DNA from: Paraphysomonas bandaiensis
Lineage: Eukaryota > Protista > Chrysophyceae
DNA: 64,000 nucleotides
Direction: 5' to 3'
NCBI GenBank assembly: GCA_965644295.1
Contig: CBFFRP010000297.1
Location: 930,001 to 994,000, forward strand
Shown here: positions 1 through 64,000 of the stretch, piece by piece
How positions within the stretch are numbered: position 1 is the stretch's first letter
Layout of the letters: the number at the start of each line of letters is the position of its first letter
The notes under the pieces: generated by a model
What the model was told of the DNA's origin: nothing
What the model saw: only the letters and a program-made list of their open reading frames with translations
Database searches by the model: none
Program-made: the position numbers and the translations under genes

Positions 1-1155
1 CTTCTGTCTGTGTTTGTTAAGGTCCATATCTAGATCTACTGTACATGAACTCATTGATATCAATCCCTGTCTCTTACACTGCAGTCCCTGTTATATAGCT
101 ACTCCTTCCATGACAAACCATATACTCTCATATTGTTGTTCTGTTCTAAGTCTCACCCGTTCCTGATACCTGACACTCTCTATATAATTAGCCCAATTAG
201 TGTATGACATATAAAGACTTCTGTAGTGTATTCTCACTATATCTTAATGAAATTACTATATCACATAATACAAGAGCTACTGTATTGTATTGTATAGAGC
301 ATAGTCATGAATGTATGGAATAGTTTGTTTTCTTTGAGTTCCGTTCTTTGTTTTACAAGACAGTATCAGCTGCTCAAGAAGATTGTTCAAGACGCTTACA
401 TAAAATTGACAATTAAGTCCAGTATATAGATACAATACTGTTATATTCACGTTTGGCACAATTTTGAGTAAATATTTCTTGAAGGTACAGTCGTAGTATG
501 TGAATCATACAGGAATACGTTTCAATTTATAGCAATTAATGCATTGTCAATTATTGAAATTGGGACAACAAAAAATAATTGCAGTTATAATTTATAATAC
601 ATAAAAGGTATCTAGATCTCAACATAAAATATATCAAGCAGCAGAAGCGAGCACGTCTTAGCAACATGCAAACTCAATACCCCAGCACGAAGCACATGCA
701 TGCCACAACCAATCAGGTTGAAAGATTATTTAGTAGAGCTAAGATTGCTTTAACTTAAGTAAGCATCCCTAGAATCATAGACCGTGCAAGATTACACCGT
801 TCGATTTCCAACTCTACACTAGCTTCTAGCTGGTAAACTGAACTATTCCGCACGGTATGTAATTCTACACTAGATTCTAGCTTGTGAACTTAACTAGTCC
901 GCATGGTATGTATACATGTATGCTGCAATTTTGCAACATACACATGACCGAAGAAACCAATAAAATTAATGAGGGAAATGCATTAAAATAGCCACTGGTT
1001 TGTACTTGGGAACACACTGGCAAATTACGACCAAACCACAATCGTATTAGAAACAACACCTCTCATTTGACGCATAGTCAATAGTATACACACAGCCATT
1101 GTGGTTTCGAAACAAACACCACACAACTTCAGAGAATCCATTAGCCAATTTTGCG

Positions 1156-2961
1156 CTACGCACGGATGCCCATTGCACCGGAGTGGACAGTAGAGCTGTT
1201 CTTGCTCCTCCCACTGCGGTTCGAGGCGCCAGTCACGTTGGTGCTTGCTGAAGAAACAGAGCAATCATCGAATGCGCTACGTGGACTCTGAATGGATGAC
1301 GGTAGGTCCACATATGAATGGATCTTCTTCCCAGCGCGCACAGAAGGGCGATCAGGCACATTAATCGGCAGCACCAGTTTCGGAACAACGTTTACTTTGC
1401 CGTTGCTTGAACTCGATGCAGTCTCCGACACCACAGTGTCACTCACAGGGACAATCACACCCGTAGCTTCATCATCGTCTCTGAAAACACCGGGGCAGAA
1501 ATCGTGCAGATGCTGCTGTGAATTGGAGTGGGATACTGGAATAGGACTCTTCTTGAAGTTTGCCAAATTGGTAACTGGTGTAGAGTTCCTGCTCGTAGCG
1601 GCGCTGTTGGTGCCACTAGCGTTGCTCGCACCACTCCCACATCTGTACTTACTGTTACCAGCTGTGTGATGGTGACTGACGGGCGTGGTTGAGTATGATC
1701 CACTGCCATGGCCGGACTGCGATGCCTGTGGTGCGTGATGTACTGCATAAGTAGCTGGGGCGGCAGGAAGTAGAATGCGGTACGCCTCGGTGTGATGGGT
1801 GTGTCTCTTCACCTCTTCATCCTCATCCTCCACTGGCAACTGGCCCGGAGCTAGACCCCCAGAATAGAGTACAGGGGGGCCCGATTTGCTACGCCGACTG
1901 GAGGGGCTCGCGTGAGGGTGCTGTTGGTGTGCTGCTTGTTGCCGTGACGATGATTGGCTCTGAAACGCACCACCACTAGTACCTGCGGCTAGGGGGGAGC
2001 GGCCTTCTGTTACCGACCTGGAGAGCAACTCTATAATATGAGAAATTTCGTCAGGGTCCATTTGACTCGCAATTTCGAGGATAGCGCGTTGAGCTCCAGG
2101 GCGAACGCTGACATTTTCCCCACCTAGTAAACACATTAGTCCTAAAACCAAGATGTAGTAAAATTCGTACTTCCTCTGTATATCCTGGAGTGCTGCTGCT
2201 TTGCGCTCACAGAATTGTAAGTCTCTACCTCTGTAGGAGTGTCGGATAGGTCAGATATATTGCTCTCTAGATCAGAAGTGGAAATAACTATTGGTTGTTT
2301 CACCGCTGCACCAACTCGGTGGCCCGACGTGTTTTTGCGTGTAGATCCCGTCGCAGGCACCGAATCAGTAGTAAACCCTGCATCCTTCTTCTGTTGCATG
2401 ACAAGACTTTCTAAACTGTCGCGCTGTCGAGGGTCCAAACTCCCCAAGTATATGCTCTGTGAAAAAAATGAGAATTCATGTAGTTATGCAATAACTAACT
2501 AACATGGACTTCATCATCCGTTCGATCGTAGCCAACAGACTGAGAGAGAAAATCTTCGTGAGCACTGCAATATAGACCAGTTACATAACAATAGATACTT
2601 CAAAAGTACATACTCTGAAGCATCGGCATCTCTGGAGTTCTCACGTCGATGTAGAAGTTGCCGGTTACTTCTTGCGTTACCGCTATAAAACAAAAATAAT
2701 TACCATAATCTATATACATATATATATATCTATGTATGTCTATACATGTATATAAGGTATATATATAATGTATACGTGTGAATAATATGCGTACCTTCCA
2801 ACCCGTCGATGACTTCCTATAGCCCCTGAAGATACATTATTTCTTGTCGCATTAGCACGACGAGGAGATGTTCGACTAGGTGTAGGAAGCTGTTGTGGGC
2901 CACTTCCAGGTGATGGAGTCCCTCTTTGTCGAGGAGTAGTCCCTTTCGACTTTGACGACAT
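1156..2961 (-). CDS. Multi-exon hypothetical protein, Ser/Gly/His-rich and largely low-complexity
   Basis: ATG at 2961 (MSSKSKG...), GT donor at 2794, several short exons, and a long terminal ORF 1156-2151. No family recognised and internal exon boundaries not fully resolved. Confidence 0.6.
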
Positions 2962-3404
2962 GGTCTAGTGTTCCTCACAATCTAGTGAGTGTAAAGACCA
3001 AGATATCAACCCACTCTATGAGTGTTATATAATAACAATAATAAGAGCCACAGTTATATGCTGTAGCAATTACTTGGACACCTCCCTGTTGAGTTGTGAG
3101 ATGGGAGATGAGTATATATATATATCAGTGTAGATGTCGACGATCTCAGTGGTTATCAGGTTCTTGTGCATACGATGACATGATGATATCTCGACACTGC
3201 TGCTCCTGATGGTAAAAGAAAGTATCCAGAGTAGATGAAAACTGAAGATGTCTATATATTCATTGTATCTGCTGCTCGTGATGGATGGGACATAAGGGAA
3301 AGTAAAAACTGAAATCATATAAAAGTATTATGGTACTACGGTTGTATACCATACATGGTCTGTGTGGTATGTATATATATGGCTTCCAGATATGTATAGT
3401 CGTA

Positions 3405-3545
3405 TGCATCTTATTTTTCGGAATTAAATTGAGGCAAGCATCGTCTATATTACTGTACTGGAACTACGGCTGAAATACACATAATTGTTGTCTCAATATA
3501 TCAGGCATTTTTGAACAAAAACATACGAAGCATGCCGATACCGTG
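3405..3545. repeat. Dispersed ~150-bp repeat, copy 1
   Basis: Core aactacggctg-aatacacataattgtt-tctcaatat...ggcat-tttgaacaaaa-atac is shared with copies at ~29.9, 36.5, 41.1 and 44.8 kb. Confidence 0.7.
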
Positions 3546-3644
3546 TATATATATATGGACAATGCATAGCTTGCAGTATATATATGCATATATTAGTATT
3601 AATATTAATATTTATCGTCTACGTTTTGATTAAGTGAATTCGTC

Positions 3645-3962
3645 ATGCATTTTTGTCCTGTCTGCAGCAATATCTTGCTGATTGAAGAAGGAATGCAGGG
3701 GATGAGGTTCTGCTGCCCGACATGCCCCTTTAGACATAATATTACGAAAACATATACGAATGATGTCAAACTTAAACGAAAAGAAGTGGATGATGTATTA
3801 GGTGGAGCTGATGCTTGGGAAAATGTTGATAGAACGGAAGCAAGATGCCCCCATTGCCTCCATAATGAAGCATATTTCATGCAAATGCAAATCAGATCAG
3901 CTGACGAACCGAGTACAACGTTTTATAAGTGTGTAAACTGTATGAAGCAGTGGAATGACTAG
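3645..3962 (+). CDS. POLR3K: DNA-directed RNA polymerase III subunit RPC10 (C11)
   Basis: Two zinc ribbons (FCPVCSN; CPHC...CVNC), EVDDVLGG and the TFIIS-like QIRSADEP motif. Confidence 0.97.
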   Translation: MHFCPVCSNILLIEEGMQGMRFCCPTCPFRHNITKTYTNDVKLKRKEVDDVLGGADAWENVDRTEARCPHCLHNEAYFMQMQIRSADEPSTTFYKCVNCMKQWND

Positions 3963-5340
3963 GTACATAGCATATTATTCTGTATATATAACAATGTAAT
4001 AATACCGCAATCGGTTAATTAATTCCTCTTATATATTCGATTGAAGTGCGTCTGTTGTTACGATTCCAGGCGCTTCTCGTCGCCTTATTAGTTTAGTAGG
4101 ACATTGTGACGATTAGTACTGATCACGCTGGGTTTACAGAGCTGTTGAAGTTCAAATAGATCAAATGATCTATGATAGAAAGCTGTTTAGGACCAAAGTC
4201 CAGCAGTATAGCTCAAGCTAGACTAGTTTTCTATTGCCCTTGTTTCTCCCTCTAATCTACGGCTTGTACTTGCTGTGTATGTTGCTATTCTTGTTGTATC
4301 CATTGAGAGTGTTTTAAATGATATTACCTAAAAGCTAACGTGATCAAAAAAGAACAAACTAGCACCATAGATCAGAGTAGAGAATTATATAAACTCTAAA
4401 CGTTGTGCAATGACTACAATGTGTGGTTCCCTGTCCGACTATTAAGTTGTACTGTCGCTTAGCTCTTGCATCTAGATCAATTACATAGATTTCGAGTTTA
4501 TTTCCCCAAAACAAAGATAAATACTGACCTACGAACTATAAAGTTTTCTTTCCCATGTACGATGTAGTTACTCTCTGGAGGAACCTCAATACGACTGTAG
4601 CCAGAATGTTTTTGTGGCTTAGTAATGAATATTTACACTTATACAGTTGTGATACATAGAAAATTAAAGAAACGATGCCTAGAATATATATATACAACGC
4701 ATTGTCTGTTGATTAGTCAGTATATTTGTTGACCACAGTCTTGCCCCATACTGACAGCGTAACTAATCACTGCGTGCGGCCCTCTAGTGGGTGCTACCGA
4801 GTGTTGCGACCGCGCGCTTTCTACCTATGTTTACATTGCTTAGTTCAGCGGTTCCCCACCCGGGGTCTCACTGCATATTCAGCGCTGAATACCATGTGAC
4901 ATGTGATAATGATGTAGCTAGCAAATAACGTATGGGACTTAAATCAAGTATTAGTTAGGTACCCACCCGGCTCTATCTAAGTACGCGCTCAGAATGGAGC
5001 AGCTAATAAGCAGACTTTTAATATATTGAGCATTTTCCAACATTCCAGTTGCGTCAAATATTGTTTCAGCTCTCGAAAAATAGCTGAAGTAAAAATTTAG
5101 TGTATGAGTACGTTGTTATGTTGTTGCTCAGGAAAGTATTTCCCAACTCTGAGAGTATTAAGCTTGCTGCTGATAATGAACAAAGCTGCACAAAGTAGCC
5201 GTAGAGTTGCATAAACATTGTTTAAAATTGTTTAGAGGCTCTTACCCATTATTCAACAATTTATATAGTATTCCAGCATGTACTCTTTAGGCACAATCAT
5301 GCTCTTATAATTACCGTAATACTGTTACTGCGTGAGTTAT

Positions 5341-7998
5341 CTACTGCGGTACGATAATATGAAATGCAGAGTTTTCATCCATGCTACTCAAGCGATCATC
5401 ATTGGCCAAAGATGTTGCCATCAAGCTGTAAGCGTTGTTCAATGATTTGAATGAGTTTTGTCCGATATCCAATACATTGATTTTAGAAAAATCAGAACAG
5501 TGTTTGCTTACGTTTTCACAGCCCAAGATTTCAATTTTTGCCACCATCTTATCAATCAAAGTGCCAGCAATAGATAAAATTTGAACACGGGTCATTCCTA
5601 ACGTCTCGGCTTCAAACAAGGCAACAACTTGATCTCCACTGGGAGCATATACACAGTACTGGTATGCAACGTTATGTTGCAAAAGCGTGGCACTCGCAGG
5701 AATTGCTTTCACGCAATTCTTGAACCATTCTTCAGCTTTAGGGTAAGCTTTCATTTTTTCATTGTGATTAAGGTTGTTAAACATGGCAACCGCTTGTCGC
5801 CTCGCATTGACAAATGTTCTCGTAACGTATGAGTTAGTGTTACCAGAAGCCCGCAAATTATCTTTGATTATAGCTATCGTTTTAGAAGATAATGTGTCAG
5901 GATCAACCCGAGACAAATCAATGGAGATGTCCTTGATAACCGCACTCACATGTGATGATGAACGCACAAGCATAAGATATGCACCACCCCCTCCTTTTAA
6001 AACGCTGGCGCTAATGCTGACCGAGTTTTTAGTTCCTACACCGAGCCCCATCGGCAATGTCTCACGGAAACCAGCAAATCCCTTTCGAGACGACAGAGAT
6101 GTTGACGACGCCCAGTACAACGCAAACTCTTCGGCAGATTGCAAGTCATCCCCAACAATTTCATATGTCCACTTCAAACCACCGCTTATAGAATCCCACT
6201 CAAGTTTGGAAAGTACTGTATTTGAAATTTCTTCAATAAAGTCAACAATCACAGCCGAATCGAAGATGTCATCGACCACATTAGAAACAGCGATTTCCAC
6301 CTCCACAACATCACCAAATATATCAGTCTCTATACTACCAGTATACCATGCAGTGGAGCCTGTGATTGGATTAAAGGCATCATAACCCAATGCATTCATG
6401 CTGGAGGAGATACCAAATACTTGGCCTGATGATTGAGATCTCAATTGCACCCGAAAATAGTCATTGTATTTGGAGCCAAAATACCCTCCTGGTATCTCTG
6501 TTGTTTCAAAGCGATACCGTATGATCACGCTTGTGGTTCCAGCTGGAGTGGCAAAACTGCGACCTACAACCTGTTCTCTAAATTGTCCACTTGTATGCAA
6601 TATCATATCGTAATTAGTGCCCAACAATAGCCGACTGTGTAGGTGCCTAGTTGCAGTAGGGGTCAGCGATGTCAGAGAATGAGGTGCTGAATTCCTCTGA
6701 TTACGAACTTTATAAGCGGCAAATTCTACAGTACTTGAATTGCTGACGGCTGTTGGTCCTGGGTTTTCGTTGTGAGAGATAATATTAGCACTATCGTCAG
6801 CTGACCAACCCTCTAATGTGCCATTAGCAAAATCATTATTGTTAATATCACTAACATTGAGAGCCTGTGTGAAGATCAGAGTTTTCGCCCCGTCCAACCC
6901 ATGACCACCTCCATAGAATATATCAACATCTCCCGATGGTAATAAACGAATGGCCTTGAAAACAAGAGTTACCTCAGGTACGTGAGAAACTTGTGCAGTG
7001 CCATTTATGGTTTGTGCAGTGGCGATGACGCTCTGATCCTCCGCAACTGCAACAGTGACATTTACGCTATCCACTGCCAGTAAGGAACCAAAATAGTCAC
7101 GCACTACGACCGTAAAATTGGTATTTCCAGCCCACAATTTGACTGAAAAATAAACCGTTGCATAATCCACTGTTTGTCCCTTGAATGCAATGTTGTTCGG
7201 GCCATCGGAGAGCGGTCGGAAGAAAATGAGGTCTGAACCAAAGACAGTCATTGCATTCTCCACAGACACTCCATTGACTGAAAGTTTTTGATAGGTTATA
7301 TTAGGAAGAAACTCAATTCCATCACTCAAACGAAAATGCAAGTTGCTTGTTAAGGGCACAAATGTTGATGCATTGTGGGTAAGCAGAGTTACGGATGGCG
7401 TAATGAGGTCGCCAACATCTATTGTCTCGTGCTCGTTTTCTTCAGTGAGACGTGTGAAGTTTAACAAGGAGTATATATTTGTTTTTTTTTTGGTCCCTGT
7501 ATGTGCCAGTAAGGCCAGGCCAACGCCGCGATCATTCCCAACTGACAGCATTACATTACACGACAGAGTTAGATCGGATATAACATCTATGACTCCCTTG
7601 GCGGAAAAGGTCCATACTCCTTCTGGCGAGGCTGCCATTTTTACTTTGTGAAATATCTCATCATCTTTTGACAGCTTCCACTCCATGTGTTTATTATGTC
7701 CCTTTCCTTTCTTACGTTTGCCTTTGCTCTCCTTCAAAGACCCGCCCTCCAACACCGCATTGAAAAAGTTAGAACCAACAGTCATTGTGATATTATCAGT
7801 AATCGGGTCGATCCCGTCGCTATCATTGCCAAGAACAAAGGACAATTCTAGCTTAAATTTTACATCCGTGGATCCCTCTTTGTGCTTTAACTGTAGCATA
7901 TGCGCCTCAAACTGATTAAAATCCACGGCTGATACATGGGAGACTAATATGACGTTAAAGAACATATAGAGTGGAAAGGCGAGCATCAGATTCATCAC
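5341..7998 (-). CDS. Intronless secreted multidomain protein with a choice-of-anchor-L-like domain and a C-terminal peptidase M15-like (DD-peptidase/Hedgehog fold) domain
   Basis: 885-aa ORF with a hydrophobic signal peptide. Motifs EIPGGYFGSKYNDYF and IAVSNVVDDIFDSAVIVD, then VTRTFVNARRQAVAM, VSKHCSD..VLDI and ENSAFHIIVPQ. The ORF is clear; the domain calls are by eye. Confidence 0.6.
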   Translation of the reverse strand: MMNLMLAFPLYMFFNVILVSHVSAVDFNQFEAHMLQLKHKEGSTDVKFKLELSFVLGNDSDGIDPITDNITMTVGSNFFNAVLEGGSLKESKGKRKKGKGHNKHMEWKLSKDDEIFHKVKMAASPEGVWTFSAKGVIDVISDLTLSCNVMLSVGNDRGVGLALLAHTGTKKKTNIYSLLNFTRLTEENEHETIDVGDLITPSVTLLTHNASTFVPLTSNLHFRLSDGIEFLPNITYQKLSVNGVSVENAMTVFGSDLIFFRPLSDGPNNIAFKGQTVDYATVYFSVKLWAGNTNFTVVVRDYFGSLLAVDSVNVTVAVAEDQSVIATAQTINGTAQVSHVPEVTLVFKAIRLLPSGDVDIFYGGGHGLDGAKTLIFTQALNVSDINNNDFANGTLEGWSADDSANIISHNENPGPTAVSNSSTVEFAAYKVRNQRNSAPHSLTSLTPTATRHLHSRLLLGTNYDMILHTSGQFREQVVGRSFATPAGTTSVIIRYRFETTEIPGGYFGSKYNDYFRVQLRSQSSGQVFGISSSMNALGYDAFNPITGSTAWYTGSIETDIFGDVVEVEIAVSNVVDDIFDSAVIVDFIEEISNTVLSKLEWDSISGGLKWTYEIVGDDLQSAEEFALYWASSTSLSSRKGFAGFRETLPMGLGVGTKNSVSISASVLKGGGGAYLMLVRSSSHVSAVIKDISIDLSRVDPDTLSSKTIAIIKDNLRASGNTNSYVTRTFVNARRQAVAMFNNLNHNEKMKAYPKAEEWFKNCVKAIPASATLLQHNVAYQYCVYAPSGDQVVALFEAETLGMTRVQILSIAGTLIDKMVAKIEILGCENVSKHCSDFSKINVLDIGQNSFKSLNNAYSLMATSLANDDRLSSMDENSAFHIIVPQ

Positions 7999-8129
7999 TC
8001 AGTGAGATAATAACAAACAGGCACAATTAATTTATGGGTGGATTGTACGTCTGTTAGTGTGGATGATATGCTCGATATCGTATCATACCAGGACAACATA
8101 CTGGAAACTTCGGCTCCAAATTCTCCTGT

Positions 8130-8272
8130 AGTGGATCCTGAACTAGCACTAGTAATGGATCCTAAACAGACAGGTACTTGCAGTGGATCCTAAACAGACA
8201 GGCACTTGCAGTGGATCCTAAACAGACAGGCACTTGCAGTGGATTGTAAACAGCAGGCACTAGTAATGGATA
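8130..8272. repeat. Tandem repeat, ~28-bp unit (agtggatcctaaacagacaggcacttgc), ~5 copies
   Basis: Directly visible head-to-tail units with degenerate outer copies. Confidence 0.85.
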
Positions 8273-8756
8273 TGGGTGGGTCTGAAGGATCTTCTTTTCA
8301 GTTTAGTACTTGAAGTGACTGTATAAGATATGCATAGGGCACATAGATGTGTATGGTGTTGTATGCAGTTTGTGCAGTTTGTTCCTACCTGCAGTGTAGA
8401 AAAGGCAACGGGGGTATTCTGTCCGTATACAGCATCCGTTAACGACTACACCGAATATCGTGTTTTTTTCTACGCAAAGGAATAGTGTCTTATTTGTGAC
8501 TTTGGGCTGTCATCAACCAATAGAATAATACAGAATACTATTCTGTATTATGATATACACTGCTACTGTACAGTACATATGTATGTATATATATGTATGG
8601 GCAGCAGTATGAAGTGTTGACATCTTTGACTTCGACTTCATCTACAGAAAGAAGCGTATGCCAATTTAATGAAGTAAGTTTTATTTGAGTATATACATAT
8701 ATACACATGAATTCATATCATAATTAAGTATCTATTCAATCATTCATAGCATACAT

Positions 8757-11700
8757 ATGGAGACTATTAAGGTAGCTGTCTTAATAGATGGTGGATCATT
8801 TCTTGATGCATTCAAATATTTTCGTGATGGAAGAAAACCTACTGCACCAGATTTTAAATTAGTACTTGATAAATTATGTAAAACTGTGGCAAGCTCTCAT
8901 CCTGATAAGCATCTTATATGGGAACAACCAGATTTCTTTCATGCTACTACAGATGGAATGCCAAATATGTTTCATCGTGAATTACAAAATTTATGTGTAC
9001 GTGTAGAATTAAAAACATATAAATCACAGAAAGGTCATCCGATGGTTATTGGACCAAATGGGAAACCTGAGCTTGTGAAAGGAACTACACAGAGAGCTAT
9101 AATTCAAGTTGAGGTAAGGGGTATTATATATAGGAAGTGTAGTATTATTAATAAGCAGTGTAGCGGGGAGTGGATGTTGCATTAGCATGTCGTATTATGC
9201 TTAGAGCCATGGCTCCCCAGGCATCGTCTCGGTCAGACAAAATAGTTGTAGTTACTGGAGATAGTGACTTAGCTCCAGCTCTAGAAGAAGCGGAGAGGGT
9301 ACTGGGACGTAATTCAGTTATAGTGGTAGCTGGTAGACGTGCCATGTCGAGTGAATTAAAAAAATATGGTTTGGTGATGCCAAAAAGGTTATCAGAACCA
9401 TCGAATGTGCCATATGGTGACTCTATTCTCTATCTTGAGGATTTGATTTCCCAAGCATTCTCATCTCCTCCACCTGTTCCCCGACCGTCGTTCAGTGCAC
9501 CCAGCGAGACTATGTCAGCAGTGCCTGTCATACCCGCTCCTACTCCATTGCCTACGCATATTCCCGCCCCACCACCACGCCCTCCCGAACCACCTACCCC
9601 TGCTCCTATCGCGGCTAATGGCCCTCCCAGAGTGGAGTTGGTCAGTGCGAGGGGCACGGACGGTGCAATGACGTCGGGTGGAGGTGGAAAGGGGGTACAA
9701 GACTCGGGAACAGAGTCAATGACTTTGAAGCGTAAGGCTGCCACACTTCTCAATGAAGAGGGTGGATCTAGTTCTGAGAACAGAGAGGAGCGGAATGTAG
9801 ACGATGACGGAAACTCGGGTGGACAGGAGGCCCCGCGTAAGCGGAGTTGTGTTGAAAATATTGCGACTCTATCTGTACCTGAAAGCATATATGAACCGCC
9901 CAATGGGCATATTATTAAATCTGCATCTATTGCAAGCGGGGCACCGTCTTCATGCGTGCAGAGGTGTCAATCCTGCGGGCTCTCCCATGTCTCAGTACAA
10001 TGCCCTCGTGCACCACTGCTTACTTGTGATGAAAAAGTGTGTGCTAGTCCTAAGCGAACAGCATTTCCTAAAATTATTGCAGATCGATTGTGTGACATCC
10101 TAATTGATTATCCTAATGGGCTGCAAGTATCTGCTCTGTGCCAAATGTACAAGCGTACCTATTCCACAGCCTTGCGGTGTGATCTAAAGGCTGCAGGATG
10201 TTCCATGAAGCCCAAGGAATTATTGATAAATCACAGGAAGATAACAAATGTTAGGATAAAGAAGAATGAATACTGGATGTTAGAAGACTCAAAACGATTT
10301 GCTGCTACGAACCCCACTGTTACTATGTTGGATGCCGCTGACCGTGTAGCTGACATTCTTAAGAGTGCTGGTCAGGCAATGTCTGCAACTTCCATCAAAA
10401 GAGCGTACTGTGGCCAATATGATGAACTTCCAGTTCTGAAAACGAGAACAGGAAAGAAATTGACGTTTAAGAATTTCCTGGCCAGCGATCCACGGTTTGG
10501 GCATTTTTCTGAAAATGACATTGATTTCTGGTACGTTAAGGACAAATCTCCTGACAGTAACTCCGGCGGTACCGAAGAAGGACAAGTATTCAATGAGTTG
10601 ACAGAAGGTGAGTATGGTATCATTTCAATCTTATAAAAAAGTTACTTTTTCAAAAGGGAAGCGGTCTGCTGATACCAAAAGTATGACTGTTGGGTTTCTA
10701 GGGTCTCTAGATGAACTTCATACCCGTGTGTCGGACAGGTTATATGACATCCTAGCATCCGAACATCCGATTGCCCTGTCAATGACAGCCATATGCTCCC
10801 GGTATGAAAAAGTGGCTGGTACTCAGCTTCTTACTACTCTTAAAGAAGGCGGCTCGTCTTTCCATCCGAAACAGTTGTTGGCTTCGGACAGTCGAATAGT
10901 ACAGTTATCTATTGATGGTTGTGTAGCATGGACTGTTAAGGATCCAAATGCTGGTGATCGTGACCGGTGCAGTGAGAGTATACACTGCTCCAACGGGGAA
11001 GGAAGTGACAGGTTCGATGAGAGCATCGATGAAGATGACGACAATGAATTCTTCCGTTTCATTGATAGAGAGGGAGAACGAGGCCGTACCCGATCGGGCG
11101 GTTTATCCATTAGGCCAAGTGCTGATGAGCTCAACGCATTTCACTGCAAGATGAAAGATCGCGTGTTTGCCATTCTGACGTCGTCCTTGCCCCATTCTAT
11201 CACACTTAATGCAATTAACAATCGATACAAACGGGCATATGGTGTGACATTATTTGAGCATTTAGTGAGATTCGGTTCGAAAATGACTGCGAGAGAAATA
11301 TGTGCAACAGATCCGCGCATATCATCTACCATCAAAGGGAAAACCCAGTTTTATACTATTGTGAATCCAATCAAAAAGACTGTCCGCGTAGACACTGATA
11401 ACGCGACAGACGATAAGCTGGAAAAACGTGATGACTGCAAGCGCATTGATGTTTATGACTATTTTATTGACAGAAAAGGTGAGGTGGCAGAGGAGTCCAC
11501 TCCGAAGGTTTCCGAGGGCAAGTCGAGTTGCCCTCCACATGCTCCTATACCCCCGGCTCCATATCCGAAACGCTATAGTCCACCTCATTTCGACTCCAAA
11601 CCAAAAATGTTTACTGCGAAACAGCCTCCACTCCCGTATTCTTCCGCCCCATCTCCCTGGTACAACCCACACCCGGAACAGTTAGCACCCCCTTGGCGTC

Positions 11701-11930
11701 CTTGGGAGAGTCAGCAGCATGTACCATCTCGTCCTCCATTAGAGCATTGGGGTCATAACGAGTGGCACTCCCATACTGGAAGACAGGGAGCATCACCCTT
11801 AGCTCAGCCTCAATCGTCTCATCACAGTTCTAAGCCGTATGAGCCCGCTTTGCATGGGCCGTCCGCCTACTACGAATATATCAGTGTCCCGCCCACTACG
11901 AATTCCAATGAATATGTGTCTCGTAGATAG
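8757..11930 (+). CDS. NYN-domain RNase with four OST-HTH/LOTUS-like repeats (MARF1/limkain-b1-like); exons 8757-9113, 9164-10607, 10657-11930
   Basis: NYN motifs VLIDGG, RGVDVAL and VTGDSDLAP. Four repeats of DR(L/V)xxIL...Y, most ending DPR/DSR. Both GT-AG introns (50 and 49 bp) restore the reading frame exactly. Confidence 0.85.
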
Positions 11931-13375
11931 AATATTTCACATCAAGACTGTACATATGATAATGATAATAACGTTTTGGACGTGCGAGGTATTCGATAGG
12001 CAATCTGTATTGTGTATAGTGGGGGGGTTATATACGTCATGTAGTTATTGTATTTACTGAGTGCCAGATATCGGATATAGCGCCATTACAATCGCATACT
12101 CTATACAACTACTCAATGTTCTTGGAAATATTAATAATAAGTTTATAATTGATATATACTATACACGTGACTTGAGCGTTTACGCCATCTTCTCCGGTTA
12201 CACACTGAGTTATGAGTTAGCAGGGCTGCGTAACAATTCTCCTCCTTCAGCAACTTCGTCATCGCAATCTCACTTCGTTTAGTCCGCAGAAAGAACGTCC
12301 CGAAAAAGCCTCAATCCATAGCACAACATTGTTCTCATCAGTTCTATCCTGCTTCTCCCCTCTGTATTCGCTACCATACTGACTTTTGCTCATTTTATCA
12401 CTTATATCAGGCAAGATAGATTATTGTTGCATAATATACAATTGTGCCATTTCAAATAAAGCTCATCAAAAAATTTTACACTATGATATCTATCACTGAT
12501 AATCCTCCATCTTGAATCGTCACGATACTCCAGTTTCACATTTTTACAGCAGTGTCGCATTACAGTACGTTGTATATTGACTACGCTTTTGTTTTCACAT
12601 TGTATCTATCTTAGAGAAACACATGTATTCCAACATCCAACGGAAGCGTATATATATAGAAAACAAATATAACAACTCAACTAATATAAAATTCTATATA
12701 ATATTATATGGAACAGATATATTGTTATATAGTCAGCTATATTACTTAATGTTCGTTTATCTAGTGTTTGCTTTTTAGTCAAAGGTGGAACTATGTAACT
12801 ATAATTAGGGTATGATACGACAAGGGTGTAAGTTTTGCACCTACAATATATATTGGTCGCTGTATTTGGTAAATAGGGAGTTAGCCTACCCTATTAGATA
12901 TTATATCGCTCCGCAGCAACTTGTGCATCGCTGCAAGCACCATGTAATAAGCAGCTATCGGCTCTCTATTTTATATATATATAGTTTTATAATTGTGCAT
13001 ATTGTATAATATGTGTTCAAAATGGTGCATTTATTATTTATTATTATTGACCCTATGAATCGAGAGCTTCATATTGCTATTGATATAATATATTAATTGA
13101 TATAACGGAAGCAGAAAAAGAGATAACACAGAATTATAATAATGAAGACTAGCAAAATGAAGAATAATGACGAGAACAATGATTCATGATATTTACAGTA
13201 CATTATTATACTGGCTGGAGAATTCCGGGTTTTATATCCAGGCAAATAGATGATAGATGTGTATTGCCTAATTATCCAGAAATACAGTTATACTTTGCAT
13301 TTCCTATAATATTGTTGGTAGTCTCAGAGACATAATAAGAAGTTAGAAGTTAGAAGAATGTGATCTTTCTCGTGA

Positions 13376-14160
13376 TAAGCTTGACAAACTTCGCACACGC
13401 ACGCTCCCCCATCCCTGGTTTTACACCGCCATAACCAAACTAGCCAAAGCCGCATGAAACCCAACCACCCCCCAGGTTGAGCGCTACTGGACCGGCCACA
13501 TTACTGCCACACAAATGGCCGACGCATTCGGACGCCACATATCCAGCTCACTGCTCGATCATCAATTCCACGCCCTAGAAAAATCCATCGCCTCTACCCT
13601 ACTCCCCCTATATGATGGAGGGCTCCGCATGCTTCGCATTAGGGGACACAGACACCACAACGTAGACACGGCACCGGCGACACCGGTCCCGACACACGCA
13701 AAGCAACGCCAGCCCCAGAATACCCACCCGACACCAAAAGTACTCCAGCTACTCCAGGCGACATCCACCCCACGAACTACACTCTCTGCAAAAGCCCAGA
13801 CCCGACAGAGGCAAGCGCAACCACTCCGGAAACAACTCCTCCTTACTTGTGGCCGAAACCCCACCTCAACAACCAGCACCATCTCCACCACCGACTTGCA
13901 CTCTCATATACATCTCGCCTCACCCACCCCCCACATAATCCATGGCACAGGCCCGCCAGACACATTGCCCAAAGGTAGACCCCCCGACTAACCTCACTAC
14001 AAGGGACGGTTGCACCATGGTGCTCGCAGCGATGCACAAGCAGTTCCAAGACGGTTGCCCGCCACTAGTAGTATATAGCAAATCTAGTTATTAGTTAGTC
14101 TATAGACATAAACTAGTTTCTGTACGCAAACGTACTCATGTAATAATCAGACTTTCATAT
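13376..14160 (+). mobile_element. Probable 5'-truncated non-LTR retrotransposon insertion
   Basis: 785-bp C-rich segment flanked by a perfect 13-bp direct repeat ATCTTTCTCGTGA (13363-13375 and 14161-14173). It begins mid-ORF (...ERYWTGH...ADAFGRHIS...) with an in-frame stop. No RT domain or poly(A) tail seen. Confidence 0.55.
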
Positions 14161-14590
14161 ATCTTTCTCGTGACACAGTTCATGAAGACCGACTCAGAGC
14201 TGTGGACACACTGTTTATTAAGAGCCAAGGTTGAATACCCTGATATCTCAATAATATCAGTTTCAGCCACATTTTCCTACCACGTACTACTAGTATTAAG
14301 TATTAATTGTAGACACAGTAATATTTTACTCTGTTCACAATTCAATAGCTCTTATATATGGGTTTCTTCAGATTGCTAAATTTTAGCACGTTGCGTTTAC
14401 AAGGAACGCATCACAGTAGGCAGTGAGCACCACTGAGCCACCGCTAACACGTTATCGCAATGAAAAATATATTCATTAGCAGTGCATTGCTCTGCACAAG
14501 CTCAAATTTTCATACACTTGAAGGTCTACAACTACTGCTCGCAAGGCTAATACTAGGTGAGAATAAAAGCAGATTATCACTTCTACATCT

Positions 14591-17500
14591 CTACTCAATG
14601 GTGTACTCATCTGATGACATCAACTTGGTGATACCATATTGTATGGGGGACGCGCCATCCGTTGTTGTAACAGAAGCAACATCCACTGCACAGAAGAGCT
14701 GTGGAGAGGAAAAATTTACGTTGATAGGGAAAAATGCGTCCGTGCTATTCTGTTTAATAGTGAACTCGAAGCTTCCAGTGGAATTAGAGCTGTCAATAAG
14801 TGGAAGTTGCCACACAACCTCGTGGTTAGAGGCACTATGTTTGTAGCTCCCATCTACGGTGACAACATTGATAGGACTAGCAGTACCGAGAGGAATATGA
14901 ATGTCTACGTCATGTAGAGTGAGACTAGGCACATCCATGGAGTACTCGATGGATACAATCATGTTACCGCGCGACTCTTCCTCTGGCCAACAGTTAATCT
15001 TTATTGGAATCATATCTGAGTCGCTATTGGTGGAAAATGCCCACTTCAGAATACCTACAGGGCGGGCGGATGGGAACCCTTTGTTTGTGTCCTTCAGTTG
15101 TAACAAGCCGGATTTATCATATGCTCCCTTATTAATCTTTGGGTGGGTATTAAAGGTGAACTGATCAACATTAGATCCGGATTTCATCTGGACACTGCAG
15201 AGACCAGCATCGTCGTTGGACACAGTGAGACTGAGTGAACCTTTGATCTCAAAAGTCTCCACCACTCCATCCCTTGTGATGCGCGCATTAATCTTTTCCG
15301 TCACAGCCAACATTACTGGCTGCTGAACAACAGCGTGCTGAGGTTCTACAGCAGCAGTGTGCCCAACAGTCGCCCGAGATGAAACTACAGGTGCAAGTTT
15401 GTCTTCAGTCATAAGGGCATCCTCTAAGGACTTGTTCTTTGTGCCTTTAGAAGAGAGAGACATCCCCTTCACTGCAGCAGGCTTACGGCTCTCACTGTAT
15501 ACTGGGACCGACTCTCTCTCCGGTTCTGCAATACATGCGTAACGAAGTGCAATGTATTTACACGCAGTTCTAAAAGCTCTAGGCACTATACGCTACAACA
15601 TACTAACCACACATACCGCGGAAGGAGGTGCTCTGCACGCTTGATTGGTCGGAATACGTCGGTCCACCACCTCCTATACCCTGCATAGAAATTCCTTGCT
15701 TGGCCATGTCTCGTTGCCTCTCCCGGATAACCTTTGCGGCATCCTTCGCCTGATCTCGGGCAGATTCCATCTTGCTAATCTGAATCATCTTATGCAGTTT
15801 CTCTTCATGACTCTCCATTTCCAAATTGGTGCGGATTTGCTGTAGATTAATCGGCTCACGATATCCACCAGCAGTGATTACCTGCAGACCCTTGAGTACA
15901 GATAAACAAGTGGTGAACGACACACATACCTCGTCAAAAGCGAATAACAACTCAAAACATTTGTCAGTAACTTTCTCTTCGGTTAAGTTATTCGCTGTTC
16001 CGGCAACATCAGGAACGACTGTACGTGCAGACATTATGAGCAATACGACACCGATACATCTCCTAGAAACCTTTGGAGAGCAATCGCAACGTATCCAAGT
16101 CTTGAATTATATTACTAGCCTTGTTTGTAATGAGTAGTAGATAGAGATTCTCCATCGGCTGATAAACGTATCTGAACACTCGACCATTACATAACAATTA
16201 TACACATTTCACTACACATACCTGACGCTTTCTGTCTCCACGAACGTATGTTGCTTGGAATCTGATCCCAATAGCTTGGGGAAAGCAGCCAATAACCCCT
16301 GTTTGTTACATAGAAATCAGAAACCACACACCATCTGGCACATTTTCAACACCTCAATTCTAATTCTCGTCATTTCAACGAACTGGCGAGACATGAGCGC
16401 TGTATATATAATCGTAGTTAGTCTGGCAGGCACTTAATAACACACTAACACAGCACAGCCAGTAGACACTAATAGCGAACGATCAGCATATCAAGGTGGT
16501 AAACAATAAACACTACAAGTGGATCGTATCATCTTCTACCATATTATACTATATCATATTATATAGTAGAGTAAAATATTATAGTATATCAAACCATAGT
16601 ATATCATAGTATAGAATATTATATCATAATATTGTATAGTAGAGTACAGAACATCAAAACACAGTATAGTATACCATTGTATATAGTAGTATAGTATGTC
16701 ATAGTATAGTATATCATAGTGTAGTACATCACTGCATATCATTTTATATATCTTATCATAGTATATTACATCATAGTATAGTATTTCATATCATAATATA
16801 GTATATCATGGTATAGTGTAGTATAGTATATGATATCAGTGTATAGTAGTATATCAGTGTATAGTAGTATATCATATCAGTGTATAGTATAGTATATCAT
16901 ATCAGTGTATAGTAGTATATCATATCAGTGTATAGTAGTATATCATATCAGTGTATAGTAGTATATCAGTGTATAGTATAGTATATCATATCAGTGTATA
17001 GTAGTATATCATATCAGTGTATAGTAGTATATCATATCACTGTATAGTAGTATATCATATCAGTGTATAGTAGTATATCATATCAGTGTATAGTAGTATA
17101 TCATATCAGTGCATAGTAGTATATCATATCAGTGTATAGTAGTATATCATATCAGTGTATAGTAGTATATCATATCAGTGTATAGTATAGTATATCATAT
17201 CAGTGTATAGTAGTATATCATATCAGTGTATAGTAGTATATCATATCAGTGTATAGTAGTATATCATATCAGTGTATAGTAGTATATCATATCAGTGTAT
17301 AGTAGTATATCATATCAGTGTATAGTAGTATATCATATCAGTGTATAGTAGTATATCATATCAGTGTATAGTAGTATATCATATCAGTGTATAGTAGTAT
17401 ATCAGTGTATAGTAGTATATCATATCAGTGTATAGTAGTATATCATATCAGTGTATAGTAGTATATCATATCAGTGTATAGTAGTATATCAGTGTATAGT

Positions 17501-20500
17501 ATAGTATATCATATCAGTGTATAGTAGTATATCATATCAGTGTATAGTAGTATATCATATCAGTGTATAGTAGTATATCATATCAGTGTATAGTAGTATA
17601 TCATATCAGTGTGTAGTAGTATATCATATCAGTGTATAGTAGTATATCATATCAGTGTATAGTAGTATATCAGTGTATAGTATAGTATATCATATCAGTG
17701 TATAGTAGTATATCATATCAGTGTATAGTATAGTATATCATATCAGTGTATAGTAGTATATCAGTGTATAGTAGTATATCATATCAGTGTATAGTATAGT
17801 ATATCATATCAGTGTATAGTAGTATATCATATCAGTGTATAGTAGTATATCATATCAGTGTATAGTAGTATATCATATCAGTGTATAGTATAGTATATCA
17901 TATCAGTGTATAGTAGTATATCATATCAGTGTATAGTATAGTATATCATATCAGTGTATAGTAGTATATCATATCAGTGTATAGTAGTATATCATATCAG
18001 TGTATAGTAGTATATCATATCAGTGTATAGTAGTATATCATATCACTGTATAGTAGTATATCATATCAGTGTATAGTAGTATATCATATCAGTGTATAGT
18101 AGTATATCATATCAGTGTATAGTAGTATATCATATCAGTGTATAGTAGTATATCATATCAGTGTATAGTAGTATATCATATCAGTGTATAGTAGTATATC
18201 ATATCAGTGTATAGTAGTATATCAGTGTATAGTATAGTATATCATATCAGTGTATAGTAGTATATCATATCAGTGTATAGTAGTATATCATATCAGTGTA
18301 TAGTAGTATATCAGTGTATAGTAGTATATCAGTGTATAGTAGTATATCATATCAGTGTATAGTAGTATATCATATCAGTGTATAGTAGTATATCATATCA
18401 GTGTATAGTAGTATATCATATCAGTGTATAGTATAGTATATCATATCAGTGTATAGTAGTATATCATATCAGTGTATAGTAGTATATCATATCAGTGTAT
18501 AGTAGTATATCAGTGTATAGTAGTATATCATATCAGTGTATAGTATAGTATATCATATCAGTGTATAGTAGTATATCATATCAGTGTATAGTAGTATATC
18601 AGTGTATAGTATAGTATATCATATCAGTGTATAGTAGTATATCATATCAGTGTATAGTATAGTATATCATATCAGTGTATAGTAGTATATCAGTGTATAG
18701 TATAGTATATCATATCAGTGTATAGTAGTATATCATATCAGTGTATAGTATAGTATATCATATCAGTGTATAGTATAGTATATCATATCAGTGTATAGTA
18801 GTATATCATATCAGTGTATAGTAGTATATCATATCAGTGTGTAGTAGTATATCATATCAGTGTATAGTAGTATATCATATCAGTGTATAGTAGTATATCA
18901 GTGTATAGTATAGTATATCATATCAGTGTATAGTAGTATATCATATCAGTGTATAGTATAGTATATCATATCAGTGTATAGTAGTATATCAGTGTATAGT
19001 AGTATATCATATCAGTGTATAGTATAGTATATCATATCAGTGTATAGTAGTATATCATATCAGTGTATAGTAGTATATCATATCAGTGTATAGTAGTATA
19101 TCATATCAGTGTATAGTATAGTATATCATATCAGTGTATAGTAGTATATCATATCAGTGTATAGTATAGTATATCATATCAGTGTATAGTAGTATATCAT
19201 ATCAGTGTATAGTAGTATATCATATCAGTGTATAGTAGTATATCATATCAGTGTATAGTAGTATATCATATCACTGTATAGTAGTATATCATATCAGTGT
19301 ATAGTAGTATATCATATCAGTGTATAGTAGTATATCATATCAGTGTATAGTAGTATATCATATCAGTGTATAGTAGTATATCATATCAGTGTATAGTAGT
19401 ATATCATATCAGTGTATAGTAGTATATCATATCAGTGTATAGTAGTATATCAGTGTATAGTATAGTATATCATATCAGTGTATAGTAGTATATCATATCA
19501 GTGTATAGTAGTATATCATATCAGTGTATAGTAGTATATCAGTGTATAGTAGTATATCAGTGTATAGTAGTATATCATATCAGTGTATAGTAGTATATCA
19601 TATCAGTGTATAGTAGTATATCATATCAGTGTATAGTAGTATATCATATCAGTGTATAGTATAGTATATCATATCAGTGTATAGTAGTATATCATATCAG
19701 TGTATAGTAGTATATCATATCAGTGTATAGTAGTATATCAGTGTATAGTATAGTATATCATATCAGTGTATAGTAGTATATCATATCAGTGTATAGTAGT
19801 ATATCATATCAGTGTATAGTATAGTATATCATATCAGTGTATAGTAGTATATCATATCAGTGTATAGTAGTATATCATATCAGTGTATAGTAGTATATCA
19901 TATCAGTGTATAGTATAGTATATCATATCAGTGTATAGTAGTATATCATATCAGTGTATAGTAGTATATCATATCAGTGTATAGTAGTATATCATATCAG
20001 TGTATAGTAGTATATCATATCAGTGTATAGTATAGTATATCATATCAGTGTATAGTAGTATATCATATCAGTGTATAGTAGTATATCATATCAGTGTATA
20101 GTAGTATATCATATCAGTGTATAGTAGTATATCATATCAGTGTATAGTAGTATATCATATCAGTGTATAGTAGTATATCAGTGTATAGTATAGTATATCA
20201 TATCAGTGTATAGTAGTATATCATATCAGTGTATAGTAGTATATCATATCAGTGTATAGTAGTATATCAGTGTATAGTAGTATATCATATCAGTGTATAG
20301 TATAGTATATCATATCAGTGTATAGTAGTATATCATATCAGTGTATAGTAGTATATCATATCAGTGTATAGTAGTATATCAGTGTATAGTAGTATATCAT
20401 ATCAGTGTATAGTATAGTATATCATATCAGTGTATAGTAGTATATCATATCAGTGTATAGTAGTATATCATATCAGTGTATAGTAGTATATCATATCAGT

Positions 20501-22185
20501 GTATAGTAGTATATCATATCAGTGTATAGTAGTATATCATATCAGTGTATAGTATAGTATATCATATCAGTGTATAGTAGTATATCATATCAGTGTATAG
20601 TAGTATATCATATCAGTGTATAGTAGTATATCATATCAGTGTATAGTAGTATATCATATCAGTGTATAGTAGTATATCATATCAGTGTATAGTAGTATAT
20701 CATATCAGTGTATAGTAGTATATCATATCAGTGTATAGTAGTATATCATATCAGTGTATAGTAGTATATCATATCAGTGTATAGTAGTATATCATATCAG
20801 TGTATAGTAGTATATCATATCAGTGTATAGTAGTATATCAGTGTATAGTATAGTATATCATATCAGTGTATAGTAGTATATCATATCAGTGTATAGTAGT
20901 ATATCATATCAGTGTATAGTAGTATATCAGTGTATAGTAGTATATCAGTGTATAGTAGTATATCATATCAGTGTATAGTAGTATATCATATCAGTGTATA
21001 GTAGTATATCAGTGTATAGTAGTATATCATATCAGTGTATAGTATAGTATATCATATCAGTGTATAGTAGTATATCATATCAGTGTATAGTAGTATATCA
21101 TATCAGTGTATAGTATAGTATATCATATCAGTGTATAGTAGTATATCATATCAGTGTATAGTAGTATATCATATCAGTGTATAGTAGTATATCATATCAG
21201 TGTATAGTATAGTATATCATATCAGTGTATAGTAGTATATCATATCAGTGTATAGTAGTATATCATATCAGTGTATAGTAGTATATCATATCAGTGTATA
21301 GTAGTATATCATATCAGTGTATAGTATAGTATATCATATCAGTGTATAGTAGTATATCATATCAGTGTATAGTAGTATATCATATCAGTGTATAGTATAG
21401 TATATCATATCAGTGTATAGTAGTATATCATATCAGTGTATAGTAGTATATCATATCAGTGTATAGTAGTATATCATATCAGTGTATAGTAGTATATCAT
21501 ATCAGTGTATAGTAGTATATCATATCAGTGTATAGTAGTATATCATATCAGTGTATAGTATAGTATATCATATCAGTGTATAGTAGTATATCATATCAGT
21601 GTATAGTAGTATATCATATCAGTGTATAGTAGTATATCATATCAGTGTATTGTAGTATATCATATCAGTGTATAGTAGTATATCATATCAGTGTATAGTA
21701 TAGTATATCATATCAGTGTATAGTAGTATATCATATCAGTGTATTGTAGTATATCATATCAGTGTATTGTAGTATATCATATCAGTGTATAGTAGTATAT
21801 CATATCAGTGTATAGTAGTATATCATATCAGTGTATAGTAGTATATCATATCAGTGTATAGTAGTATATCATATCAGTGTATAGTAGTATATCATATCAG
21901 TGTATAGTAGTATATCATATCAGTGTATAGTAGTATATCATATCAGTGTATAGTGCAGTGTGTGGAGGGGTCGTCTCCTGTCAGTGTATATTAATATGCA
22001 TCATATGTGGCATACCACTAACAGCAATACATACATACACCTATATATACATATACACACATCTACATATACCAATACAGATATATAGACCTCTACATAT
22101 GCTTATATCCATATCCATACACTGATATATAGATAGGAGTACCTTTGCCTGTCTTGGTACATATTGCTGCACTAAGAACGACCAT
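14591..22185 (-). CDS. ARCN1: Coatomer subunit delta (delta-COP); exon 1 at 22143-22185, intron 1 at 16400-22142
   Basis: Exon 1 encodes [14 protein letters not shown] and splices in phase 1 to [16 protein letters not shown]. Later exons give [23 protein letters not shown] and a C-terminal mu-homology domain. Confidence 0.95.
16835..21953. repeat. Intronic satellite array, 23-bp unit ATCAGTGTATAGTAGTATATCAT with 18/20/25-bp variants
   Basis: About 5.1 kb of homogeneous tandem units, with a degenerate flank at ~16540-16835. Confidence 0.98.
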
Positions 22186-22751
22186 AATTTATTCAATAGA
22201 TGAGGGGTAACAAAGATTATTCGTTCAAGGAAGAATCCTTGTGTTATAATGTAATGCAATGGAGATATATGTATGTATGTTGATTATATATACACACAAA
22301 TATATACACACCTATATACACATACACCTACACGTACATACATATACACGTACACACATATACATACATACATATACATGTATACACACACATACATGAT
22401 ATACATGCATACACATACATATACATACATATATACATACAGCTGTGTGTATATGTGTATATTGCAGTGAAAAATACACTACACTATTCATAAAATCTCA
22501 CTCACCATCACCACAATTCCATCATCTTTCTACACCATACAAAAACATTCCTACACTCCACCTCAAACAAAAACAAACTGAAAATCGATTAAAGATATTT
22601 TCTATATGTATGGTGAAAGTATATCAAACCAATAAACTTACACACAAGTGTATGTATAGTACAGTCGTGTATGTATGTATGCAACTCCTCCCTTCATCTA
22701 CTATATGAATGTATGTATATTCCATTCACCCCCTTAAGTTCACGATAGAAT

Positions 22752-23524
22752 ATGAGGCACAACAACGGTATAATAAAATTATATATGAATGATATCATTG
22801 TTTTTGTAATGTTCATATTATTATAGTCGTACCCAACCAGCATTTCCATAAGGACTGGGATAAGCGTGTGAAGACATGGTTTCAGCAGCCTATTCAAAAG
22901 AAGATCCGTCGTGAAAGAAGGAAATTGAAGGCAGCACGTCTTGCACCTCGTCCTGCATCTGGTCCTCTTAGACCTCTTGTACACTGTCCTACTCAGAAGG
23001 TAATGCATATGATACATGAGTTGCTGTATAGTCATATATATATTACAGTACAGCAGCAAAGTCCGCACTGGACGTGGCTTTACTCTTGAGGAGCTCAAGG
23101 TATGAATCGATTCTAAAATTGTAGTATGTTGTTGTTTATGTCTATACAGGAAGCTGGTATTTCCGCCAAGCTTGCTCAGACCATCGGTATTGCTGTTGAC
23201 CACAGAAGAACCAACAAGTCTGTGGAATCTCTGCAGCTCAATGTCCAGCGTCTGAAGGAGTACAAGTCTCGTTTGATTGTGTTCCCCAGAAAGAGCAACA
23301 AGCCCAAGGCTGGTGATTCTTCCAAGGAAGAGCTCGCCCAGGCCCAGCAGATCAAGGGTGATATTGTCGCTGCCCCCGCCGCTGAACCCGCCGTTACCTT
23401 CGGCACCATCACAGACGAGATGAAGGCTTTCAAGGCTTACGGAACCATGCGTGCTGCTCGCAATGACGTTAAGCTTCTCGGGAAGCGATTGGTGAAGGCG
23501 AAGGCTGCTGAGGGTGACAAGTAA
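22752..23524 (+). CDS. RPL13: 60S ribosomal protein eL13 (multi-exon)
   Basis: [36 protein letters not shown] and VDHRRTNKS motifs joined across short GT-AG introns. The start may include a tiny upstream exon at ~22610. Confidence 0.96.
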
Positions 23525-23787
23525 ACCTTGCATTTGTAGTGTGACGTCTTTGAATTTGCCTATTCAAACCTTTTCGTCGTAATAAGGGGAGCATATATTA
23601 GAATTGAGTATGGTTATTGAATTGACAATAGTAAGGCAACACATTATTAGTAAGCTAGCATATAGAACTACTATGTACGTAAGAATTTAAGTAGGAAAGC
23701 AGACATGCGGGAAATCACTTTTACTTTCTTGGAGCATACATCAATTGTATATACCCCTCTGTAGATTTTCTTACACATCGTATATGT

Positions 23788-24584
23788 CAGGGCTAGGAAA
23801 CAATATATTGAATTGCAATACATTGTACAATATATTGCAATATATTGTAAAATATATTGATTGGTCGACCGGCCAAAAATCCCATCAATATTGTTTCTGT
23901 TAAAATATCTAACAATATATTGCAATATATTGCAATCAATATTATGATAGTCATATAAGAGAAGATTCTCAACTGTAGGGTGCAAAATGGATATAAATAA
24001 CCGAGAAATTGATTACAACTTTACAGAGGATGATGAAGATGATGTTGACTATGCGACTAAAAATCTTCAGCCAGCTCAAAAAATTAAGAAACGTACAGAT
24101 CCACGAGTCATTAACGGTTACCAGTCCCTGGTATGTACTTCCAATACATGGGAGCGTCTGTTCAGCGCAGCTAAACATATTATATCAGTGTTGCGCTAAA
24201 GTATCCATCCTACTTAATATGTTGTTGTTTCTGAAAGCAATTCGACAGTTGTGGCCGAATACTAGCATATTTCAATAAACTTTGTGGATGATATGGTGAT
24301 GTTGACGTCACCGCTGATGGCTCAGAGGATGAGAACTAGGTGGATATTTATTAGCTATAAGCAGTAGTTGGTTTGGTTGTCATGTGATCTTAATGACTAA
24401 CACTAAAAATGAAATCTACGGATGTGTTTACTTACTGATTACTCATACTAATATATTGCAATACATTGACAATATATTGCAATATATTGTAATTGTATTG
24501 TTGAGCCTGTTTAAAATCTCCATCAATACTATTGATGGAACGCTATCTAACAATAGTATTGCAATATATTGTTTCCTAGCCCTG
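23788..24584 (+). mobile_element. Non-autonomous hAT DNA transposon (797 bp)
   Basis: Perfect 23-bp TIR CAGGGCTAGGAAACAATATATTG and perfect 8-bp TSD GTATATGT (23780-23787, 24585-24592). Internal remnant CTSNTWERLFSAAK matches the hAT C-terminal dimerisation motif. Confidence 0.93.
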
Positions 24585-25041
24585 GTATATGTTATACGTG
24601 CCTACCTACAAACCTTTATATCATCAATTCTACATCTTGTATTTACTAGGTATTTCCCATAACTTTAGAGGTATCTTACAATTAAGAAATCACATATACG
24701 CGTATTACATATATATAAGTCATGCATAGCTATGAGAAATCCCGCGTAGTCTCAGCGAAGGCATTTTATTTGGCCTTGTTGATCAGGTCCAGCCCGTGTT
24801 TTCTTAACACTGCTGGAAGTGGTAAGTCTCATTATCTCGTTGGAAGAAATGAGTCACCCTCCAGTTGCATATCTACCAGCAACTATCATCTCCACATCAT
24901 CGTATTTAGCAGCTTCAGGGAGAGTGATTATTATCTGTTCCACGCGTCACTATACGTAATTACTTTACTGATACACTTCATTCTTATCCCGGGTAATCTC
25001 AACTGAATTGTCCCATTCCGAGGGCATGAGGACATGGCCAA

Positions 25042-25421
25042 AAAGTCGAGGTAATACCAAAACCTGGTAAAGCAATTTCACCAGGTTTCATATCTAAGTA
25101 TTGCGTTATTATTTTACTGTAATTTGTATCTGAGAGAATAAAGATAAAGAAAAAGTCGCAAGTATAGTTGTTATTAGCAGTATTTATTGCGTTACAAGTT
25201 GGCCCTGCTATAAAACTGAAGTAATATTTTATGGAAGAAATATTGCTGTAAAATTGAAGTAATATGGAAGAAATTAGTAAAAAGTATTATAAATAATACT
25301 TTTCATACTGTTATTATCTTCATAGTTATTTATTGTGCATAGTTATACCCTTTTCCAACCATCATCAAAAATTTCACCAAGGTTTACATCAAAAACCAGG
25401 TTTTGGTATTACCTCGACTTT
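25042..25421. mobile_element. MITE (~380 bp)
   Basis: 27-bp perfect TIR AAAGTCGAGGTAATACCAAAACCTGGT. A paralogous empty site GGCCAAAGTGTAGG lies on the reverse strand at ~30812-30825. The TSD is short and ambiguous (possibly AAA/TAA). Confidence 0.85.
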
Positions 25422-25842
25422 AAGTGTAGGCTCGCTGGTACACCACATATAATATCAAGCTTTTGCGCTGATTCTACCACCCGTCTACCCGAGTACCAAC
25501 GTAACTGACCGCATAGATCACGCGCAGATTCTGTTTCCGCCCCACATTGGCTTTCGCGTCGACTCGCTAAAACATATGTGTGTTAACTACCCTCAAACCT
25601 CTATCTCACTTTTCGAAATCACAAGAAAAGGTTACGAGAGCAACAACACTTCCAATTTGGAGTGCAGCCATCTTCAATATAGAACAGGAAAAATTCCTGC
25701 CGCAGGGCGAAAGATTCTGGACAAGGACCATCACCAAATCGCAACTATAGAAATTGTGTTTAGTGCGCAATATCACTGCTTTCTGGAACCTATTGCGCCT
25801 TTGAGGTTGCAATTGTACGCCTTCTCCAATCACTTTTCGAAA

Positions 25843-28800
25843 CTTCCTCTCTACAAACGTGATCGCGGTAAACACAGAAAACAGTGGCTCCTCCTCTTAC
25901 ATATAAGACTAGACGTGACGAGAAGGATTGCACCCAGTGCGTCACACGTGGGATTGGCTTCGCTTCCTCAGCAACTACATAAGCTGCGACGTCGCCCCAG
26001 GGTGGCAACAGCCGCTCCCCCTCACATCTCCTTCATAACCCACTTCACACACTCGCTCATCACATCTCGCACACATAACAATACCTCACCCCACCGTCAT
26101 CGAACCACAGCGTCGACGTCTCCGCCAGATATTTCTGCGCCCCAGGCCCTAATTGCAAACTGCGTCTCCTCGAGACGATCCAGAACCTAGGTCTACGTCT
26201 CAACCCCGGCATCACCGGGTTGTCATTCAAAATCCCGTTACCCCTCGCAATCCTGCAAAACCCTACCCCTAAGGGCTAAACGAGCATTGACCTCGAAGGA
26301 TTTCTGTCCACGGATACCTCTCCATATACATTCAAAGAGTGGAAGTAGTCGCACCATATACTGTTTGCGATGACGCACACAAACAACTTTCGTAGCGTTA
26401 ATATATAGTAGTATACTAGTGTTTGTACTTGTTAGTTTATGGTAGGTATATATATATCTACCTTTGAATAGTCTGTTCATCTGCTAAGCTGGTGCTGACT
26501 CTTCAATGCCTATTTTTACTAATAAACAGACATTATATATACCTAAGAAATACGCCATCTACGATTCTAACAGGCACAGCAATAAGTCTATATGTTACTG
26601 TATTTCACTATTGTATTAATCACCAATGGTGTCTTATTATAAATCCTTCAACTACAGCATTCAATTGCTCAGCCAATAGAAAACTTAATATTTATCACGC
26701 ACAGAACCGATAATGATCTATGGCGCTCATTCTATATAAGAGGTAGGATGAATGCCATCTAGCTCCATGAGGAGCAAGATTACCGGAGGGGATCCACTTC
26801 CTATTATTGTAGTGAGAAATGAGCTACATAGTTTATGACCAAAAGCATAGACGAAAGGCAACTGGAGCGATCTGAATTAAAAATATTTTTGAATTTGTTT
26901 TGGAGATTAATTAACAGGAAGAAGTAGATGAGAAAACTATTATGGTACAAACATAATAACTATTATAGTACAAACATAATAGGAGCCTTCGTAGGCATAA
27001 ATAAGGTACAACACAACAATTGTAGTACGCACAACGAACAAATTACTGATAATAGATGACCATCTGCATACATTGAAAATTCACATCAACAGGTTAGATC
27101 CAAGAATAGCAAATACAGTACAGCGCACAGCACTCAACCACAGCTTCCTGAAAGGGAAGCGAAAGTCACAACCAAGTGCGCGCGCAGAAAAAACAAGGAA
27201 AATATAGAACAGCGATACAGTAGATATGTGCTGAAAGTTTCGACAATACTGGCAAACTGCAAATCATTTTACGACATGAGATATTATCGCGGTGGTGTTC
27301 CAGCTATAGAGTACGATTCAAACTCTGATTTAAGACACCAATACTTCAGATGGAACTTGAAATGTCATTTTCAAGGGGCGATCCTCGCACTTCATAACGT
27401 TTAAGTACTCTTGAAACTCAGCTCTGTGTGATACTTTACCCTTCAGACCTTTCTTAGACCCAATGGCAAGTACTATGTCACCAGCTCTCACACCACCAAC
27501 TTCCGCCTGCATATCGGGCAATACCGTTCCCACATGGATACATTTGGTACCCATATCGTACCGGAAAGTCATCCCCAAATGTCCCGAAGTAAAAGAAACA
27601 CTATGAGTACCATCCTCATTCACCGAAATACAGATATTATCTAATTCTGACTTCAATACATCCATTTCAGAATCAGAATTGTCAGAGATTGATCGCAGAC
27701 TCTCAGGCATGTCCGCATTCACGGCCCGCCTATCAGCTTTCGACGAAATCTTCCCTTCCAATCGATGTATAGCTTTCTTTCCAATTGCAGTCGACATCAC
27801 TGTCTTAAGACTCGGCGGAATTTTTCCGTTACGTCTTCGCTGAATATCCATTTCGGAGCCTAGATAAAAATTAAGCAAATACATGTAAATTGTGTGAGTA
27901 GAACACCTGTGGACTGAATAGTAACACTCACACCACCTCTAACGCCCTGAAACCACGGCAATCCATTTTCATCAAAACAAATATTGCTATTAGCTTCTAC
28001 CCGGCCAAATCGTACCTCGCCGCATTTCAATGGTAAATTAGGCCGCTTTAGTCTCACCTTTCCTTTTTCATTGACATACACATCAAAAGTTGAATCACAA
28101 TTCTGTAGGAGTGTTACATAGTCTTTTGGGTTATCCAACACTACAGATGCTTTTCCAACCTGATGCAACACGAAGACAAAAAGAATTCAAATCCATAGGG
28201 TTTTTGAAACGCAAGCATCAATTGCCTACCATGACTACTGGGACATAATAGTCACCAGATGTAGGATCCACGTCATCCTCCATGATATCGGGGAGAATTG
28301 AATACACAACAACGCCGCTTAGCTGATGTCTTTTAAAAGTAGCACTGGCCGAAAGTAAAGGACCAATTCCATCTCCATATATGCCAAAAACCCTCCCTGT
28401 ATAATAACTAAAACGACTACACTATATATAATGATAGTGTCCATGATACTAATTTCTACATGGCATAGAGAACAAAATTTGTTCGACATGAGTACATTGA
28501 GTTTAATACCTGGTGTACACCAACTCTGCATATTCTCTCTACATCTCGGACGAATGCTCATGTATTGTGCGCGATCACCACCCCGACGAGGCCGTTTACT
28601 TGAAGTTTCATTAGAGGGTTCGCCTTCGACTCCGGCCAGTCTCTCCTCAAAATTATCCAATCTTTTGCCATGTTCATCAACCGTTTGTTGAATACTTTCC
28701 ATTCGATTTGTAGTTTCTACGACACATTATCAACAAATCCAGAATCAACCTATACAAAAACACTTACTCAATGACATCATTGCGACCCAAGCGTCACTGA

Positions 28801-29680
28801 TTGAAGTTAAGGGTTTTATTTTTTTTGCGTCCTTCATAATGCTTCGAAAGTAATTTTCCAAGTCCTTGTAATTTTCGTCTGAAAAATCTTCAGTCCAAAA
28901 ATACTTCATGGCCTGCATAATTTTGTCGACTCGACCACTCTCTGAGATGCTTTGTCTGAAACGGCCGTTCGAAGAAGGAGAAAGATGAAACCAGGGAAAT
29001 ATAGCAAAGCACTCAATATGTCCTTCTTTAACAATGTATCGGCTCTTATCACTGTAACAAGGAAGGGTAAAAAGATCTTCCTTCAGTTTGTTTAGGTCAT
29101 CACAGTCCTTGAACTTGTTGTAAGGTGGAGTGTTTTTTCGTGTTTTAAGTTTCTCCATTGCCTTTTGTATTGCCTCATCGATATGAGGAGCAGACTTTGT
29201 ATCACTTCCTTCACTTACTGTTTGTGTATCATTCAATGAAGAAATCATTACACTGGTGTTATCGTCAGCACCGTCATGAGGGTCTTCATCGTCACCTGAC
29301 ATAACACGATCTGCAACTGAACCAGGAGATAGAGCGCCAATATCGAAATCAAGAAGGTCCATATCCATACCACACACTTCATCAGGGCATGCAATATCAT
29401 CCATACCGCCCGTTTCATCGTTATTATCACTGCAATCGCTGATTCTAAATGCTTATAGTCAGATGACAGATAGTCGGATGGTTGTCTGTGTATACCTCGC
29501 AAAATCCTCTACAAATTCAGCCATTAATTCGTCCGTATCGGTAGAGATGTCGTCACTCATGTCTGCAGAGTAGTTCGTTGTTGATATCTCCCTATCTCAG
29601 AATAATCAGATACTATACTATACCATACTATACTATAGTGCTGTGTCGTATAGTTAGATCTAGCTATGAGACACACACCG
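25843..29680 (-). repeat. Left arm of a large inverted segmental duplication (partner at 36665-39987)
   Basis: Identical or near-identical translated ORFs (MDDIACPDEV..., MLHQVGKASV...) and non-coding sequence recur in opposite orientation at 36.7-40.0 kb. Confidence 0.9.
27330..29560 (-). CDS. Multi-exon hypothetical protein with a C-terminal PDZ domain
   Basis: ATG at 29560 and a chain of ORFs separated by short introns. The last exon has GHLGMTF...VGTVLPDMQAEVGGVRAGDIVLAIG (PDZ). Confidence 0.75.
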
Positions 29681-29854
29681 CAGCACATACAACCAGCACA
29701 TAGCACTGGAAGCTACTGTATGTATGTATGTAAGCGTGTAGTATGTATGTGTGTATCCTGTAAAAGGATCGTAATTGGACAAAGTTTGGCAAAAAATGAA
29801 TCTATGTCCGTTTTATGCAGCACTTGGAATTCCTACACACATTCATGTAGGATT

Positions 29855-29985
29855 TATCGGGAATAAATTGAAGCAAAAATCTTCTATATTACTAAAGTAC
29901 AACTACGGCTGGAATACACATAATTGTTATCTCAATATTAGAGGCATCTTTGAACAAAAATATACAAAGGATGCCGACACCTACA
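29855..29985. repeat. Dispersed ~150-bp repeat, copy 2
   Basis: aactacggctggaatacacataattgttatctcaatattagaggcatctttgaacaaaaatatac. Confidence 0.8.
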
Positions 29986-30629
29986 CGTATATAAAAATGG
30001 GGTTTTTATGGAACTAAAAACTAAAGGGGGCCAGAATTTCGTGGGTGAGAATATGTCAACCAGACCAAAAAAAATTAGGATTTTTCGTTTTTTAAGAATA
30101 TACAGCTAACAACTTGGGATTTTTGGCTTGGTTGACTATTTCCCAGAGGCGATTTTGTTGAAAAAATCCTGATTTTAGGGAGTGAGGACATTGTTAGCAG
30201 TTTGGGTCCTGTCCTCATCATAGTATGCATATCCTCTACACTCTATACTGTATCTTAAACGATTACCATACACATGTATAAAGAAACTCATGCTATGCAT
30301 TCCTAGTATCATACAACTCGAAAATCCATGCCCCATTCCGAGAGCGTGTCCTAGGAAAGTGCAAGTGTTGATGAAACTAAGTAACGACTAGATTGTTTAT
30401 AAAATCTCAGCGTATTCTCTGTATGTCGGCGCCAAGCAAGCTCTAGCCGGATCTACATTATACTTGCTTAGCCGATATAGGACTACGAGTAACCTCGCGC
30501 ATTCTACGGGAGGAGGGCGCTCGGATAATGACTTGATAGGCCAATAATGAGTCATGCATGGTCACAACAAGCTTCGTAATTTTTATTAGGTGTTGGGAAG
30601 TTAAACATGGCTCTACTAGAATTTGTGAG

Positions 30630-30842
30630 AATTACATAATATATAAGTCATGCATAGCTATGAGAAATCCCACGTCATCCTAGCGAAGGTTAACACTGGT
30701 GGGGCGGCAACAGAATATGCCCGTGATCTATGCGGTCAGCTACGTTGGTACGGGTAGGCGGGCGGTAGAATTAGCGCAAACGCTTGATGTTATATGTGGT
30801 GTACCAGCGAGCCTACACTTTGGCCACGCCCTCGGAATGGGG
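30630..30842. repeat. Composite repeat: direct copy of 24705-24762 plus inverted copy of 25011-25041/25422-25527 without the MITE
   Basis: Shared strings tataagtcatgcatagctatgagaaatccc and gtgatctatgcggtcag...gtaccagcgagcctacactt. Confidence 0.8.
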
Positions 30843-32038
30843 CCGTATCTATTTTAAATATAACTTGTCACTCCCCCGTACAAAAGTTTCCGGGAAGTTT
30901 AAACGTTTACTGGTATAAATTTCTAAATTCTGTTAACACATTTGGCTTTAATGAATGGGCCTATAGTAGATAATCAACTATATTTACTTTGTATTTATTT
31001 TCTGTAGAACAATTAAAATGGAGTAATAATAATTATTCTCGGTTCTAAATTCGTAGTAGATATGCTATTACTTGCATGAACTGATATTATTGCGTGCACA
31101 AGAATATATCTTTACTACCGTGTGCGATATATCAGATAACACACGATCTAAACCTATTCTGCTCTCTTCAGTAAAGATATAAAGATTCACTTATCATGAC
31201 ATGATACACGAATTATAACTATTTAGTTTTCTTCAGTAAAAACACAGACACAAAGATTGATCACTACTACTAGCAATGGCATAAAGTTCACCACCTGTGC
31301 ATAAAGCTACGGTTTTTTTATTGTACCCCATATATATGGTGTGTTTGGTATATTTGCTGTCATTTAAATCCACAGCAACTTTATATGAGGGGTGTCAATA
31401 TTTGCAATACCCAATTCCATATCTATTTCCATGTATATCCATAATCCATCCATATAAATATCTATGTTCAAAAACAATTCCATATCCATGTATGTATGAT
31501 CATATCCATGTATATCTATATATTTGTTCATAAGTGGTCCAATCGAACAAATCAATCGTCCAAACGACAATCAACAACCTAAAAGTGACAACCGGTGGGG
31601 TGAATCATTGCCCAGTTGAACCAGTGGGCATATATTGTCAGAAACACTACCAAACTGTGAGTAATCTTTAAGGTAAATCGTTTGTTTATGATGAACCACA
31701 TGTCCATATACAAAAAACAGCAGATTTTGATGATAGATTTCATGATTTTCAGAAATTGATTCTGTATCTCATGGGTTTTCTAGATTTTAGTGTGAATTAT
31801 TAGGATTTTCAGTAGTAGATTTTGTATATGGGTCAATGAAGTACAGAGTATGTACAGCAGGTAAAGTGCCGCATGGAGATAACTTCGCGGCTCTCTAGCA
31901 GCATCAGCATCATGCATGATGTCCATCTAGATGCTACACAGCAGCATGTATATACATATACACACACTCCTCCATCTCATAATCATCTGCTGTATATACA
32001 CTCTATCAGCCTCATATACACTATGAATCAGTGTTGAT

Positions 32039-33316
32039 ATGTTGAATGTATCTGTCCTTAACGATGATGTGTTGCGTCTCATCGTCTCTATGATCCCACA
32101 CGCAGCTCTTCTTCCTGTGGTCATGACTAGTAAGAGACTTCACGATACAGTCTACACTGATAAGAGCAGAGAGAGACTTGAGTCACATGCATCTCACTAC
32201 TGTATGACCAACTCAATGGTCTCATGGGCTCTGGCTATGGGCTGCCCACACACACTGCTAATGAATACATGTGCACTATACGGCAGACTACAGCAAATGA
32301 TACACATATACACACATATATATACACATCCACTGGACCCTGTATACCAATGGGCTAAGAAATTGACTTGCCATGCTGCTATGGGTGGACACTTGGATGT
32401 TCTGAAGTGGCTTCGTTCACAGGACCCTCCATGCCCATGGAATGAAGATTGTTGCTGGGCAGCTGCAGAGGGTGGACACTTGGATGTTCTGAAGTGGCTT
32501 CGTTCACAGGACCCTCCATGCCCATGGAATGCCCGGATATGCTTGGCTGCCGCAAAGGGTGGGCACTTGGATGTTCTGAAATGGCTTCGTTCACAGGACC
32601 CGCCATGTCCATGGAATGCTCGGACATTTTTGGCAGCTTCAGAGGGTGGACACTTGGATGTTCTGAAGTGGCTTCGTTCACAAGACCCACCATGTTCATG
32701 GAATGAAGATAGTTACAGCGCGGCTGCAGAGGGTGGACACTTGGATGTTCTGAAGTGGCTTCGTTCACAGGACCCTCCATGCCCATGGAATGCCCGGATA
32801 TGCTTGGCTGCCGCAAAGGGTGGACACTTGGATGTTCTGAAGTGGCTTCGTTCACAGGACCCTCCATGTCCATGGAATGCACGGACATGTTTGGAAGCTT
32901 CAGAGGGTGGACACTTGGATGTTCTGAAGTGGCTTCGTTCACAAGACCCACCATGTCCATGGAATGAAGATAGTTACAGCGCGGCTGCAGAGGGTGGACA
33001 CTTGGATGTTCTGAAGTGGCTTCGTTCACAGGACCCTCCATGCCCATGGAATGGAGATTGTTGCAGCGCGGCTGCAAAGGGTGGACACTTGGATGTTCTG
33101 AAGTGGCTTCGTTCACAGGACCCTCCATGCCCATGGAATGGAGATTGTTGCAGTGCTGCTGCAAAGGGCGGGCACTTGGATGTTCTGAAGTGGCTTCGTT
33201 CACAGGATCCGCCATGCCCATGGTATGTTGATTGTTGCAGGGCTGCTGCAGAGGGTGGACACTTGGATGTTCTGAAGTGGCTTCGTTCACAGGGCCCCTC
33301 CATGCCCGTAGAATGA
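32039..33316 (+). CDS. F-box-like N-terminus plus 11 ankyrin-like 29-aa repeats (GHLDVLKWLR...CPW class)
   Basis: N-terminal LNDDVLRLIVSMIP...VVMTSKRL, followed by 87-bp tandem units. The last unit ends in a +1 frameshift. Confidence 0.85.
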   Translation: MLNVSVLNDDVLRLIVSMIPHAALLPVVMTSKRLHDTVYTDKSRERLESHASHYCMTNSMVSWALAMGCPHTLLMNTCALYGRLQQMIHIYTHIYTHPLDPVYQWAKKLTCHAAMGGHLDVLKWLRSQDPPCPWNEDCCWAAAEGGHLDVLKWLRSQDPPCPWNARICLAAAKGGHLDVLKWLRSQDPPCPWNARTFLAASEGGHLDVLKWLRSQDPPCSWNEDSYSAAAEGGHLDVLKWLRSQDPPCPWNARICLAAAKGGHLDVLKWLRSQDPPCPWNARTCLEASEGGHLDVLKWLRSQDPPCPWNEDSYSAAAEGGHLDVLKWLRSQDPPCPWNGDCCSAAAKGGHLDVLKWLRSQDPPCPWNGDCCSAAAKGGHLDVLKWLRSQDPPCPWYVDCCRAAAEGGHLDVLKWLRSQGPSMPVE

Positions 33317-36300
33317 ATGGGCTTGCTACTAATGTTGTCCCAGATGATTTATGCAGCTGATGTAGCTGGGAGGTGTTCATGTTCGTATGGAGGCAAGAAT
33401 CATTATAATCTCATGGTTTTCACGTGTATTGGGTAAACCATAGGCCATAGTCTTAGTTTGAGCCCTATCATTATATTGTCCTTATATTGAACCATATGCA
33501 ATAAACTTTTATAATATCCATGTATGATGTTAAATATTGATAACAAAACTATATTTAATTGGTCAAATTCACAGAGTGTTGCTCACTGCTCACGGTTTGT
33601 ATTGTATATATTGATTACCTGCTGGTCCATACAAGAAATGGGAACATCGAATTTTCTTTTATAATTCTATAACTCTTCGTTTTATCTATTAAGATTCTGT
33701 GATTTTAACACGACTTAGCCCATTAAATAGTGAACATTTCTTTATATTGCACTCTATGGTGACGATATCTGTGTCGCGAGATATGTGCATTGAAATATCA
33801 AGAGTGCTGTTTTTTAAGCAAGAAATCAGCTAGTTGATGAACTTTGAACGTCATACATGAAGATTATATTAAGCGTTAACTGATACAATCCTAATAAGCA
33901 TAGCACTATAGAGTATAGAGCATGCTGTTGGCTATCTGAATATATCCTCAGTTACTCTCATGGGTTCTTATTACTTCAGAAGTGGTCCCTTTATGAAACA
34001 CACTATATTTCGGCATATTTTTACCGTTTGGCCGCTATCGCCATTCAAGCCATATTGACATATAACACCCATGTCCATAAAGCAACTACATTGATATACC
34101 ATCTATGCATGTACTCTCTCTGCCAAAACTACATGTTAATGGGACACATGGAAGCATAAAGAATTCTTGCAACTTTACTCTGCAGAATGAGAAATCTCTC
34201 GACGAAACAAGTTTATTAGCCTGCTGTATATGCACACATCACATGTCTCATTTTGATTAGGTGACTACTACACCTTTTTACCATCATGTATATGAAGTAG
34301 ACATACAGAGATACATATAAACAGGTTCATTATAGATTATAGAGTATCTCGTAACACAACTTCTTTTGTAGCTGTACTTATAAACCACACTGGACTCCAA
34401 CACTATGGTCTACTACATTGTACAATGACTCAGCCATGTTGAGTAATAGTAACTTAAGTTACGCACATACACACACAACATGTGTTTGCTATGGATAGTA
34501 GTCCAAGTAAGATACGTATGTGTTGTATTCTGTGAAAGGAGTCGTGACAGGTCTTGCCATAAAGTGAGGTCCCTCCTCATCAGCGATAAACCCATTGATG
34601 GCCTTCAGGAAAGTAAACTAGAAACACAGCTGTGTGCGCTATCTTGAGAGCTTGAATGCAATGTGCTTGAACTGCCACTAACTTTCTACTTCCACCAGTG
34701 ATGCTCAGACATCCCTTGTCGAGTCAGATGTAGTGTGTAATGTGTGTTACCTGTAATCAATTATGTTACATGGATGAATGCGAACACCTAGTCAAATTCG
34801 TCATTGTTGAACTCAAGTTTACAACTTAGTTCTGACGAGGAGCTACTTACACTGACCATTATGTTGAATAGACAAGATGCATCCTAACAGCTTCGCGGTT
34901 TGAGTATCAAAAATACTGATTATTAAATTAAAGTAAAAGAAAATAGAATGCTGTGGTGAACGTGTGATATCAAAAACTTTCGTCATGATCAGATACTTCT
35001 TTAAAAACATGTGATTGCCATGTCTGTGTGTGATATCAAAAAAGTTTTCGTCATAATCATATATCCTCATAAAAAACATGTGACAACAGAGCACAGCATT
35101 TAATAAACTTGGAAATCCTATCAAAATTTGACGTCGCTGAGCGAGTACATCTTAATAGACTTAATTATTCTGAGCTACTGTCAGAATCGATGGCAGCCAA
35201 CTCAAACGTGTCGTTGAAGCTGAAATCATCACTAAGTTGTCGGCTGGGACGGCAAGATGAGCGCCTCGGATTTATTTCAGGTTTTACCTGAATAATGAGA
35301 ACATTAAGCTGCATACGCAAAAGCGCTCCTGTTCTATAAACTGTATTAGTGATATATGTAACTCTGTGTATAGGGCGTTACCTTGTTTCTACCGAACAGA
35401 AAGGTGGGCAATACCCATCGCGTATATCCCAGGCAGACGACAGAAACGACTCAAAACATGCTACATCTGGGTTGGATTTGAGAAACATTCCAAGCTGCAT
35501 TCCTCTTGTAGAGTATGGCGAGCCTAATAATGCATCGCCCTCCGGTGTAGAGTACACAATCACTCCATTTATTCCTGCTAGGGCGACGAGAATACCACGG
35601 AAACATACCCTCACCGCAGGGGCATATTCACTGGAATTATTTAATAACAGACCACTAAGGTCGTTCGATGCGGATTGTATAGTTTGTTCTTTGGCCATTG
35701 GAGACTTCATTATCACGAACATTTCAGACGGAAAAAGGGCAACCATGGTGTTTAAATAAGGGCGATCTTGGCAATCACATATCACATCAACTCAGTGCTT
35801 TCTAAACAGACAGCATCATATTAGACTTTGAAGTCGAATACAGTATGGAAACAGATATAGAATATTTATGTAATGCTTTAAGTTCTTTGTAATTGTGTGT
35901 TGTATGATATAATGATGCATTGTGTGTTGCAACACAGCAGTGCAGTGCATACAGCAAGCAGGCAGGAGTAGGTTGCAGTATCTTTTCTTGTGGTTGGTTT
36001 CATTCACTGAAATTTCTTGATAAAAATTTGGTTGGTTTTATAGAAGTGTATACCGGTATACAATGATGTAGTCACAGAGCCAGTGATATAGACATACTGC
36101 TGCTGGTACTGCTGTATGTTGGTCACCAAAAAACAGCATACATCTAAAAAGCCTGAATTTCTGTATAGCCCTCATATATAGAGTGTACAGCAGATATCTA
36201 TACACATATAGAGCGTATACAGCAGTACAATATTTTTTCACAAATGTCGAAAAAAGGTCGATTTTTTGGTCGGATTGACATATTCCAACAAACTGTGGGA

Positions 36301-36449
36301 ATAAGTCGATCCAGCAAAACAATCCAGGCTTTTTTGATGCATGTTGTTTTTTGACGAATATATTTCAGAGAAATAACGAATAAAGGTCGATTTTTTTGCT
36401 GGATCGACTTTGCCAAAAATTGTCCTATATTTTCGTTCTGTGTATATCC

Positions 36450-36605
36450 ACTCGTATCGGCGTCCTCTGTATATTTCTGCTGAAAGATGCCTCTAATATT
36501 GAGACAACAATTATCTGTATTTCCGCCGTAGTTGTAATACAGTAATATAGAAGATTTTTACATCAATATATTCCCGAAAAAATAAGATGCTGACTGCCAA
36601 TACGC
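36450..36605. repeat. Dispersed ~150-bp repeat, copy 3
   Basis: gatgcctctaatattgagacaacaattatctgtatttccgccgtagttgta (opposite orientation to copy 2). Confidence 0.8.
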
Positions 36606-36664
36606 TGTACATACATACAGCGTGACCTTGATAAGCAACATGCATTGGAGTGGTGTTTCTTACT

Positions 36665-39600
36665 GTGTGTGTGTCTCATAGCTAGATATAACTATACGAC
36701 ACAGCACTATAGTATAGTATGGTATAGTATAGTATCTGATTATTCTGAGATAGGGAGATATCAACAACGAACTACTCTGCAGACATGAGTGACGACATCT
36801 CTACCGATACGGATGAATTAATGGCTGAATTTGTAGAGGATTTTACGAGGTATACACAGACAACCATCCGACTATCTGTCATCTGACTATAAGCGTTTAG
36901 AATCAGCGATTGCAGTGATAATAACGATGAAACGGGCGGTATGGATGATATTGCATGCCCTGATGAAGTGTGTGGTATGGATATGGACCTTCTTGATTTC
37001 GATATTGGCGCTCTATCTCCTGGTTCAGTTGCAGATCGTGTTATGTCAGGTGACGATGAAGACCCTCATGACGGTGCTGACGATAACACCAGTGCAATGA
37101 TTTCTTCATTGAATGATACACAAACAGTAAGTGAAGGAAGTGATACAAAGTCTGCTCCTCATATCGATGAGGCAATACAAAAGGCAATGGAGAAACTTAA
37201 AACACGAAAAAACACTCCATCTTACAACAAGTTCAAGGACTGTGATGACCTAAAAAAACTGAAGGAAGATCTTTTTACCCTTCCTTGTTACAGTGATAAG
37301 AGCCGATACATTGTTAAAGAAGGACGGACATATTGAGTGCTTTGCTATATTTCCCTGGTTTCATCTTTCTCCTTCTTCGAACGGCCGTTTCAGACAAAGC
37401 ATCTCAGAGAGTGGTCGAGTCGACAAAATTATGCAGGCCATGAAGTATTTTTGGACTGAAAATTTTTCAGACGAAAATTACAAGGACTTGGATAATTACT
37501 TTCGAAGCATTATGAAGGACGCAAAAAAAAATAACACCCTTAACTTCAATCAGTGACGCTTGGGTCGCAATGATGTCATTGAGTAAGTGTTTTTGTATAG
37601 GTTGATTCTGGATTTGTTGATAATGTGTCGTAGAAACTACAAATCGAATGGAAAGTATTCAAGAAACGGTTGATGAGCATGGCAAAAGATTGGATAGTAC
37701 TGGCCGGATTCGAAGGCGACGCCTCTAATGAAACTTCAATTAAACGGCCTCTGGTGATCGCGCACAATACATGAGCATCCGTCCGAGATGTAGAGAGAAT
37801 ATGCAGAGTTTGTGTACACCAGGTATTAAACTCAATGTACTCATGTCGAACATATTTTTGTTCTCTATGCCATGTAGAAATCAGTATCATGGACACTATC
37901 ATTATATATAGTGTAGTCGTTTTAGTTATTATACAGGGAGGGTTTTTGGCATATATGGAGATGGAATTGGTCCTTTACTTTCGGCCAGTGCTACTTTTAA
38001 AAGACATCAGCTAAGCGGTGTTGTTGTGTATTCAATTCTCCCCGATATCATGGAGGATGACGTGGATCCTACATCTGGTGACTATTATGTCCCAGTAGTT
38101 ATGGTAGGCAAATGATGCTTGCGTTTAACCCTATGGATTTGAATTCTATTTGTTTTCGTGTTGCATCAGGTTGGAAAAGCATCTGTAGTGTTGGATAACC
38201 CAAAAGACTATGTAACACTCCTACAGAATTGTGATTCAACTTTTGATGTGTATGTCAATGAAAAAGGAAAGGTGAGACTAAAGCGGCCTAATTTACCATT
38301 GAAATGCGGCGAGGTACGATTTGGCCGGGTAGAAGCTAATAGCAATATTTGTTTTGATGAAAATGGATTGCCGTGGTTTCAGGGCGTTAGAGGTGGTGTG
38401 AGTGTTACTATTCAGTCCACAGGTGTTCTACTCACACAATTTACATGTATTTGCTTAATTTTTATCTAGGCTCCGAAATGGATATTCAGCGAAGATGTAA
38501 CGGAAAAATTCCGCCGAGTCTTAAGACAGTGATGTCGACTGCAATTGGAAAGAAAGCTATACATCGATTGGAAGGGAAGATTTCGTCGAAAGCTGATAGG
38601 CGGGCCGTGAATGCAGCTCATTTAGCCCAATCACACCGTGGGCATCTATAATAGGAAGTGAATCTCCACCGGTAATCTTGCTCCTCATGGAGCTAGATGG
38701 CATCCATCATCCATCCTACCTGCTATACAAAATGAGCGCCATAGATCATTATCAGTCCTGTGCATGATAAATATTGAGTTTTCTATTGGCTGATCAATTG
38801 AATGCTGTAGTTGAGAGATTTTAATAAAATACCATTGGTGAATGATATGTTCGATTTGATGCTCTGTATGCCACTAATATATTATATTGTGTGAGATGGT
38901 ATCTTAGACACAGTCATAGTGTATAATCACTGGATATAAGAACGACTAGGCGGAAGTAATTTGTTACTTTGACTAGATTATTTCACCAAAAATAGCGTGA
39001 CTAGGTAATTCAACTAATTTGACTAGGTTGAATAATATTTCCCATAGTTAAATACAGTAACATATACACTTATTGCTGTGTGCCTGTTAGAATCGCAGAC
39101 GGCGTATTTCTTAGATATATAAAATGTCTGTTTATTAGTAAAAATTGGCGTTTGAGAGTCAGTCCCAGCGTAGCAGCTAGATGAGCAGACTATTCAAAGC
39201 TAGATATGCATCTACCAGGATCTAACTAGTACAAACACTAGTATACTACTATATATTTTAACGCTACGAAAGTTGTTTGTGTGCGACATCGCAAACAGTA
39301 TGGTGCAACCATTCCCACTTTTGAATGTGTATGGAGAGGTATCAGTGGACAGGAATCCTTCGGGATCAATGCTCGTTTAGTCCTTTGGAGTAGGGTTCCG
39401 CAGGATTGCGAGGGGTAACGGGATTCTAAATGAGTACCGGTGAGCATTCACTGCATTAGATGCCGGGGTTGAGACGTAGTCTTAGGTTCTCGATAGTCTG
39501 GAGGAAACGCAGTTTGCGATTTGGACCTGGGGCGCAGAAATATCTGGCGGTTTGGTGACGTGGTGGTGAGATATTGTCATTCAATTCTCCCCGATATCAT

Positions 39601-39987
39601 GGAGGATGACGTGGATCCTACATCTGATGACTATTACGTCCCAGTAGTCACGGTAGGCAAATGATACTTGCGTTTCAAAAACCCTATGGATTTGAATTCT
39701 ATTTGTTTTCGTGTTTTACCAGTTTGGAAAAGCTACCAGGTGACATGGTGGTGAGGTATTGTTATGTGCGCGAGATGGGGTGTGCGAGTGTGAGAAGTGG
39801 GTGATGGAGGAGATGTGAGGGGGAGCGGCTGTTGCCACCCTGGGGCGTGATTCTGCGATGACGTCGCAGCTTGTGTAAGTGCTGAGGAAACCGATCCCGG
39901 GTGTGTGACAAACTGGGTGCAATCCTTCTCGTCACGCCTAGTATATAAGAGGAGGACCCACAGTTTTCTGTGTTTGTAGAGAGGAAG
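36665..39987 (+). repeat. Right arm of the inverted segmental duplication (rearranged)
   Basis: Reverse complement of 25843-29680 with a ~0.9-kb deletion, a ~200-bp insertion near 38850-39050 and a re-inserted internal fragment at ~39580-39735. Confidence 0.88.
36785..38651 (+). pseudogene. Frameshifted, 3'-truncated copy of the PDZ-domain gene
   Basis: GGAC duplication at ~37322-37329, an extra A in a homopolymer at ~37525, small deletions near 37700, and loss of the PDZ-coding part after ~38615. Confidence 0.85.
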
Positions 39988-40195
39988 TGCTACTTGTCGT
40001 TATTATTAAGTGGTATGTCAATGGAAATATGTTTAATTATTATAAATCCTTAAGAAAATCCTCTAGAAACCCGGAAGGGAAACCCCTATGTCTATATCTC
40101 AAAAGTTCAATGGGACCTTCCAAACAGAGTAGTCTTAAGATATTCACCAAATCTCCCTACCAACTGAACAAAGATGATGATCAGTGGTGTCATTG

Positions 40196-40957
40196 CTAAG
40201 GGATAACAGTTTCGAGCTCCTGTGTGTGAATGCACACTGCAGCAGTGCAAAACGTGAAGGTATTCGTAACCGCAATTTGGTCAGCAGAGGTTGCCCTGAC
40301 ATTGGCGTCTTTGGATATGCCGATATTAGCATTGTCAGAATTCAAAGAAATCCTTTGTTGATGCACATTCAGCAGCATACCGGTCAAGAAAATCACACAC
40401 CTTACTTTCACATCTCCCATGCTTACAACTTGATCCACAAAAACTTCAAATGACTTGGATTTTCTGTCAATGATTAGAGTATTCCCAGACACATGACATA
40501 TACCAGTAGTGATTTCTGAAGTCAGCTTCGGACCAATATAATTTGCAAACGATCCCATCCCCAACTTGGCCAAGTTCAATTGTGCTGTAATTTCGCTTGT
40601 AAGATGTTCATCAATGGCCAACAATGAATTTGCGTATGAAACAAGCGCTTCATACTTTTCAACGGCAACATTGTTACGCCAGCCTGTTACACTTGACATT
40701 CTGGAGGTCACCTCTTCTTTTCTGTTGGATGAGTGATGCTTCTCAAAATGTTCTGGACACCTTGATGTATCGCCGTGTGTCGCGGTCACTGGGGCCCCAC
40801 ACCCTTGAACTGAACATGTGCAAGCACGACAGAAGGCACTTTCCCATGAATCTTCGATTGCTGGTCTGCGTGAGCATGTTCTACAAAGGCAATCATCACA
40901 GTATTCATACCCTTGTACTGGTTTATTGTAATTACACTTTGAGCATTTTTGGCCCAT
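40196..40957 (-). CDS. Hypothetical protein with a Cys-rich, putatively Zn-binding N-terminus
   Basis: ORF from MGQKCSKC with repeated CxxC motifs and CSVQGC...RCPEH. No family recognised. Confidence 0.6.
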   Translation of the reverse strand: MGQKCSKCNYNKPVQGYEYCDDCLCRTCSRRPAIEDSWESAFCRACTCSVQGCGAPVTATHGDTSRCPEHFEKHHSSNRKEEVTSRMSSVTGWRNNVAVEKYEALVSYANSLLAIDEHLTSEITAQLNLAKLGMGSFANYIGPKLTSEITTGICHVSGNTLIIDRKSKSFEVFVDQVVSMGDVKVRCVIFLTGMLLNVHQQRISLNSDNANIGISKDANVRATSADQIAVTNTFTFCTAAVCIHTQELETVIP

Positions 40958-41029
40958 CTTATATATGAGGTAGTTAAGGATTATAGTCAATGATCTTGTC
41001 TTGCATTTTGTTCTGCCTACTATTGAGTC

Positions 41030-41180
41030 TTGTATCAGCGTCCTTTGTATATTTTTGTCCAAAAATGTCTCTAATATTGAGATAATAGTTATCTGTATTA
41101 CAGCCGTAGTTGTATCACAGTAATATAGACGATATTTACCTCAATATATTTCCGAAAAATAAGATTCTGACTGCCGATAC
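41030..41180. repeat. Dispersed ~150-bp repeat, copy 4
   Basis: tctctaatattgagataatagttatctgtattacagccgtagttgta...ttccgaaaaataagattctgactgcc. Confidence 0.8.
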
Positions 41181-41648
41181 TCTTGTGGTCTGCGTCCAAA
41201 AGCAGGAAAAAAGAATACTAGTGAACTCCTCAAAAAAGATACAAATTATAGTATCTTTAACAGACTCTTTCACAACAACTAGGAGACGTTTTTTGACCAC
41301 AATTTCAAAGCTCTTCTACACTCATATTGCATACGAAAAAACAAAAAGCACAATACAATAAAATGAAGACTGGTCCGCTTTGTAGGAATTCCTAGTAGGG
41401 TTTCGACAAAATATTTTCAGTTCAATGACCATTAAAGATATACCTTTTCAGTTTTTTGTCTGCTAAAGATCCGTTTTTCTGTTATATATCGCTAAATATT
41501 TTCAGTTTTTGTCTACTAAAGATATCGTGCGCACGATCCTGAATCTACATCGAACTTAAAGAACAACGCTTGCATGTTGCATGACATCACAAACCGTTGC
41601 ATATACAATACAACTTGCAAGCTGTCTTACACATACTTATTGTTAATA

Positions 41649-42920
41649 ATGTTTTCTGCTCTTTCTAGAAACGCCGCACGCACCTCTGTCCTTGCTGCCA
41701 GCGCTGTGTTGGCGGGAACTTCATTCCATCACCAGAATGGATTTTGCAGCACTTCCGACCAGCTCAGCGATATCTTGAAGTCTGTCAAAGCTATCGAGAA
41801 GGACTTAGGTATCGACCAGACAGAAACCGCTCCTGCTGTCGATCCTGTTGGAAACTTCCCCGTTTTGACCTCGAAACATAAGTCTCTTGCTGTCAAGGTC
41901 CTGAAGGAGAACCCCGACATCTATGCCAAACTTTGCAACAAGAAGACCCCAATGGGATTCACTTTTGACCACGCTATCCAAGCTGGTCTAGATGCCCCTC
42001 ATCTTGGTGTTGGAGTAGTTGCAGGCGAGCCGGCTGCATTTGAAACTTTCAAGGAGCTGATGGACCCAGTCATTGAGGGATGGCACGGGTACAAGCCCTC
42101 TGACACTCACACCAGTGACATGGACTACAACAAGCTTAAGCTTACCCCCGAACAGGCTGAAAAGTTTGACAAGTATGTGGTATCTACCCGTATCCGTGCC
42201 GGACGGTCAATTGATGGTCTCGCCCTTCCTCCCTCAACTGACCGCAAGCAACGCAGAAAGGTTGAATCCCTCTGTGTGAACGCCCTCTCCAGTATGCAGG
42301 GTGACCTTGAGGGCAAATACTATCCTCTTGGCAACATGACAAAGGAAGAGGAGCAGCAGCTTATCGATGATCACTTCCTGTTCCAGAAACCTGGCCCTCG
42401 TAACGTCCTTGCGAACTGTGGTGCTGGTCGTGACTGGCCTGATGCTCGTGGTATCTTCCACAACAAGGAGAAGACTTTCCTTGTGTGGGTTAACGAGGAG
42501 GATCATATCAGATGCATCAGTATGCAGAATGGTGGCAATGTCAAAGAGGTATTCGCTCGCTGGGCCCGCGCAATCAACTCCATCGAGGAGTCTCTCAAGA
42601 GTGCAGGATATGGATATGCCCACACTGATCATCTCGGCTACATCACCACCTGCCCCTCGAATGTCGGAACTGGCCTCCGTGCATCAGTTATGCTTAAGCT
42701 TCCTAAGCTTTACAAGAAGCTTGGTGTACATGCTCTTGAAGAGCTTTGTGACTCCATGGGTCTCCAGGCGAGAGGTGCCAAGGGTGAGCACTCTCCTCCT
42801 GGCCCTAACGGAGAGTTCGACATCTCCAACAAGGGACGTATCGGCGCCTCCGAGGTCGCTCTTGTTCAGCGCATGATTGATGGAGTGGATAAGCTTATTG
42901 CTATGGAAGAGGCTTGCTAA
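41649..42920 (+). CDS. Phosphagen (ATP:guanidino) kinase with a putative mitochondrial presequence
   Basis: NEEDH and CPSNVGTG motifs, VSTRIRAGRS, DWPDARGIF. N-terminus MFSALSRNAARTSVLAAS is Arg/Ser/Ala-rich with no acidic residues. Strong codon bias; substrate not assignable. Confidence 0.93.
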   Translation: MFSALSRNAARTSVLAASAVLAGTSFHHQNGFCSTSDQLSDILKSVKAIEKDLGIDQTETAPAVDPVGNFPVLTSKHKSLAVKVLKENPDIYAKLCNKKTPMGFTFDHAIQAGLDAPHLGVGVVAGEPAAFETFKELMDPVIEGWHGYKPSDTHTSDMDYNKLKLTPEQAEKFDKYVVSTRIRAGRSIDGLALPPSTDRKQRRKVESLCVNALSSMQGDLEGKYYPLGNMTKEEEQQLIDDHFLFQKPGPRNVLANCGAGRDWPDARGIFHNKEKTFLVWVNEEDHIRCISMQNGGNVKEVFARWARAINSIEESLKSAGYGYAHTDHLGYITTCPSNVGTGLRASVMLKLPKLYKKLGVHALEELCDSMGLQARGAKGEHSPPGPNGEFDISNKGRIGASEVALVQRMIDGVDKLIAMEEAC

Positions 42921-43497
42921 ATGACTATGTTCATTGAAAGCTAAGACAAGAATAGTTTGTGTTGATTTTCTTGTCGCTTGTGTTTGTTGTGTAAGATTAA
43001 AAATTTGTTGAATTAACGAGATCTTATTGTGCATTAGCTGCCTTAAGCAGGACTTTATCAATACTACATATGTAATTACATAGTTACTTTCTGCTTTCTG
43101 ATAGATGCAAATGCTTTACACAGCAGAAATAGAATCATATTGTTCAGCATGCTGTAAGCATTTCAAACGTCGGGAGAGGCGAGCTTTTTATTCGGTGCTA
43201 GGGAAATATAGTAACTGTATTGCTTGATTGATCACCAATATTATTATTGTTGAACTAGCAGAAAATATCTTATAGTTAATAGTAACTACTACATACGAAA
43301 AGGTTGTTAATATTAAAGTAAGATATAATAGCTTGTCTGTTCTCTGTCGTCCTAATTAATAGTTTGCTAGTTTACTACTAGTAAGTTGATGTGGACAACG
43401 TTATTGAAATATCAAATATAATAAATCTTTAATATTGCTTAATCATTACGATTTTAATAGTTGCACTGAGATTTATTTGAAAATAGTTGTCAGTCAA

Positions 43498-44396
43498 CTA
43501 ATTCTTTCGCCACCTCCCAATCGCAGTGGACAGTTTTAATCCCCATGCGTTAATAGTGGTTCCATCTCTACCTTCGTGGGAAAGCTCTGGTGGTAGCATT
43601 TCAAGTTGAAAGTGTTGAAACCCGAGGGGCTCCAGTAATGACGCGTAGTCTTCCATGGTCACTTTGAAAGGTGGTCCACCTTCCTTATCACCAATAGGAT
43701 ACATAATGGTGCAAAGTTCACCTCCTGGTGCCACAAGTGCTGCCATTTTCTTTGCCCAATCTCCTCTCACAGAAGGATCTAATGCACAAAAAAATGTATA
43801 GTCATAAATAAACTGAAATTGATTGGGTGGATCTTCAGGTAACTCAAAGAATGATGCCTGTTTAAACACAACAGATTCATGAGGTGGTTTCTTATCATCA
43901 GGTACAGATTGATAATATTCTTTGGCAGCTTGTATTGCTGTATTTGATAAATCCACTCCAATAGCTACTCTATCTGATGTAGCTAATAAGAGGACATCAT
44001 ATCCTCGACCACATCCAGGTACAAGAGCTCGACCAGTTGGGACTGTTCCTTCCTTTACCATTTGTTTTAATGCAGGTAGAGGTTCATAGATATCGAATTT
44101 ATCACCAGGGGAGATACCTTCTTGCCACATTTCTAATAGGGGATGATTAGTGTGGTGTGTATATAGGAGTGGATGGGTAGGGACATATACATATATATGG
44201 GACATATACATATATATACTTACATACATATGCATACATAGACTTATATAGGCATATATAGGCATAGTAGTAGATACATATAGAGGTATACGTATACATA
44301 CTGATACATGCATATATTATAGGCATACACTCATACATACATACCTTCCCAACGAGGGTGTTCCCTCTCACTTCTTGTATTACTTTCATCACCCAT
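43498..44396 (-). CDS. SAM-dependent thiol/halide methyltransferase (TPMT/HOL family); exons 44345-44396 and 43498-44132
   Basis: RALVPGCGRGYDV, IYDYTFFCALDP and GGPPF motifs. A phase-1 GT-AG intron filled with microsatellite joins the exons. Confidence 0.9.
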
Positions 44397-44724
44397 TTTT
44401 TCACTTACTCACTTGTCTAAATAACCTGCACTTATCCTCACTGATATATGATGCAATATAGTGATCTTAGTATGCACAATATGCAAAGCAATCATACACC
44501 ACTTCACACTTCACTTCAATCCTAAGAATTCTATTTATAAAAAACACCCTTTTTTTGTTGTTTATGAATTATTTAGATCATCAAAAAAACAGAATACAAT
44601 GAAAAAACCTGAGTTTTTAAAATGATTGACATATTCCCCCCTTATCACGGTCCTCTAGAAAATTCAGATTTTTTTCCTGTGTGTATTCTACAAACCACAC
44701 TCCAACCACACACACACCATACTA

Positions 44725-44875
44725 CGTACGGAGTCCTCTGTATATTTTTGTTCAAATATGCCTCTAATATTGAGACAATAATTATCTGTATTCCAGCCGT
44801 AGTTGTATATCAGTAATATCGAGTATATTTGCTTCAATTTATTTCCGAAAAATAAGATGCTGACTGCCAATACGT
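44725..44875. repeat. Dispersed ~150-bp repeat, copy 5
   Basis: tgcctctaatattgagacaataattatctgtattccagccgtagttgta...ttccgaaaaataagatgctgactgccaatacg. Confidence 0.8.
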
Positions 44876-45189
44876 ATAGCAATGATCATACTTGCTGGGC
44901 GTATCTATGTATCTATTCATTGTCATTTACACAGCACATAATATCCTCATGTTTAGTTTAAAAAGAGTCTAGAATAATGTTTACTTGTTGAACAATATGC
45001 TGATGAAAGAAATCTTATGAACAACATCAAGTAGATGGGATATGACTTACAGTGCATATCATTACAAGGGATACATGTGATCATTATATATGGCGGGAGG
45101 GAGGAGCGCATGTTTGAATATATTGTTCAAAAAGTAAACAGTATTATGGATTCCTTTTGAATATAAACACGAAGATGTAGTGTTCTTGC

Positions 45190-45470
45190 GTAACTGATAA
45201 TGAATTGACAATGAATGCAGGTACCAACCTTATGACTTATCCATGGATGGGATGTCGTAACGCGGTGGTGGAGTACCTATCCAATGATTAATGATTGAGC
45301 GGTTATTACTAACAAATAATGCTATAACTGCATTACACGCTGACAATATAGTAAATAAAACTCTTTCACTTGAAGAAATGAGCAGCTTAAAAAGTGTATT
45401 ATGTTAGCATGGTAGTACTAAATAACATTCTGCAGATATGTTTACCACGTCGTTGCGTGGTGTCATTTAA
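45190..45470 (+). pseudogene. Possible degraded Ty1/copia RNase H remnant
   Basis: Only a short translated STK*HSADMFTTSL resembling the copia ADxFTKxL motif; no open ORF. Confidence 0.25.
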
Positions 45471-45597
45471 TAGAGTTGATGAGAGAGCAGCAATAATCAG
45501 TTTGTCCTATGTGGCTTTTGATGGTTGTGTATCCGTAAATTTTGTCTCGTGATGTGAAGGTTCTATCTACTGCTTAGAATTGAGAGAGTGCGTTTAG

Positions 45598-45701
45598 CAG
45601 GGCTAGGGAACATTATATTAAATTGCAATATATTGTATTGTAAAATATATTGATTGGTGCACTGGCTAATATTCCATCAATATAGTTTCTGTTAAAGTGG
45701 C
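45598..45701 (+). mobile_element. Left end of a diverged hAT copy, interrupted by the virus
   Basis: CAGGGCTAGGGAACATTATATT...CCATCAATA.GTTTCTGTTAAA aligns with 23788-23905. Confidence 0.85.
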
Positions 45702-45707
45702 TTCCAA

Positions 45708-46206
45708 AAAAAAAAATAGTGATGATGATGGCCGCTCCGCTCGGCATATGGCTTCATTTTAAATAATCCCATATTTCTATACTTTCTTAATTAATCCATA
45801 TTTCTATATCTATTTTAAATAATTCCATATTTCTATACTTTCTTAAATAAATCCATAAATTATTATTATTATTATTAATTTGACATTTTGGCATTGGCAT
45901 TTCAAATAAAATTATAAGAACTAAAATTATAATTCGAGATTAAAGAAAAAAACAATATTATGTCATGCCAAAAATGCCATTTACTTCATCACCATCAATA
46001 GCAGTAGCGTGTATATATCCCATCGCCACACTATGCACACATACTATAAACATACTAGCTACTGCACCAACACTATCTATACAAATCTTCTCTTTAAATA
46101 CTATTGTTATATGAAATGGTTTAAAGAATTATTTTTCATTTTATTTATTTTAATTTAAAAAGCAATTAAAAACACTTAAAGATAATTTGATATATAATAT
46201 TATAAA
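45708..46206 (+). repeat. Left terminal inverted repeat
   Basis: Reverse complement of 62379-62875. I saw one substitution (AATCCC vs AATTCC near 45768) plus a difference in homopolymer length. Confidence 0.97.
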
Positions 46207-46210
46207 GTAA

Positions 46211-46570
46211 ATGAACATTTTCAAAATATTTCTTAATGTCGATTTTAAACTCAAAGATGATGCTAAACTGTTAGGCGCCAAGTGGGATTCAAATATTAAA
46301 TGTTGGTTTGTATACAGTAATCATTTAAATTGCGAAACACTTGTTGAAAAGTTTGGGGAAAATAAAGAAAAAAGGAAGGATTACAATAAACAGTATAGGA
46401 AGCTAAATAAAGAAAAGATAGCTGAATCGAGAAAAATATACAGAGAAAAGAACAAGGACAAGATAAACGAGAAACATAATTGTGAATGTGGTAGTAAATA
46501 TAGAAAGATCGATAAAGCTAGACATATCAGAACAAAGAAACATGTCAAATATATGGAGGCATTGCATTAA
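46211..46570 (+). CDS. Viral protein with a DUF5710-like N-terminus and a C2H2-type zinc finger
   Basis: LNVDFKLKDDAKLLGAKWD...CWFV; CECG...ARHIRTKKH. Confidence 0.7.
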   Translation: MNIFKIFLNVDFKLKDDAKLLGAKWDSNIKCWFVYSNHLNCETLVEKFGENKEKRKDYNKQYRKLNKEKIAESRKIYREKNKDKINEKHNCECGSKYRKIDKARHIRTKKHVKYMEALH

Positions 46571-46710
46571 TTCCTCATTTTTCCATCAGCAACCATTTCA
46601 CAACTTACTTGTAGTATATAGCGGGAAAGCTGTTGTGTTGTCATCATCGCAATATCAGTTAATGACTTTCTAGCCTTCTTACTGGCCTTGCCTACATTGA
46701 TGTCGTCCAT
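46567..46710 (-). CDS. Small viral ORF (47 aa, MDDINVGKASKKARKS...)
   Basis: Read by hand because it is below the ORF track cutoff. It has a TATA-rich upstream motif like the other viral genes and shares the TTAA stop with the facing gene. Confidence 0.5.
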   Translation of the reverse strand: MDDINVGKASKKARKSLTDIAMMTTQQLSRYILQVSCEMVADGKMRN

Positions 46711-46857
46711 ATTCACAATATGTATAATATATAATATGTATGAACTGTCACAACGTTTACAATTGCAAGTATCTTTTGCGATATTTATATATGCATAATT
46801 TATTTTTTCAGTTTTGCAATATCCTGGATATGCTGAATAACTTGGTCAAAACACTAA

Positions 46858-47054
46858 TTTGAGTGAAAACCCCCCTCTGTTCACTCATTTTGAGTGAAAA
46901 CCCCCTCTGTTCACTCTTTTTGAGTGAAAACCCCCCTCGTTTCACTGGTTTTGAGTGACAACACCCCTCTGTTCACTGGTTTTGAGTGAAAACACCCCTC
47001 TGTTCACTGGTTTTGAGTGAAAACACCCCTCTGTTCACTCATTTTGAGTGAAAA
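46858..47054. repeat. Viral palindromic tandem repeat, ~31-bp unit, 6 full copies plus a partial seventh
   Basis: TTTGAGTGAAAAC(A/C)CCCCTCTGTTCACT(CA/GG)T, with an AGTGAA...TTCACT dyad in each unit. Confidence 0.92.
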
Positions 47055-47135
47055 GTACCAATTTCGAGAGAAAACCCATATTTTATTTGTGGAAACCCAT
47101 TTCTGTTTTATAATACAGTAATATATAGAGACAAT

Positions 47136-48080
47136 ATGAAACATTTTTACACAGATGAAACATTTACATACGTTGTGACCACTGCTAATTTAACTTCAGG
47201 AGATAATGGATCCTGCCAGATACCTATGCTCGCCATCCTTCCTAATGATGTTGAGTACTTTATATGTGTTCCCGTATACTTTCAATCAACATCAAATTTA
47301 TTCTCTACTCCTGCTTCAAGCACTGTAGTATTGGAAGCCAAGGACTTTGTTCACACTGGATACTCTACCAATGGTTTAACAGAGTTCAAAGCAGTAACAC
47401 CCCCTTTATTTGGAGCACAGGGATCTCAACCGAGAGTAGGACTTTTTAACACTGTTGACCAAATGCATTACATAGTTAAAAACTTCAATAATAAAACCAT
47501 TCAATTTACATTTCGAAATTGTGAAGGCTTTGAACAGGATTGTGTAGCTCTTGGTGGATGGCTTAAACAATGGATATTGTATTTATCTCTTACTCCAATA
47601 AGAGCAGAAAAACCGCATTATATCATATCAAACATACAAAAATCTTTCACTTATACGATTACCAATAAAGGGGCTGAAGGATCAGTGAATGATTGCTACA
47701 TAACACTTCCTGCAATAAACGATAATTATAATAATTACTTTGTAGATGTTGTAAATTGCAGTGTAAACAGTGATACTTTTAATTTAGCTTCCATGAGATA
47801 TATCAATATATATGCTTTTGACTGGGCTGAAAATGGATACGGTGGATATAATAATAGGACTGATAGAATGATAATATGTAGTCCATTTATGAAATTTGAT
47901 GATGAACCTTCTCTATTCGGTGGAGATTCTGCAGTATTTAAAATATCAAATATGAAAACAAATAGAAGAATTAGATTTAAAATGGAACAAGCAAATATGA
48001 ATGATGTTGACGCATCAGAAGTAGATATCGGTGGAACGTCATATTATTATATAACATGTAAAATAACGCCAATTAACTAG
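47136..48080 (+). CDS. Viral protein with two tandem penton-like (single jelly-roll) domains
   Basis: Internal duplication (FTYVVTTAN...SCQI / FTYTITNK...DCYI; each half ends (L/I)TPI). It parallels the N- and C-terminal strands of the penton at 52801-53538. Confidence 0.6.
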   Translation: MKHFYTDETFTYVVTTANLTSGDNGSCQIPMLAILPNDVEYFICVPVYFQSTSNLFSTPASSTVVLEAKDFVHTGYSTNGLTEFKAVTPPLFGAQGSQPRVGLFNTVDQMHYIVKNFNNKTIQFTFRNCEGFEQDCVALGGWLKQWILYLSLTPIRAEKPHYIISNIQKSFTYTITNKGAEGSVNDCYITLPAINDNYNNYFVDVVNCSVNSDTFNLASMRYINIYAFDWAENGYGGYNNRTDRMIICSPFMKFDDEPSLFGGDSAVFKISNMKTNRRIRFKMEQANMNDVDASEVDIGGTSYYYITCKITPIN

Positions 48081-48105
48081 TAATATTTTCTGTTATAAAT
48101 ATATA

Positions 48106-48561
48106 ATGCAAAATAACAATAGTTTTACATATGTTATTTCATCTGCCAATGCAGTTTCAGGAGATGCTGAAAACTGCTATATAGATTTAGATCCCCTACC
48201 ACATGATTATAACTGGTACTCTGTTCAATGCACAGGATTTATAATGAATTGTGAGTCATTAGCTGTTGGACATCCTCAATATGTTTTATTGGTAGCAGAT
48301 GATTTGGCAGAAGATGGATATTACCAAGGTTTCGATGCCAATCAGTGTGTATTATCATACTTGAATACCGATGATACAGTTTCACAAATGACATCAGGAG
48401 AAGGATCTCAGTTTAAAGTTAAAAATTTTAAACAAAAAAGAAGAATACATTTTAGTTTATATGAACCAGATTTAACACCTATGGCTGGTGTTGTAGATGA
48501 CTCTGCGACAACATACTGGTGTATATCATTGCTGTTTACCCCTATTTTAGATCTGCAGTAA
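48106..48561 (+). CDS. Viral protein with one penton-like domain, paralogous to 47136-48080
   Basis: SFTYVISSAN...NCYIDL...FKVKNFKQKRRIHFSL...WCISLLFTPI. Confidence 0.6.
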   Translation: MQNNNSFTYVISSANAVSGDAENCYIDLDPLPHDYNWYSVQCTGFIMNCESLAVGHPQYVLLVADDLAEDGYYQGFDANQCVLSYLNTDDTVSQMTSGEGSQFKVKNFKQKRRIHFSLYEPDLTPMAGVVDDSATTYWCISLLFTPILDLQ

Positions 48562-50136
48562 ATCTATGTGTGTTTTCCAAAATATTGAACCTGATCCTAC
48601 AGTTTGAAAATCATTATATGTATGAATCTCAAAAGTCCAATTATCTGCAACATCTCCCACAGTAAATATGAGGGGTGCTAGAGTACACCCAACACGGCTT
48701 ACACTTCCACGATTTGCGTCCCATATACCTGGACCATAAAGAGTTGCTCTTTCTAGCGTTCCATTTTTCTTAACTAATACACTCCCGCGTATATCTGTCC
48801 ATGATTTAATACCCATAATATCAAAAGAAACCTGTAACATATATCGACCTTTGTACTGAATGTAACCTGATGAATCAATCATATCGGAATCGCCACCTGT
48901 AGGTGTTGTACTTAGCTCCGATGAAGTCATATAGTGTCCTCCACTAGCTGTCTGATATGTGCTGTTATAAGCCATAGATGTGAAGTATGTTACTGGATCA
49001 TCAGTTTCTTCCCAATAACAGTTTTTTTTACTGGTTAGTGCATCTAAATCCGTTCTGTCAGAAGAAGTGAATGCTGTTGTTTGTAGAGTGGCATCTGGAA
49101 ATTCTATTTTTTGATAACAATTGATGTGATCACATCTTATTTCATCAATTGCTCCCCCTCCATCTGCTTTTAACAATGTATTCGTTGGATAAGTCCATTC
49201 ATTAGATGTTCTTGTAATATCATCTAACAAAGAGCTATAAGTAGAACTAAACGCTTTTGTTTGTTCACTAGCATCTGGAAATTCAATTACTCCACTTGTT
49301 CCTGTAACTTCTAATCTGCAACTATTTCCAGTTAATCTTAAAGTACTCCCTGTTCCTGAGACACTATGTAAAGCATATGCTTTATTCAATAACAAATCAC
49401 TTGTTATAGTTAAATCGTCAAAACCTCCACCAACATAAGATAAAGGTGTTATAGTTGATTCAATAGTTGCAATGTCAGATGTATTGGTTGCTATATTTGA
49501 TGTGTTAGTAGATATGTTTGTTGTGTTGGTAGATATGTTTGATGTATTGGTTGCTATATTTGATGTGTTAGTAGATATGTTTGATGTGTTGGTAGATATG
49601 TTTGATGTGTTAGTAGATATGTCAGTGGTATTAGTGGATATATTAGTTTCCGCTGTTGAGAGATCTACATCAATACTAGCAATGTCTGCCGTATTAGTGG
49701 ATATATTAGTTGCATTTGTAGATATGTCAGTGGCATTAGTTGCGATATTAGTTGTATTTGTAGATATATTAATTTCCGCTGTTGAGAGATCTACATCAAT
49801 ACTAGCAATGTCTGCCGTATTAGTGGATATATTAGTTGCATTAGTGGATATATTAGTTGCATTTGTAGTCATTTGAGTTTGTGCGTTTGAAGTGAGTCCA
49901 TCAATATAACTTAGCTCAACATCTGTGATGGTAGTTCCATTTGCGACAATACTAGCCCCTGATTGCATTGTAATATCAGTATCAATAATAATGTTACTTG
50001 TTTCAAGTGTATCTAAATAAATATTATCACTTGTTAGACTGCCAGTTGTTATTTCATCGGCTTTTATTGTTTGTAAACCATTCAAAGACGGTATGTTTAA
50101 TGATGTATAACCATTGTTCATAATATCGTTATACAT
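48547..50136 (-). CDS. Putative fibre/spike (receptor-binding) protein
   Basis: Long NISTNT(S/A) heptad coiled-coil, two IEFPDA(S/T)xQTxAF motifs typical of viral fibres, and a beta-rich C-terminal head. Confidence 0.75.
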   Translation of the reverse strand: MYNDIMNNGYTSLNIPSLNGLQTIKADEITTGSLTSDNIYLDTLETSNIIIDTDITMQSGASIVANGTTITDVELSYIDGLTSNAQTQMTTNATNISTNATNISTNTADIASIDVDLSTAEINISTNTTNIATNATDISTNATNISTNTADIASIDVDLSTAETNISTNTTDISTNTSNISTNTSNISTNTSNIATNTSNISTNTTNISTNTSNIATNTSDIATIESTITPLSYVGGGFDDLTITSDLLLNKAYALHSVSGTGSTLRLTGNSCRLEVTGTSGVIEFPDASEQTKAFSSTYSSLLDDITRTSNEWTYPTNTLLKADGGGAIDEIRCDHINCYQKIEFPDATLQTTAFTSSDRTDLDALTSKKNCYWEETDDPVTYFTSMAYNSTYQTASGGHYMTSSELSTTPTGGDSDMIDSSGYIQYKGRYMLQVSFDIMGIKSWTDIRGSVLVKKNGTLERATLYGPGIWDANRGSVSRVGCTLAPLIFTVGDVADNWTFEIHTYNDFQTVGSGSIFWKTHIDLLQI

Positions 50137-50171
50137 TATAATTAGAAATTTAAAAAGTGTATTTATTTATC

Positions 50172-51587
50172 TCAGAATTGGATGTATGCAATTCCAGATT
50201 CGCATACCATAACGGCGTCATACATAGCATAAGTATCAAATCTAACGGATGGAGTGGTGGCATTAGCATTAAAACTCATGTGCCAGAACACATCATCATT
50301 AGATGTATTATATCCTGAGTAGATAGAATCTTTGTCTGCATTTGAATAAGTTTCAAGATCCATACCAACAATGAAACTTTCGGAACTAGCGTTATCAGTA
50401 ACGTAAGCTTCTGTTTCATCATTAACAACTGGTACATCTACATCATAATCACCTAAATCGATATTAGGTTCATGATTGATATCAGACACACTACCAATAG
50501 CTTTTATAGCTTCAATGAAAAACTCTGGAACAGTTTCTGGAGCCTTAGAAGGAACAACCTTAGAGCCCAATCTCAATGTATACGATGCTAAATTATAATG
50601 ACATGATGACATAGGAAAGTATGTTATAGCACCATCTGCTTTTTCTCTTTGTGTCATAAATAGAGACTTCAAGCTGTTAAATTTAGCTGGCACTGGTATA
50701 CTTACTTGCGTCGATGCGTTTGCCAGTGTTGCATTATATACATAGTTTCTCCATGCTGGCACTACCCACTCTAATCTTCCACCAGGAGCGGAATTATTAA
50801 TAATACTCATTGCTTCACTTCCAAGTTCCATAAATTGAGCAACAAATTCGCAGTTGTTTACTTTAAATGATGACAAAGCGAGTTCAGAACATAAAAACTT
50901 TGATGGAGATGAAACTAATTGAAGTTCTAATCTAAGAGGTGCTGATGTCATTGCAAATAGCGGAATGTATTTGTCAGAGAGAGATCCAACAATTGAGAGC
51001 AAGTTAATGGTGTAAGTTCTAGTAAGAGTATCACCACCCGCCGCGATATCTGCAAACTGTGTAGTCTGTGCGTCATCGATAAGTCTTTCACCTGAGTTAA
51101 TTGTAAAAACTTGGTTGGTTGCCCCTTGAATTTTTGTTAACAATGTACCTGCATCGGCTACTGTTGAATCAGTAACATCACAGTAGCTATCTCTACATAA
51201 GCCTGCCATTACATTAAGTTTTCCCTTTACAGAATCACCTGATTGTTGCAATGACATTAGCGTCCCTACAAGGTTACCGTAGTTATCTATATCTTCAAGA
51301 AGTTGGGATCCGTGATATAGTCTTAGTCTTTGGATGCATCCATGAGCCCCTGCTCTGTCTAATCTTACATATGCATTGGCACCTGCTCCATTAGTTACCG
51401 TCAAATCAAATTTCAAGAGTGATTCGGAACCAGCCATAACCAAATTTTGAGATGTAGGGATATTGATTATAATAGTCTGCCCATCTGTGTAGTTTCCAAC
51501 GCCATTCAAAGGTTGTACGTGAGTGCTAAAGTTGCGTGCGTAAGCGCTCGATCGCTTATTTTCGTATTTTAGATTTCTAGGGATCAT
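50172..51587 (-). CDS. Major capsid protein, double jelly-roll, PLV type
   Basis: 471 aa. QP.NG..Y..GQTIIINIP, IQRLRLYHGSQLLEDIDNYG, IPLFAM..PLRLELQL and FIVGMDLE..SG.NT. Located in a module with the penton and ATPase. Confidence 0.88.
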   Translation of the reverse strand: MIPRNLKYENKRSSAYARNFSTHVQPLNGVGNYTDGQTIIINIPTSQNLVMAGSESLLKFDLTVTNGAGANAYVRLDRAGAHGCIQRLRLYHGSQLLEDIDNYGNLVGTLMSLQQSGDSVKGKLNVMAGLCRDSYCDVTDSTVADAGTLLTKIQGATNQVFTINSGERLIDDAQTTQFADIAAGGDTLTRTYTINLLSIVGSLSDKYIPLFAMTSAPLRLELQLVSSPSKFLCSELALSSFKVNNCEFVAQFMELGSEAMSIINNSAPGGRLEWVVPAWRNYVYNATLANASTQVSIPVPAKFNSLKSLFMTQREKADGAITYFPMSSCHYNLASYTLRLGSKVVPSKAPETVPEFFIEAIKAIGSVSDINHEPNIDLGDYDVDVPVVNDETEAYVTDNASSESFIVGMDLETYSNADKDSIYSGYNTSNDDVFWHMSFNANATTPSVRFDTYAMYDAVMVCESGIAYIQF

Positions 51588-51646
51588 AATAGTTATATAT
51601 TATATGGATAAAATAATTATCTATATAATTTCAAAATAAATGCGTT

Positions 51647-52262
51647 TTACACTGTGTTGTTATTCATGTATTCTATATGTTTTTTGGTTTTAATATGTTT
51701 ATGCATAGAATCTCTTCGCATAACTTGACCACAAGTACAGGTAACTTCTTGAGCACATCGTTTTTCATATGGTTCTTTTTTTATCTTTTCTGGGTTCTTT
51801 TATTCCCTTATGTTTGTTTGTTTTCAGATGTTTGTGAATAGAATCTCTTCGCATTACAAGGCCACAAGTACAGGTAACTTCTTCAGCACGACGTTTATTA
51901 TTGGCGTCCTTTCTGTCCTGTCTTTGATTCCTTATACGTTCGTATTCCTTTTTACTCTCCGCGGTATGAACAACGTTTTTGATTTTATTAACACAATCGT
52001 TATTTTGGATGTAGTACCCTTCTCTTGCATGAAGTTCATCTTTGCTGTCACACGGATAGTTTTCTACTAAATAAATGGCACAGTTGGGTTCATCAAGTAT
52101 TTTAAAGGATGAAATGTAGTGATCTTTTCCTTTTTTGTAACCATTATAGTTGTTGCGATGCTTTGCCAATCTTCTGGCTAATGTAGGCTCACATGTTGAT
52201 CCGTAATATGTTTTACCACCTCCAACAATTTTGTAAATTTTACCTTTCTGATAATCAGGCAT
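51647..52262 (-). CDS. GIY-YIG endonuclease with two C-terminal zinc fingers; the second lies beyond a frameshift in an A7 run (51776-51782)
   Basis: GKIYKI...YYGST...RLAKH...ELHAREGYYI. CTCG..MRRDS.HKH.KT.KH occurs twice. The uninterrupted ORF is 51765-52262. Confidence 0.85.
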
Positions 52263-52329
52263 ATTCTTTTATACTCTAATATATTCTTATATCTTAAAGT
52301 ATTTTAAATTAAAAATTGACTTAAACAAT

Positions 52330-52773
52330 TTAAGCAAATCCATCGCCGGCTTCATCTGCAGTTGCTTGTTCAATCTTTTTCCTTACGTTAAATTTTTCCA
52401 GATCATTAGCGTGTTTGTTGGCATGTTTAAGAGCTTTGTTACTTGCGTTCTTATATTTGTGTAAAGCTTTATCCCCTTTATCAAGCCCTTTTCTAGCACC
52501 ATGCAATCCTTTACTTGCTAAAGCTATACCATCGCCTACTATCGGGACGCTACCAGCACCAGCGTCAACTGCAGCGCCTAATACTGCATCGGCTATATCA
52601 ACGCCCTTTCTTGCGTTGTGTAATACCTTTGAACCACTGTTAACAACTTTACGGTTAATCTTTTGGGCTTTATCAAGAACATCGTGAGTTTTATGTCCTA
52701 ATTGGTGAGCTTTCTTATCTATTTTCCGCCCTAGTTTTCGGGTAGCACGATCAAACTTCTTACCTAGTTTCAT
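52330..52773 (-). CDS. Basic viral protein with a Gly/Ala-rich amphipathic segment (candidate core or membrane-penetration protein)
   Basis: Lys-rich helices around AVLGAAVDAGAGSVPIVGDGIALA, inside the structural module. Confidence 0.55.
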   Translation of the reverse strand: MKLGKKFDRATRKLGRKIDKKAHQLGHKTHDVLDKAQKINRKVVNSGSKVLHNARKGVDIADAVLGAAVDAGAGSVPIVGDGIALASKGLHGARKGLDKGDKALHKYKNASNKALKHANKHANDLEKFNVRKKIEQATADEAGDGFA

Positions 52774-52800
52774 GTATATAATATATACACTATATTTTAA

Positions 52801-53538
52801 TTATTCTATATCAAGCTCCAGAGTTAAAGAAAAATGAATACCATTCAGATCAAGCACATCATCATCTTGATCAGTAAGCTTGATATGTAAATTTGTTAAA
52901 TTGTGTACATTATAGATCATATTACGAACATTGTATATATTTGAGTAACTGATCATACTGTGATGGGAAGAATCTACAGGTATACTACATAATATGTTGC
53001 TTTTATTAGGAGTAGAATTATTTATATTATTGATTTGAAAGTTATCTGATGTAACATACACATTTCTTATTGTAAACAAATTCAATGATATGGTACTTGT
53101 AAGTACTTGTGACGTTGATGAGTAAGTTGTATCATCATCTGAAAACCCTAGAACCTCAAAACAGGTAGAATCTGCTTCAAATGTGAAATCATATGTGCTA
53201 TGTGAAAAGGTTAATTTGTTTGTTTTACTGTTATATGTTATTGTTAAAGCGGGTATGTCGGTTGTAATAGCTGTCATCAAGGTATTAACATTATAATTCC
53301 CTTCCGTAATTGTTACCGTTTGAACTCCACCACCATTGACAGTATACTTTAATGTATTGTTTATTGAACTGATGTTATAAAACGAGTAGGGTATCATAGC
53401 CGTTTGAACTGAACAAAATATCTTTCTATGTTTTGGAATATTGATGACCGGTAAATAAAAAACACAATCAGATGTATTGCCGTTAATATATTTACTCGCA
53501 GTCTTGCTGTTTAAAAAGAGACATATCTTTTCGCTCAT
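52801..53538 (-). CDS. Minor capsid protein (penton)
   Basis: LFLNS...IPYSFYNI...ITEGNY...LGF...IKLTDQ..VLDLNG.HFSLTLEL pattern of PLV/NCLDV pentons. Confidence 0.85.
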   Translation of the reverse strand: MSEKICLFLNSKTASKYINGNTSDCVFYLPVINIPKHRKIFCSVQTAMIPYSFYNISSINNTLKYTVNGGGVQTVTITEGNYNVNTLMTAITTDIPALTITYNSKTNKLTFSHSTYDFTFEADSTCFEVLGFSDDDTTYSSTSQVLTSTISLNLFTIRNVYVTSDNFQINNINNSTPNKSNILCSIPVDSSHHSMISYSNIYNVRNMIYNVHNLTNLHIKLTDQDDDVLDLNGIHFSLTLELDIE

Positions 53539-53881
53539 CTATACTATTACAATCATATATTTTTCTATTCATCAACTCCTCCAATGGGGAATCACTAATA
53601 TTTTCGGCTATAGCTTCTAATACTTGTTGCCAACCAGGAATGTGAAATCCAGTTCCATGAGGCATATTATCTAACACGTGACGTATACCTCGTCTTTTAA
53701 AAGAATCGTTGTAGTGTAACATATCTATATCTATAACGTCATCAAGTCGTTTTGGTCTGATCATATAATCAAGTTCATCAGGTAGTTCCTCCTCTGAGTC
53801 AGATGATAAATAGAATTGTAAATCTTCATCATATTGCAAAGATAATGAATCATTGTCGGAATCGTATTCTTGAATATCCAT
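53492..53881 (-). CDS. Acidic hypothetical viral protein
   Basis: 129-aa ORF with TATATA directly upstream; sits between the ATPase and penton genes. Confidence 0.6.
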   Translation of the reverse strand: MDIQEYDSDNDSLSLQYDEDLQFYLSSDSEEELPDELDYMIRPKRLDDVIDIDMLHYNDSFKRRGIRHVLDNMPHGTGFHIPGWQQVLEAIAENISDSPLEELMNRKIYDCNSIDERKDMSLFKQQDCE

Positions 53882-53906
53882 TTTTATATAATACTATTCT
53901 ATAAAT

Positions 53907-54638
53907 TTAATTATTGTCAATTACCAGAGTGTTAAAGTTTTTAAACATCTTATTTTCAACTGTATCAACATCCAAATGATTATAGTTTTTATCATATACA
54001 TAATCATACAACTCCACAGCATTATCTTTGGTCATGTTTAATAACTCTGATGTTACAACTGTCCACTCTTGTTGATTTTTGGGCTTAAACAATGTCATAT
54101 TAGTTATTTGCTTTCTTAATGTGAGTGGAAATAAATTGTATGATTGCAAGGTAAATACAAACGCAGTATTTAAATGCCTAGCTTTAATAAGCATTCTGTT
54201 TAAATGTTTAATCAAAACATTGTCTTTTAAATGATTTGCATAATCATCAATTATAACTAAATTATATTCTGGAGGTATTCCCTGTTCAATATTGCTCTCT
54301 TTTAAACCTGCAAGCTCATCATATATTATATCTAATAATTCTGGTGTTAATTCATGATACACCTTTCCATGCTCACTAAATGGATGCTTTTCTACGCTAA
54401 GAAAGCTACTTTGTGGTGTAATCAAGTATATGTTATCAAACTTGGATCTATAAAATCGTGATGACTTAAACATTGACAATAATAAGCTAGTTTTTCCTGA
54501 ACCTCCTGACCCTATCAAAGTATATATAAACCCGTTTCTATGTGGTAAGTGTTCATTGATATTAGGTATGTATACATCCATAACCTCTTTGATTGGGGCT
54601 GTATTAGGCAAATCTGATGGTGATTCTGTTATCTTCAT
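53907..54638 (-). CDS. A32-like (FtsK-HerA) genome packaging ATPase
   Basis: Walker A GSGGSGKT, Walker B VIIDD, ARH arginine finger and LQ....P..LR motif. Confidence 0.92.
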   Translation of the reverse strand: MKITESPSDLPNTAPIKEVMDVYIPNINEHLPHRNGFIYTLIGSGGSGKTSLLLSMFKSSRFYRSKFDNIYLITPQSSFLSVEKHPFSEHGKVYHELTPELLDIIYDELAGLKESNIEQGIPPEYNLVIIDDYANHLKDNVLIKHLNRMLIKARHLNTAFVFTLQSYNLFPLTLRKQITNMTLFKPKNQQEWTVVTSELLNMTKDNAVELYDYVYDKNYNHLDVDTVENKMFKNFNTLVIDNN

Positions 54639-54697
54639 ACTATACTATGAGTGAATATATTATTTTACCAAAGATTTTTTTCTTCGATAACTATATA

Positions 54698-55243
54698 ATG
54701 GTAGAACCCGAAGAATATATAGAAGAATCAATCCCCTTGACGAAACCAAAGAGAGTAGTCAAACAACTTCCCACCATACCTGAGGAATCTGTTAGCACAG
54801 CACCCCCTCAGCCCGCTCCTGTTAAGAAAAAGAGAGTTATGACAAAGCCTAAAACACAAGCTCAACTAGAAGCATTTGAAAAGGCAAGACAAAAGAGAGC
54901 AGAGAATGCAGTAAAGAGGAAACAAGAAAAAGAATTACATTATGCAAAACTATTAGCCCAGCATCAATCAGAAAAACAACCGGAACCAGAACAAGTAGTA
55001 TCGAAGCCAGTTCCTAGACGAGCACCCAGACAAAAGATTATTTATGAAGATTCTGAATCTGAATCTGAACCTGAAATTGTGTATGTAAAGAAACCATCTA
55101 AGAGAAAACCGAAAAAGAAAACAATTGTTATTGAATCATCATCAGAATCAGAATCAGATGATGATAGAACTGTATCAATACAAAGGCAACCAGTTATTCA
55201 AAGACAACAGACACCATTTAATTCAGATGACTATTTTGCATAA
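54698..55243 (+). CDS. Basic/acidic low-complexity viral protein (candidate DNA-binding or core protein)
   Basis: ATG at 54698 after TATATA; KKKRVMTKPKTQAQLEAFEKAR motif and SESE tracts. Confidence 0.7.
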   Translation: MVEPEEYIEESIPLTKPKRVVKQLPTIPEESVSTAPPQPAPVKKKRVMTKPKTQAQLEAFEKARQKRAENAVKRKQEKELHYAKLLAQHQSEKQPEPEQVVSKPVPRRAPRQKIIYEDSESESEPEIVYVKKPSKRKPKKKTIVIESSSESESDDDRTVSIQRQPVIQRQQTPFNSDDYFA

Positions 55244-55272
55244 TATTATCTTTCACTAATATATAAATACTA

Positions 55273-56499
55273 ATGAAGGACAAGAAAATCTATTTATCTC
55301 TTGACGACCTACATAAACTTTATGGAATAGCACCCGATTTAATTCTAAAACGAAAAAAAAATAAAAAGAAACGTAAAGCAAAAGGTAAAAAGAAAAGTAA
55401 TTTTGGTACAGGTGTGAATAAACAATTTGGAGGCGGAGGTGTAGGAGGTGTATCAGGTGTTGGTGCAGTAACCAGCTCAACAATTGATAGAAGAGAAATT
55501 GATATTTTGAGAGGACAACTAAATGAAGCTAAAAACAATCCAAAGAATCCCGCCAATGAGGGAGTGTTAAGACTTGAAAATGTACCAGAAGAGTTGAAAG
55601 AGACTTTGAAATTTGCCAAATTGGCTAACGATGGTTACGCATCTGGAAATGTTAAAGTATCTCAAACTTCAGCAGGTAATTTAATAATGGGTCCAACATC
55701 ACAAAAGCAAAAGACAGCACAAAGAAGAAGAGCTATTGACATATCCAGAAACGTAGATCATACCATCAATCCAGCACCACCAATACCATCCAGAAATGAT
55801 TTGATGCACAAGCAACCATTAGAATTAAAATCAGAATCTGATGATAATAAGGTTGAAGAACTAGATGATGATGAAAAAGAAGATGTTGAAGATATACCAT
55901 TTCCTGCAGAACCTAAAACTAAATTAGTTAGGGTTAAAAAAGTAGGAAGAACGGAAGCACAAGAAGAAGCAATAAAAAGATTAGTTCAATTGAATAAAGA
56001 TAAGAAAAGTGAAAGATTGAACAGAGAAGGTATGGCGAGAGAAGACTATGATGCCGATGATGCCGATAAAATGATTAAAGCAACAAAACACTTTGAACAG
56101 AAACATATGCGTCAAGGATTTGATGGTATATTTGTTCATCATGAGCCGATCACCGGACAAATGAATAGAACGAGACGAACACATATGAATATAGAACAGA
56201 AAGATCAAAAAGAAGATAAAGATATGCACAATTTGAAAAAGAAGCATTATGCCTCAACCCACAAAATCAAGCCACCAAGCACACCGGTGCCTAGTCAATA
56301 CTTCATGAAATCTAATCGAATAGGAATAACAAATTCTAACAGTGACAGTAGTGATGAAGATGATACACCTGTTCGTATTCTACATAGCAAGTCGAAACCA
56401 GTAGGGGTTAGTAGAATCGATCCAAAAAGCACACCAGTGTCAAAATTGGAATTTGGTTGGGGGGATTGGAGCAGTGATAATTCTGATGGATTTGTTTAA
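55273..56499 (+). CDS. Hypothetical viral protein, Lys-rich and low-complexity
   Basis: 408-aa ORF with an NLS-like KRKKNKKKRK and an RTEAQEEAIKR motif similar to the one in the preceding gene. Confidence 0.7.
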   Translation: MKDKKIYLSLDDLHKLYGIAPDLILKRKKNKKKRKAKGKKKSNFGTGVNKQFGGGGVGGVSGVGAVTSSTIDRREIDILRGQLNEAKNNPKNPANEGVLRLENVPEELKETLKFAKLANDGYASGNVKVSQTSAGNLIMGPTSQKQKTAQRRRAIDISRNVDHTINPAPPIPSRNDLMHKQPLELKSESDDNKVEELDDDEKEDVEDIPFPAEPKTKLVRVKKVGRTEAQEEAIKRLVQLNKDKKSERLNREGMAREDYDADDADKMIKATKHFEQKHMRQGFDGIFVHHEPITGQMNRTRRTHMNIEQKDQKEDKDMHNLKKKHYASTHKIKPPSTPVPSQYFMKSNRIGITNSNSDSSDEDDTPVRILHSKSKPVGVSRIDPKSTPVSKLEFGWGDWSSDNSDGFV

Positions 56500-56544
56500 A
56501 CACATATATAAAATATTTAAATATTTTGTGTTGCAATTATATAA

Positions 56545-57036
56545 ATGCGAAGAGTAGTTATTAATAACCCAGACACTCGGCCTCTTGGTGTTGAAGAAGT
56601 AGAGCAAGAGGTAAAACGTGAATGTAGTTTCAGACGCAGATCCATCCCAGACAAAAAACTTTTTAATGTTGAATTAAATGGACTCTCAGACAAAATTAAG
56701 GAAATAAAACTTGAAAACCAACAATATGAACTAGTTACAAAGATTCAAGCTGTTCTAGATCTATTTGATCCTGAATCAAATAAATACAATGAGCAAATTC
56801 TCTTGTTTGCTTGCCAATCGGTTGAAAATTTCATTACCAAGCCAAAATCCGGAGATCGAAAGCTTGCTGTTGTAATTGAAGCTGTTAAAAAGTATTTCAA
56901 TGAGGATATTGAATTGATTGCTAAAATGGTGGAAATATTGCTCCCACGAATTAAGAAAATGAATATTGTTAGACGCAATTGGAAACGTGTGGTCCGTTTT
57001 TTTTGCGGTCTGTCGCAGAACGAGCTGTCGATATAG
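56545..57036 (+). CDS. Hypothetical viral protein
   Basis: 163-aa ORF with TATATAAATG start context. Confidence 0.65.
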   Translation: MRRVVINNPDTRPLGVEEVEQEVKRECSFRRRSIPDKKLFNVELNGLSDKIKEIKLENQQYELVTKIQAVLDLFDPESNKYNEQILLFACQSVENFITKPKSGDRKLAVVIEAVKKYFNEDIELIAKMVEILLPRIKKMNIVRRNWKRVVRFFCGLSQNELSI

Positions 57037-57117
57037 CTGTATCAAAAGCTTTTAAAATGTTACTGTTGCCCATGATCCTTGCCATTTTATAATTTTATTG
57101 ATTATTAATATATAATA

Positions 57118-57414
57118 ATGAATAAAGAAAAAGTTAAACATTACCAACGTACATACTACGTAAAGAATAGGGATAAAATGATTTTGAGAAATAGAATATA
57201 TTACCATGAACACCAAGCACAATGTAATGCAACATCAAAGGCTTGGTATAAAAAGAAAGTAAAGGAATTGAAAGAAAGTGGAGAATATATGGATTTTGTG
57301 AAAGAAAGGAATGCAAAGCAAAGAAAAAGTAGGAAAGTTAAGGGGAGAAATAAACAACGGAATAAGGAATGTTATAAAGTAGATGATGATAGCTTTATAA
57401 TAATATTTAATTAA
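57118..57414 (+). CDS. Small basic viral protein
   Basis: 98 aa with YYxKN/YYHEH/WYKK repeats; TATATA upstream. Confidence 0.6.
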   Translation: MNKEKVKHYQRTYYVKNRDKMILRNRIYYHEHQAQCNATSKAWYKKKVKELKESGEYMDFVKERNAKQRKSRKVKGRNKQRNKECYKVDDDSFIIIFN

Positions 57415-57794
57415 AGATTTTTATGTTTGCTTGAACACTTATGTTTAGTTTTTTGAGATTCAGGGAATGATTCTTGACATCCCCAACAGTACATTAATGG
57501 ATCAGTTTCACGAGCAGGGAGCTGATGCTTCAGCGAGTCGTCTTGTTTAGATTTCTTAATGTCTTCTAATTCTTGTTTAATAATTTCTAATTCGGCTACT
57601 ATATCATTGCGTGGTTGCTTTCGTGAAGCTCTTGATTTACATAAATTTGTTGTTTGATGTTTTTTCATGTTTTGATGTGATACCACTTTACCACATAAAG
57701 AGCATTCTTCTTTCTCAAAAAGTTTAGCACATATCTGTTCTTTCTTTGATGCATAGTATTTTTTGTTATACTCCTTTCTTGATTGAGTATCCAT
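57411..57794 (-). CDS. Zinc-finger viral protein
   Basis: CSLCGK...KKHQTTNLC and CWGC...KHKC motifs. Confidence 0.7.
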   Translation of the reverse strand: MDTQSRKEYNKKYYASKKEQICAKLFEKEECSLCGKVVSHQNMKKHQTTNLCKSRASRKQPRNDIVAELEIIKQELEDIKKSKQDDSLKHQLPARETDPLMYCWGCQESFPESQKTKHKCSSKHKNL

Positions 57795-57878
57795 TATGTA
57801 TATACTATTATATATTAATATATTTTTAAGCCATTTTAATTATTATTATTTATATTTTTATATGTAGCTATTATATAT

Positions 57879-58933
57879 ATGAATGCTTTGATTGATAAAT
57901 ATGGGATCGATGAAACATTGACAAGACCCCTAAAGAAATCAAAAGGTAAAAAGAAGAAGTATAATAGAATTAAGGATAATATTCCATTGAAGGAGGATTA
58001 CAACTTCATGGCTGATGTATTGCACTTGCCAAAGGATAAAAAAGGGTATAGGTACTTGTTAGTTGTGGTGGATTTAGCAACAAATGAATTTGATATGGAA
58101 CCAATGAAAACAGAAGATAGCGAGGAAACATATTATCGGCAATGAAAGCTATATTTAAACGTAAGCATATCAACAAGCCATACGCATCAATAAGGACAGA
58201 TGGTGGTGCTTCATTTAAGAAAAAGGTTCATAAGTACTTAGTTGGGGAGGATATTTTACACAAAACTGGAGTGGCTGGTCGGCATACTCAGAGTAGTGCA
58301 GTGGAGAGTTTGAATAGAACATTGGGTAGATTTTTTAATGGATATATGAATTCTGTAGAATTAGAAACTGGGAAAGTATATCGAGAATGGACGGATATCG
58401 TTGACAGGTTGAGAATAGATTTAAATAAACTTCGCAAGATAGATATTTCACACAATGATCCAGCAAGTGATTTAAAAGCGGTACCAGATATTACTGAACC
58501 TTCTAAATTGAAGGTAGGCGATCTGGTTCACAGAAAATTAGATAAACCCAAAAACGCACTCAATGAAACTCTTAATTCGGACGTGTTCAGAGAAGGCGAT
58601 TTTAGATGGGATCCTATACCTGTCAAGATTACAGAAGTCTTATTCTATGGAGGTGATGTGACATACAGATATATGTTAAGTGGTATTAAAAATGCATCTT
58701 TTACAGAAGATGAACTTTTATTAGCAGAAGATCAAGAAGAAGATGAACAGATTGAAATTAAAAAGATTCTTGATAGAAGATTCTTTGATGGTGAAGATCA
58801 TTACCATGTATGGATGTATGGGGAACTAAAGAAAGATGCTGGATGGTACGCGAAGAGTGATTTAATTAAAACTGGTAATAAGAAGCTATTACAAGATTAC
58901 GATAAAGAATTTAATAAAAAGACAAAGGTTTAA
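57879..58933 (+). pseudogene. Retroviral-type (rve, DDE) integrase with C-terminal chromodomain, split by a frameshift at ~58130
   Basis: ADVLHLP..YLLVVVD in ORF 57879-58145; IRTDGG..F, AVESLNRTL, LKVGDLV and IKKILDRR..YHVWMYG..W in ORF 58142-58933. Removing one TA from ACATATTATCG fuses the two frames. Confidence 0.88.
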
Positions 58934-60117
58934 TCTAAATGTGTATACCCGTTTGCATGTCTCCATTCAATATTACCAGATGTTTTATCTTCTCGTAATA
59001 AATTTGGTATATCTAATTTTGGATCAACCTTGAAAGTAACATTATCCGTATGAATTCTTATCACGTTATCAATATCTTTCAATGCAACTTTAGCAATTGT
59101 GTTTCTAGTTAGGGCCATTAAGAAAGCTTTAATTCTTATTTGATATGAATACGGATTTTCTGTATCTAGAAGTGTATAATAATCTTTTTCTCCATCATGT
59201 TCAACTTTGTGGACAACCCATTTATGTTTTGGAAGTGTACCCCAATCATAACCCTGATCTATTAAATCTTGTTCAGTTTTGCACATTCTATTTCGTTTTG
59301 TAAGATTTCCCCATAGAGATGAGGTGATATGTTTGATTAATTTATTTTTTGGAAAAGCTTCTTTGATAGCAAATAGTTTATCAAACCAAGTTCTGAATAT
59401 ATCATTGCATGAAACCAAATCTTTCTTTTTGTATAAGTATGCGTTTGGCTTGCCATCTTGAAATAATTCAATTTCCACATTAAATTGTTTTTTGTATTTT
59501 AGTGCTTGCTGTAGTGACGAATGTGTATATATATTTCGCGGAGAAAATGCAAATATCTTTCGGAAGTTATTATCATTGCATGTTATTTTTACTCTGTAAT
59601 AACCTGTTTTAAGCTTACGTCTTTTCTTTAATTTCTTTAGAATCTTTTCTTTGCCTGGTTTATTAGGAATCATCATATCACCATAAGCTAATAATCTAGG
59701 GAAAAAACTTGAATAATCATATCCAAATGATTCATATGTACCTGGATCACAAAATGTTAAACCACCATTGAAACAAGCATCAATCCATTTGTTTTCAGTT
59801 TTACCAATCTTCTCATGATCTTCCCATTTGCCTTTACATAATCGTTGAAATGTAAGTTTGACAGCGTTCTCATGAGTCCAATACTTTTTGTAATCAATAC
59901 TAAGAATTTTTAGTTGATTAAATCTAAGTTCTCTACACCATGCTCGAAAATCTTTTGCATATTTCTTGATACCTTCATCAGAACAGTCATATCCTTTGAA
60001 CAAATAATATCGATACTCTAGTTTACAAACTTCTTTGAGTGGCATATCAGACCATGTGTATGGATCGGTGCACATTACTCTATATGTGCCATCAGGTTTT
60101 TTATAGTAAAAATTCAT
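58930..60117 (-). CDS. Minimal family B DNA polymerase (pPolB-related) with no recognisable exonuclease domain
   Basis: FNGG, motif A YDYSSFFP, motif B KHITSSLWG and motif C IHTDNV in only 395 aa. Confidence 0.82.
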   Translation of the reverse strand: MNFYYKKPDGTYRVMCTDPYTWSDMPLKEVCKLEYRYYLFKGYDCSDEGIKKYAKDFRAWCRELRFNQLKILSIDYKKYWTHENAVKLTFQRLCKGKWEDHEKIGKTENKWIDACFNGGLTFCDPGTYESFGYDYSSFFPRLLAYGDMMIPNKPGKEKILKKLKKRRKLKTGYYRVKITCNDNNFRKIFAFSPRNIYTHSSLQQALKYKKQFNVEIELFQDGKPNAYLYKKKDLVSCNDIFRTWFDKLFAIKEAFPKNKLIKHITSSLWGNLTKRNRMCKTEQDLIDQGYDWGTLPKHKWVVHKVEHDGEKDYYTLLDTENPYSYQIRIKAFLMALTRNTIAKVALKDIDNVIRIHTDNVTFKVDPKLDIPNLLREDKTSGNIEWRHANGYTHLD

Positions 60118-60179
60118 TCTAATTATTATATATTTATTATAGATAATTATTTCTTAAGTGTTTTTTATATGCGTTTCAA

Positions 60180-60599
60180 TTAAAAGAAATTATCATCATC
60201 AGAATCAATATCGTCGTCTGGAATAAAGAACATTAGTTGAATTTGATAAAAGTTTTTGAATTTATTAATATCTCCACCATCTTTAACAAAGGACTCATAG
60301 TAATCATCCATATCATCATCGTCTTTAATTTCAGAATTGTATCCTTTAAGTGTATGCATCTTTTCAATGTTCTGAGCTCTGACAACAAATTTAGTACCGG
60401 CTTTTGTTGAGGGGTCTTTCTCTATTGCTGATACCATACCTCTGATATCATCTAAAGTAATTTTGGCTTTTTTATCTTTTCTATATATTTGTATTGTTTT
60501 CCTTTCACCATCTGGTATCTTTTTTGAATCTATTACCTTCTTATTGTAAACAGACTTTGCTTTGGACTGCTTAGATTTTACAGACTTCTTTTTAACCAT
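60180..60599 (-). CDS. Hypothetical viral protein in the replication module
   Basis: 139 aa with a basic N-terminus and acidic C-terminus, between the helicase and PolB genes. Confidence 0.65.
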   Translation of the reverse strand: MVKKKSVKSKQSKAKSVYNKKVIDSKKIPDGERKTIQIYRKDKKAKITLDDIRGMVSAIEKDPSTKAGTKFVVRAQNIEKMHTLKGYNSEIKDDDDMDDYYESFVKDGGDINKFKNFYQIQLMFFIPDDDIDSDDDNFF

Positions 60600-60643
60600 T
60601 ATATAATTATATACTATATAATAATTCCTTAAGTAAATTTTAA

Positions 60644-62374
60644 TTATAATAAATTTAATATATCATTAATATCATCTTTGGTAAAACTTGTATCTTCCGG
60701 TTGTATGAATATATTCTTTTTGAATGTTGGTGGGATAGAATCGCATTCATCATCAGACTCGTATTCATAAGTTACCTTTCTAACTTTTTTATGTTTAGAT
60801 GGATTGCATTGTTGTGCTTCTTGAAGTTGCTGTTTGAGGCTTTCAATTTCTGCTTTAGCATCATCTAGTTTATTTTCTAATTGTACCATATAATCAGTGA
60901 TATGATTTTCTTTAACACCATTTCCAACTAGCTTCTTAATTTTCAATTTAATATGTGTAAAGCATCCTCGTACGCCATCAACCCGTGAACTTGGGTTGTA
61001 GATTAAACCTTTGTCTTTTAAAGAAGTTATTATTTGAACCATAGATAAATGCTTATCTGGATACGCCTTTTTAAAATACATTTCCATATCAGATTTGCTT
61101 ATTCTATCACTTGATTTATCTGACTGACAAAAATGGCCATCTACAAAATCTTGCATAACATCATTTGTGTTCAATACTGAATCTTTTGTTTCGGTAAAGT
61201 TTTTATTGAACTTTGGTTTTTCTCCTTTAGACCACTTGTAACAATATTTTGCCAAAATATCAAACCATGCGTTTAAGAGACCACCCTTGACTATCTTATC
61301 CAATAAATATTTATCTTTGAGATAAATGTGATTTGATTCATCCACTTCATTGGGTTTATCCACAAATGTGCTTCCATGGGTATAACCTCTAAATCTTCTG
61401 ACAACACCAGTATCAACTTTAATACCTATCATAGTATTAGCAGTGATGAAAGGTTTTGAGTTGTGAGTAATATCGTGAGATTCATCTTCATATAATTTAG
61501 TAGTTTGCAATTTACCTTCACAGAACTTTTTAAACAGTGTTTCATCAATCTTGACATCTTTGATTTCGTTTATCCAAGTAATTCTTATTTGAGGATTGTT
61601 AGCAAAAGTATTTAAGATCTTGTCAATTTTACTGTTGTTCTGACTGAATGTATCGTTTTTGAGTTCCTTGAAATAACATTCGAATGCTTTCTGTGATAAT
61701 TCCATTATGAAAGATTTTCCCGCAGAAGCTTTTCCTAAGAGAAACAATGTATCTTGATCAACATTAGACTTACCACTAAGGGAAGATCCAAGAGTTAGAA
61801 GTACACATTTCATATCTTCATTATCGGGGTAAATCTTTCTAATATGTGCCATCATCTCTTCTCTCTCTTCTTCGGATGATTTAACGTAATCTCTGTGTAT
61901 ATATTGAGTTATGTAATGCTGGTGTAATTTTCTTTGCCTAAATTTCTTGTGTAGAAGATCATAGTAACCATTGTTAAAATGTATCTCATATGGAGTATCA
62001 TTAAATAGTACATCGTTCGTATCTAGCATGGTAATAATTTGATTATAATACGTTTCAACCATTGCATTTTGAAACATCTTAGGGAATGTTTTAACATTTT
62101 TGTATTTCAACAGTTGTTGCTGATCCTCACTTAAAGCTTGGTAAGACTTTTGTATATAACTTGTGATTATTGTCATTAGTTTTGCTTTGCTCATGCTCAA
62201 TGGCAATGCGGTGTAAGTTAAGTTATTATTAATGATGTACAATAAATGTTTACTGATAAAGCAATAATTCCGAAGTCCTTTGACTATAGTGGAAGCTTTG
62301 TCGTTGGGGTATTGAGAGGTTGCAAGAAGATCTATATCATCTGAGTTCATTAAATCGGAATTCTTAAAATTCAT
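60644..62374 (-). CDS. Superfamily 3 (D5-like) helicase
   Basis: D5_N-like IHFNNGYYDL, Walker A GKASAGKS, Walker B WINE and motif C ITAN. ATG at 62374. No primase motifs recognised. Confidence 0.88.
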   Translation of the reverse strand: MNFKNSDLMNSDDIDLLATSQYPNDKASTIVKGLRNYCFISKHLLYIINNNLTYTALPLSMSKAKLMTIITSYIQKSYQALSEDQQQLLKYKNVKTFPKMFQNAMVETYYNQIITMLDTNDVLFNDTPYEIHFNNGYYDLLHKKFRQRKLHQHYITQYIHRDYVKSSEEEREEMMAHIRKIYPDNEDMKCVLLTLGSSLSGKSNVDQDTLFLLGKASAGKSFIMELSQKAFECYFKELKNDTFSQNNSKIDKILNTFANNPQIRITWINEIKDVKIDETLFKKFCEGKLQTTKLYEDESHDITHNSKPFITANTMIGIKVDTGVVRRFRGYTHGSTFVDKPNEVDESNHIYLKDKYLLDKIVKGGLLNAWFDILAKYCYKWSKGEKPKFNKNFTETKDSVLNTNDVMQDFVDGHFCQSDKSSDRISKSDMEMYFKKAYPDKHLSMVQIITSLKDKGLIYNPSSRVDGVRGCFTHIKLKIKKLVGNGVKENHITDYMVQLENKLDDAKAEIESLKQQLQEAQQCNPSKHKKVRKVTYEYESDDECDSIPPTFKKNIFIQPEDTSFTKDDINDILNLL

Positions 62375-62378
62375 TTCG

Positions 62379-62875
62379 TTTATAATATTATATATCAAAT
62401 TATCTTTAAGTGTTTTTAATTGCTTTTTAAATTAAAATAAATAAAATGAAAAATAATTCTTTAAACCATTTCATATAACAATAGTATTTAAAGAGAAGAT
62501 TTGTATAGATAGTGTTGGTGCAGTAGCTAGTATGTTTATAGTATGTGTGCATAGTGTGGCGATGGGATATATACACGCTACTGCTATTGATGGTGATGAA
62601 GTAAATGGCATTTTTGGCATGACATAATATTGTTTTTTTCTTTAATCTCGAATTATAATTTTAGTTCTTATAATTTTATTTGAAATGCCAATGCCAAAAT
62701 GTCAAATTAATAATAATAATAATAATTTATGGATTTATTTAAGAAAGTATAGAAATATGGAATTATTTAAAATAGATATAGAAATATGGATTAATTAAGA
62801 AAGTATAGAAATATGGAATTATTTAAAATGAAGCCATATGCCGAGCGGAGCGGCCATCATCATCACTATTTTTTT
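62379..62875 (-). repeat. Right terminal inverted repeat
   Basis: Reverse complement of 45708-46206. Confidence 0.97.
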
Positions 62876-62881
62876 TTCCAA

Positions 62882-62955
62882 GCTCACAATAGTATTGCAC
62901 TCAATATTATGATAGTCAAATACGAAAAGATTCTTAACTCTAGGGCGCATAATGC
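62882..62955 (+). mobile_element. Continuation of the interrupted hAT copy
   Basis: ACAATAGTATTGCACTCAATATTATGATAGTCA..AGATTCTTAACTCTAGGGCGCA aligns with ~23912-23985. Confidence 0.8.
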
Positions 62956-63640
62956 ATAATATACGTCCATGTACATAAATATCCCTAAAAATAAGGAAAA
63001 AGCCTATTTCTTATATATAAAAAGGTTAGCAAAATGGGCTCGCTTCCCCCGTTTATCATAGTCTGCTGTACTCCATGCGCTCTCAGAATCTCAGAATTAA
63101 TGCAAGGTCTTATATAGCCTAATTATAAGTGTGACGTATGTCACAACGTTAAATTCATGCAGTACAGTTTCCGGTTGGATAAGTCATAAGTCCATTATTT
63201 CTCATTTTAATAGCGGAGACTTAACTCAACACTCAACCCTAAACAACAGCAGTATAGGCAACAATGTTGTTGCAAGGAAATAATGGTATGTACGGTCGCT
63301 CCATTTCCCTCCTAGCGTCTGAATATACTAGTCGTATTCATTGTAAGCCTATATACTATGTAGATATATAGAACATTGATTGCACTAAAGCGATATGAAT
63401 ACTTAATAGAATAACAGCACAGTCAAGTATGCAGTACATGCATCTACTACTGGCAAGACAGTTTGTGATGACAATAAATACTAAGTTTCGAGCTAGAGAA
63501 CATTATTCAAATGTATCTAGCTACTAAACTGACGTCACTGCATCAACGATTAAACGTCACTATAAGTGATGCAATTCGCTAAAAACATTTGTGATTATAT
63601 CAGCGATAGCAATAGCTAGGTAACGTATTCCCCGTCCTTC

Positions 63641-64000
63641 CTACTCTTCGAGCAGCCAAGCATCGACCTATCACAACGAGACGTCAGAACCTAAAGCACA
63701 CATAAATCAACATCCCAGACCTGGTTCCATATTGCGACGCGAGCCTCACGGATGAATACATCATCTGTTGGCTGTGTCGTGTGTGTCCAGAAGTGGTGGG
63801 AAGCGGCCTGCACCCAAAGTGTAGGCTCCTCAGCATTAGGAGCGGAGAGGACACCCAGAGCGTGCCATGGGTCGATCTGACCATTCGGGTACATTACACG
63901 CGTGGCCTGGACATGGCTACCGCCGTACATAGCATTCGTGTACTCAATTTGTCGGTTCACTGTGTCCGCGTCGATGTCAAAGGCTGTCAAGCAAATGTCA
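63641..64000 (-). CDS. Serine peptidase family S28, 3' part (gene continues beyond the window)
   Basis: TNAMYGG, NGQIDPWH and ASHH motifs; last intron 63668-63720 and terminal exon VDAWLLEE*. Confidence 0.88.

What the first reader, a model, noticed from the sequence alone, without database searches (positions are those of the whole stretch)
45598..62955. The virus integrated inside a hAT transposon end, and the pre-insertion site can be rebuilt from this window
Seen: joining 45598-45707 to 62882-62955 gives a continuous sequence collinear with the left end of the hAT element at 23788-23985, with TTCCAA duplicated at the junction. This supports true integrase-mediated insertion over contamination or a chimeric assembly. 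Inference: the chromodomain-bearing integrase may favour transposon-rich chromatin.
Basis: partly seen in the sequence, partly recalled or inferred. Interest (0 to 1): 0.7.

Follow-up and report, generated by a model that had tools for sequence, protein, structure and literature searches.

The report
Polinton-like virus inside a transposon end
A 17-kb virus-like element sits inside the end of an older small transposon in a eukaryote's chromosome, likely put there by its own integrase; this is an ordinary, already described kind of nesting, and nothing here shows that the virus aims for transposons.

Summary
A 17.17-kb element (45708-62875/62877, 507-bp inverted ends) splits a copy of a short hAT-like transposon 110 bp inside its left end. 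Each flank aligns, in order and within about 2 nt, to the intact copy at 23788-24584. The duplication is 4-6 bp, not surely 6, because the element ends in A/T runs; by itself it is modest evidence (about 1% by chance). Public-run contigs show the element at host single-copy depth, and their ends fit a filled right junction with no empty allele (inferred from lengths). The element is a Polinton-like virus with a mavirus-like polymerase and an rve integrase broken by a frameshift. The targeting idea is not supported: one event has no power in a repeat-rich region, a second transposon-end nesting lies nearby, and this chromodomain lacks all three methyl-lysine cage residues, as do its closest intact relatives. 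Such viruses nested in transposons, and the chromodomain idea, are already in print. New member of a known kind; low interest.

The parts
45708..62877 (.). Endogenous Polinton-like virus, 17,170 bp (17,168 if the duplication is 6 bp), GC 32% against 40-42% in the host DNA
45708..46214 (+). Left terminal inverted repeat, 507 bp, 3 mismatches to the right one (1 in the outer 499 bp); begins with an A run
62371..62877 (-). Right terminal inverted repeat
45702..45707 (+). Target-site duplication, left copy (TTCCAA; the last 4, 5 or 6 bases)
62876..62881 (+). Target-site duplication, right copy
45598..45707 (+). Left 110 bp of the interrupted hAT-like element, starting at its terminus
   Evidence: contigs of runs X1 and X3 also start matching at 45598 (table 5)
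62882..62963 (+). Continuation of the interrupted hAT-like element; similarity to the reference copy stops here
23788..24584 (+). Reference copy: 797-bp non-autonomous hAT-like element with inverted ends and a perfect 8-bp duplication (23780-23787, 24585-24592)
50172..51587 (-). Double jelly-roll major capsid protein, 471 aa
53907..54638 (-). A32-like packaging ATPase, 243 aa
   Evidence: Pfam PF04665 E 3.8e-12
52801..53538 (-). Likely minor capsid protein, 245 aa (fold not tested)
   Evidence: DUF5901 E 1.2e-6; found in 77 of 81 related viral loci that carry the capsid gene; viral clusters in the Atlas
57879..58145 (+). rve integrase, N-terminal part with the first catalytic Asp; broken from the rest by a frameshift near its 3' end
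   Evidence: same letters in contigs of X1, X3, X8
58142..58933 (+). rve integrase, C-terminal part with the second Asp, the Glu and a chromodomain (residues about 201-245) without aromatic cage
58930..60117 (-). Short protein-primed-type family B polymerase, 395 aa, structurally nearest the mavirus enzyme
60644..62374 (-). Likely D5-type superfamily 3 helicase, 576 aa
   Evidence: Pfam D5_N E 3e-4, just below cut-off; P-loop seen in the sequence
48547..50136 (-). 529-aa protein with heptad-like repeats, possibly a fibre (inferred from sequence only)
   Evidence: no Pfam match

Best explanation
A Polinton-like virus is inserted 110 bp inside the left end of an older hAT-like transposon copy, likely by an rve integrase of its own family, and it likely landed or survived there because the region is repeat-rich and tolerant, not because it was aimed there. 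Shown: collinear flanks, 507-bp inverted ends, a 4-6 bp duplication, capsid, ATPase, polymerase and integrase genes, a frameshift in the integrase, and a chromodomain without its aromatic cage. Inferred: linear viral DNA reached the nucleus and an rve integrase joined both ends by a staggered cut, whose repair made the duplication; the event is young next to the hAT divergence (ends 99.8% alike in the outer 499 bp, hAT copies 86%); the insertion is fixed in the cells sequenced; and this copy cannot now make a whole integrase, so it would move only with help from a sister element.
For: Collinearity far above shuffles. Element contigs identical or nearly identical to the window lie at host depth: X1 28-34 against 33-40; X3 90-117 against 90-113; X8 3.5-5.8 against 4.0; X9 3.5-6.6 against 5.7. 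The right-flank contig runs exactly 32 letters past 62880 in both X1 and X3, the number predicted for a filled site; a co-existing empty allele predicts a stop after 4. Duplications of 3-6 bp are reported for rve-integrase viruses (PMC8547959 section 9; 10.1101/068312 passages). For chance landing: 8,920 of 46,830 host bases are repeated within the window, low-complexity DNA left out; the hAT-like end draws summed depth several hundred times single-copy (rough); a second nesting into a transposon end lies at 25422-30820; cage residues are I/M/E. Mavirus and EMALEs show no sequence-specific integration, with 15 sites inside predicted genes.
Against: Junction letters were never printed: the read tool skipped the element's end as a repeat, so the right junction rests on contig length and the left junction was not shown bridged. 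X1 or X3 may be the sample the window came from. All runs are contigs, which drop rare alleles. The duplication alone has about 1-7% chance probability. Landing in this one transposon family is a rare event a priori (about 2% of the window's host DNA), which is weakly what targeting would give. A cage-less chromodomain may still bind chromatin some other way (type II chromodomains, partner unknown; PMC6317226 passages).
Confidence: 0.8

Rival explanations
1. Real insertion, steered to silenced transposon chromatin by the integrase chromodomain reading methylated histone tails.
For: The family profile matches HP1-type chromodomains (E 8e-10); 62 of 120 relatives keep three aromatic cage residues. 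PLVs and virophages are often found in repeats in Halocafeteria; 18 of 29 EMALE sites lie within 10 kb of repeats.
Against: This copy has 0 of 3 cage residues; three of its four closest intact relatives have 0 and one has 1, so the loss is not decay after insertion. One event cannot show preference. EMALE sites are mostly in genes.
Confidence: 0.05
2. Real insertion, steered by a re-purposed cage-less chromodomain to something else: AT-rich subterminal repeats of the transposon, nucleosome DNA or a host protein bound there.
For: The domain is kept at full length in intact cage-less relatives, which group in one 22-row branch (support 88, quick tree); the site lies among short palindromic subterminal repeats.
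Against: No second site is known; the domain may have another job or none; the branch is not strongly supported.
Confidence: 0.08
3. The element is real but was placed at this site by a misassembly through the multi-copy hAT end.
For: Both junctions lie in a high-copy repeat; junction letters were not seen; the bases beside the site match the reference copy poorly.
Against: The right-flank contig joins more than 2 kb of unique host DNA to a 32-letter end as predicted, in two studies; a misjoin has no reason to give a duplication and a 2-nt register; depths match.
Confidence: 0.05
4. Contaminating free virus joined in by the assembler.
For: Low GC; many relatives exist as free viral contigs.
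Against: Depth tracks the host in four runs from about 4 to about 100; the integrase frameshift is shared by three runs.
Confidence: 0.02

Closest known systems
Endogenous PLVs and virophages nested in host transposons, Halocafeteria seosinensis (bioRxiv 10.64898/2026.07.28.741278; passages and section 8 read)
   Same: TIR- and TSD-bounded viruses inserted into repeats and transposon remnants; replication and integration genes swapped between PLVs and virophages; explained as landing where tolerated.
   Different: Hosts there are MULE and LINE loci; here a short hAT-like element, with the site placed to within about 2 nt.
Mavirus and EMALEs of Cafeteria burkhardae (PMC8547959, passages and section 9; 10.1101/068312, passages)
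   Same: rve integrase with chromodomain, short polymerase (best structural match, E 1.7e-23, TM 0.76), about 0.5-0.6 kb TIRs, 3-6 bp duplications, no sequence consensus at sites; chromodomain steering already proposed there.
   Different: The capsid protein here is 10% identical to mavirus's and ranks it low among structural matches; no maturation protease was found; the polymerase is 395 aa against 617.
pPolB-carrying mavirus-related elements, group 1 (PMC13215967, parts 1-2 of 6 read)
   Same: Palm-retaining short pPolB with separate SF3 helicase; more than a third of such elements carry chromodomain, rve and capsid genes.
   Different: Placement in their tree was not tested here.
Polinton-like viruses, Aquintoviricetes sense (PMC10120064 and PMC12220804 passages; bioRxiv 10.64898/2026.06.19.733378 passages and section 7)
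   Same: 14-40 kb, double jelly-roll capsid, A32 ATPase, TIRs, 4-6 bp duplications, exchangeable replication module.
   Different: Most carry tyrosine recombinases or other replicases; among 34 related viral loci of 14 kb or more, 2 had this integrase and 1 this polymerase. The capsid group was not assigned.
Type II chromodomains of plant chromoviruses (PMC6317226, passages)
   Same: Integrase-linked chromodomain that has lost cage residues; partner unknown.
   Different: Type II loses the first and usually the last residue; here the middle one is lost too.

Membership tests
Polinton-like virus | Double jelly-roll major capsid protein | tested here: met
   Model pLDDT 88.5; Foldseek E 4e-17 to solved viral capsid proteins
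Polinton-like virus | A32-like packaging ATPase | tested here: met
   PF04665 E 3.8e-12, above cut-off
Polinton-like virus | Minor capsid protein | tested here: inconclusive
   245-aa gene travels with the capsid gene in 77 of 81 loci; fold not predicted
Polinton-like virus | 14-40 kb with TIRs and a short duplication | tested here: met
   17.17 kb, 507-bp TIRs, 4-6 bp duplication
Polinton-like virus | Assignment to a named capsid group | not testable with these tools
   No PLV group profiles on hand; top structural matches are unnamed
Polinton/Maverick (Polintoviricetes) | Full-length pPolB with terminal-protein, vOTU and exonuclease domains | tested here: not met
   395 aa; 120 relatives have median 410 aa; alignment to phi29 polymerase begins at its residue 58
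Polinton/Maverick (Polintoviricetes) | rve integrase | tested here: met
   D, D, E conserved; profile matches retroviral integrases; this copy is frameshifted
Polinton/Maverick or virophage | Cysteine maturation protease | tested here: inconclusive
   No Pfam match among 19 element ORFs scanned; several ORFs remain unexplained
Virophage (mavirus-like) | Virophage-type capsid protein | tested here: inconclusive
   Virophage capsids match by fold at 10-12% identity but are not the best matches; no tree made
pMVRE group 1 | Short pPolB nearest mavirus, with separate SF3 helicase | tested here: met
   Best viral structural match is mavirus polymerase; helicase call is weak (D5_N E 3e-4)
pMVRE group 1 | Placement in the pPolB tree | not tested
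   Reference set not on hand
hAT superfamily (flanking element) | 8-bp duplication and short terminal inverted repeats | tested here: met
   Met for the copy at 23788-24584; the 8-bp rule is recalled knowledge
hAT superfamily (flanking element) | hAT transposase domain | tested here: inconclusive
   A 72-aa frame at 23981-24196 recalls the dimerisation motif (from memory) but has no Pfam match at E 1
hAT superfamily (interrupted copy) | Own right end and 8-bp duplication | not testable with these tools
   Not within the window; no genome held
Type I (methyl-lysine reading) chromodomain | Chromodomain homology | tested here: met
   Family profile E 8e-10 to HP1; the window's protein alone E 0.39
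Type I (methyl-lysine reading) chromodomain | Three aromatic cage residues | tested here: not met
   I204, M225, E228, columns set by the HP1 alignment

The most novel reading that the evidence does not exclude
A lineage of PLV integrases has turned its chromodomain from a methyl-lysine reader into a cage-less tether that steers the virus to the AT-rich ends of host DNA transposons, giving a DNA virus a programmed safe harbour.
Probability: 0.06. Interest if true: 0.65.

Novelty: new member of a known kind. Interest (0 to 1): 0.22.

Why it matters
As it stands it is a clean, well-bounded example of a known process, useful as a reference insertion and as one more PLV with a mavirus-like replication and integration module. 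It would matter more if the site were chosen: how PLVs and virophages pick insertion sites is open, and the natural split between cage-bearing (62 of 120) and cage-less (11 of 120) integrases in one family offers a direct comparative test.

Tried and rejected
No whole genome is held, so other copies, their flanks and a hAT family consensus could not be collected. A 24-base motif from the element's end had no exact match in viral or metagenome contigs, and a hAT-end motif none in metagenome contigs; this shows only that the host is not in those collections at that sensitivity. No loose ends naming other insertion sites were shown; run X16 laid nothing on the right junction, which proves nothing. 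The host lineage was not settled: ribosomal protein eL13 scores 133 bits to plant and about 110 to most animal chains and the phosphagen kinase matches many lineages; a protist is my impression, not a result. Sequence searches of the polymerase and helicase against solved structures found nothing; only the fold search identified the polymerase. The 139-aa gene beside the polymerase had no Atlas hit and no match to the N-termini of polymerase relatives. A fixed 6-bp duplication was rejected as unproven. Reading the short polymerase as a decayed fragment was rejected, since relatives have the same length. Reading the split integrase as an assembly error was rejected, since three runs carry the same letters. 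Earlier scan notes held nothing on this locus. Gao et al. 2008 could not be opened. Supplements of the cited papers were not read; they list per-site flanks and duplications that may bear on the targeting question. Searches listed no paper that measures chromodomain-dependent site choice in PLVs, but I read only the papers named.
Full report
Observation. The element runs from 45708 to 62875-62877 and has 507-bp inverted ends with three mismatches, one of them in the outer 499 bp. It is 32% GC against 40-42% for the host DNA. The left flank 45598-45707 aligns to 23788-23915 with score 130 (best of 200 shuffles 47), and the right flank 62887-62963 to 23923-23999 with score 102 (best shuffle 44). 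Aligned separately, the flanks meet the reference within about 2 nt, and gap-free blocks are 142 of 166 identical. The reference, 23788-24584, has inverted ends and a perfect 8-bp duplication, which fits a non-autonomous hAT element by recalled rules; its short coding remnant has no Pfam match, so 'hAT-like' is the fair name.

The duplication. TTCCAA stands on both sides, but the element ends in an A run and a T run, so six placements of the ends fit, with duplications of 4, 5 or 6 bp. With that freedom, random host flanks reach 6 bp in 1.1% and 4 bp in 7.4% of 40,000 trials. The bases beside the site match the reference poorly (6 of 11 against 136 of 155); a 14-base word just right of the site recurs exactly in the other end of the reference copy, so a subfamily difference is the likely cause. 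The window thus fixes the order and spacing of the empty site, not its letters.

Support from other data. No genome is held. Of 24 runs listed, 8 hold half or more of the words of 40500-48500; all are contigs. I laid six. In X1, element contigs with no differences have depth 28-34 and host contigs 33-40; in X3, 90-117 and 90-113; X8 and X9 show the same match at depth 3.5-6.6. On the right junction, one contig of 2.6-2.8 kb in X1 and in X3 covers the flank and goes 32 letters beyond 62880; in X5 a short contig goes 10 beyond; X16 laid nothing. A 31-letter word graph of the window predicts 32 for a filled site, while filled and empty alleles share only 4. So the right junction is supported and no empty allele shows, by inference from length: the letters were not printed, the left junction was not shown bridged, contigs lose rare alleles, and one of these runs may be the window's own source.

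What the element is. The 471-aa protein folds (pLDDT 88.5) as a double jelly-roll capsid protein and has 461 relatives in the protein collection. The 243-aa protein is an A32 ATPase. The 395-aa protein folds (pLDDT 97) like phi29 polymerase (Z 18.3, rmsd 3.7, 318 aligned) and best matches the mavirus polymerase (E 1.7e-23, TM 0.76); 120 relatives have a median length of 410 aa and keep the catalytic aspartates, so it is short by design. The 576-aa protein is a likely D5-type helicase. The integrase lies in two overlapping frames, 57879-58145 and 58142-58933; relatives are one protein of about 340 aa with D, D and E conserved, and contigs of X1, X3 and X8 show no gap across the break, so the break is real. 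Among 34 capsid-related viral loci of 14 kb or more, 2 carry this integrase and 1 this polymerase, which fits the module swapping described for PLVs. The gene set matches the mavirus-related pPolB elements of PMC13215967.

The targeting idea. A profile of 99 integrase sequences matches HP1-type chromodomains at E 8e-10. At the three cage columns the window's protein has Ile204, Met225 and Glu228; of 120 relatives, 62 keep three aromatics, 34 two, 12 one, 11 none and 1 has a gap. On a quick tree of the catalytic core (118 rows; 3 relatives dropped as too short or gapped), all 10 cage-less rows, the window's included, fall in one 22-row branch with support 88, and three of the four closest relatives are cage-less. 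One insertion has no statistical power: 8,920 of 46,830 host bases are repeated within the window alone, not counting a 5-kb satellite, and a different DNA element sits inside another transposon's end at 25422-30820. Other copies could not be collected, and depth in the terminal repeat suggests only a few exist (rough).

What is known. Mavirus insertions have 5-6 bp duplications and no consensus. EMALEs have mostly 3-5 bp, no sequence preference, 18 of 29 sites within 10 kb of repeats and 15 in predicted genes, and the authors already name the chromodomain as a possible guide. The same suggestion is made for adintoviruses (PMC8502044, passages). PLVs and virophages nested in host transposons are described in Halocafeteria and read there as landing where tolerated. 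I also saw passages of PMC11244446, PMC12220804, PMC10120064 and PMC11161782; no supplements were read.

Verdict. The insertion is real with about 0.93 probability, the site is most likely incidental, and the finding is a new member of a known kind. Interest 0.22. The better leads are the cage-bearing against cage-less split in this integrase family and the sister element whose depth differs about fivefold between near-identical hosts.

Noticed in passing
window 48430-48790 and 51850-52350, runs X1, X3, X8, X9: A sister element about 91% identical in the capsid-side genes has contig depth about 5 times single-copy in X1, 25 times in X3, 3 times in X8 and 25 or more in X9, although X1 and X3 match the window almost letter for letter. 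This may be a copy-number difference or free replicating virus in some cultures; contig depth is a rough measure.
   Followed up: partly
window 25012-30841: A second nesting: a 5.4-kb element with about 123-bp inverted ends (25422-30820) sits inside the right end of a smaller inverted-repeat element (left end 25012-25068; right end split between 25395-25421 and 30825-30841).
   Followed up: partly
window 25870-29678 and 36667-39975: An inverted second copy, 88-99% alike, of most of that 5.4-kb element, with gene-like frames including a PDZ-like one.
   Followed up: no
window 60180-60599: A 139-aa gene directly upstream of the short polymerase; a homolog (E 1e-9) lies in the same position in L008. 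It could be a stand-alone terminal protein, which the polymerase lacks; untested.
   Followed up: partly
proteins P0121-P0240: The aromatic cage of the integrase chromodomain varies by lineage: 62 keep three residues, 34 two, 12 one, 11 none, 1 gap; the states cluster on a tree of the catalytic core.
   Followed up: yes
window 3406-3558, 29852-30000, 36420-36606, 40996-41183, 44725-44874: Five copies of a roughly 140-bp dispersed repeat, with very high summed depth in all four runs.
   Followed up: no
window 16779-21954: A satellite of 227 copies of a 23-bp unit.
   Followed up: no
window 46858-47054: Inside the virus, a non-coding array of 6.4 copies of a 31-bp unit next to the left repeat; the terminal repeats also hold 28-bp tandem units.
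   Followed up: no
L035: A free viral contig with this capsid family, a related integrase, a longer polymerase and inverted ends that also begin with an A run.
   Followed up: no
window 5341-7995: An uninterrupted 884-aa host frame with a possible signal peptide and no Pfam match.
   Followed up: no

Follow-up and report, generated by a model that had tools for sequence, protein, structure and literature searches.

A full-length polinton-like provirus within a host repeat of Paraphysomonas bandaiensis, with a short polymerase and a conserved small partner gene

Contig CBFFRP010000297.1 of the marine protist Paraphysomonas bandaiensis (Chrysophyceae) carries, within the 64,000-nucleotide stretch analysed here (positions 930,001 to 994,000, hereafter the window), an element that an earlier note, made from the sequence alone, described as a complete, recently integrated polinton-like virus (PLV) with an unusual gene set, possibly of an undescribed lineage. 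The locus raises the question of which parts of that description hold and how such an element would replicate. Comparisons were made with 84 fetched loci; the L-numbered relatives are IMG/VR elements.

Ends, target site and host repeat

The element is bounded by terminal inverted repeats (TIRs) of 499 bp each (45708-46206 and 62379-62877) that differ at a single position (45768/62817), in agreement with the roughly one substitution noted before. The left TIR (45708..46206, + strand) holds 28-bp sub-repeats and stops 4 nt short of the first ORF's ATG, so it likely carries that ORF's promoter. The right TIR (62379..62875, − strand, or to 62877 with a 4-bp target site duplication) stops 4 nt short of the helicase ATG. 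On either side of the element stands a direct repeat without mismatch, confirming the target site duplication (TSD). Because both element ends are poly-A/T, the length of the TSD is 4-6 bp, varying with the assignment of the terminal A run. The 6-bp option, TTCCAA (45702..45707 and 62876..62881, both + strand), gives the element ends of the earlier note, 45708-62875; the alternatives are TCCAA (5 bp) and CCAA (4 bp), the latter yielding symmetric ends at 45708-62877 and a length of 17,170 bp.

Both flanks match a single uninterrupted copy of a host repeat at 23788-23999. The GC content of the element is 32.4%, compared with 40.1% and 41.6% in the flanks, and no further virus pieces were found in the window outside it. 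This is a full-length endogenous PLV sitting inside a host repeat, and the single TIR mismatch and perfect TSD mark the insertion as young, as had been proposed. Its size (17.2 kb), 499-bp TIRs and 4-6-bp TSD correspond to PLVs in the broad sense (14-40 kb, TIRs, and a TSD where an rve integrase is encoded).

Capsid genes, minor genes and a broken integrase

Twenty ATG ORFs of 88-576 aa, about the number noted before, are tightly packed into the element (14,839 of 17,170 bp). Apart from two integrase fragments, all 18 are open, with lengths as in relatives wherever relatives were found, which upholds the claim of open capsid and replication genes. The 471-aa major capsid protein (MCP; 50172..51587, − strand) is predicted to be a double jelly-roll, the MCP type of broad-sense PLVs, by an alignment-based fold, which was used in place of a poor single-sequence fold (pLDDT 29). 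The MCP alignment, used as a profile against PDB sequences, returned nothing useful, and an Atlas search with the MCP retrieved unnamed viral capsid clusters. The 243-aa packaging ATPase (53907..54638, − strand) is of the A32 type found in PLVs (Pfam Pox_A32, E 4e-12) and occurs in 61 of the 84 loci; neither it nor the MCP matched any phage record. A 245-aa protein (52801..53538, − strand; DUF5901, E 1e-6) is probably the penton or minor capsid protein, given its place beside the MCP gene and its conservation in 72/84 loci. A 529-aa protein with heptad (21-bp) repeats (48547..50136, − strand) is fibre-like and matches PHROG minor head and tail needle families. The core genes occur together in 61-82 of the 84 loci. 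The morphogenesis module claimed earlier stands for the ATPase and MCP; the penton and fibre labels are putative.

The minor ORFs are less readily named. On the + strand lie a 119-aa ORF with a DUF5710 domain (E 2e-11) and a basic tail (46211..46570); a 314-aa ORF (47136..48080), likely a small virion protein, and its 151-aa paralogue (48106..48561; homologs in three fetched loci); a 208-aa Lys/Glu-rich conserved ORF (54617..55243; homologs in 60/84 loci, a count perhaps inflated by low complexity); a 408-aa low-complexity ORF of basic and acidic character (55273..56499); a 163-aa conserved ORF (56545..57036; 28/84 loci); and a 98-aa basic ORF (57118..57414). The − strand carries a 165-aa GIY-YIG-like endonuclease (51765..52262), labelled from its motif and its visual resemblance to a row annotated in PMC7805220, and lacking a Pfam match; conserved ORFs of 147 aa (basic; 52330..52773; 23/84 loci) and 129 aa (acidic; 53492..53881; 43/84 loci); and a 127-aa ORF with two zinc-finger-like Cys/His motifs (57411..57794). 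Positions 46858..47054 are non-coding and hold an array in which a 31-bp unit recurs 6.4 times. TATATA is enriched in the sequence preceding 12 of 19 genes, but the background for this comparison was mostly coding, and we make no claim of a promoter motif. RNA runs contained a fraction of 0.07-0.28 of the words of a query that was half host sequence, which does not count as evidence of expression.

The absence of an adenain-type protease and a tyrosine recombinase was corroborated, as neither was found in the 20 ORFs by Pfam or PHROGs. A motif scan likewise revealed no cysteine (adenain/Ulp1-type) protease, although a highly divergent one is still possible. The gene set is nevertheless not as unusual as it was said to be. 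Protease absence is typical of Aquintoviricetes (PMC12220804), the combination of exonuclease-less pPolB, SF3 helicase, rve and chromodomain is that of pMVRE group 1 (PMC13215967), and mavirus-like polymerases are already present in Ochromonas danica PLVs.

The rve integrase, with a likely C-terminal chromodomain (57879..58933, + strand), is frameshifted near 58122-58130, between catalytic aspartates 1 and 2, and consists of overlapping ORFs of 88 aa (57879-58145) and 263 aa (58142-58933). Pfam recognises rve in the first fragment (E 5e-4) and finds no match in the chromodomain region of this copy; chromodomain matches are present in relatives L049 and L088. Programmed frameshifting was rejected, as there is no slippery heptamer at the break and the integrase is one open gene in L059, L049 and L088. 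X5 and X8 contigs carry the frameshift with no gaps, and the integrase of L091 is truncated too. Of the proposed integration module, then, rve is retained, the chromodomain label is putative, and a single open gene is wanting. With its integrase frameshifted, the element is full-length yet not fully intact, and cannot be called complete in a functional sense.

A short polymerase and its partner gene

The earlier note also listed a replication module. Its SF3 helicase is supported: the 576-aa stand-alone D5/SF3 protein (60644..62374, − strand) matches Pfam D5_N (E 3e-4) and a PHROG (E 1e-17), the latter on the helicase part only. No primase domain was detected in it, and Pfam and PHROGs found no primase among the 20 ORFs. 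The "mini-PolB" is a 395-aa family-B polymerase (58930..60117, − strand) devoid of an exonuclease and of a TP-vOTU region. It has no Pfam match of its own and is identified by its family, which retains motifs A, B and C, with D134 and D358 invariant in 67/67 aligned sequences; DNA_pol_B_2 matches just one of these 67 members, so Pfam scans overlook such polymerases. The motif A aspartate is residue 134 of 395, and there is no N-terminal extension.

Among the best 120 of 162 family proteins the median length is 410 aa, and 113 of the 120 begin with the profile (median extension 0; proteins of 217-692 aa searched). Five have extensions of more than 60 aa, two of which bear NUMOD4 or DUF5710 Pfam marks. 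L049 encodes a fused polymerase of 695 aa, whose residues 353-662 are matched by the profile of the short family (probability 99.8). The PolB alignment yielded nothing useful against PDB sequences. No new loci came from scanning viral contigs with this alignment, with the helicase or with the polymerases of L049 and L059, and a degenerate motif-B pattern found seven stretches, four encoding short PolB (three distinct elements, one already among the relatives) and three not.

Between helicase and polymerase lies a 139-aa conserved gene (60180..60599, − strand), a candidate stand-alone terminal protein. Homologs occupy the same slot in L059, L091 and L088/L093 (leave-one-out E 5e-7 among 1,813 ORFs), and one Tyr is invariant in all four elements. 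Helicase, small gene, short PolB and convergent integrase form a cassette common to four elements. L059 and L091/L032 share both this cassette and the capsid family (MCP identity 42-43%), whereas in L088/L093 the cassette is accompanied by an ATPase that is unrelated, and the fetched part lacks an MCP of that capsid family. In L049, the fused polymerase replaces the small gene and short PolB. A polymerase without the TP-vOTU region beside a separate conserved small gene was overlooked in the earlier note and does look new.

What the 139-aa protein does can be read in two ways. It may be an accessory factor (for DNA binding, helicase loading or processivity), with a primase supplied by the helper virus or host; this reading, close to evenly balanced in our view, concerns the priming step only and is compatible with any of the life cycles weighed below. 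It agrees with the missing statistical link to the fused L049 N-terminus, which an hmmsearch with the small-gene profile did not retrieve at E<=50, which hhalign placed at rank 60/109 (rank 40/98 in another test) and which gave a pairwise z of 0.3-1.4, as well as with the lack of a usable Atlas match or of a PDB match below E 0.13. Sequence similarity is, however, generally absent among terminal proteins (PMC11161782), and the small gene sits where L049 has its N-terminal extension, is present with its Tyr in 4/4 short-PolB elements and belongs to an element that encodes no primase. The fold of PRD1-like terminal proteins comprises two helices and a four-stranded sheet, whose final strand is preceded by the linking residue, a Ser or Tyr. 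A predicted complex of PolB and the small protein scored 0.00, made without alignments and with an uncertain partner fold, and counts neither way. We tentatively entertain the fuller proposal of a mobile four-gene cassette, common to PLVs and a second capsid lineage, in which a mavirus-type TP-vOTU-polymerase polyprotein gave rise to two proteins, a stand-alone terminal protein and a polymerase reduced to the palm, with loss of the protease. A PRD1-like two-gene layout would thereby have been regained, as the smallest protein-primed replicase of eukaryotic viruses.

Affiliation and probable life cycle

The element combines features of several groups. It resembles TVS/TsV-type PLVs (Aquintoviricetes; exemplar Tetraselmis viridis virus S1, PMC12451622) in its 15-20 kb linear genome, TIRs, double jelly-roll MCP, penton-like gene, A32 ATPase, fibre and reduced, protease-less morphogenetic module, although similarity to named isolates is distant. 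In a Foldseek search of BFVD with the MCP, the highest-identity row was a TvV-S1 protein (22% identity, rank 32, TM 0.39). GKSPLV13 (PMC7805220, Bellas and Sommaruga 2021) is alike by eye in capsid motifs and neighbouring Lys/Glu-rich genes, but carries a 1,104-aa full pPolB. This Foldseek row and by-eye motif likeness suggest membership in the broad TVS/TsV capsid group. The MCP tree, a quick one without named references, does not place the group, and a motif search of two papers' supplements found no close MCP. An undescribed lineage is doubtful at group level, given that likeness and the 1,384 clusters (50% identity) matching the capsid profile at E<=1e-10.

With mavirus and pMVRE group 1 (PMC11161782; PMC13215967) the element shares an exonuclease-less pPolB, stand-alone SF3 helicase, rve-chromodomain integrase (frameshifted in this copy), GIY-YIG gene and TIRs. 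Unlike mavirus, whose pPolB is TP-vOTU-palm in one chain, its polymerase lacks this N-terminal part and a separate small gene lies upstream; it has no cysteine protease, and its MCP is not of the virophage type (Virophaviricetes: mavirus, Sputnik). Polintons/Mavericks (Polintoviricetes) and Gosseviruses share pPolB, rve integrase, TIRs and TSD, but the element differs in its stand-alone SF3 helicase and in lacking a cysteine protease, an exonuclease domain and the full pPolB (TP, vOTU, exonuclease) of Polintoviricetes. By description, the endogenous PLVs of the chrysophyte Ochromonas danica are similar (PMC12220804; ~30% GC, ~600-bp TIRs at 99% identity, 4-5-bp TSDs, ~23 genes, polymerases flanking the mavirus clade).

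We consider it probable that this full-length PLV, whose capsid, packaging and replication genes are open and whose integrase is frameshifted, lies silent in its host repeat until a co-infecting giant virus induces it. Its linear genome would have been inserted by a once-intact rve integrase. Upon induction, the helicase would unwind the DNA and the palm-only PolB copy it from the TIR ends. The 139-aa protein, with about as much for this role as against it, would prime as a separate terminal protein; there would then be no need for the vOTU protease, which frees the terminal protein in mavirus. Packaging would fall to the ATPase, MCP, penton and fibre, with no maturation protease, and reinsertion of this copy would require a sister element's integrase. 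Helper dependence is suggested by the mavirus-type replication architecture (PMC11161782), by the finding that such elements correlate with giant viruses (PMC13215967) and by Tetraselmis, in which a giant virus reactivates endogenous TsV-like PLVs (10.1101/2025.10.09.676808), although TsV-N1, probably of the same broad group, replicates helper-free.

TsV-N1, described as a nuclear lytic virus, is the model for an autonomous virus, one that would rely on the host for transcription, leave the chromosome under stress and lyse cells with no giant virus involved. The probable common capsid group and the element's own polymerase, helicase and capsid genes fit such a life, but strict giant-virus dependence of TsV close relatives (10.1101/2025.10.09.676808) and the mavirus-like replication module make it unlikely. 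About as improbable is a dead-end provirus, locked in the chromosome by early decay while only sister copies are active. The gap-free frameshift in the catalytic core and the truncated L091 integrase point that way; against it stand the 18 open ORFs, the single TIR difference in 499 bp and variant capsid-module contigs of far higher summed depth, which does not equal copy number but hints at many sisters that could complement. The element and its left flank are covered by contigs from four runs, each of a different study, and in every run the replication module and the host flank have similar depths. That host DNA was joined to a free virus contig is highly improbable: PLV frameshifts and joins are frequently assembly errors (PMC10120064) and no contig piece among those listed spans the host-element junction, but the TSD is perfect, the flanks are two halves of one host repeat and the depths agree. 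The read data also hint at one host with many related capsid modules and a single copy of the replication module, a case of module swapping as in 10.64898/2026.10.13.758929.

Considered as a provirus, the element has thousands of counterparts in the genomes of protists, and it is the replication cassette that makes it valuable. Should the small gene encode a terminal protein, the published scheme of a cleaved N-terminal primer in eukaryotic pPolBs (PMC11161782) would gain a protease-free branch, and protein priming could be tested in an unusually small system, made up of a 395-aa polymerase and a primer of 139 aa. As the host is a culturable protist, the cassette could be induced and assayed.

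Anatomy of the insertion and surrounding host DNA

The element at 45708-62875/7 is a real, young, full-length endogenous polinton-like virus (PLV) with a broken integrase. Terminal inverted repeats (TIRs) of 499 bp with a single mismatch bound it, and the perfect target-site duplication can be read as TTCCAA (6 bp), TCCAA (5) or CCAA (4), its length being ambiguous because the element ends are A/T runs. GC content is 32.4% inside the element versus 40.1% and 41.6% in the flanks, and 20 ORFs starting with ATG occupy 86% of its length. The TIRs, target-site duplication and roughly 20 packed ORFs reported in the earlier note are thus borne out, and its wording "complete, recently integrated" holds for youth and full length but not for functional completeness, given the frameshifted integrase. 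The flanks at 45598-45707 (left) and 62887-62963 (right) are two halves of one host repeat, which is uninterrupted at 23788-23999, where 7 bases separate the left- and right-flank matches. This is the pattern of a true insertion. None of the contig pieces listed from four sequencing runs of four studies (X3, X5, X8 and X9) spans an element-host junction.

The host is an ochrophyte protist, likely a chrysophyte. One delta-COP exon in the window shows 100% identity to a protein in MMETSP and EukProt, and the closest matches listed with names carry the labels Paraphysomonas (65%), Mallomonas (59%) and Ectocarpus (58%). The chrysophyte Epipyxis has a relative of the viral polymerase.

Several other features were recorded in the window. 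The uninterrupted copy of the virus-interrupted host repeat, at 23788-24590, has CAATATATTG units with inverted copies, and a 23-bp satellite (227 copies, 26% GC) occupies 16779-21954. A 140-bp dispersed host repeat (44733-44874, 41040-41180, 36453-36604, 29852-29971 and 3406-3526), whose summed depth is very high in all four runs, could be a MITE or the terminal repeat of a lost element left on its own. An ORF fragment present in two near-identical copies (28745-29452 and 36893-37336), with a second shared ORF nearby, is a duplicated segment or transposon remnant. The intronless gene at 32027-33316 (-) codes for some 11 copies of a 29-aa (87-bp) repeat, which we take to be ankyrin-like. Long intron-poor ORFs of 885, 490 and 442 aa lie amid intron-containing host genes at 5341-7998 (-) and 9164-11930, and a 47-codon ORF, read by eye, lies at 46570-46711 (-) between the DUF5710 gene and a 31-bp array.

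Integrase lesion and copy structure

Aligned to the open 367-aa integrase of L059, an IMG/VR viral locus fetched for comparison, the window integrase changes reading frame near 58122-58130, after the first catalytic aspartate and before the second; a slippery heptamer is absent at this break. The same frameshift is carried by an X5 contig over 57549-58690 (one other letter differs, no gap) and an X8 contig over 57771-58302 (zero differences), which come from separate studies, though the window itself may derive from one of the four runs. A single gap, its position unlisted, is present in the X3 contig, and no listed X9 piece covers the site. The break is real. Of the "rve plus chromodomain" module proposed earlier, rve is therefore frameshifted, and the C-terminal chromodomain is likely present by comparison with relatives, which match Chromo (E 4e-5 and 2e-3); Pfam gives no match for the C-terminus of the window integrase.

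Summed contig depth, which differs from copy number, is 117-120 at the replication end (59225-62360) versus 95-109 in the host flank in X5, and 23-35 versus 32-55 in X3. Over the capsid region (47831-55426) it climbs to 749-3,638 (X5) and 99-756 (X3), and variant letters are numerous there. These values hint that a genome holds about one copy of this replication module alongside many related capsid modules. Among the fetched relatives, one 32-kb contig (L010/L011) carries the same virus twice, inverted, possibly as an assembly artefact or replication dimer. In L049, an otherwise complete virus with TIRs, the major capsid protein (MCP) gene carries an insertion of about 0.4 kb and is divided into ORFs of 96 and 439 aa (L049:8863-10702).

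Capsid affinity and gene content

Among the 50 Foldseek matches listed for the MCP in BFVD, an uncharacterised Tetraselmis viridis virus S1 protein has the top identity, 22% (32nd by E-value, TM 0.39), and the next is 15%; the four best of those listed are unnamed. By eye, the MCP has motifs in common with GKSPLV13, for which the PMC7805220 table lists TVSG_00021 of Tetraselmis viridis virus S1 as BLAST match and a cluster without group label. This virus is the exemplar of Aquintoviricetes (PMC12451622), and the window element is probably a TVS/TsV-type member. Protease-free morphogenetic modules are described as typical of Aquintoviricetes (PMC12220804), so the lack of a protease recognisable by Pfam or PHROGs among the 20 ORFs does not make the gene set "unusual", the word used in the earlier note. 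Nor does its polymerase, helicase and rve part, which matches pMVRE group 1 as outlined in PMC13215967 (exonuclease-less pPolB, SF3 helicase, rve, chromodomain and GIY-YIG). Mavirus has the same layout as the element in pairing a pPolB that lacks an exonuclease with an SF3 helicase encoded on its own (PMC11161782), and O. danica PLV polymerases are placed flanking the mavirus clade (PMC12220804). The combination of exonuclease-less pPolB, SF3 helicase and rve is thus already known.

A short polymerase and its partner gene

Of 1,818 candidate proteins of 217-692 aa, 162 form the family of the 395-aa short PolB (58930..60117, -). All of 67 aligned sequences share D134 (motif A), K262/S266/G270 (motif B) and D358 (motif C); only one of the 67 matches Pfam DNA_pol_B_2, and the inter-motif spacing would leave room for TPR1 and TPR2. 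Judged from sequence, the short form, without exonuclease and TP-vOTU region, is conserved and not decayed, because 113 of the best 120 of the 162 homologs begin at the profile start (median extension 0). Extensions above 60 aa occur in five of these 120, and two of the five bear NUMOD4 or DUF5710 marks. The profile covers residues 353-662 of the 695-aa L049 polymerase (probability 99.8); a Cys...His pattern towards the N-terminus of that polymerase is presumably vOTU-like.

Directly upstream of the short PolB sits a 139-aa gene (60180..60599, -). A 109-aa homolog fills this slot in L059 (reciprocal best match out of 1,679 ORFs, z 5.3, 0/1,000 shuffles), and a motif scan recovered two more: 124 aa in L091 (E 9e-11; contig shared with L032, integrase truncated) and 111 aa in L088/L093 (leave-one-out E 5e-7 among 1,813 ORFs). 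The L088/L093 element, which we assume to be virophage-like, has a different gene set and an ATPase unrelated to the window's, and the MCP of the window family was not found in its fetched part. The order helicase, small gene, PolB and convergent integrase is kept in all four distinct short-PolB elements, and by these comparisons the four-gene cassette spans at least two packaging lineages.

Since Pfam and PHROGs revealed no primase among the 20 ORFs, the element needs a primer. The small gene occupies the place of the N-terminal extension in the L049 polymerase, and its homologs have an invariant Tyr; neither profile nor pairwise comparison connected it with the N-terminus of L049. According to PMC11161782, such terminal proteins have about four strands, two helices and a Ser/Tyr linker, and little sequence similarity. 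The small gene is a candidate terminal protein, with about an even chance of being one.

In the life cycle proposed next, the insertion anatomy is observed, and induction, priming and virions are inferred. An intact rve integrase would insert the element into the chromosome, where it would stay silent until induced by a giant virus; such induction is reported for TsV-like PLVs of Tetraselmis (10.1101/2025.10.09.676808). Protein-primed strand-displacement copying, helped by the SF3 helicase, would start at the TIRs, and the ATPase would package the genome into MCP/penton/fibre shells. Each TIR stops 4 nt before an ATG, and therefore one TIR-borne promoter type likely drives both the helicase and the DUF5710 gene.

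Full-text literature searches listed no paper in which the title entry or consulted passages describe such a split arrangement for PLVs or virophages. The kind of PLV is itself known, and what looks new is a palm-only polymerase with a conserved partner gene.

Follow-up and report, generated by a model that had tools for sequence, protein, structure and literature searches.

A short DNA polymerase B, a conserved small gene and a stand-alone SF3 helicase in a mavirus-like element integrated in a protist chromosome

In published work, adenoviruses, virophages, and polinton-like viruses are traced back to the polinton polymerase, which is fused to a terminal protein (TP) and a vOTU domain; separation of the TP from the polymerase counts there as uncommon and telling, and is seen in adenoviruses and one coral polinton. 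In adenoviruses and the Stylophora pistillata polinton, the TP comes from a separate gene (PMC11161782). The mavirus polymerase (pPolB) has lost most of its exonuclease domain as well as the first Asp of motif C, and the S3H of this virus is encoded separately (PMC11161782). Palm-retaining truncated pPolBs have been catalogued in pMVRE group 1 together with DUF5906 SF3 helicases, TIRs, and an rve integrase that sometimes carries a chromodomain, and the protist hosts of this group include Ochrophyta (PMC13215967). Primer-independent PolBs (piPolBs) have KTRG in place of KxY, a K-H upstream of it, and no first motif C Asp (PMC5695915). Published TP linking residues (Ser, Thr, or Tyr) are located in the loop leading into the final strand, close to a Gly or Pro (PMC11161782).

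An integrated virus-like element

The window, the whole 64,000-nucleotide stretch of DNA that we analyzed, contains an integrated virus-like element. Its features are listed by position.

45704..45707, no strand: candidate target-site duplication CCAA, left copy, read directly from the sequence
45708..62877, no strand: whole integrated virus-like element, ≈17.2 kb (TIR bounds, GC profile, virus core genes inside)
45708..46215, no strand: left TIR, 508 nt, 99% complementary to the right arm
46211..46570, plus strand: 119-aa gene with a DUF5710 domain, beginning at the inner border of the left repeat
50172..51587, minus strand: probable double jelly-roll major capsid protein, 471 aa (weak Capsid_N match)
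52801..53538, minus strand: 245-aa gene, DUF5901-like, conserved
53907..54638, minus strand: A32-like genome-packaging ATPase (Pox_A32, E 4e-12), kept in relatives
57879..58933, plus strand: rve-family integrase, broken, convergent with the PolB gene (rve match on the N-terminal piece)
58930..60117, minus strand: short palm-retaining pPolB, 395 aa (AF2 model, Foldseek, conserved catalytic residues)
60180..60599, minus strand: conserved 139-aa protein, candidate stand-alone terminal (priming) protein (synteny, invariant Tyr, topology, weak profile match)
60644..62374, minus strand: stand-alone SF3 (D5/P4-type) helicase, 576 aa (D5_N, PHROG, TIGR01613, Walker A)
62370..62877, no strand: right TIR, 508 nt, pairing with the left arm
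62878..62881, no strand: candidate target-site duplication, right copy, read directly from the sequence

The GC profile sets the element (≈0.33) apart from its flanks (≈0.40–0.45), and eukaryotic host genes occupy the sequence outside it. The left TIR contains 28/56-bp tandem repeats, and the candidate target duplication measures 4 to 6 bp, being CCAA, or TTCCAA when two bases from the terminal run are included. The capsid candidate is 39 to 63% identical to genes of 453 to 467 aa in related loci. A polinton/mavirus-like (pMVRE group 1) gene set, TIRs, and a short target-site duplication are all present; by these features, the element is a mavirus-/polinton-like virus of a protist, integrated in the chromosome. 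Its 508-nt TIRs and 4- to 6-bp duplication would fit a linear, end-primed genome integrated by an rve enzyme. The DUF5710 domain of the 119-aa gene also occurs fused to the N terminus of some PolB relatives.

One reading-frame change splits the integrase into two ORFs. Searched apart, the pieces match opposite ends, N-terminal and C-terminal, of integrases that six relatives encode in one gene each, and because of this frame break, the element is not fully intact in the present copy. The three minus-strand ORFs that a sequence-only reading had placed between 58930 and 62374 are all there and uninterrupted. That reading had also asked whether they travel together. Relatives keep the order helicase, small gene, PolB, and convergent integrase, and the three replication genes remain neighbors in this arrangement when deeply diverged loci are compared, including those whose helicase belongs to a different lineage.

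The polymerase and the helicase

The window PolB returned no sequence-profile match in Pfam, PHROG, NCBIfam, or PDB. Two of its relatives, L015 and L016, score 34 to 35 bits against PF03175 (DNA_pol_B_2), above the gathering threshold of 25.8, and this profile matches 1 of 40 aligned family members (E 3e-5). The AlphaFold (AF2) model (pLDDT 95.6) has a pPolB fold. Its best Foldseek match is mavirus pPolB (E 2e-23, TMq 0.77), and the best match among solved structures is phi29 polymerase (E 5e-9), with RNA/DNA-primed PolBs scoring 2e-3 or worse in the comparison with solved structures and other PolBs overall 1e-3 or worse. In the model, motif A is followed by a mixed insertion of ≈90 aa before the fingers helix, and a β-hairpin (residues 300–318) separates motifs B and C; judged only from the secondary-structure string, both are at the positions expected of TPR1 and TPR2.

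The translation contains motif A with Asp134 in the context D-Y-S-S-F-F-P, motif B with Lys262 and S-S-L-W-G, and motif C as H-T-D with Asp358, preceded by a GG motif near residue 118. Asp134 and Lys262 are present in all 238 aligned members of the family, Asp358 in 237, and Lys378 in 230. The first position of motif C is His in 127 of these relatives, Gln in 56, Tyr in 19, and Asn in 11. The motif variants pointed out earlier (HTD, SSLWG, and SFFP) are not chance. Where PolBs have KxY, the short family has K-T-(T/S)-G, comprising Lys378 and a Gly381 found in 233 of 238 sequences.

Only ≈115 aa precede the GG motif, and across the 238 aligned relatives, this N-terminal region holds no conserved exonuclease acidic set, Glu108 being its sole invariant acidic residue. 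The sequence-only reading was right that the region is short and the Exo I–III motifs absent. Residues ≈1 to 115 are a predicted inactive exonuclease remnant, followed by the polymerase domain. The protein has no fused TP or vOTU domain and almost no thumb.

The family, 2264 representatives at 50% identity, consists mostly of proteins of ≈400 aa, and for most of the top 150 of the 2264, the match begins with residue 1. The window PolB aligns end to end with relatives of 388 to 433 aa, for example at 70% identity over 100% of its length. Where family members are longer, their N-terminal extension is NUMOD4/HNH or DUF5710, not TP or vOTU. Because the whole family is ≈400 aa long, the PolB is not a deletion product. 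Long-form relatives of 611 to 724 aa carry an extra N-terminal region with a conserved Cys and His, as would be expected of a cysteine protease, and residues 34 to 389 of the short PolB align to residues 270 to 610 of these long forms (hhalign, E 1e-46). From its sequence and model, the 395-aa protein is a real, probably active, exonuclease-deficient PolB of the protein-primed lineage.

The helicase ORF spans 60644 to 62398, and the ATG at 62374 is the start backed by relatives, with which the alignment begins at residue 9. Walker A lies at residues 222 to 229, and the profiles D5_N (E 3e-4) and TIGR01613 (E 6e-10) both match. PHROG primase–helicase families match only with their C-terminal halves, and family-profile searches gave no primase-domain match in the protein, in agreement with the earlier description of a primase-less SF3 helicase beside the PolB. 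It is homologous to the helicases of loci L006 and L005 (E 9e-152 and 4e-92, respectively), the former of which carries D5_N and DUF5906. Relatives of this module show the same Pfam set as pMVRE group 1, and one of them is from the chrysophyte Epipyxis.

The small gene and the start of synthesis

The gene between polymerase and helicase had been called an orphan, a label that does not hold: in all 10 of the 10 related short-form loci that we inspected, a homologue lies directly upstream of the polymerase. None was detected in four long-form loci, and none of 258 proteins fuses the small protein to a short polymerase. The protein begins with a Lys-rich stretch and closes with an acidic tail whose last residues are aromatic, reminiscent of SSB tails; this tail is present only in its closest relatives. 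Tyr100 is invariant in 11 diverse homologues and is followed by Gly-Gly at residues 108 to 109 in the window protein.

The structural model, built from seven close sequences, has a pLDDT of 69. DSSP assigns strands at residues 18–28 and 31–40, a helix at 49–61, strands at 70–76 and 81–85, a helix at 94–106, and a strand at 119–127. This order, β0-β1-α1-β2-β3-α2-loop-β4, is the published topology of the TP/D1 domain (PMC11161782), as far as a model with a pLDDT of only 69 can indicate, and Tyr100 falls within predicted helix α2, where the model has low confidence, rather than in the loop that holds the published linking residues. Among the Foldseek matches, mavirus pPolB alone is a polymerase (rank 10, E 0.1, probability 0.87, aligned region not reported), and the top matches are uncharacterized proteins. 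Compared with the N terminus of the long forms, the small protein scores P 0.006, vs 0.36 and 0.47 for controls, a weak match with an HHalign probability of 3 to 6%. The profile alignment pairs Tyr100 with a Tyr kept in eight of nine long forms, and acidic residues precede both.

The 139-aa gene may thus encode the detached terminal (priming) protein of the polymerase. The sequence-only reading had put this forward for the co-oriented ORF, with a cofactor as the alternative; the idea now gains suggestive support from the conserved position, the TP/D1-like topology, the invariant Tyr, and the weak match between its profile and that of the TP domain fused in long-form relatives. We favor, with somewhat better than even confidence, a replication module in which the short pPolB is active, the helicase serves the fork, and the small protein is the detached TP. 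The 395-aa PolB would copy the element genome without proofreading, perhaps at low fidelity, and the separately encoded SF3 helicase would unwind the linear genome ahead of it. Most tentatively of all, the small protein would act as the primer, with Tyr100 receiving the first nucleotide at the TIR ends. If the small gene is a detached TP, it would add another and far more abundant case of detachment, in a very large aquatic protist virus family (2264 representatives), and the vOTU protease domain would here have been lost altogether. A 400-aa polymerase, a primer protein of ≈110 to 140 aa, and a helicase would then form about the smallest known PolB replicase set.

The short polymerase might instead start synthesis alone, as piPolBs do and with no terminal protein, leaving the small protein as a DNA-binding or SSB-like accessory that recruits polymerase or helicase. 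The absence of a fused TP from the short polymerase and the Lys-rich and acidic, aromatic-ended termini of the small protein would suit such a role, and K-T-(T/S)-G replaces KxY in the short family while being absent from nine TP-carrying long-form relatives. The piPolBs have KTRG at the same place and likewise lack the first motif C Asp; the Arg of their motif, however, is needed for primer extension (PMC5695915) and is Thr or Ser here. Upstream of K-T-(T/S)-G, the columns are variable in the short family, with no conserved K-H, and a resemblance of four residues can be chance. Moreover, piPolBs retain an active exonuclease domain, which the short family does not, the acidic tail is limited to the closest relatives of the small protein, and the nearest structural and sequence relatives of the polymerase are TP-carrying mavirus-type enzymes. 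We therefore regard self-priming as unlikely. Its evolutionary form, in which the ≈400-aa family shed TP and vOTU, gained K-T-(T/S)-G, and now starts DNA de novo with the small protein as a new accessory factor, strikes us as rather improbable. If the piPolB resemblance does reflect de novo priming, the view of how these viruses replicate would change, and eukaryotic viruses would have their first PolB-like replicase that works independently of a primer.

Mavirus-like elements rely on giant viruses (PMC11161782), and the element might be copied mainly by a helper replisome of giant-virus or host origin that the SF3 helicase loads, with the short PolB only filling gaps or repairing ends and the small protein having no part in initiation. 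A polymerase without proofreading and nearly without a thumb, and a helicase lineage swapped between otherwise similar modules, are compatible with this arrangement. Against it, the three genes remain adjacent and in order in deeply diverged loci despite the differing helicase lineage, the catalytic residues are strictly conserved across 238 sequences, and relatives carry a fused TP, pointing to end-priming as the ancestral role; we consider a helper replisome to be a doubtful account. Should neither protein priming by the small gene nor de novo priming prove true, nothing would set the locus apart from other mavirus-like elements. It is very improbable that the 395-aa ORF represents a full-length pPolB that was cut short or has decayed and lost its function: the adjoining integrase does have a frame break, but the length of the end-to-end relatives, the size of the family, and the retention of all catalytic residues contradict it.

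Relation to known systems

The proposal of an undescribed replication strategy has to be given up, because mavirus-like elements that pair a pPolB lacking the exonuclease with a separately encoded SF3 helicase are already published (2024, 2026), both for the mavirus type (PMC11161782) and for pMVRE group 1 (PMC13215967). What we did not find described is the short form without fused TP–vOTU domains and with a homologous small gene upstream.

Phi29 polymerase shares motifs A, B, and C in the same order and at similar spacing; unlike the window PolB, it possesses a thumb and a working exonuclease domain and does not need a helicase, and its TP has an unrelated helical fold (PMC11161782). The piPolBs of pipolins resemble the short family in the replaced first motif C Asp and the K-T-x-G in the KxY place, whereas their active exonuclease domain, the Arg of KTRG, the upstream K-H, and their occurrence in bacteria and mitochondria find no counterpart here. 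As in adenoviruses and the Stylophora pistillata polinton, a stand-alone priming-protein gene would adjoin the polymerase gene. Those systems retain a vOTU, active or inactivated, fused to a pPolB that is of full length and proofreads; the window PolB has neither the vOTU nor the exonuclease, and the small gene is a proposed TP.

The PRT-pPolB elements of pMVRE group 1 share the truncated pPolB, DUF5906-type SF3 helicase, rve integrase, and TIRs (PMC13215967); the main text of that paper, on which this comparison rests, does not mention a terminal protein. Mavirus itself has an rve integrase and TIRs like this element, and its pPolB likewise retains only an exonuclease remnant, lacks the first motif C Asp, and is accompanied by a stand-alone SF3 helicase. 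K-T-(T/S)-G separates the short family from the nine long-form relatives with which it was aligned. The mavirus pPolB is 617 aa long with fused TP (D1) and vOTU (D2) domains, whereas the window PolB, at 395 aa, is without both, and in place of these fused domains, the short-form loci have the conserved small gene upstream.

An integrated element bounded by inverted repeats

Translation of the minus strand at window 58930-62398 yields three co-oriented ORFs of 395, 139, and 584 aa, placed as the sequence-only reading had given them, the first of them carrying the PolB motif variants that it quoted. In the GC profile, these genes lie within a low-GC island bounded by terminal inverted repeats (TIRs). 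Ordinary eukaryotic genes occur outside the island, and these host-side ORFs are without apparent introns.

Features of the element (window 45708-62877) and its surroundings
14591-15586, AP-complex mu subunit, host side
32039-33316, ankyrin-repeat protein, host side
41574-42920, phosphagen (arginine/creatine-type) kinase, host side
43498-44313, TPMT methyltransferase, host side
45708-46215, left TIR, 508 nt, complementary to the right arm at 99%
46211-46570, DUF5710 gene, 119 aa, left end of the element
inside the element, packaging ATPase of the A32 type, A32 family match
inside the element, probable double jelly-roll capsid gene, weak Capsid_N match, 39-63% identical to its counterparts in related loci
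57879-58933, rve integrase, convergent with the polymerase, interrupted by a single frame change
58930-60117, minus strand, PolB, 395 aa
60180-60599, minus strand, small gene, 139 aa
60644-62398, minus strand, SF3 helicase ORF, 584 aa, likely start ATG at 62374
62370-62877, right TIR, 508 nt, complementary to the left arm at 99%

Because viral genes lie between the TIRs and eukaryotic genes outside them, we interpret the island as an integrated polinton- or mavirus-like virus of 17.2 kb with a eukaryotic host, and the three ORFs as its replication module. The host is most likely a protist, given that one polymerase relative belongs to the chrysophyte Epipyxis. Read directly, the sequence abutting each TIR on its outer side is CCAA, which becomes TTCCAA when two bases of the terminal run are included. 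When searched separately, the two pieces of the integrase correspond to the N- and C-terminal portions of an integrase gene that is undivided in six relatives; the frame break may reflect decay or a sequencing error.

Each TIR arm contains 28/56-bp tandem repeats approximately 50 nt from its terminus (45756-45880 in the left arm, with a mirrored counterpart in the right arm). At either end of the element, the outermost gene begins at the inner edge of its TIR (46211 and 62374) and reads inward, so the two arms may provide identical promoters. Compared with the related loci L001, L006, L008, and L009 (such loci being designated by L numbers), the element is a mosaic, its nearest capsid gene being in L001 (63%), its nearest ATPase in L009 (62%), and its nearest helicase in L006 (47%), and for the ORFs at 55273-56499 and 57118-57414, none of the related loci compared provides a match. 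An Rfam scan of the window returned zero matches. On the host side, a 5.2-kb minisatellite at 16779-21954 (23-bp unit, 227 copies, 92% matches) accounts for a GC dip to 26% and a GC skew of +0.36.

A short polymerase and its helicase

The translated PolB contains Asp134 of motif A, Lys262 of motif B followed by S-S-L-W-G, an H-T-D motif C that includes Asp358, and a GG motif near residue 118. Searched as a single sequence or as a 40-sequence profile, it matches nothing in Pfam, PHROGs, NCBIfam, or the PDB sequences, and its identification is based on fold and relatives. The gathering score of the Pfam family DNA_pol_B_2 is nevertheless reached by two more distant relatives (L015 and L016) and by 1 sequence of the 40-member alignment. 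An AlphaFold model built from the 40 sequences (pLDDT 95.6, pTM 0.89) was used for fold searches. Among solved structures, all nine matches at E ≤ 0.001 are phi29 DNA polymerase (best E 5e-9), with other family B polymerases at 2e-3 or worse. Among predicted viral structures, the best match is the 617-aa mavirus pPolB (E 2e-23, TMq 0.77, rmsd 3.9), followed by a 339-aa protein annotated as a polymerase in a Harvfovirus bin. Insertions appear at the TPR1 and TPR2 positions, as judged from the secondary-structure string alone. The chain ends 14 residues past the motif that replaces KxY, indicating that the thumb is nearly absent.

The short length is a property of the family. A word search retrieved 162 homologues of 257-529 aa, mostly approximately 400 aa, and an exhaustive profile search identified 2264 cluster representatives, 974 of them at E < 1e-30. 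Most representatives are also approximately 400 aa and match from residue 1 (among the best 150 of the 2264 for match start), which excludes the reading of this polymerase as a deletion remnant; the N terminus of longer members is NUMOD4/HNH or DUF5710.

Across 238 aligned members, Asp134 and Lys262 are invariant, and Asp358 (237 of 238) and Lys378 (230 of 238) nearly so. The first position of motif C is variable, with His in 127 members, Gln in 56, Tyr in 19, and Asn in 11. The N-terminal ≈115 residues, modeled as three strands followed by a helix, a further strand, and helices, contain a single invariant acidic residue, Glu108, and thus no conserved exonuclease site. The acidic set that proofreading would use is not conserved in these members, bearing out the proposal of an exonuclease-less enzyme.

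Several short polymerases (P0168, P0156, P0201, P0145, and P0136) carry an N-terminal fusion to the homing-endonuclease-like NUMOD4/HNH_3, which in L006 (6594-7082) is instead encoded right after the polymerase gene. Judging from these fused and neighboring sequences, homing-type mobility of the polymerase gene is suggested. DUF5710, which forms a free gene beside the left TIR, likewise occurs as an N-terminal fusion in the polymerase relatives P0046 and P0178, and L003 has it in another small gene that precedes the polymerase (6717-7160). L006 and L007 are near-identical ≈16.7-kb contigs (16758 and 16753 bases) with the same module; their polymerase is found on 24 metagenome contigs, 17 of which are near-identical to L006 in gene content. 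These contigs may represent a complete genome of a free virus belonging to this group.

The helicase ORF likely starts at the ATG at 62374, as had been proposed, because its relatives align from the ninth residue. It has a Walker A motif and weak matches to D5_N and the P4-family primase C-terminal domain. Phage primase-helicase families match it in their C-terminal halves only, and no primase domain was detected in family-profile searches, in agreement with its description as primase-less. A first tblastn against four loci made it appear unrelated to the helicases of neighbor loci, a reading we rejected on the strong matches to those of L005 and L006; the latter is 47% identical and has D5_N and DUF5906 matches. 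In different relatives, the same slot is filled by two deeply diverged SF3 lineages.

The small upstream gene and the initiation of synthesis

The sequence-only reading had regarded the 139-aa gene both as an orphan and as a candidate stand-alone terminal protein (TP) or cofactor. The first description does not hold. Six close homologues share 53-64% identity, and in every short-polymerase locus with upstream sequence, a 103-168-aa ORF directly upstream of the polymerase matches the small-gene profile, of which the L001 and L003 genes are part by construction. Matches in L006, L008, L005, L009, and L002 range from E 3e-20 to 6e-8, with L011 at 8e-18 and L010 at 5e-11; in three loci of greater divergence, the same place is taken by an ORF of 93-147 aa, with similarity at or below detection. 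Across related loci, the order helicase, small gene, polymerase, and convergent integrase recurs.

To evaluate the second description, we compared the small protein with nine long-form polymerases of 611-724 aa, which carry a TP, obtained from IMG/VR and the word search (seven from the latter); an IMG/VR search for further long forms returned self-matches only. Residues 34-389 of the short family align to long-form residues 270-610 (profile comparison, E 1e-46), and the two share the H-T-D motif, Glu108, and other catalytic columns. In the extra N-terminal region of the long forms, Cys and His residues are under strict conservation, in line with the published TP-vOTU arrangement (PMC11161782). 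Profile comparison of this region with the small-gene family gives P 0.006 locally and 0.005 globally (1-139 versus 1-133), compared with 0.36 for the reversed control and 0.47 for an unrelated profile. Tyr100, which apart from the start Met is the sole invariant position in 11 diverse small-protein homologues, pairs in the global alignment with a Tyr present in eight of the nine long forms, acidic residues preceding both, and Phe117 and Lys85 pair with a conserved Phe/Tyr and Lys.

A model from seven close sequences (pLDDT 68.9) gives two strands, a helix, two further strands, a helix, a loop, and a final strand, an order identical to the published TP/D1 topology b0-b1-a1-b2-b3-a2-linking loop-b4 (PMC11161782). 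However, a fold search with this model produced no convincing match; mavirus pPolB appears at rank 10, weakly (E 0.1, probability 0.87; aligned region not reported). No homologue of the small gene was detected in four long-form loci, three of which instead have an unrelated 77-79-aa ORF upstream, and no fusion of small protein and polymerase occurs among 258 retrieved proteins. The profile match, Tyr pairing, topology, and absence from long-form loci support, short of proof, a TP domain split off from the polymerase, and we lean slightly toward this assignment for the small protein.

Alternatively, the short polymerase might start synthesis de novo in the manner of primer-independent PolBs (piPolBs), in which KTRG stands where other PolBs have KxY and the first Asp of motif C is likewise absent (PMC5695915). 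K-T-(T/S)-G occupies this place in the short family but not in the long forms. Neither the Arg nor the upstream K-H of piPolBs is present, however, and the piPolBs retain an active exonuclease. We consider de novo initiation improbable.

Relation to described systems

Among the main texts consulted, we found none that describes a short form devoid of TP and vOTU, proposes that a conserved small gene upstream of it encodes a detached TP, or mentions the K-T-(T/S)-G motif. The strategy as such, an exonuclease-less pPolB with a separate SF3 helicase, is already published. In mavirus pPolB, which is organized as TP-vOTU-palm, the exonuclease persists only as a remnant and the first motif C Asp is missing; exonuclease loss accompanies the gain of a separately encoded helicase, S3H (Krupovic et al. 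2024, PMC11161782). A 2026 survey names truncated pPolBs that retain the palm, as well as a "pMVRE group 1" with DUF5906 helicases, rve integrases, chromodomains, and TIRs that is frequent in Ochrophyta (PMC13215967), and in a 2026 preprint the stand-alone SF3 helicases are placed on a PolB tree. The initial interpretation thus stands in part: the exonuclease-less PolB module is real and not a deletion product, but the claim of an undescribed replication strategy is superseded by the mavirus pPolB/S3H pairing and the truncated pPolBs (PMC11161782, PMC13215967). The three genes very probably constitute an active replication module of the mavirus type.
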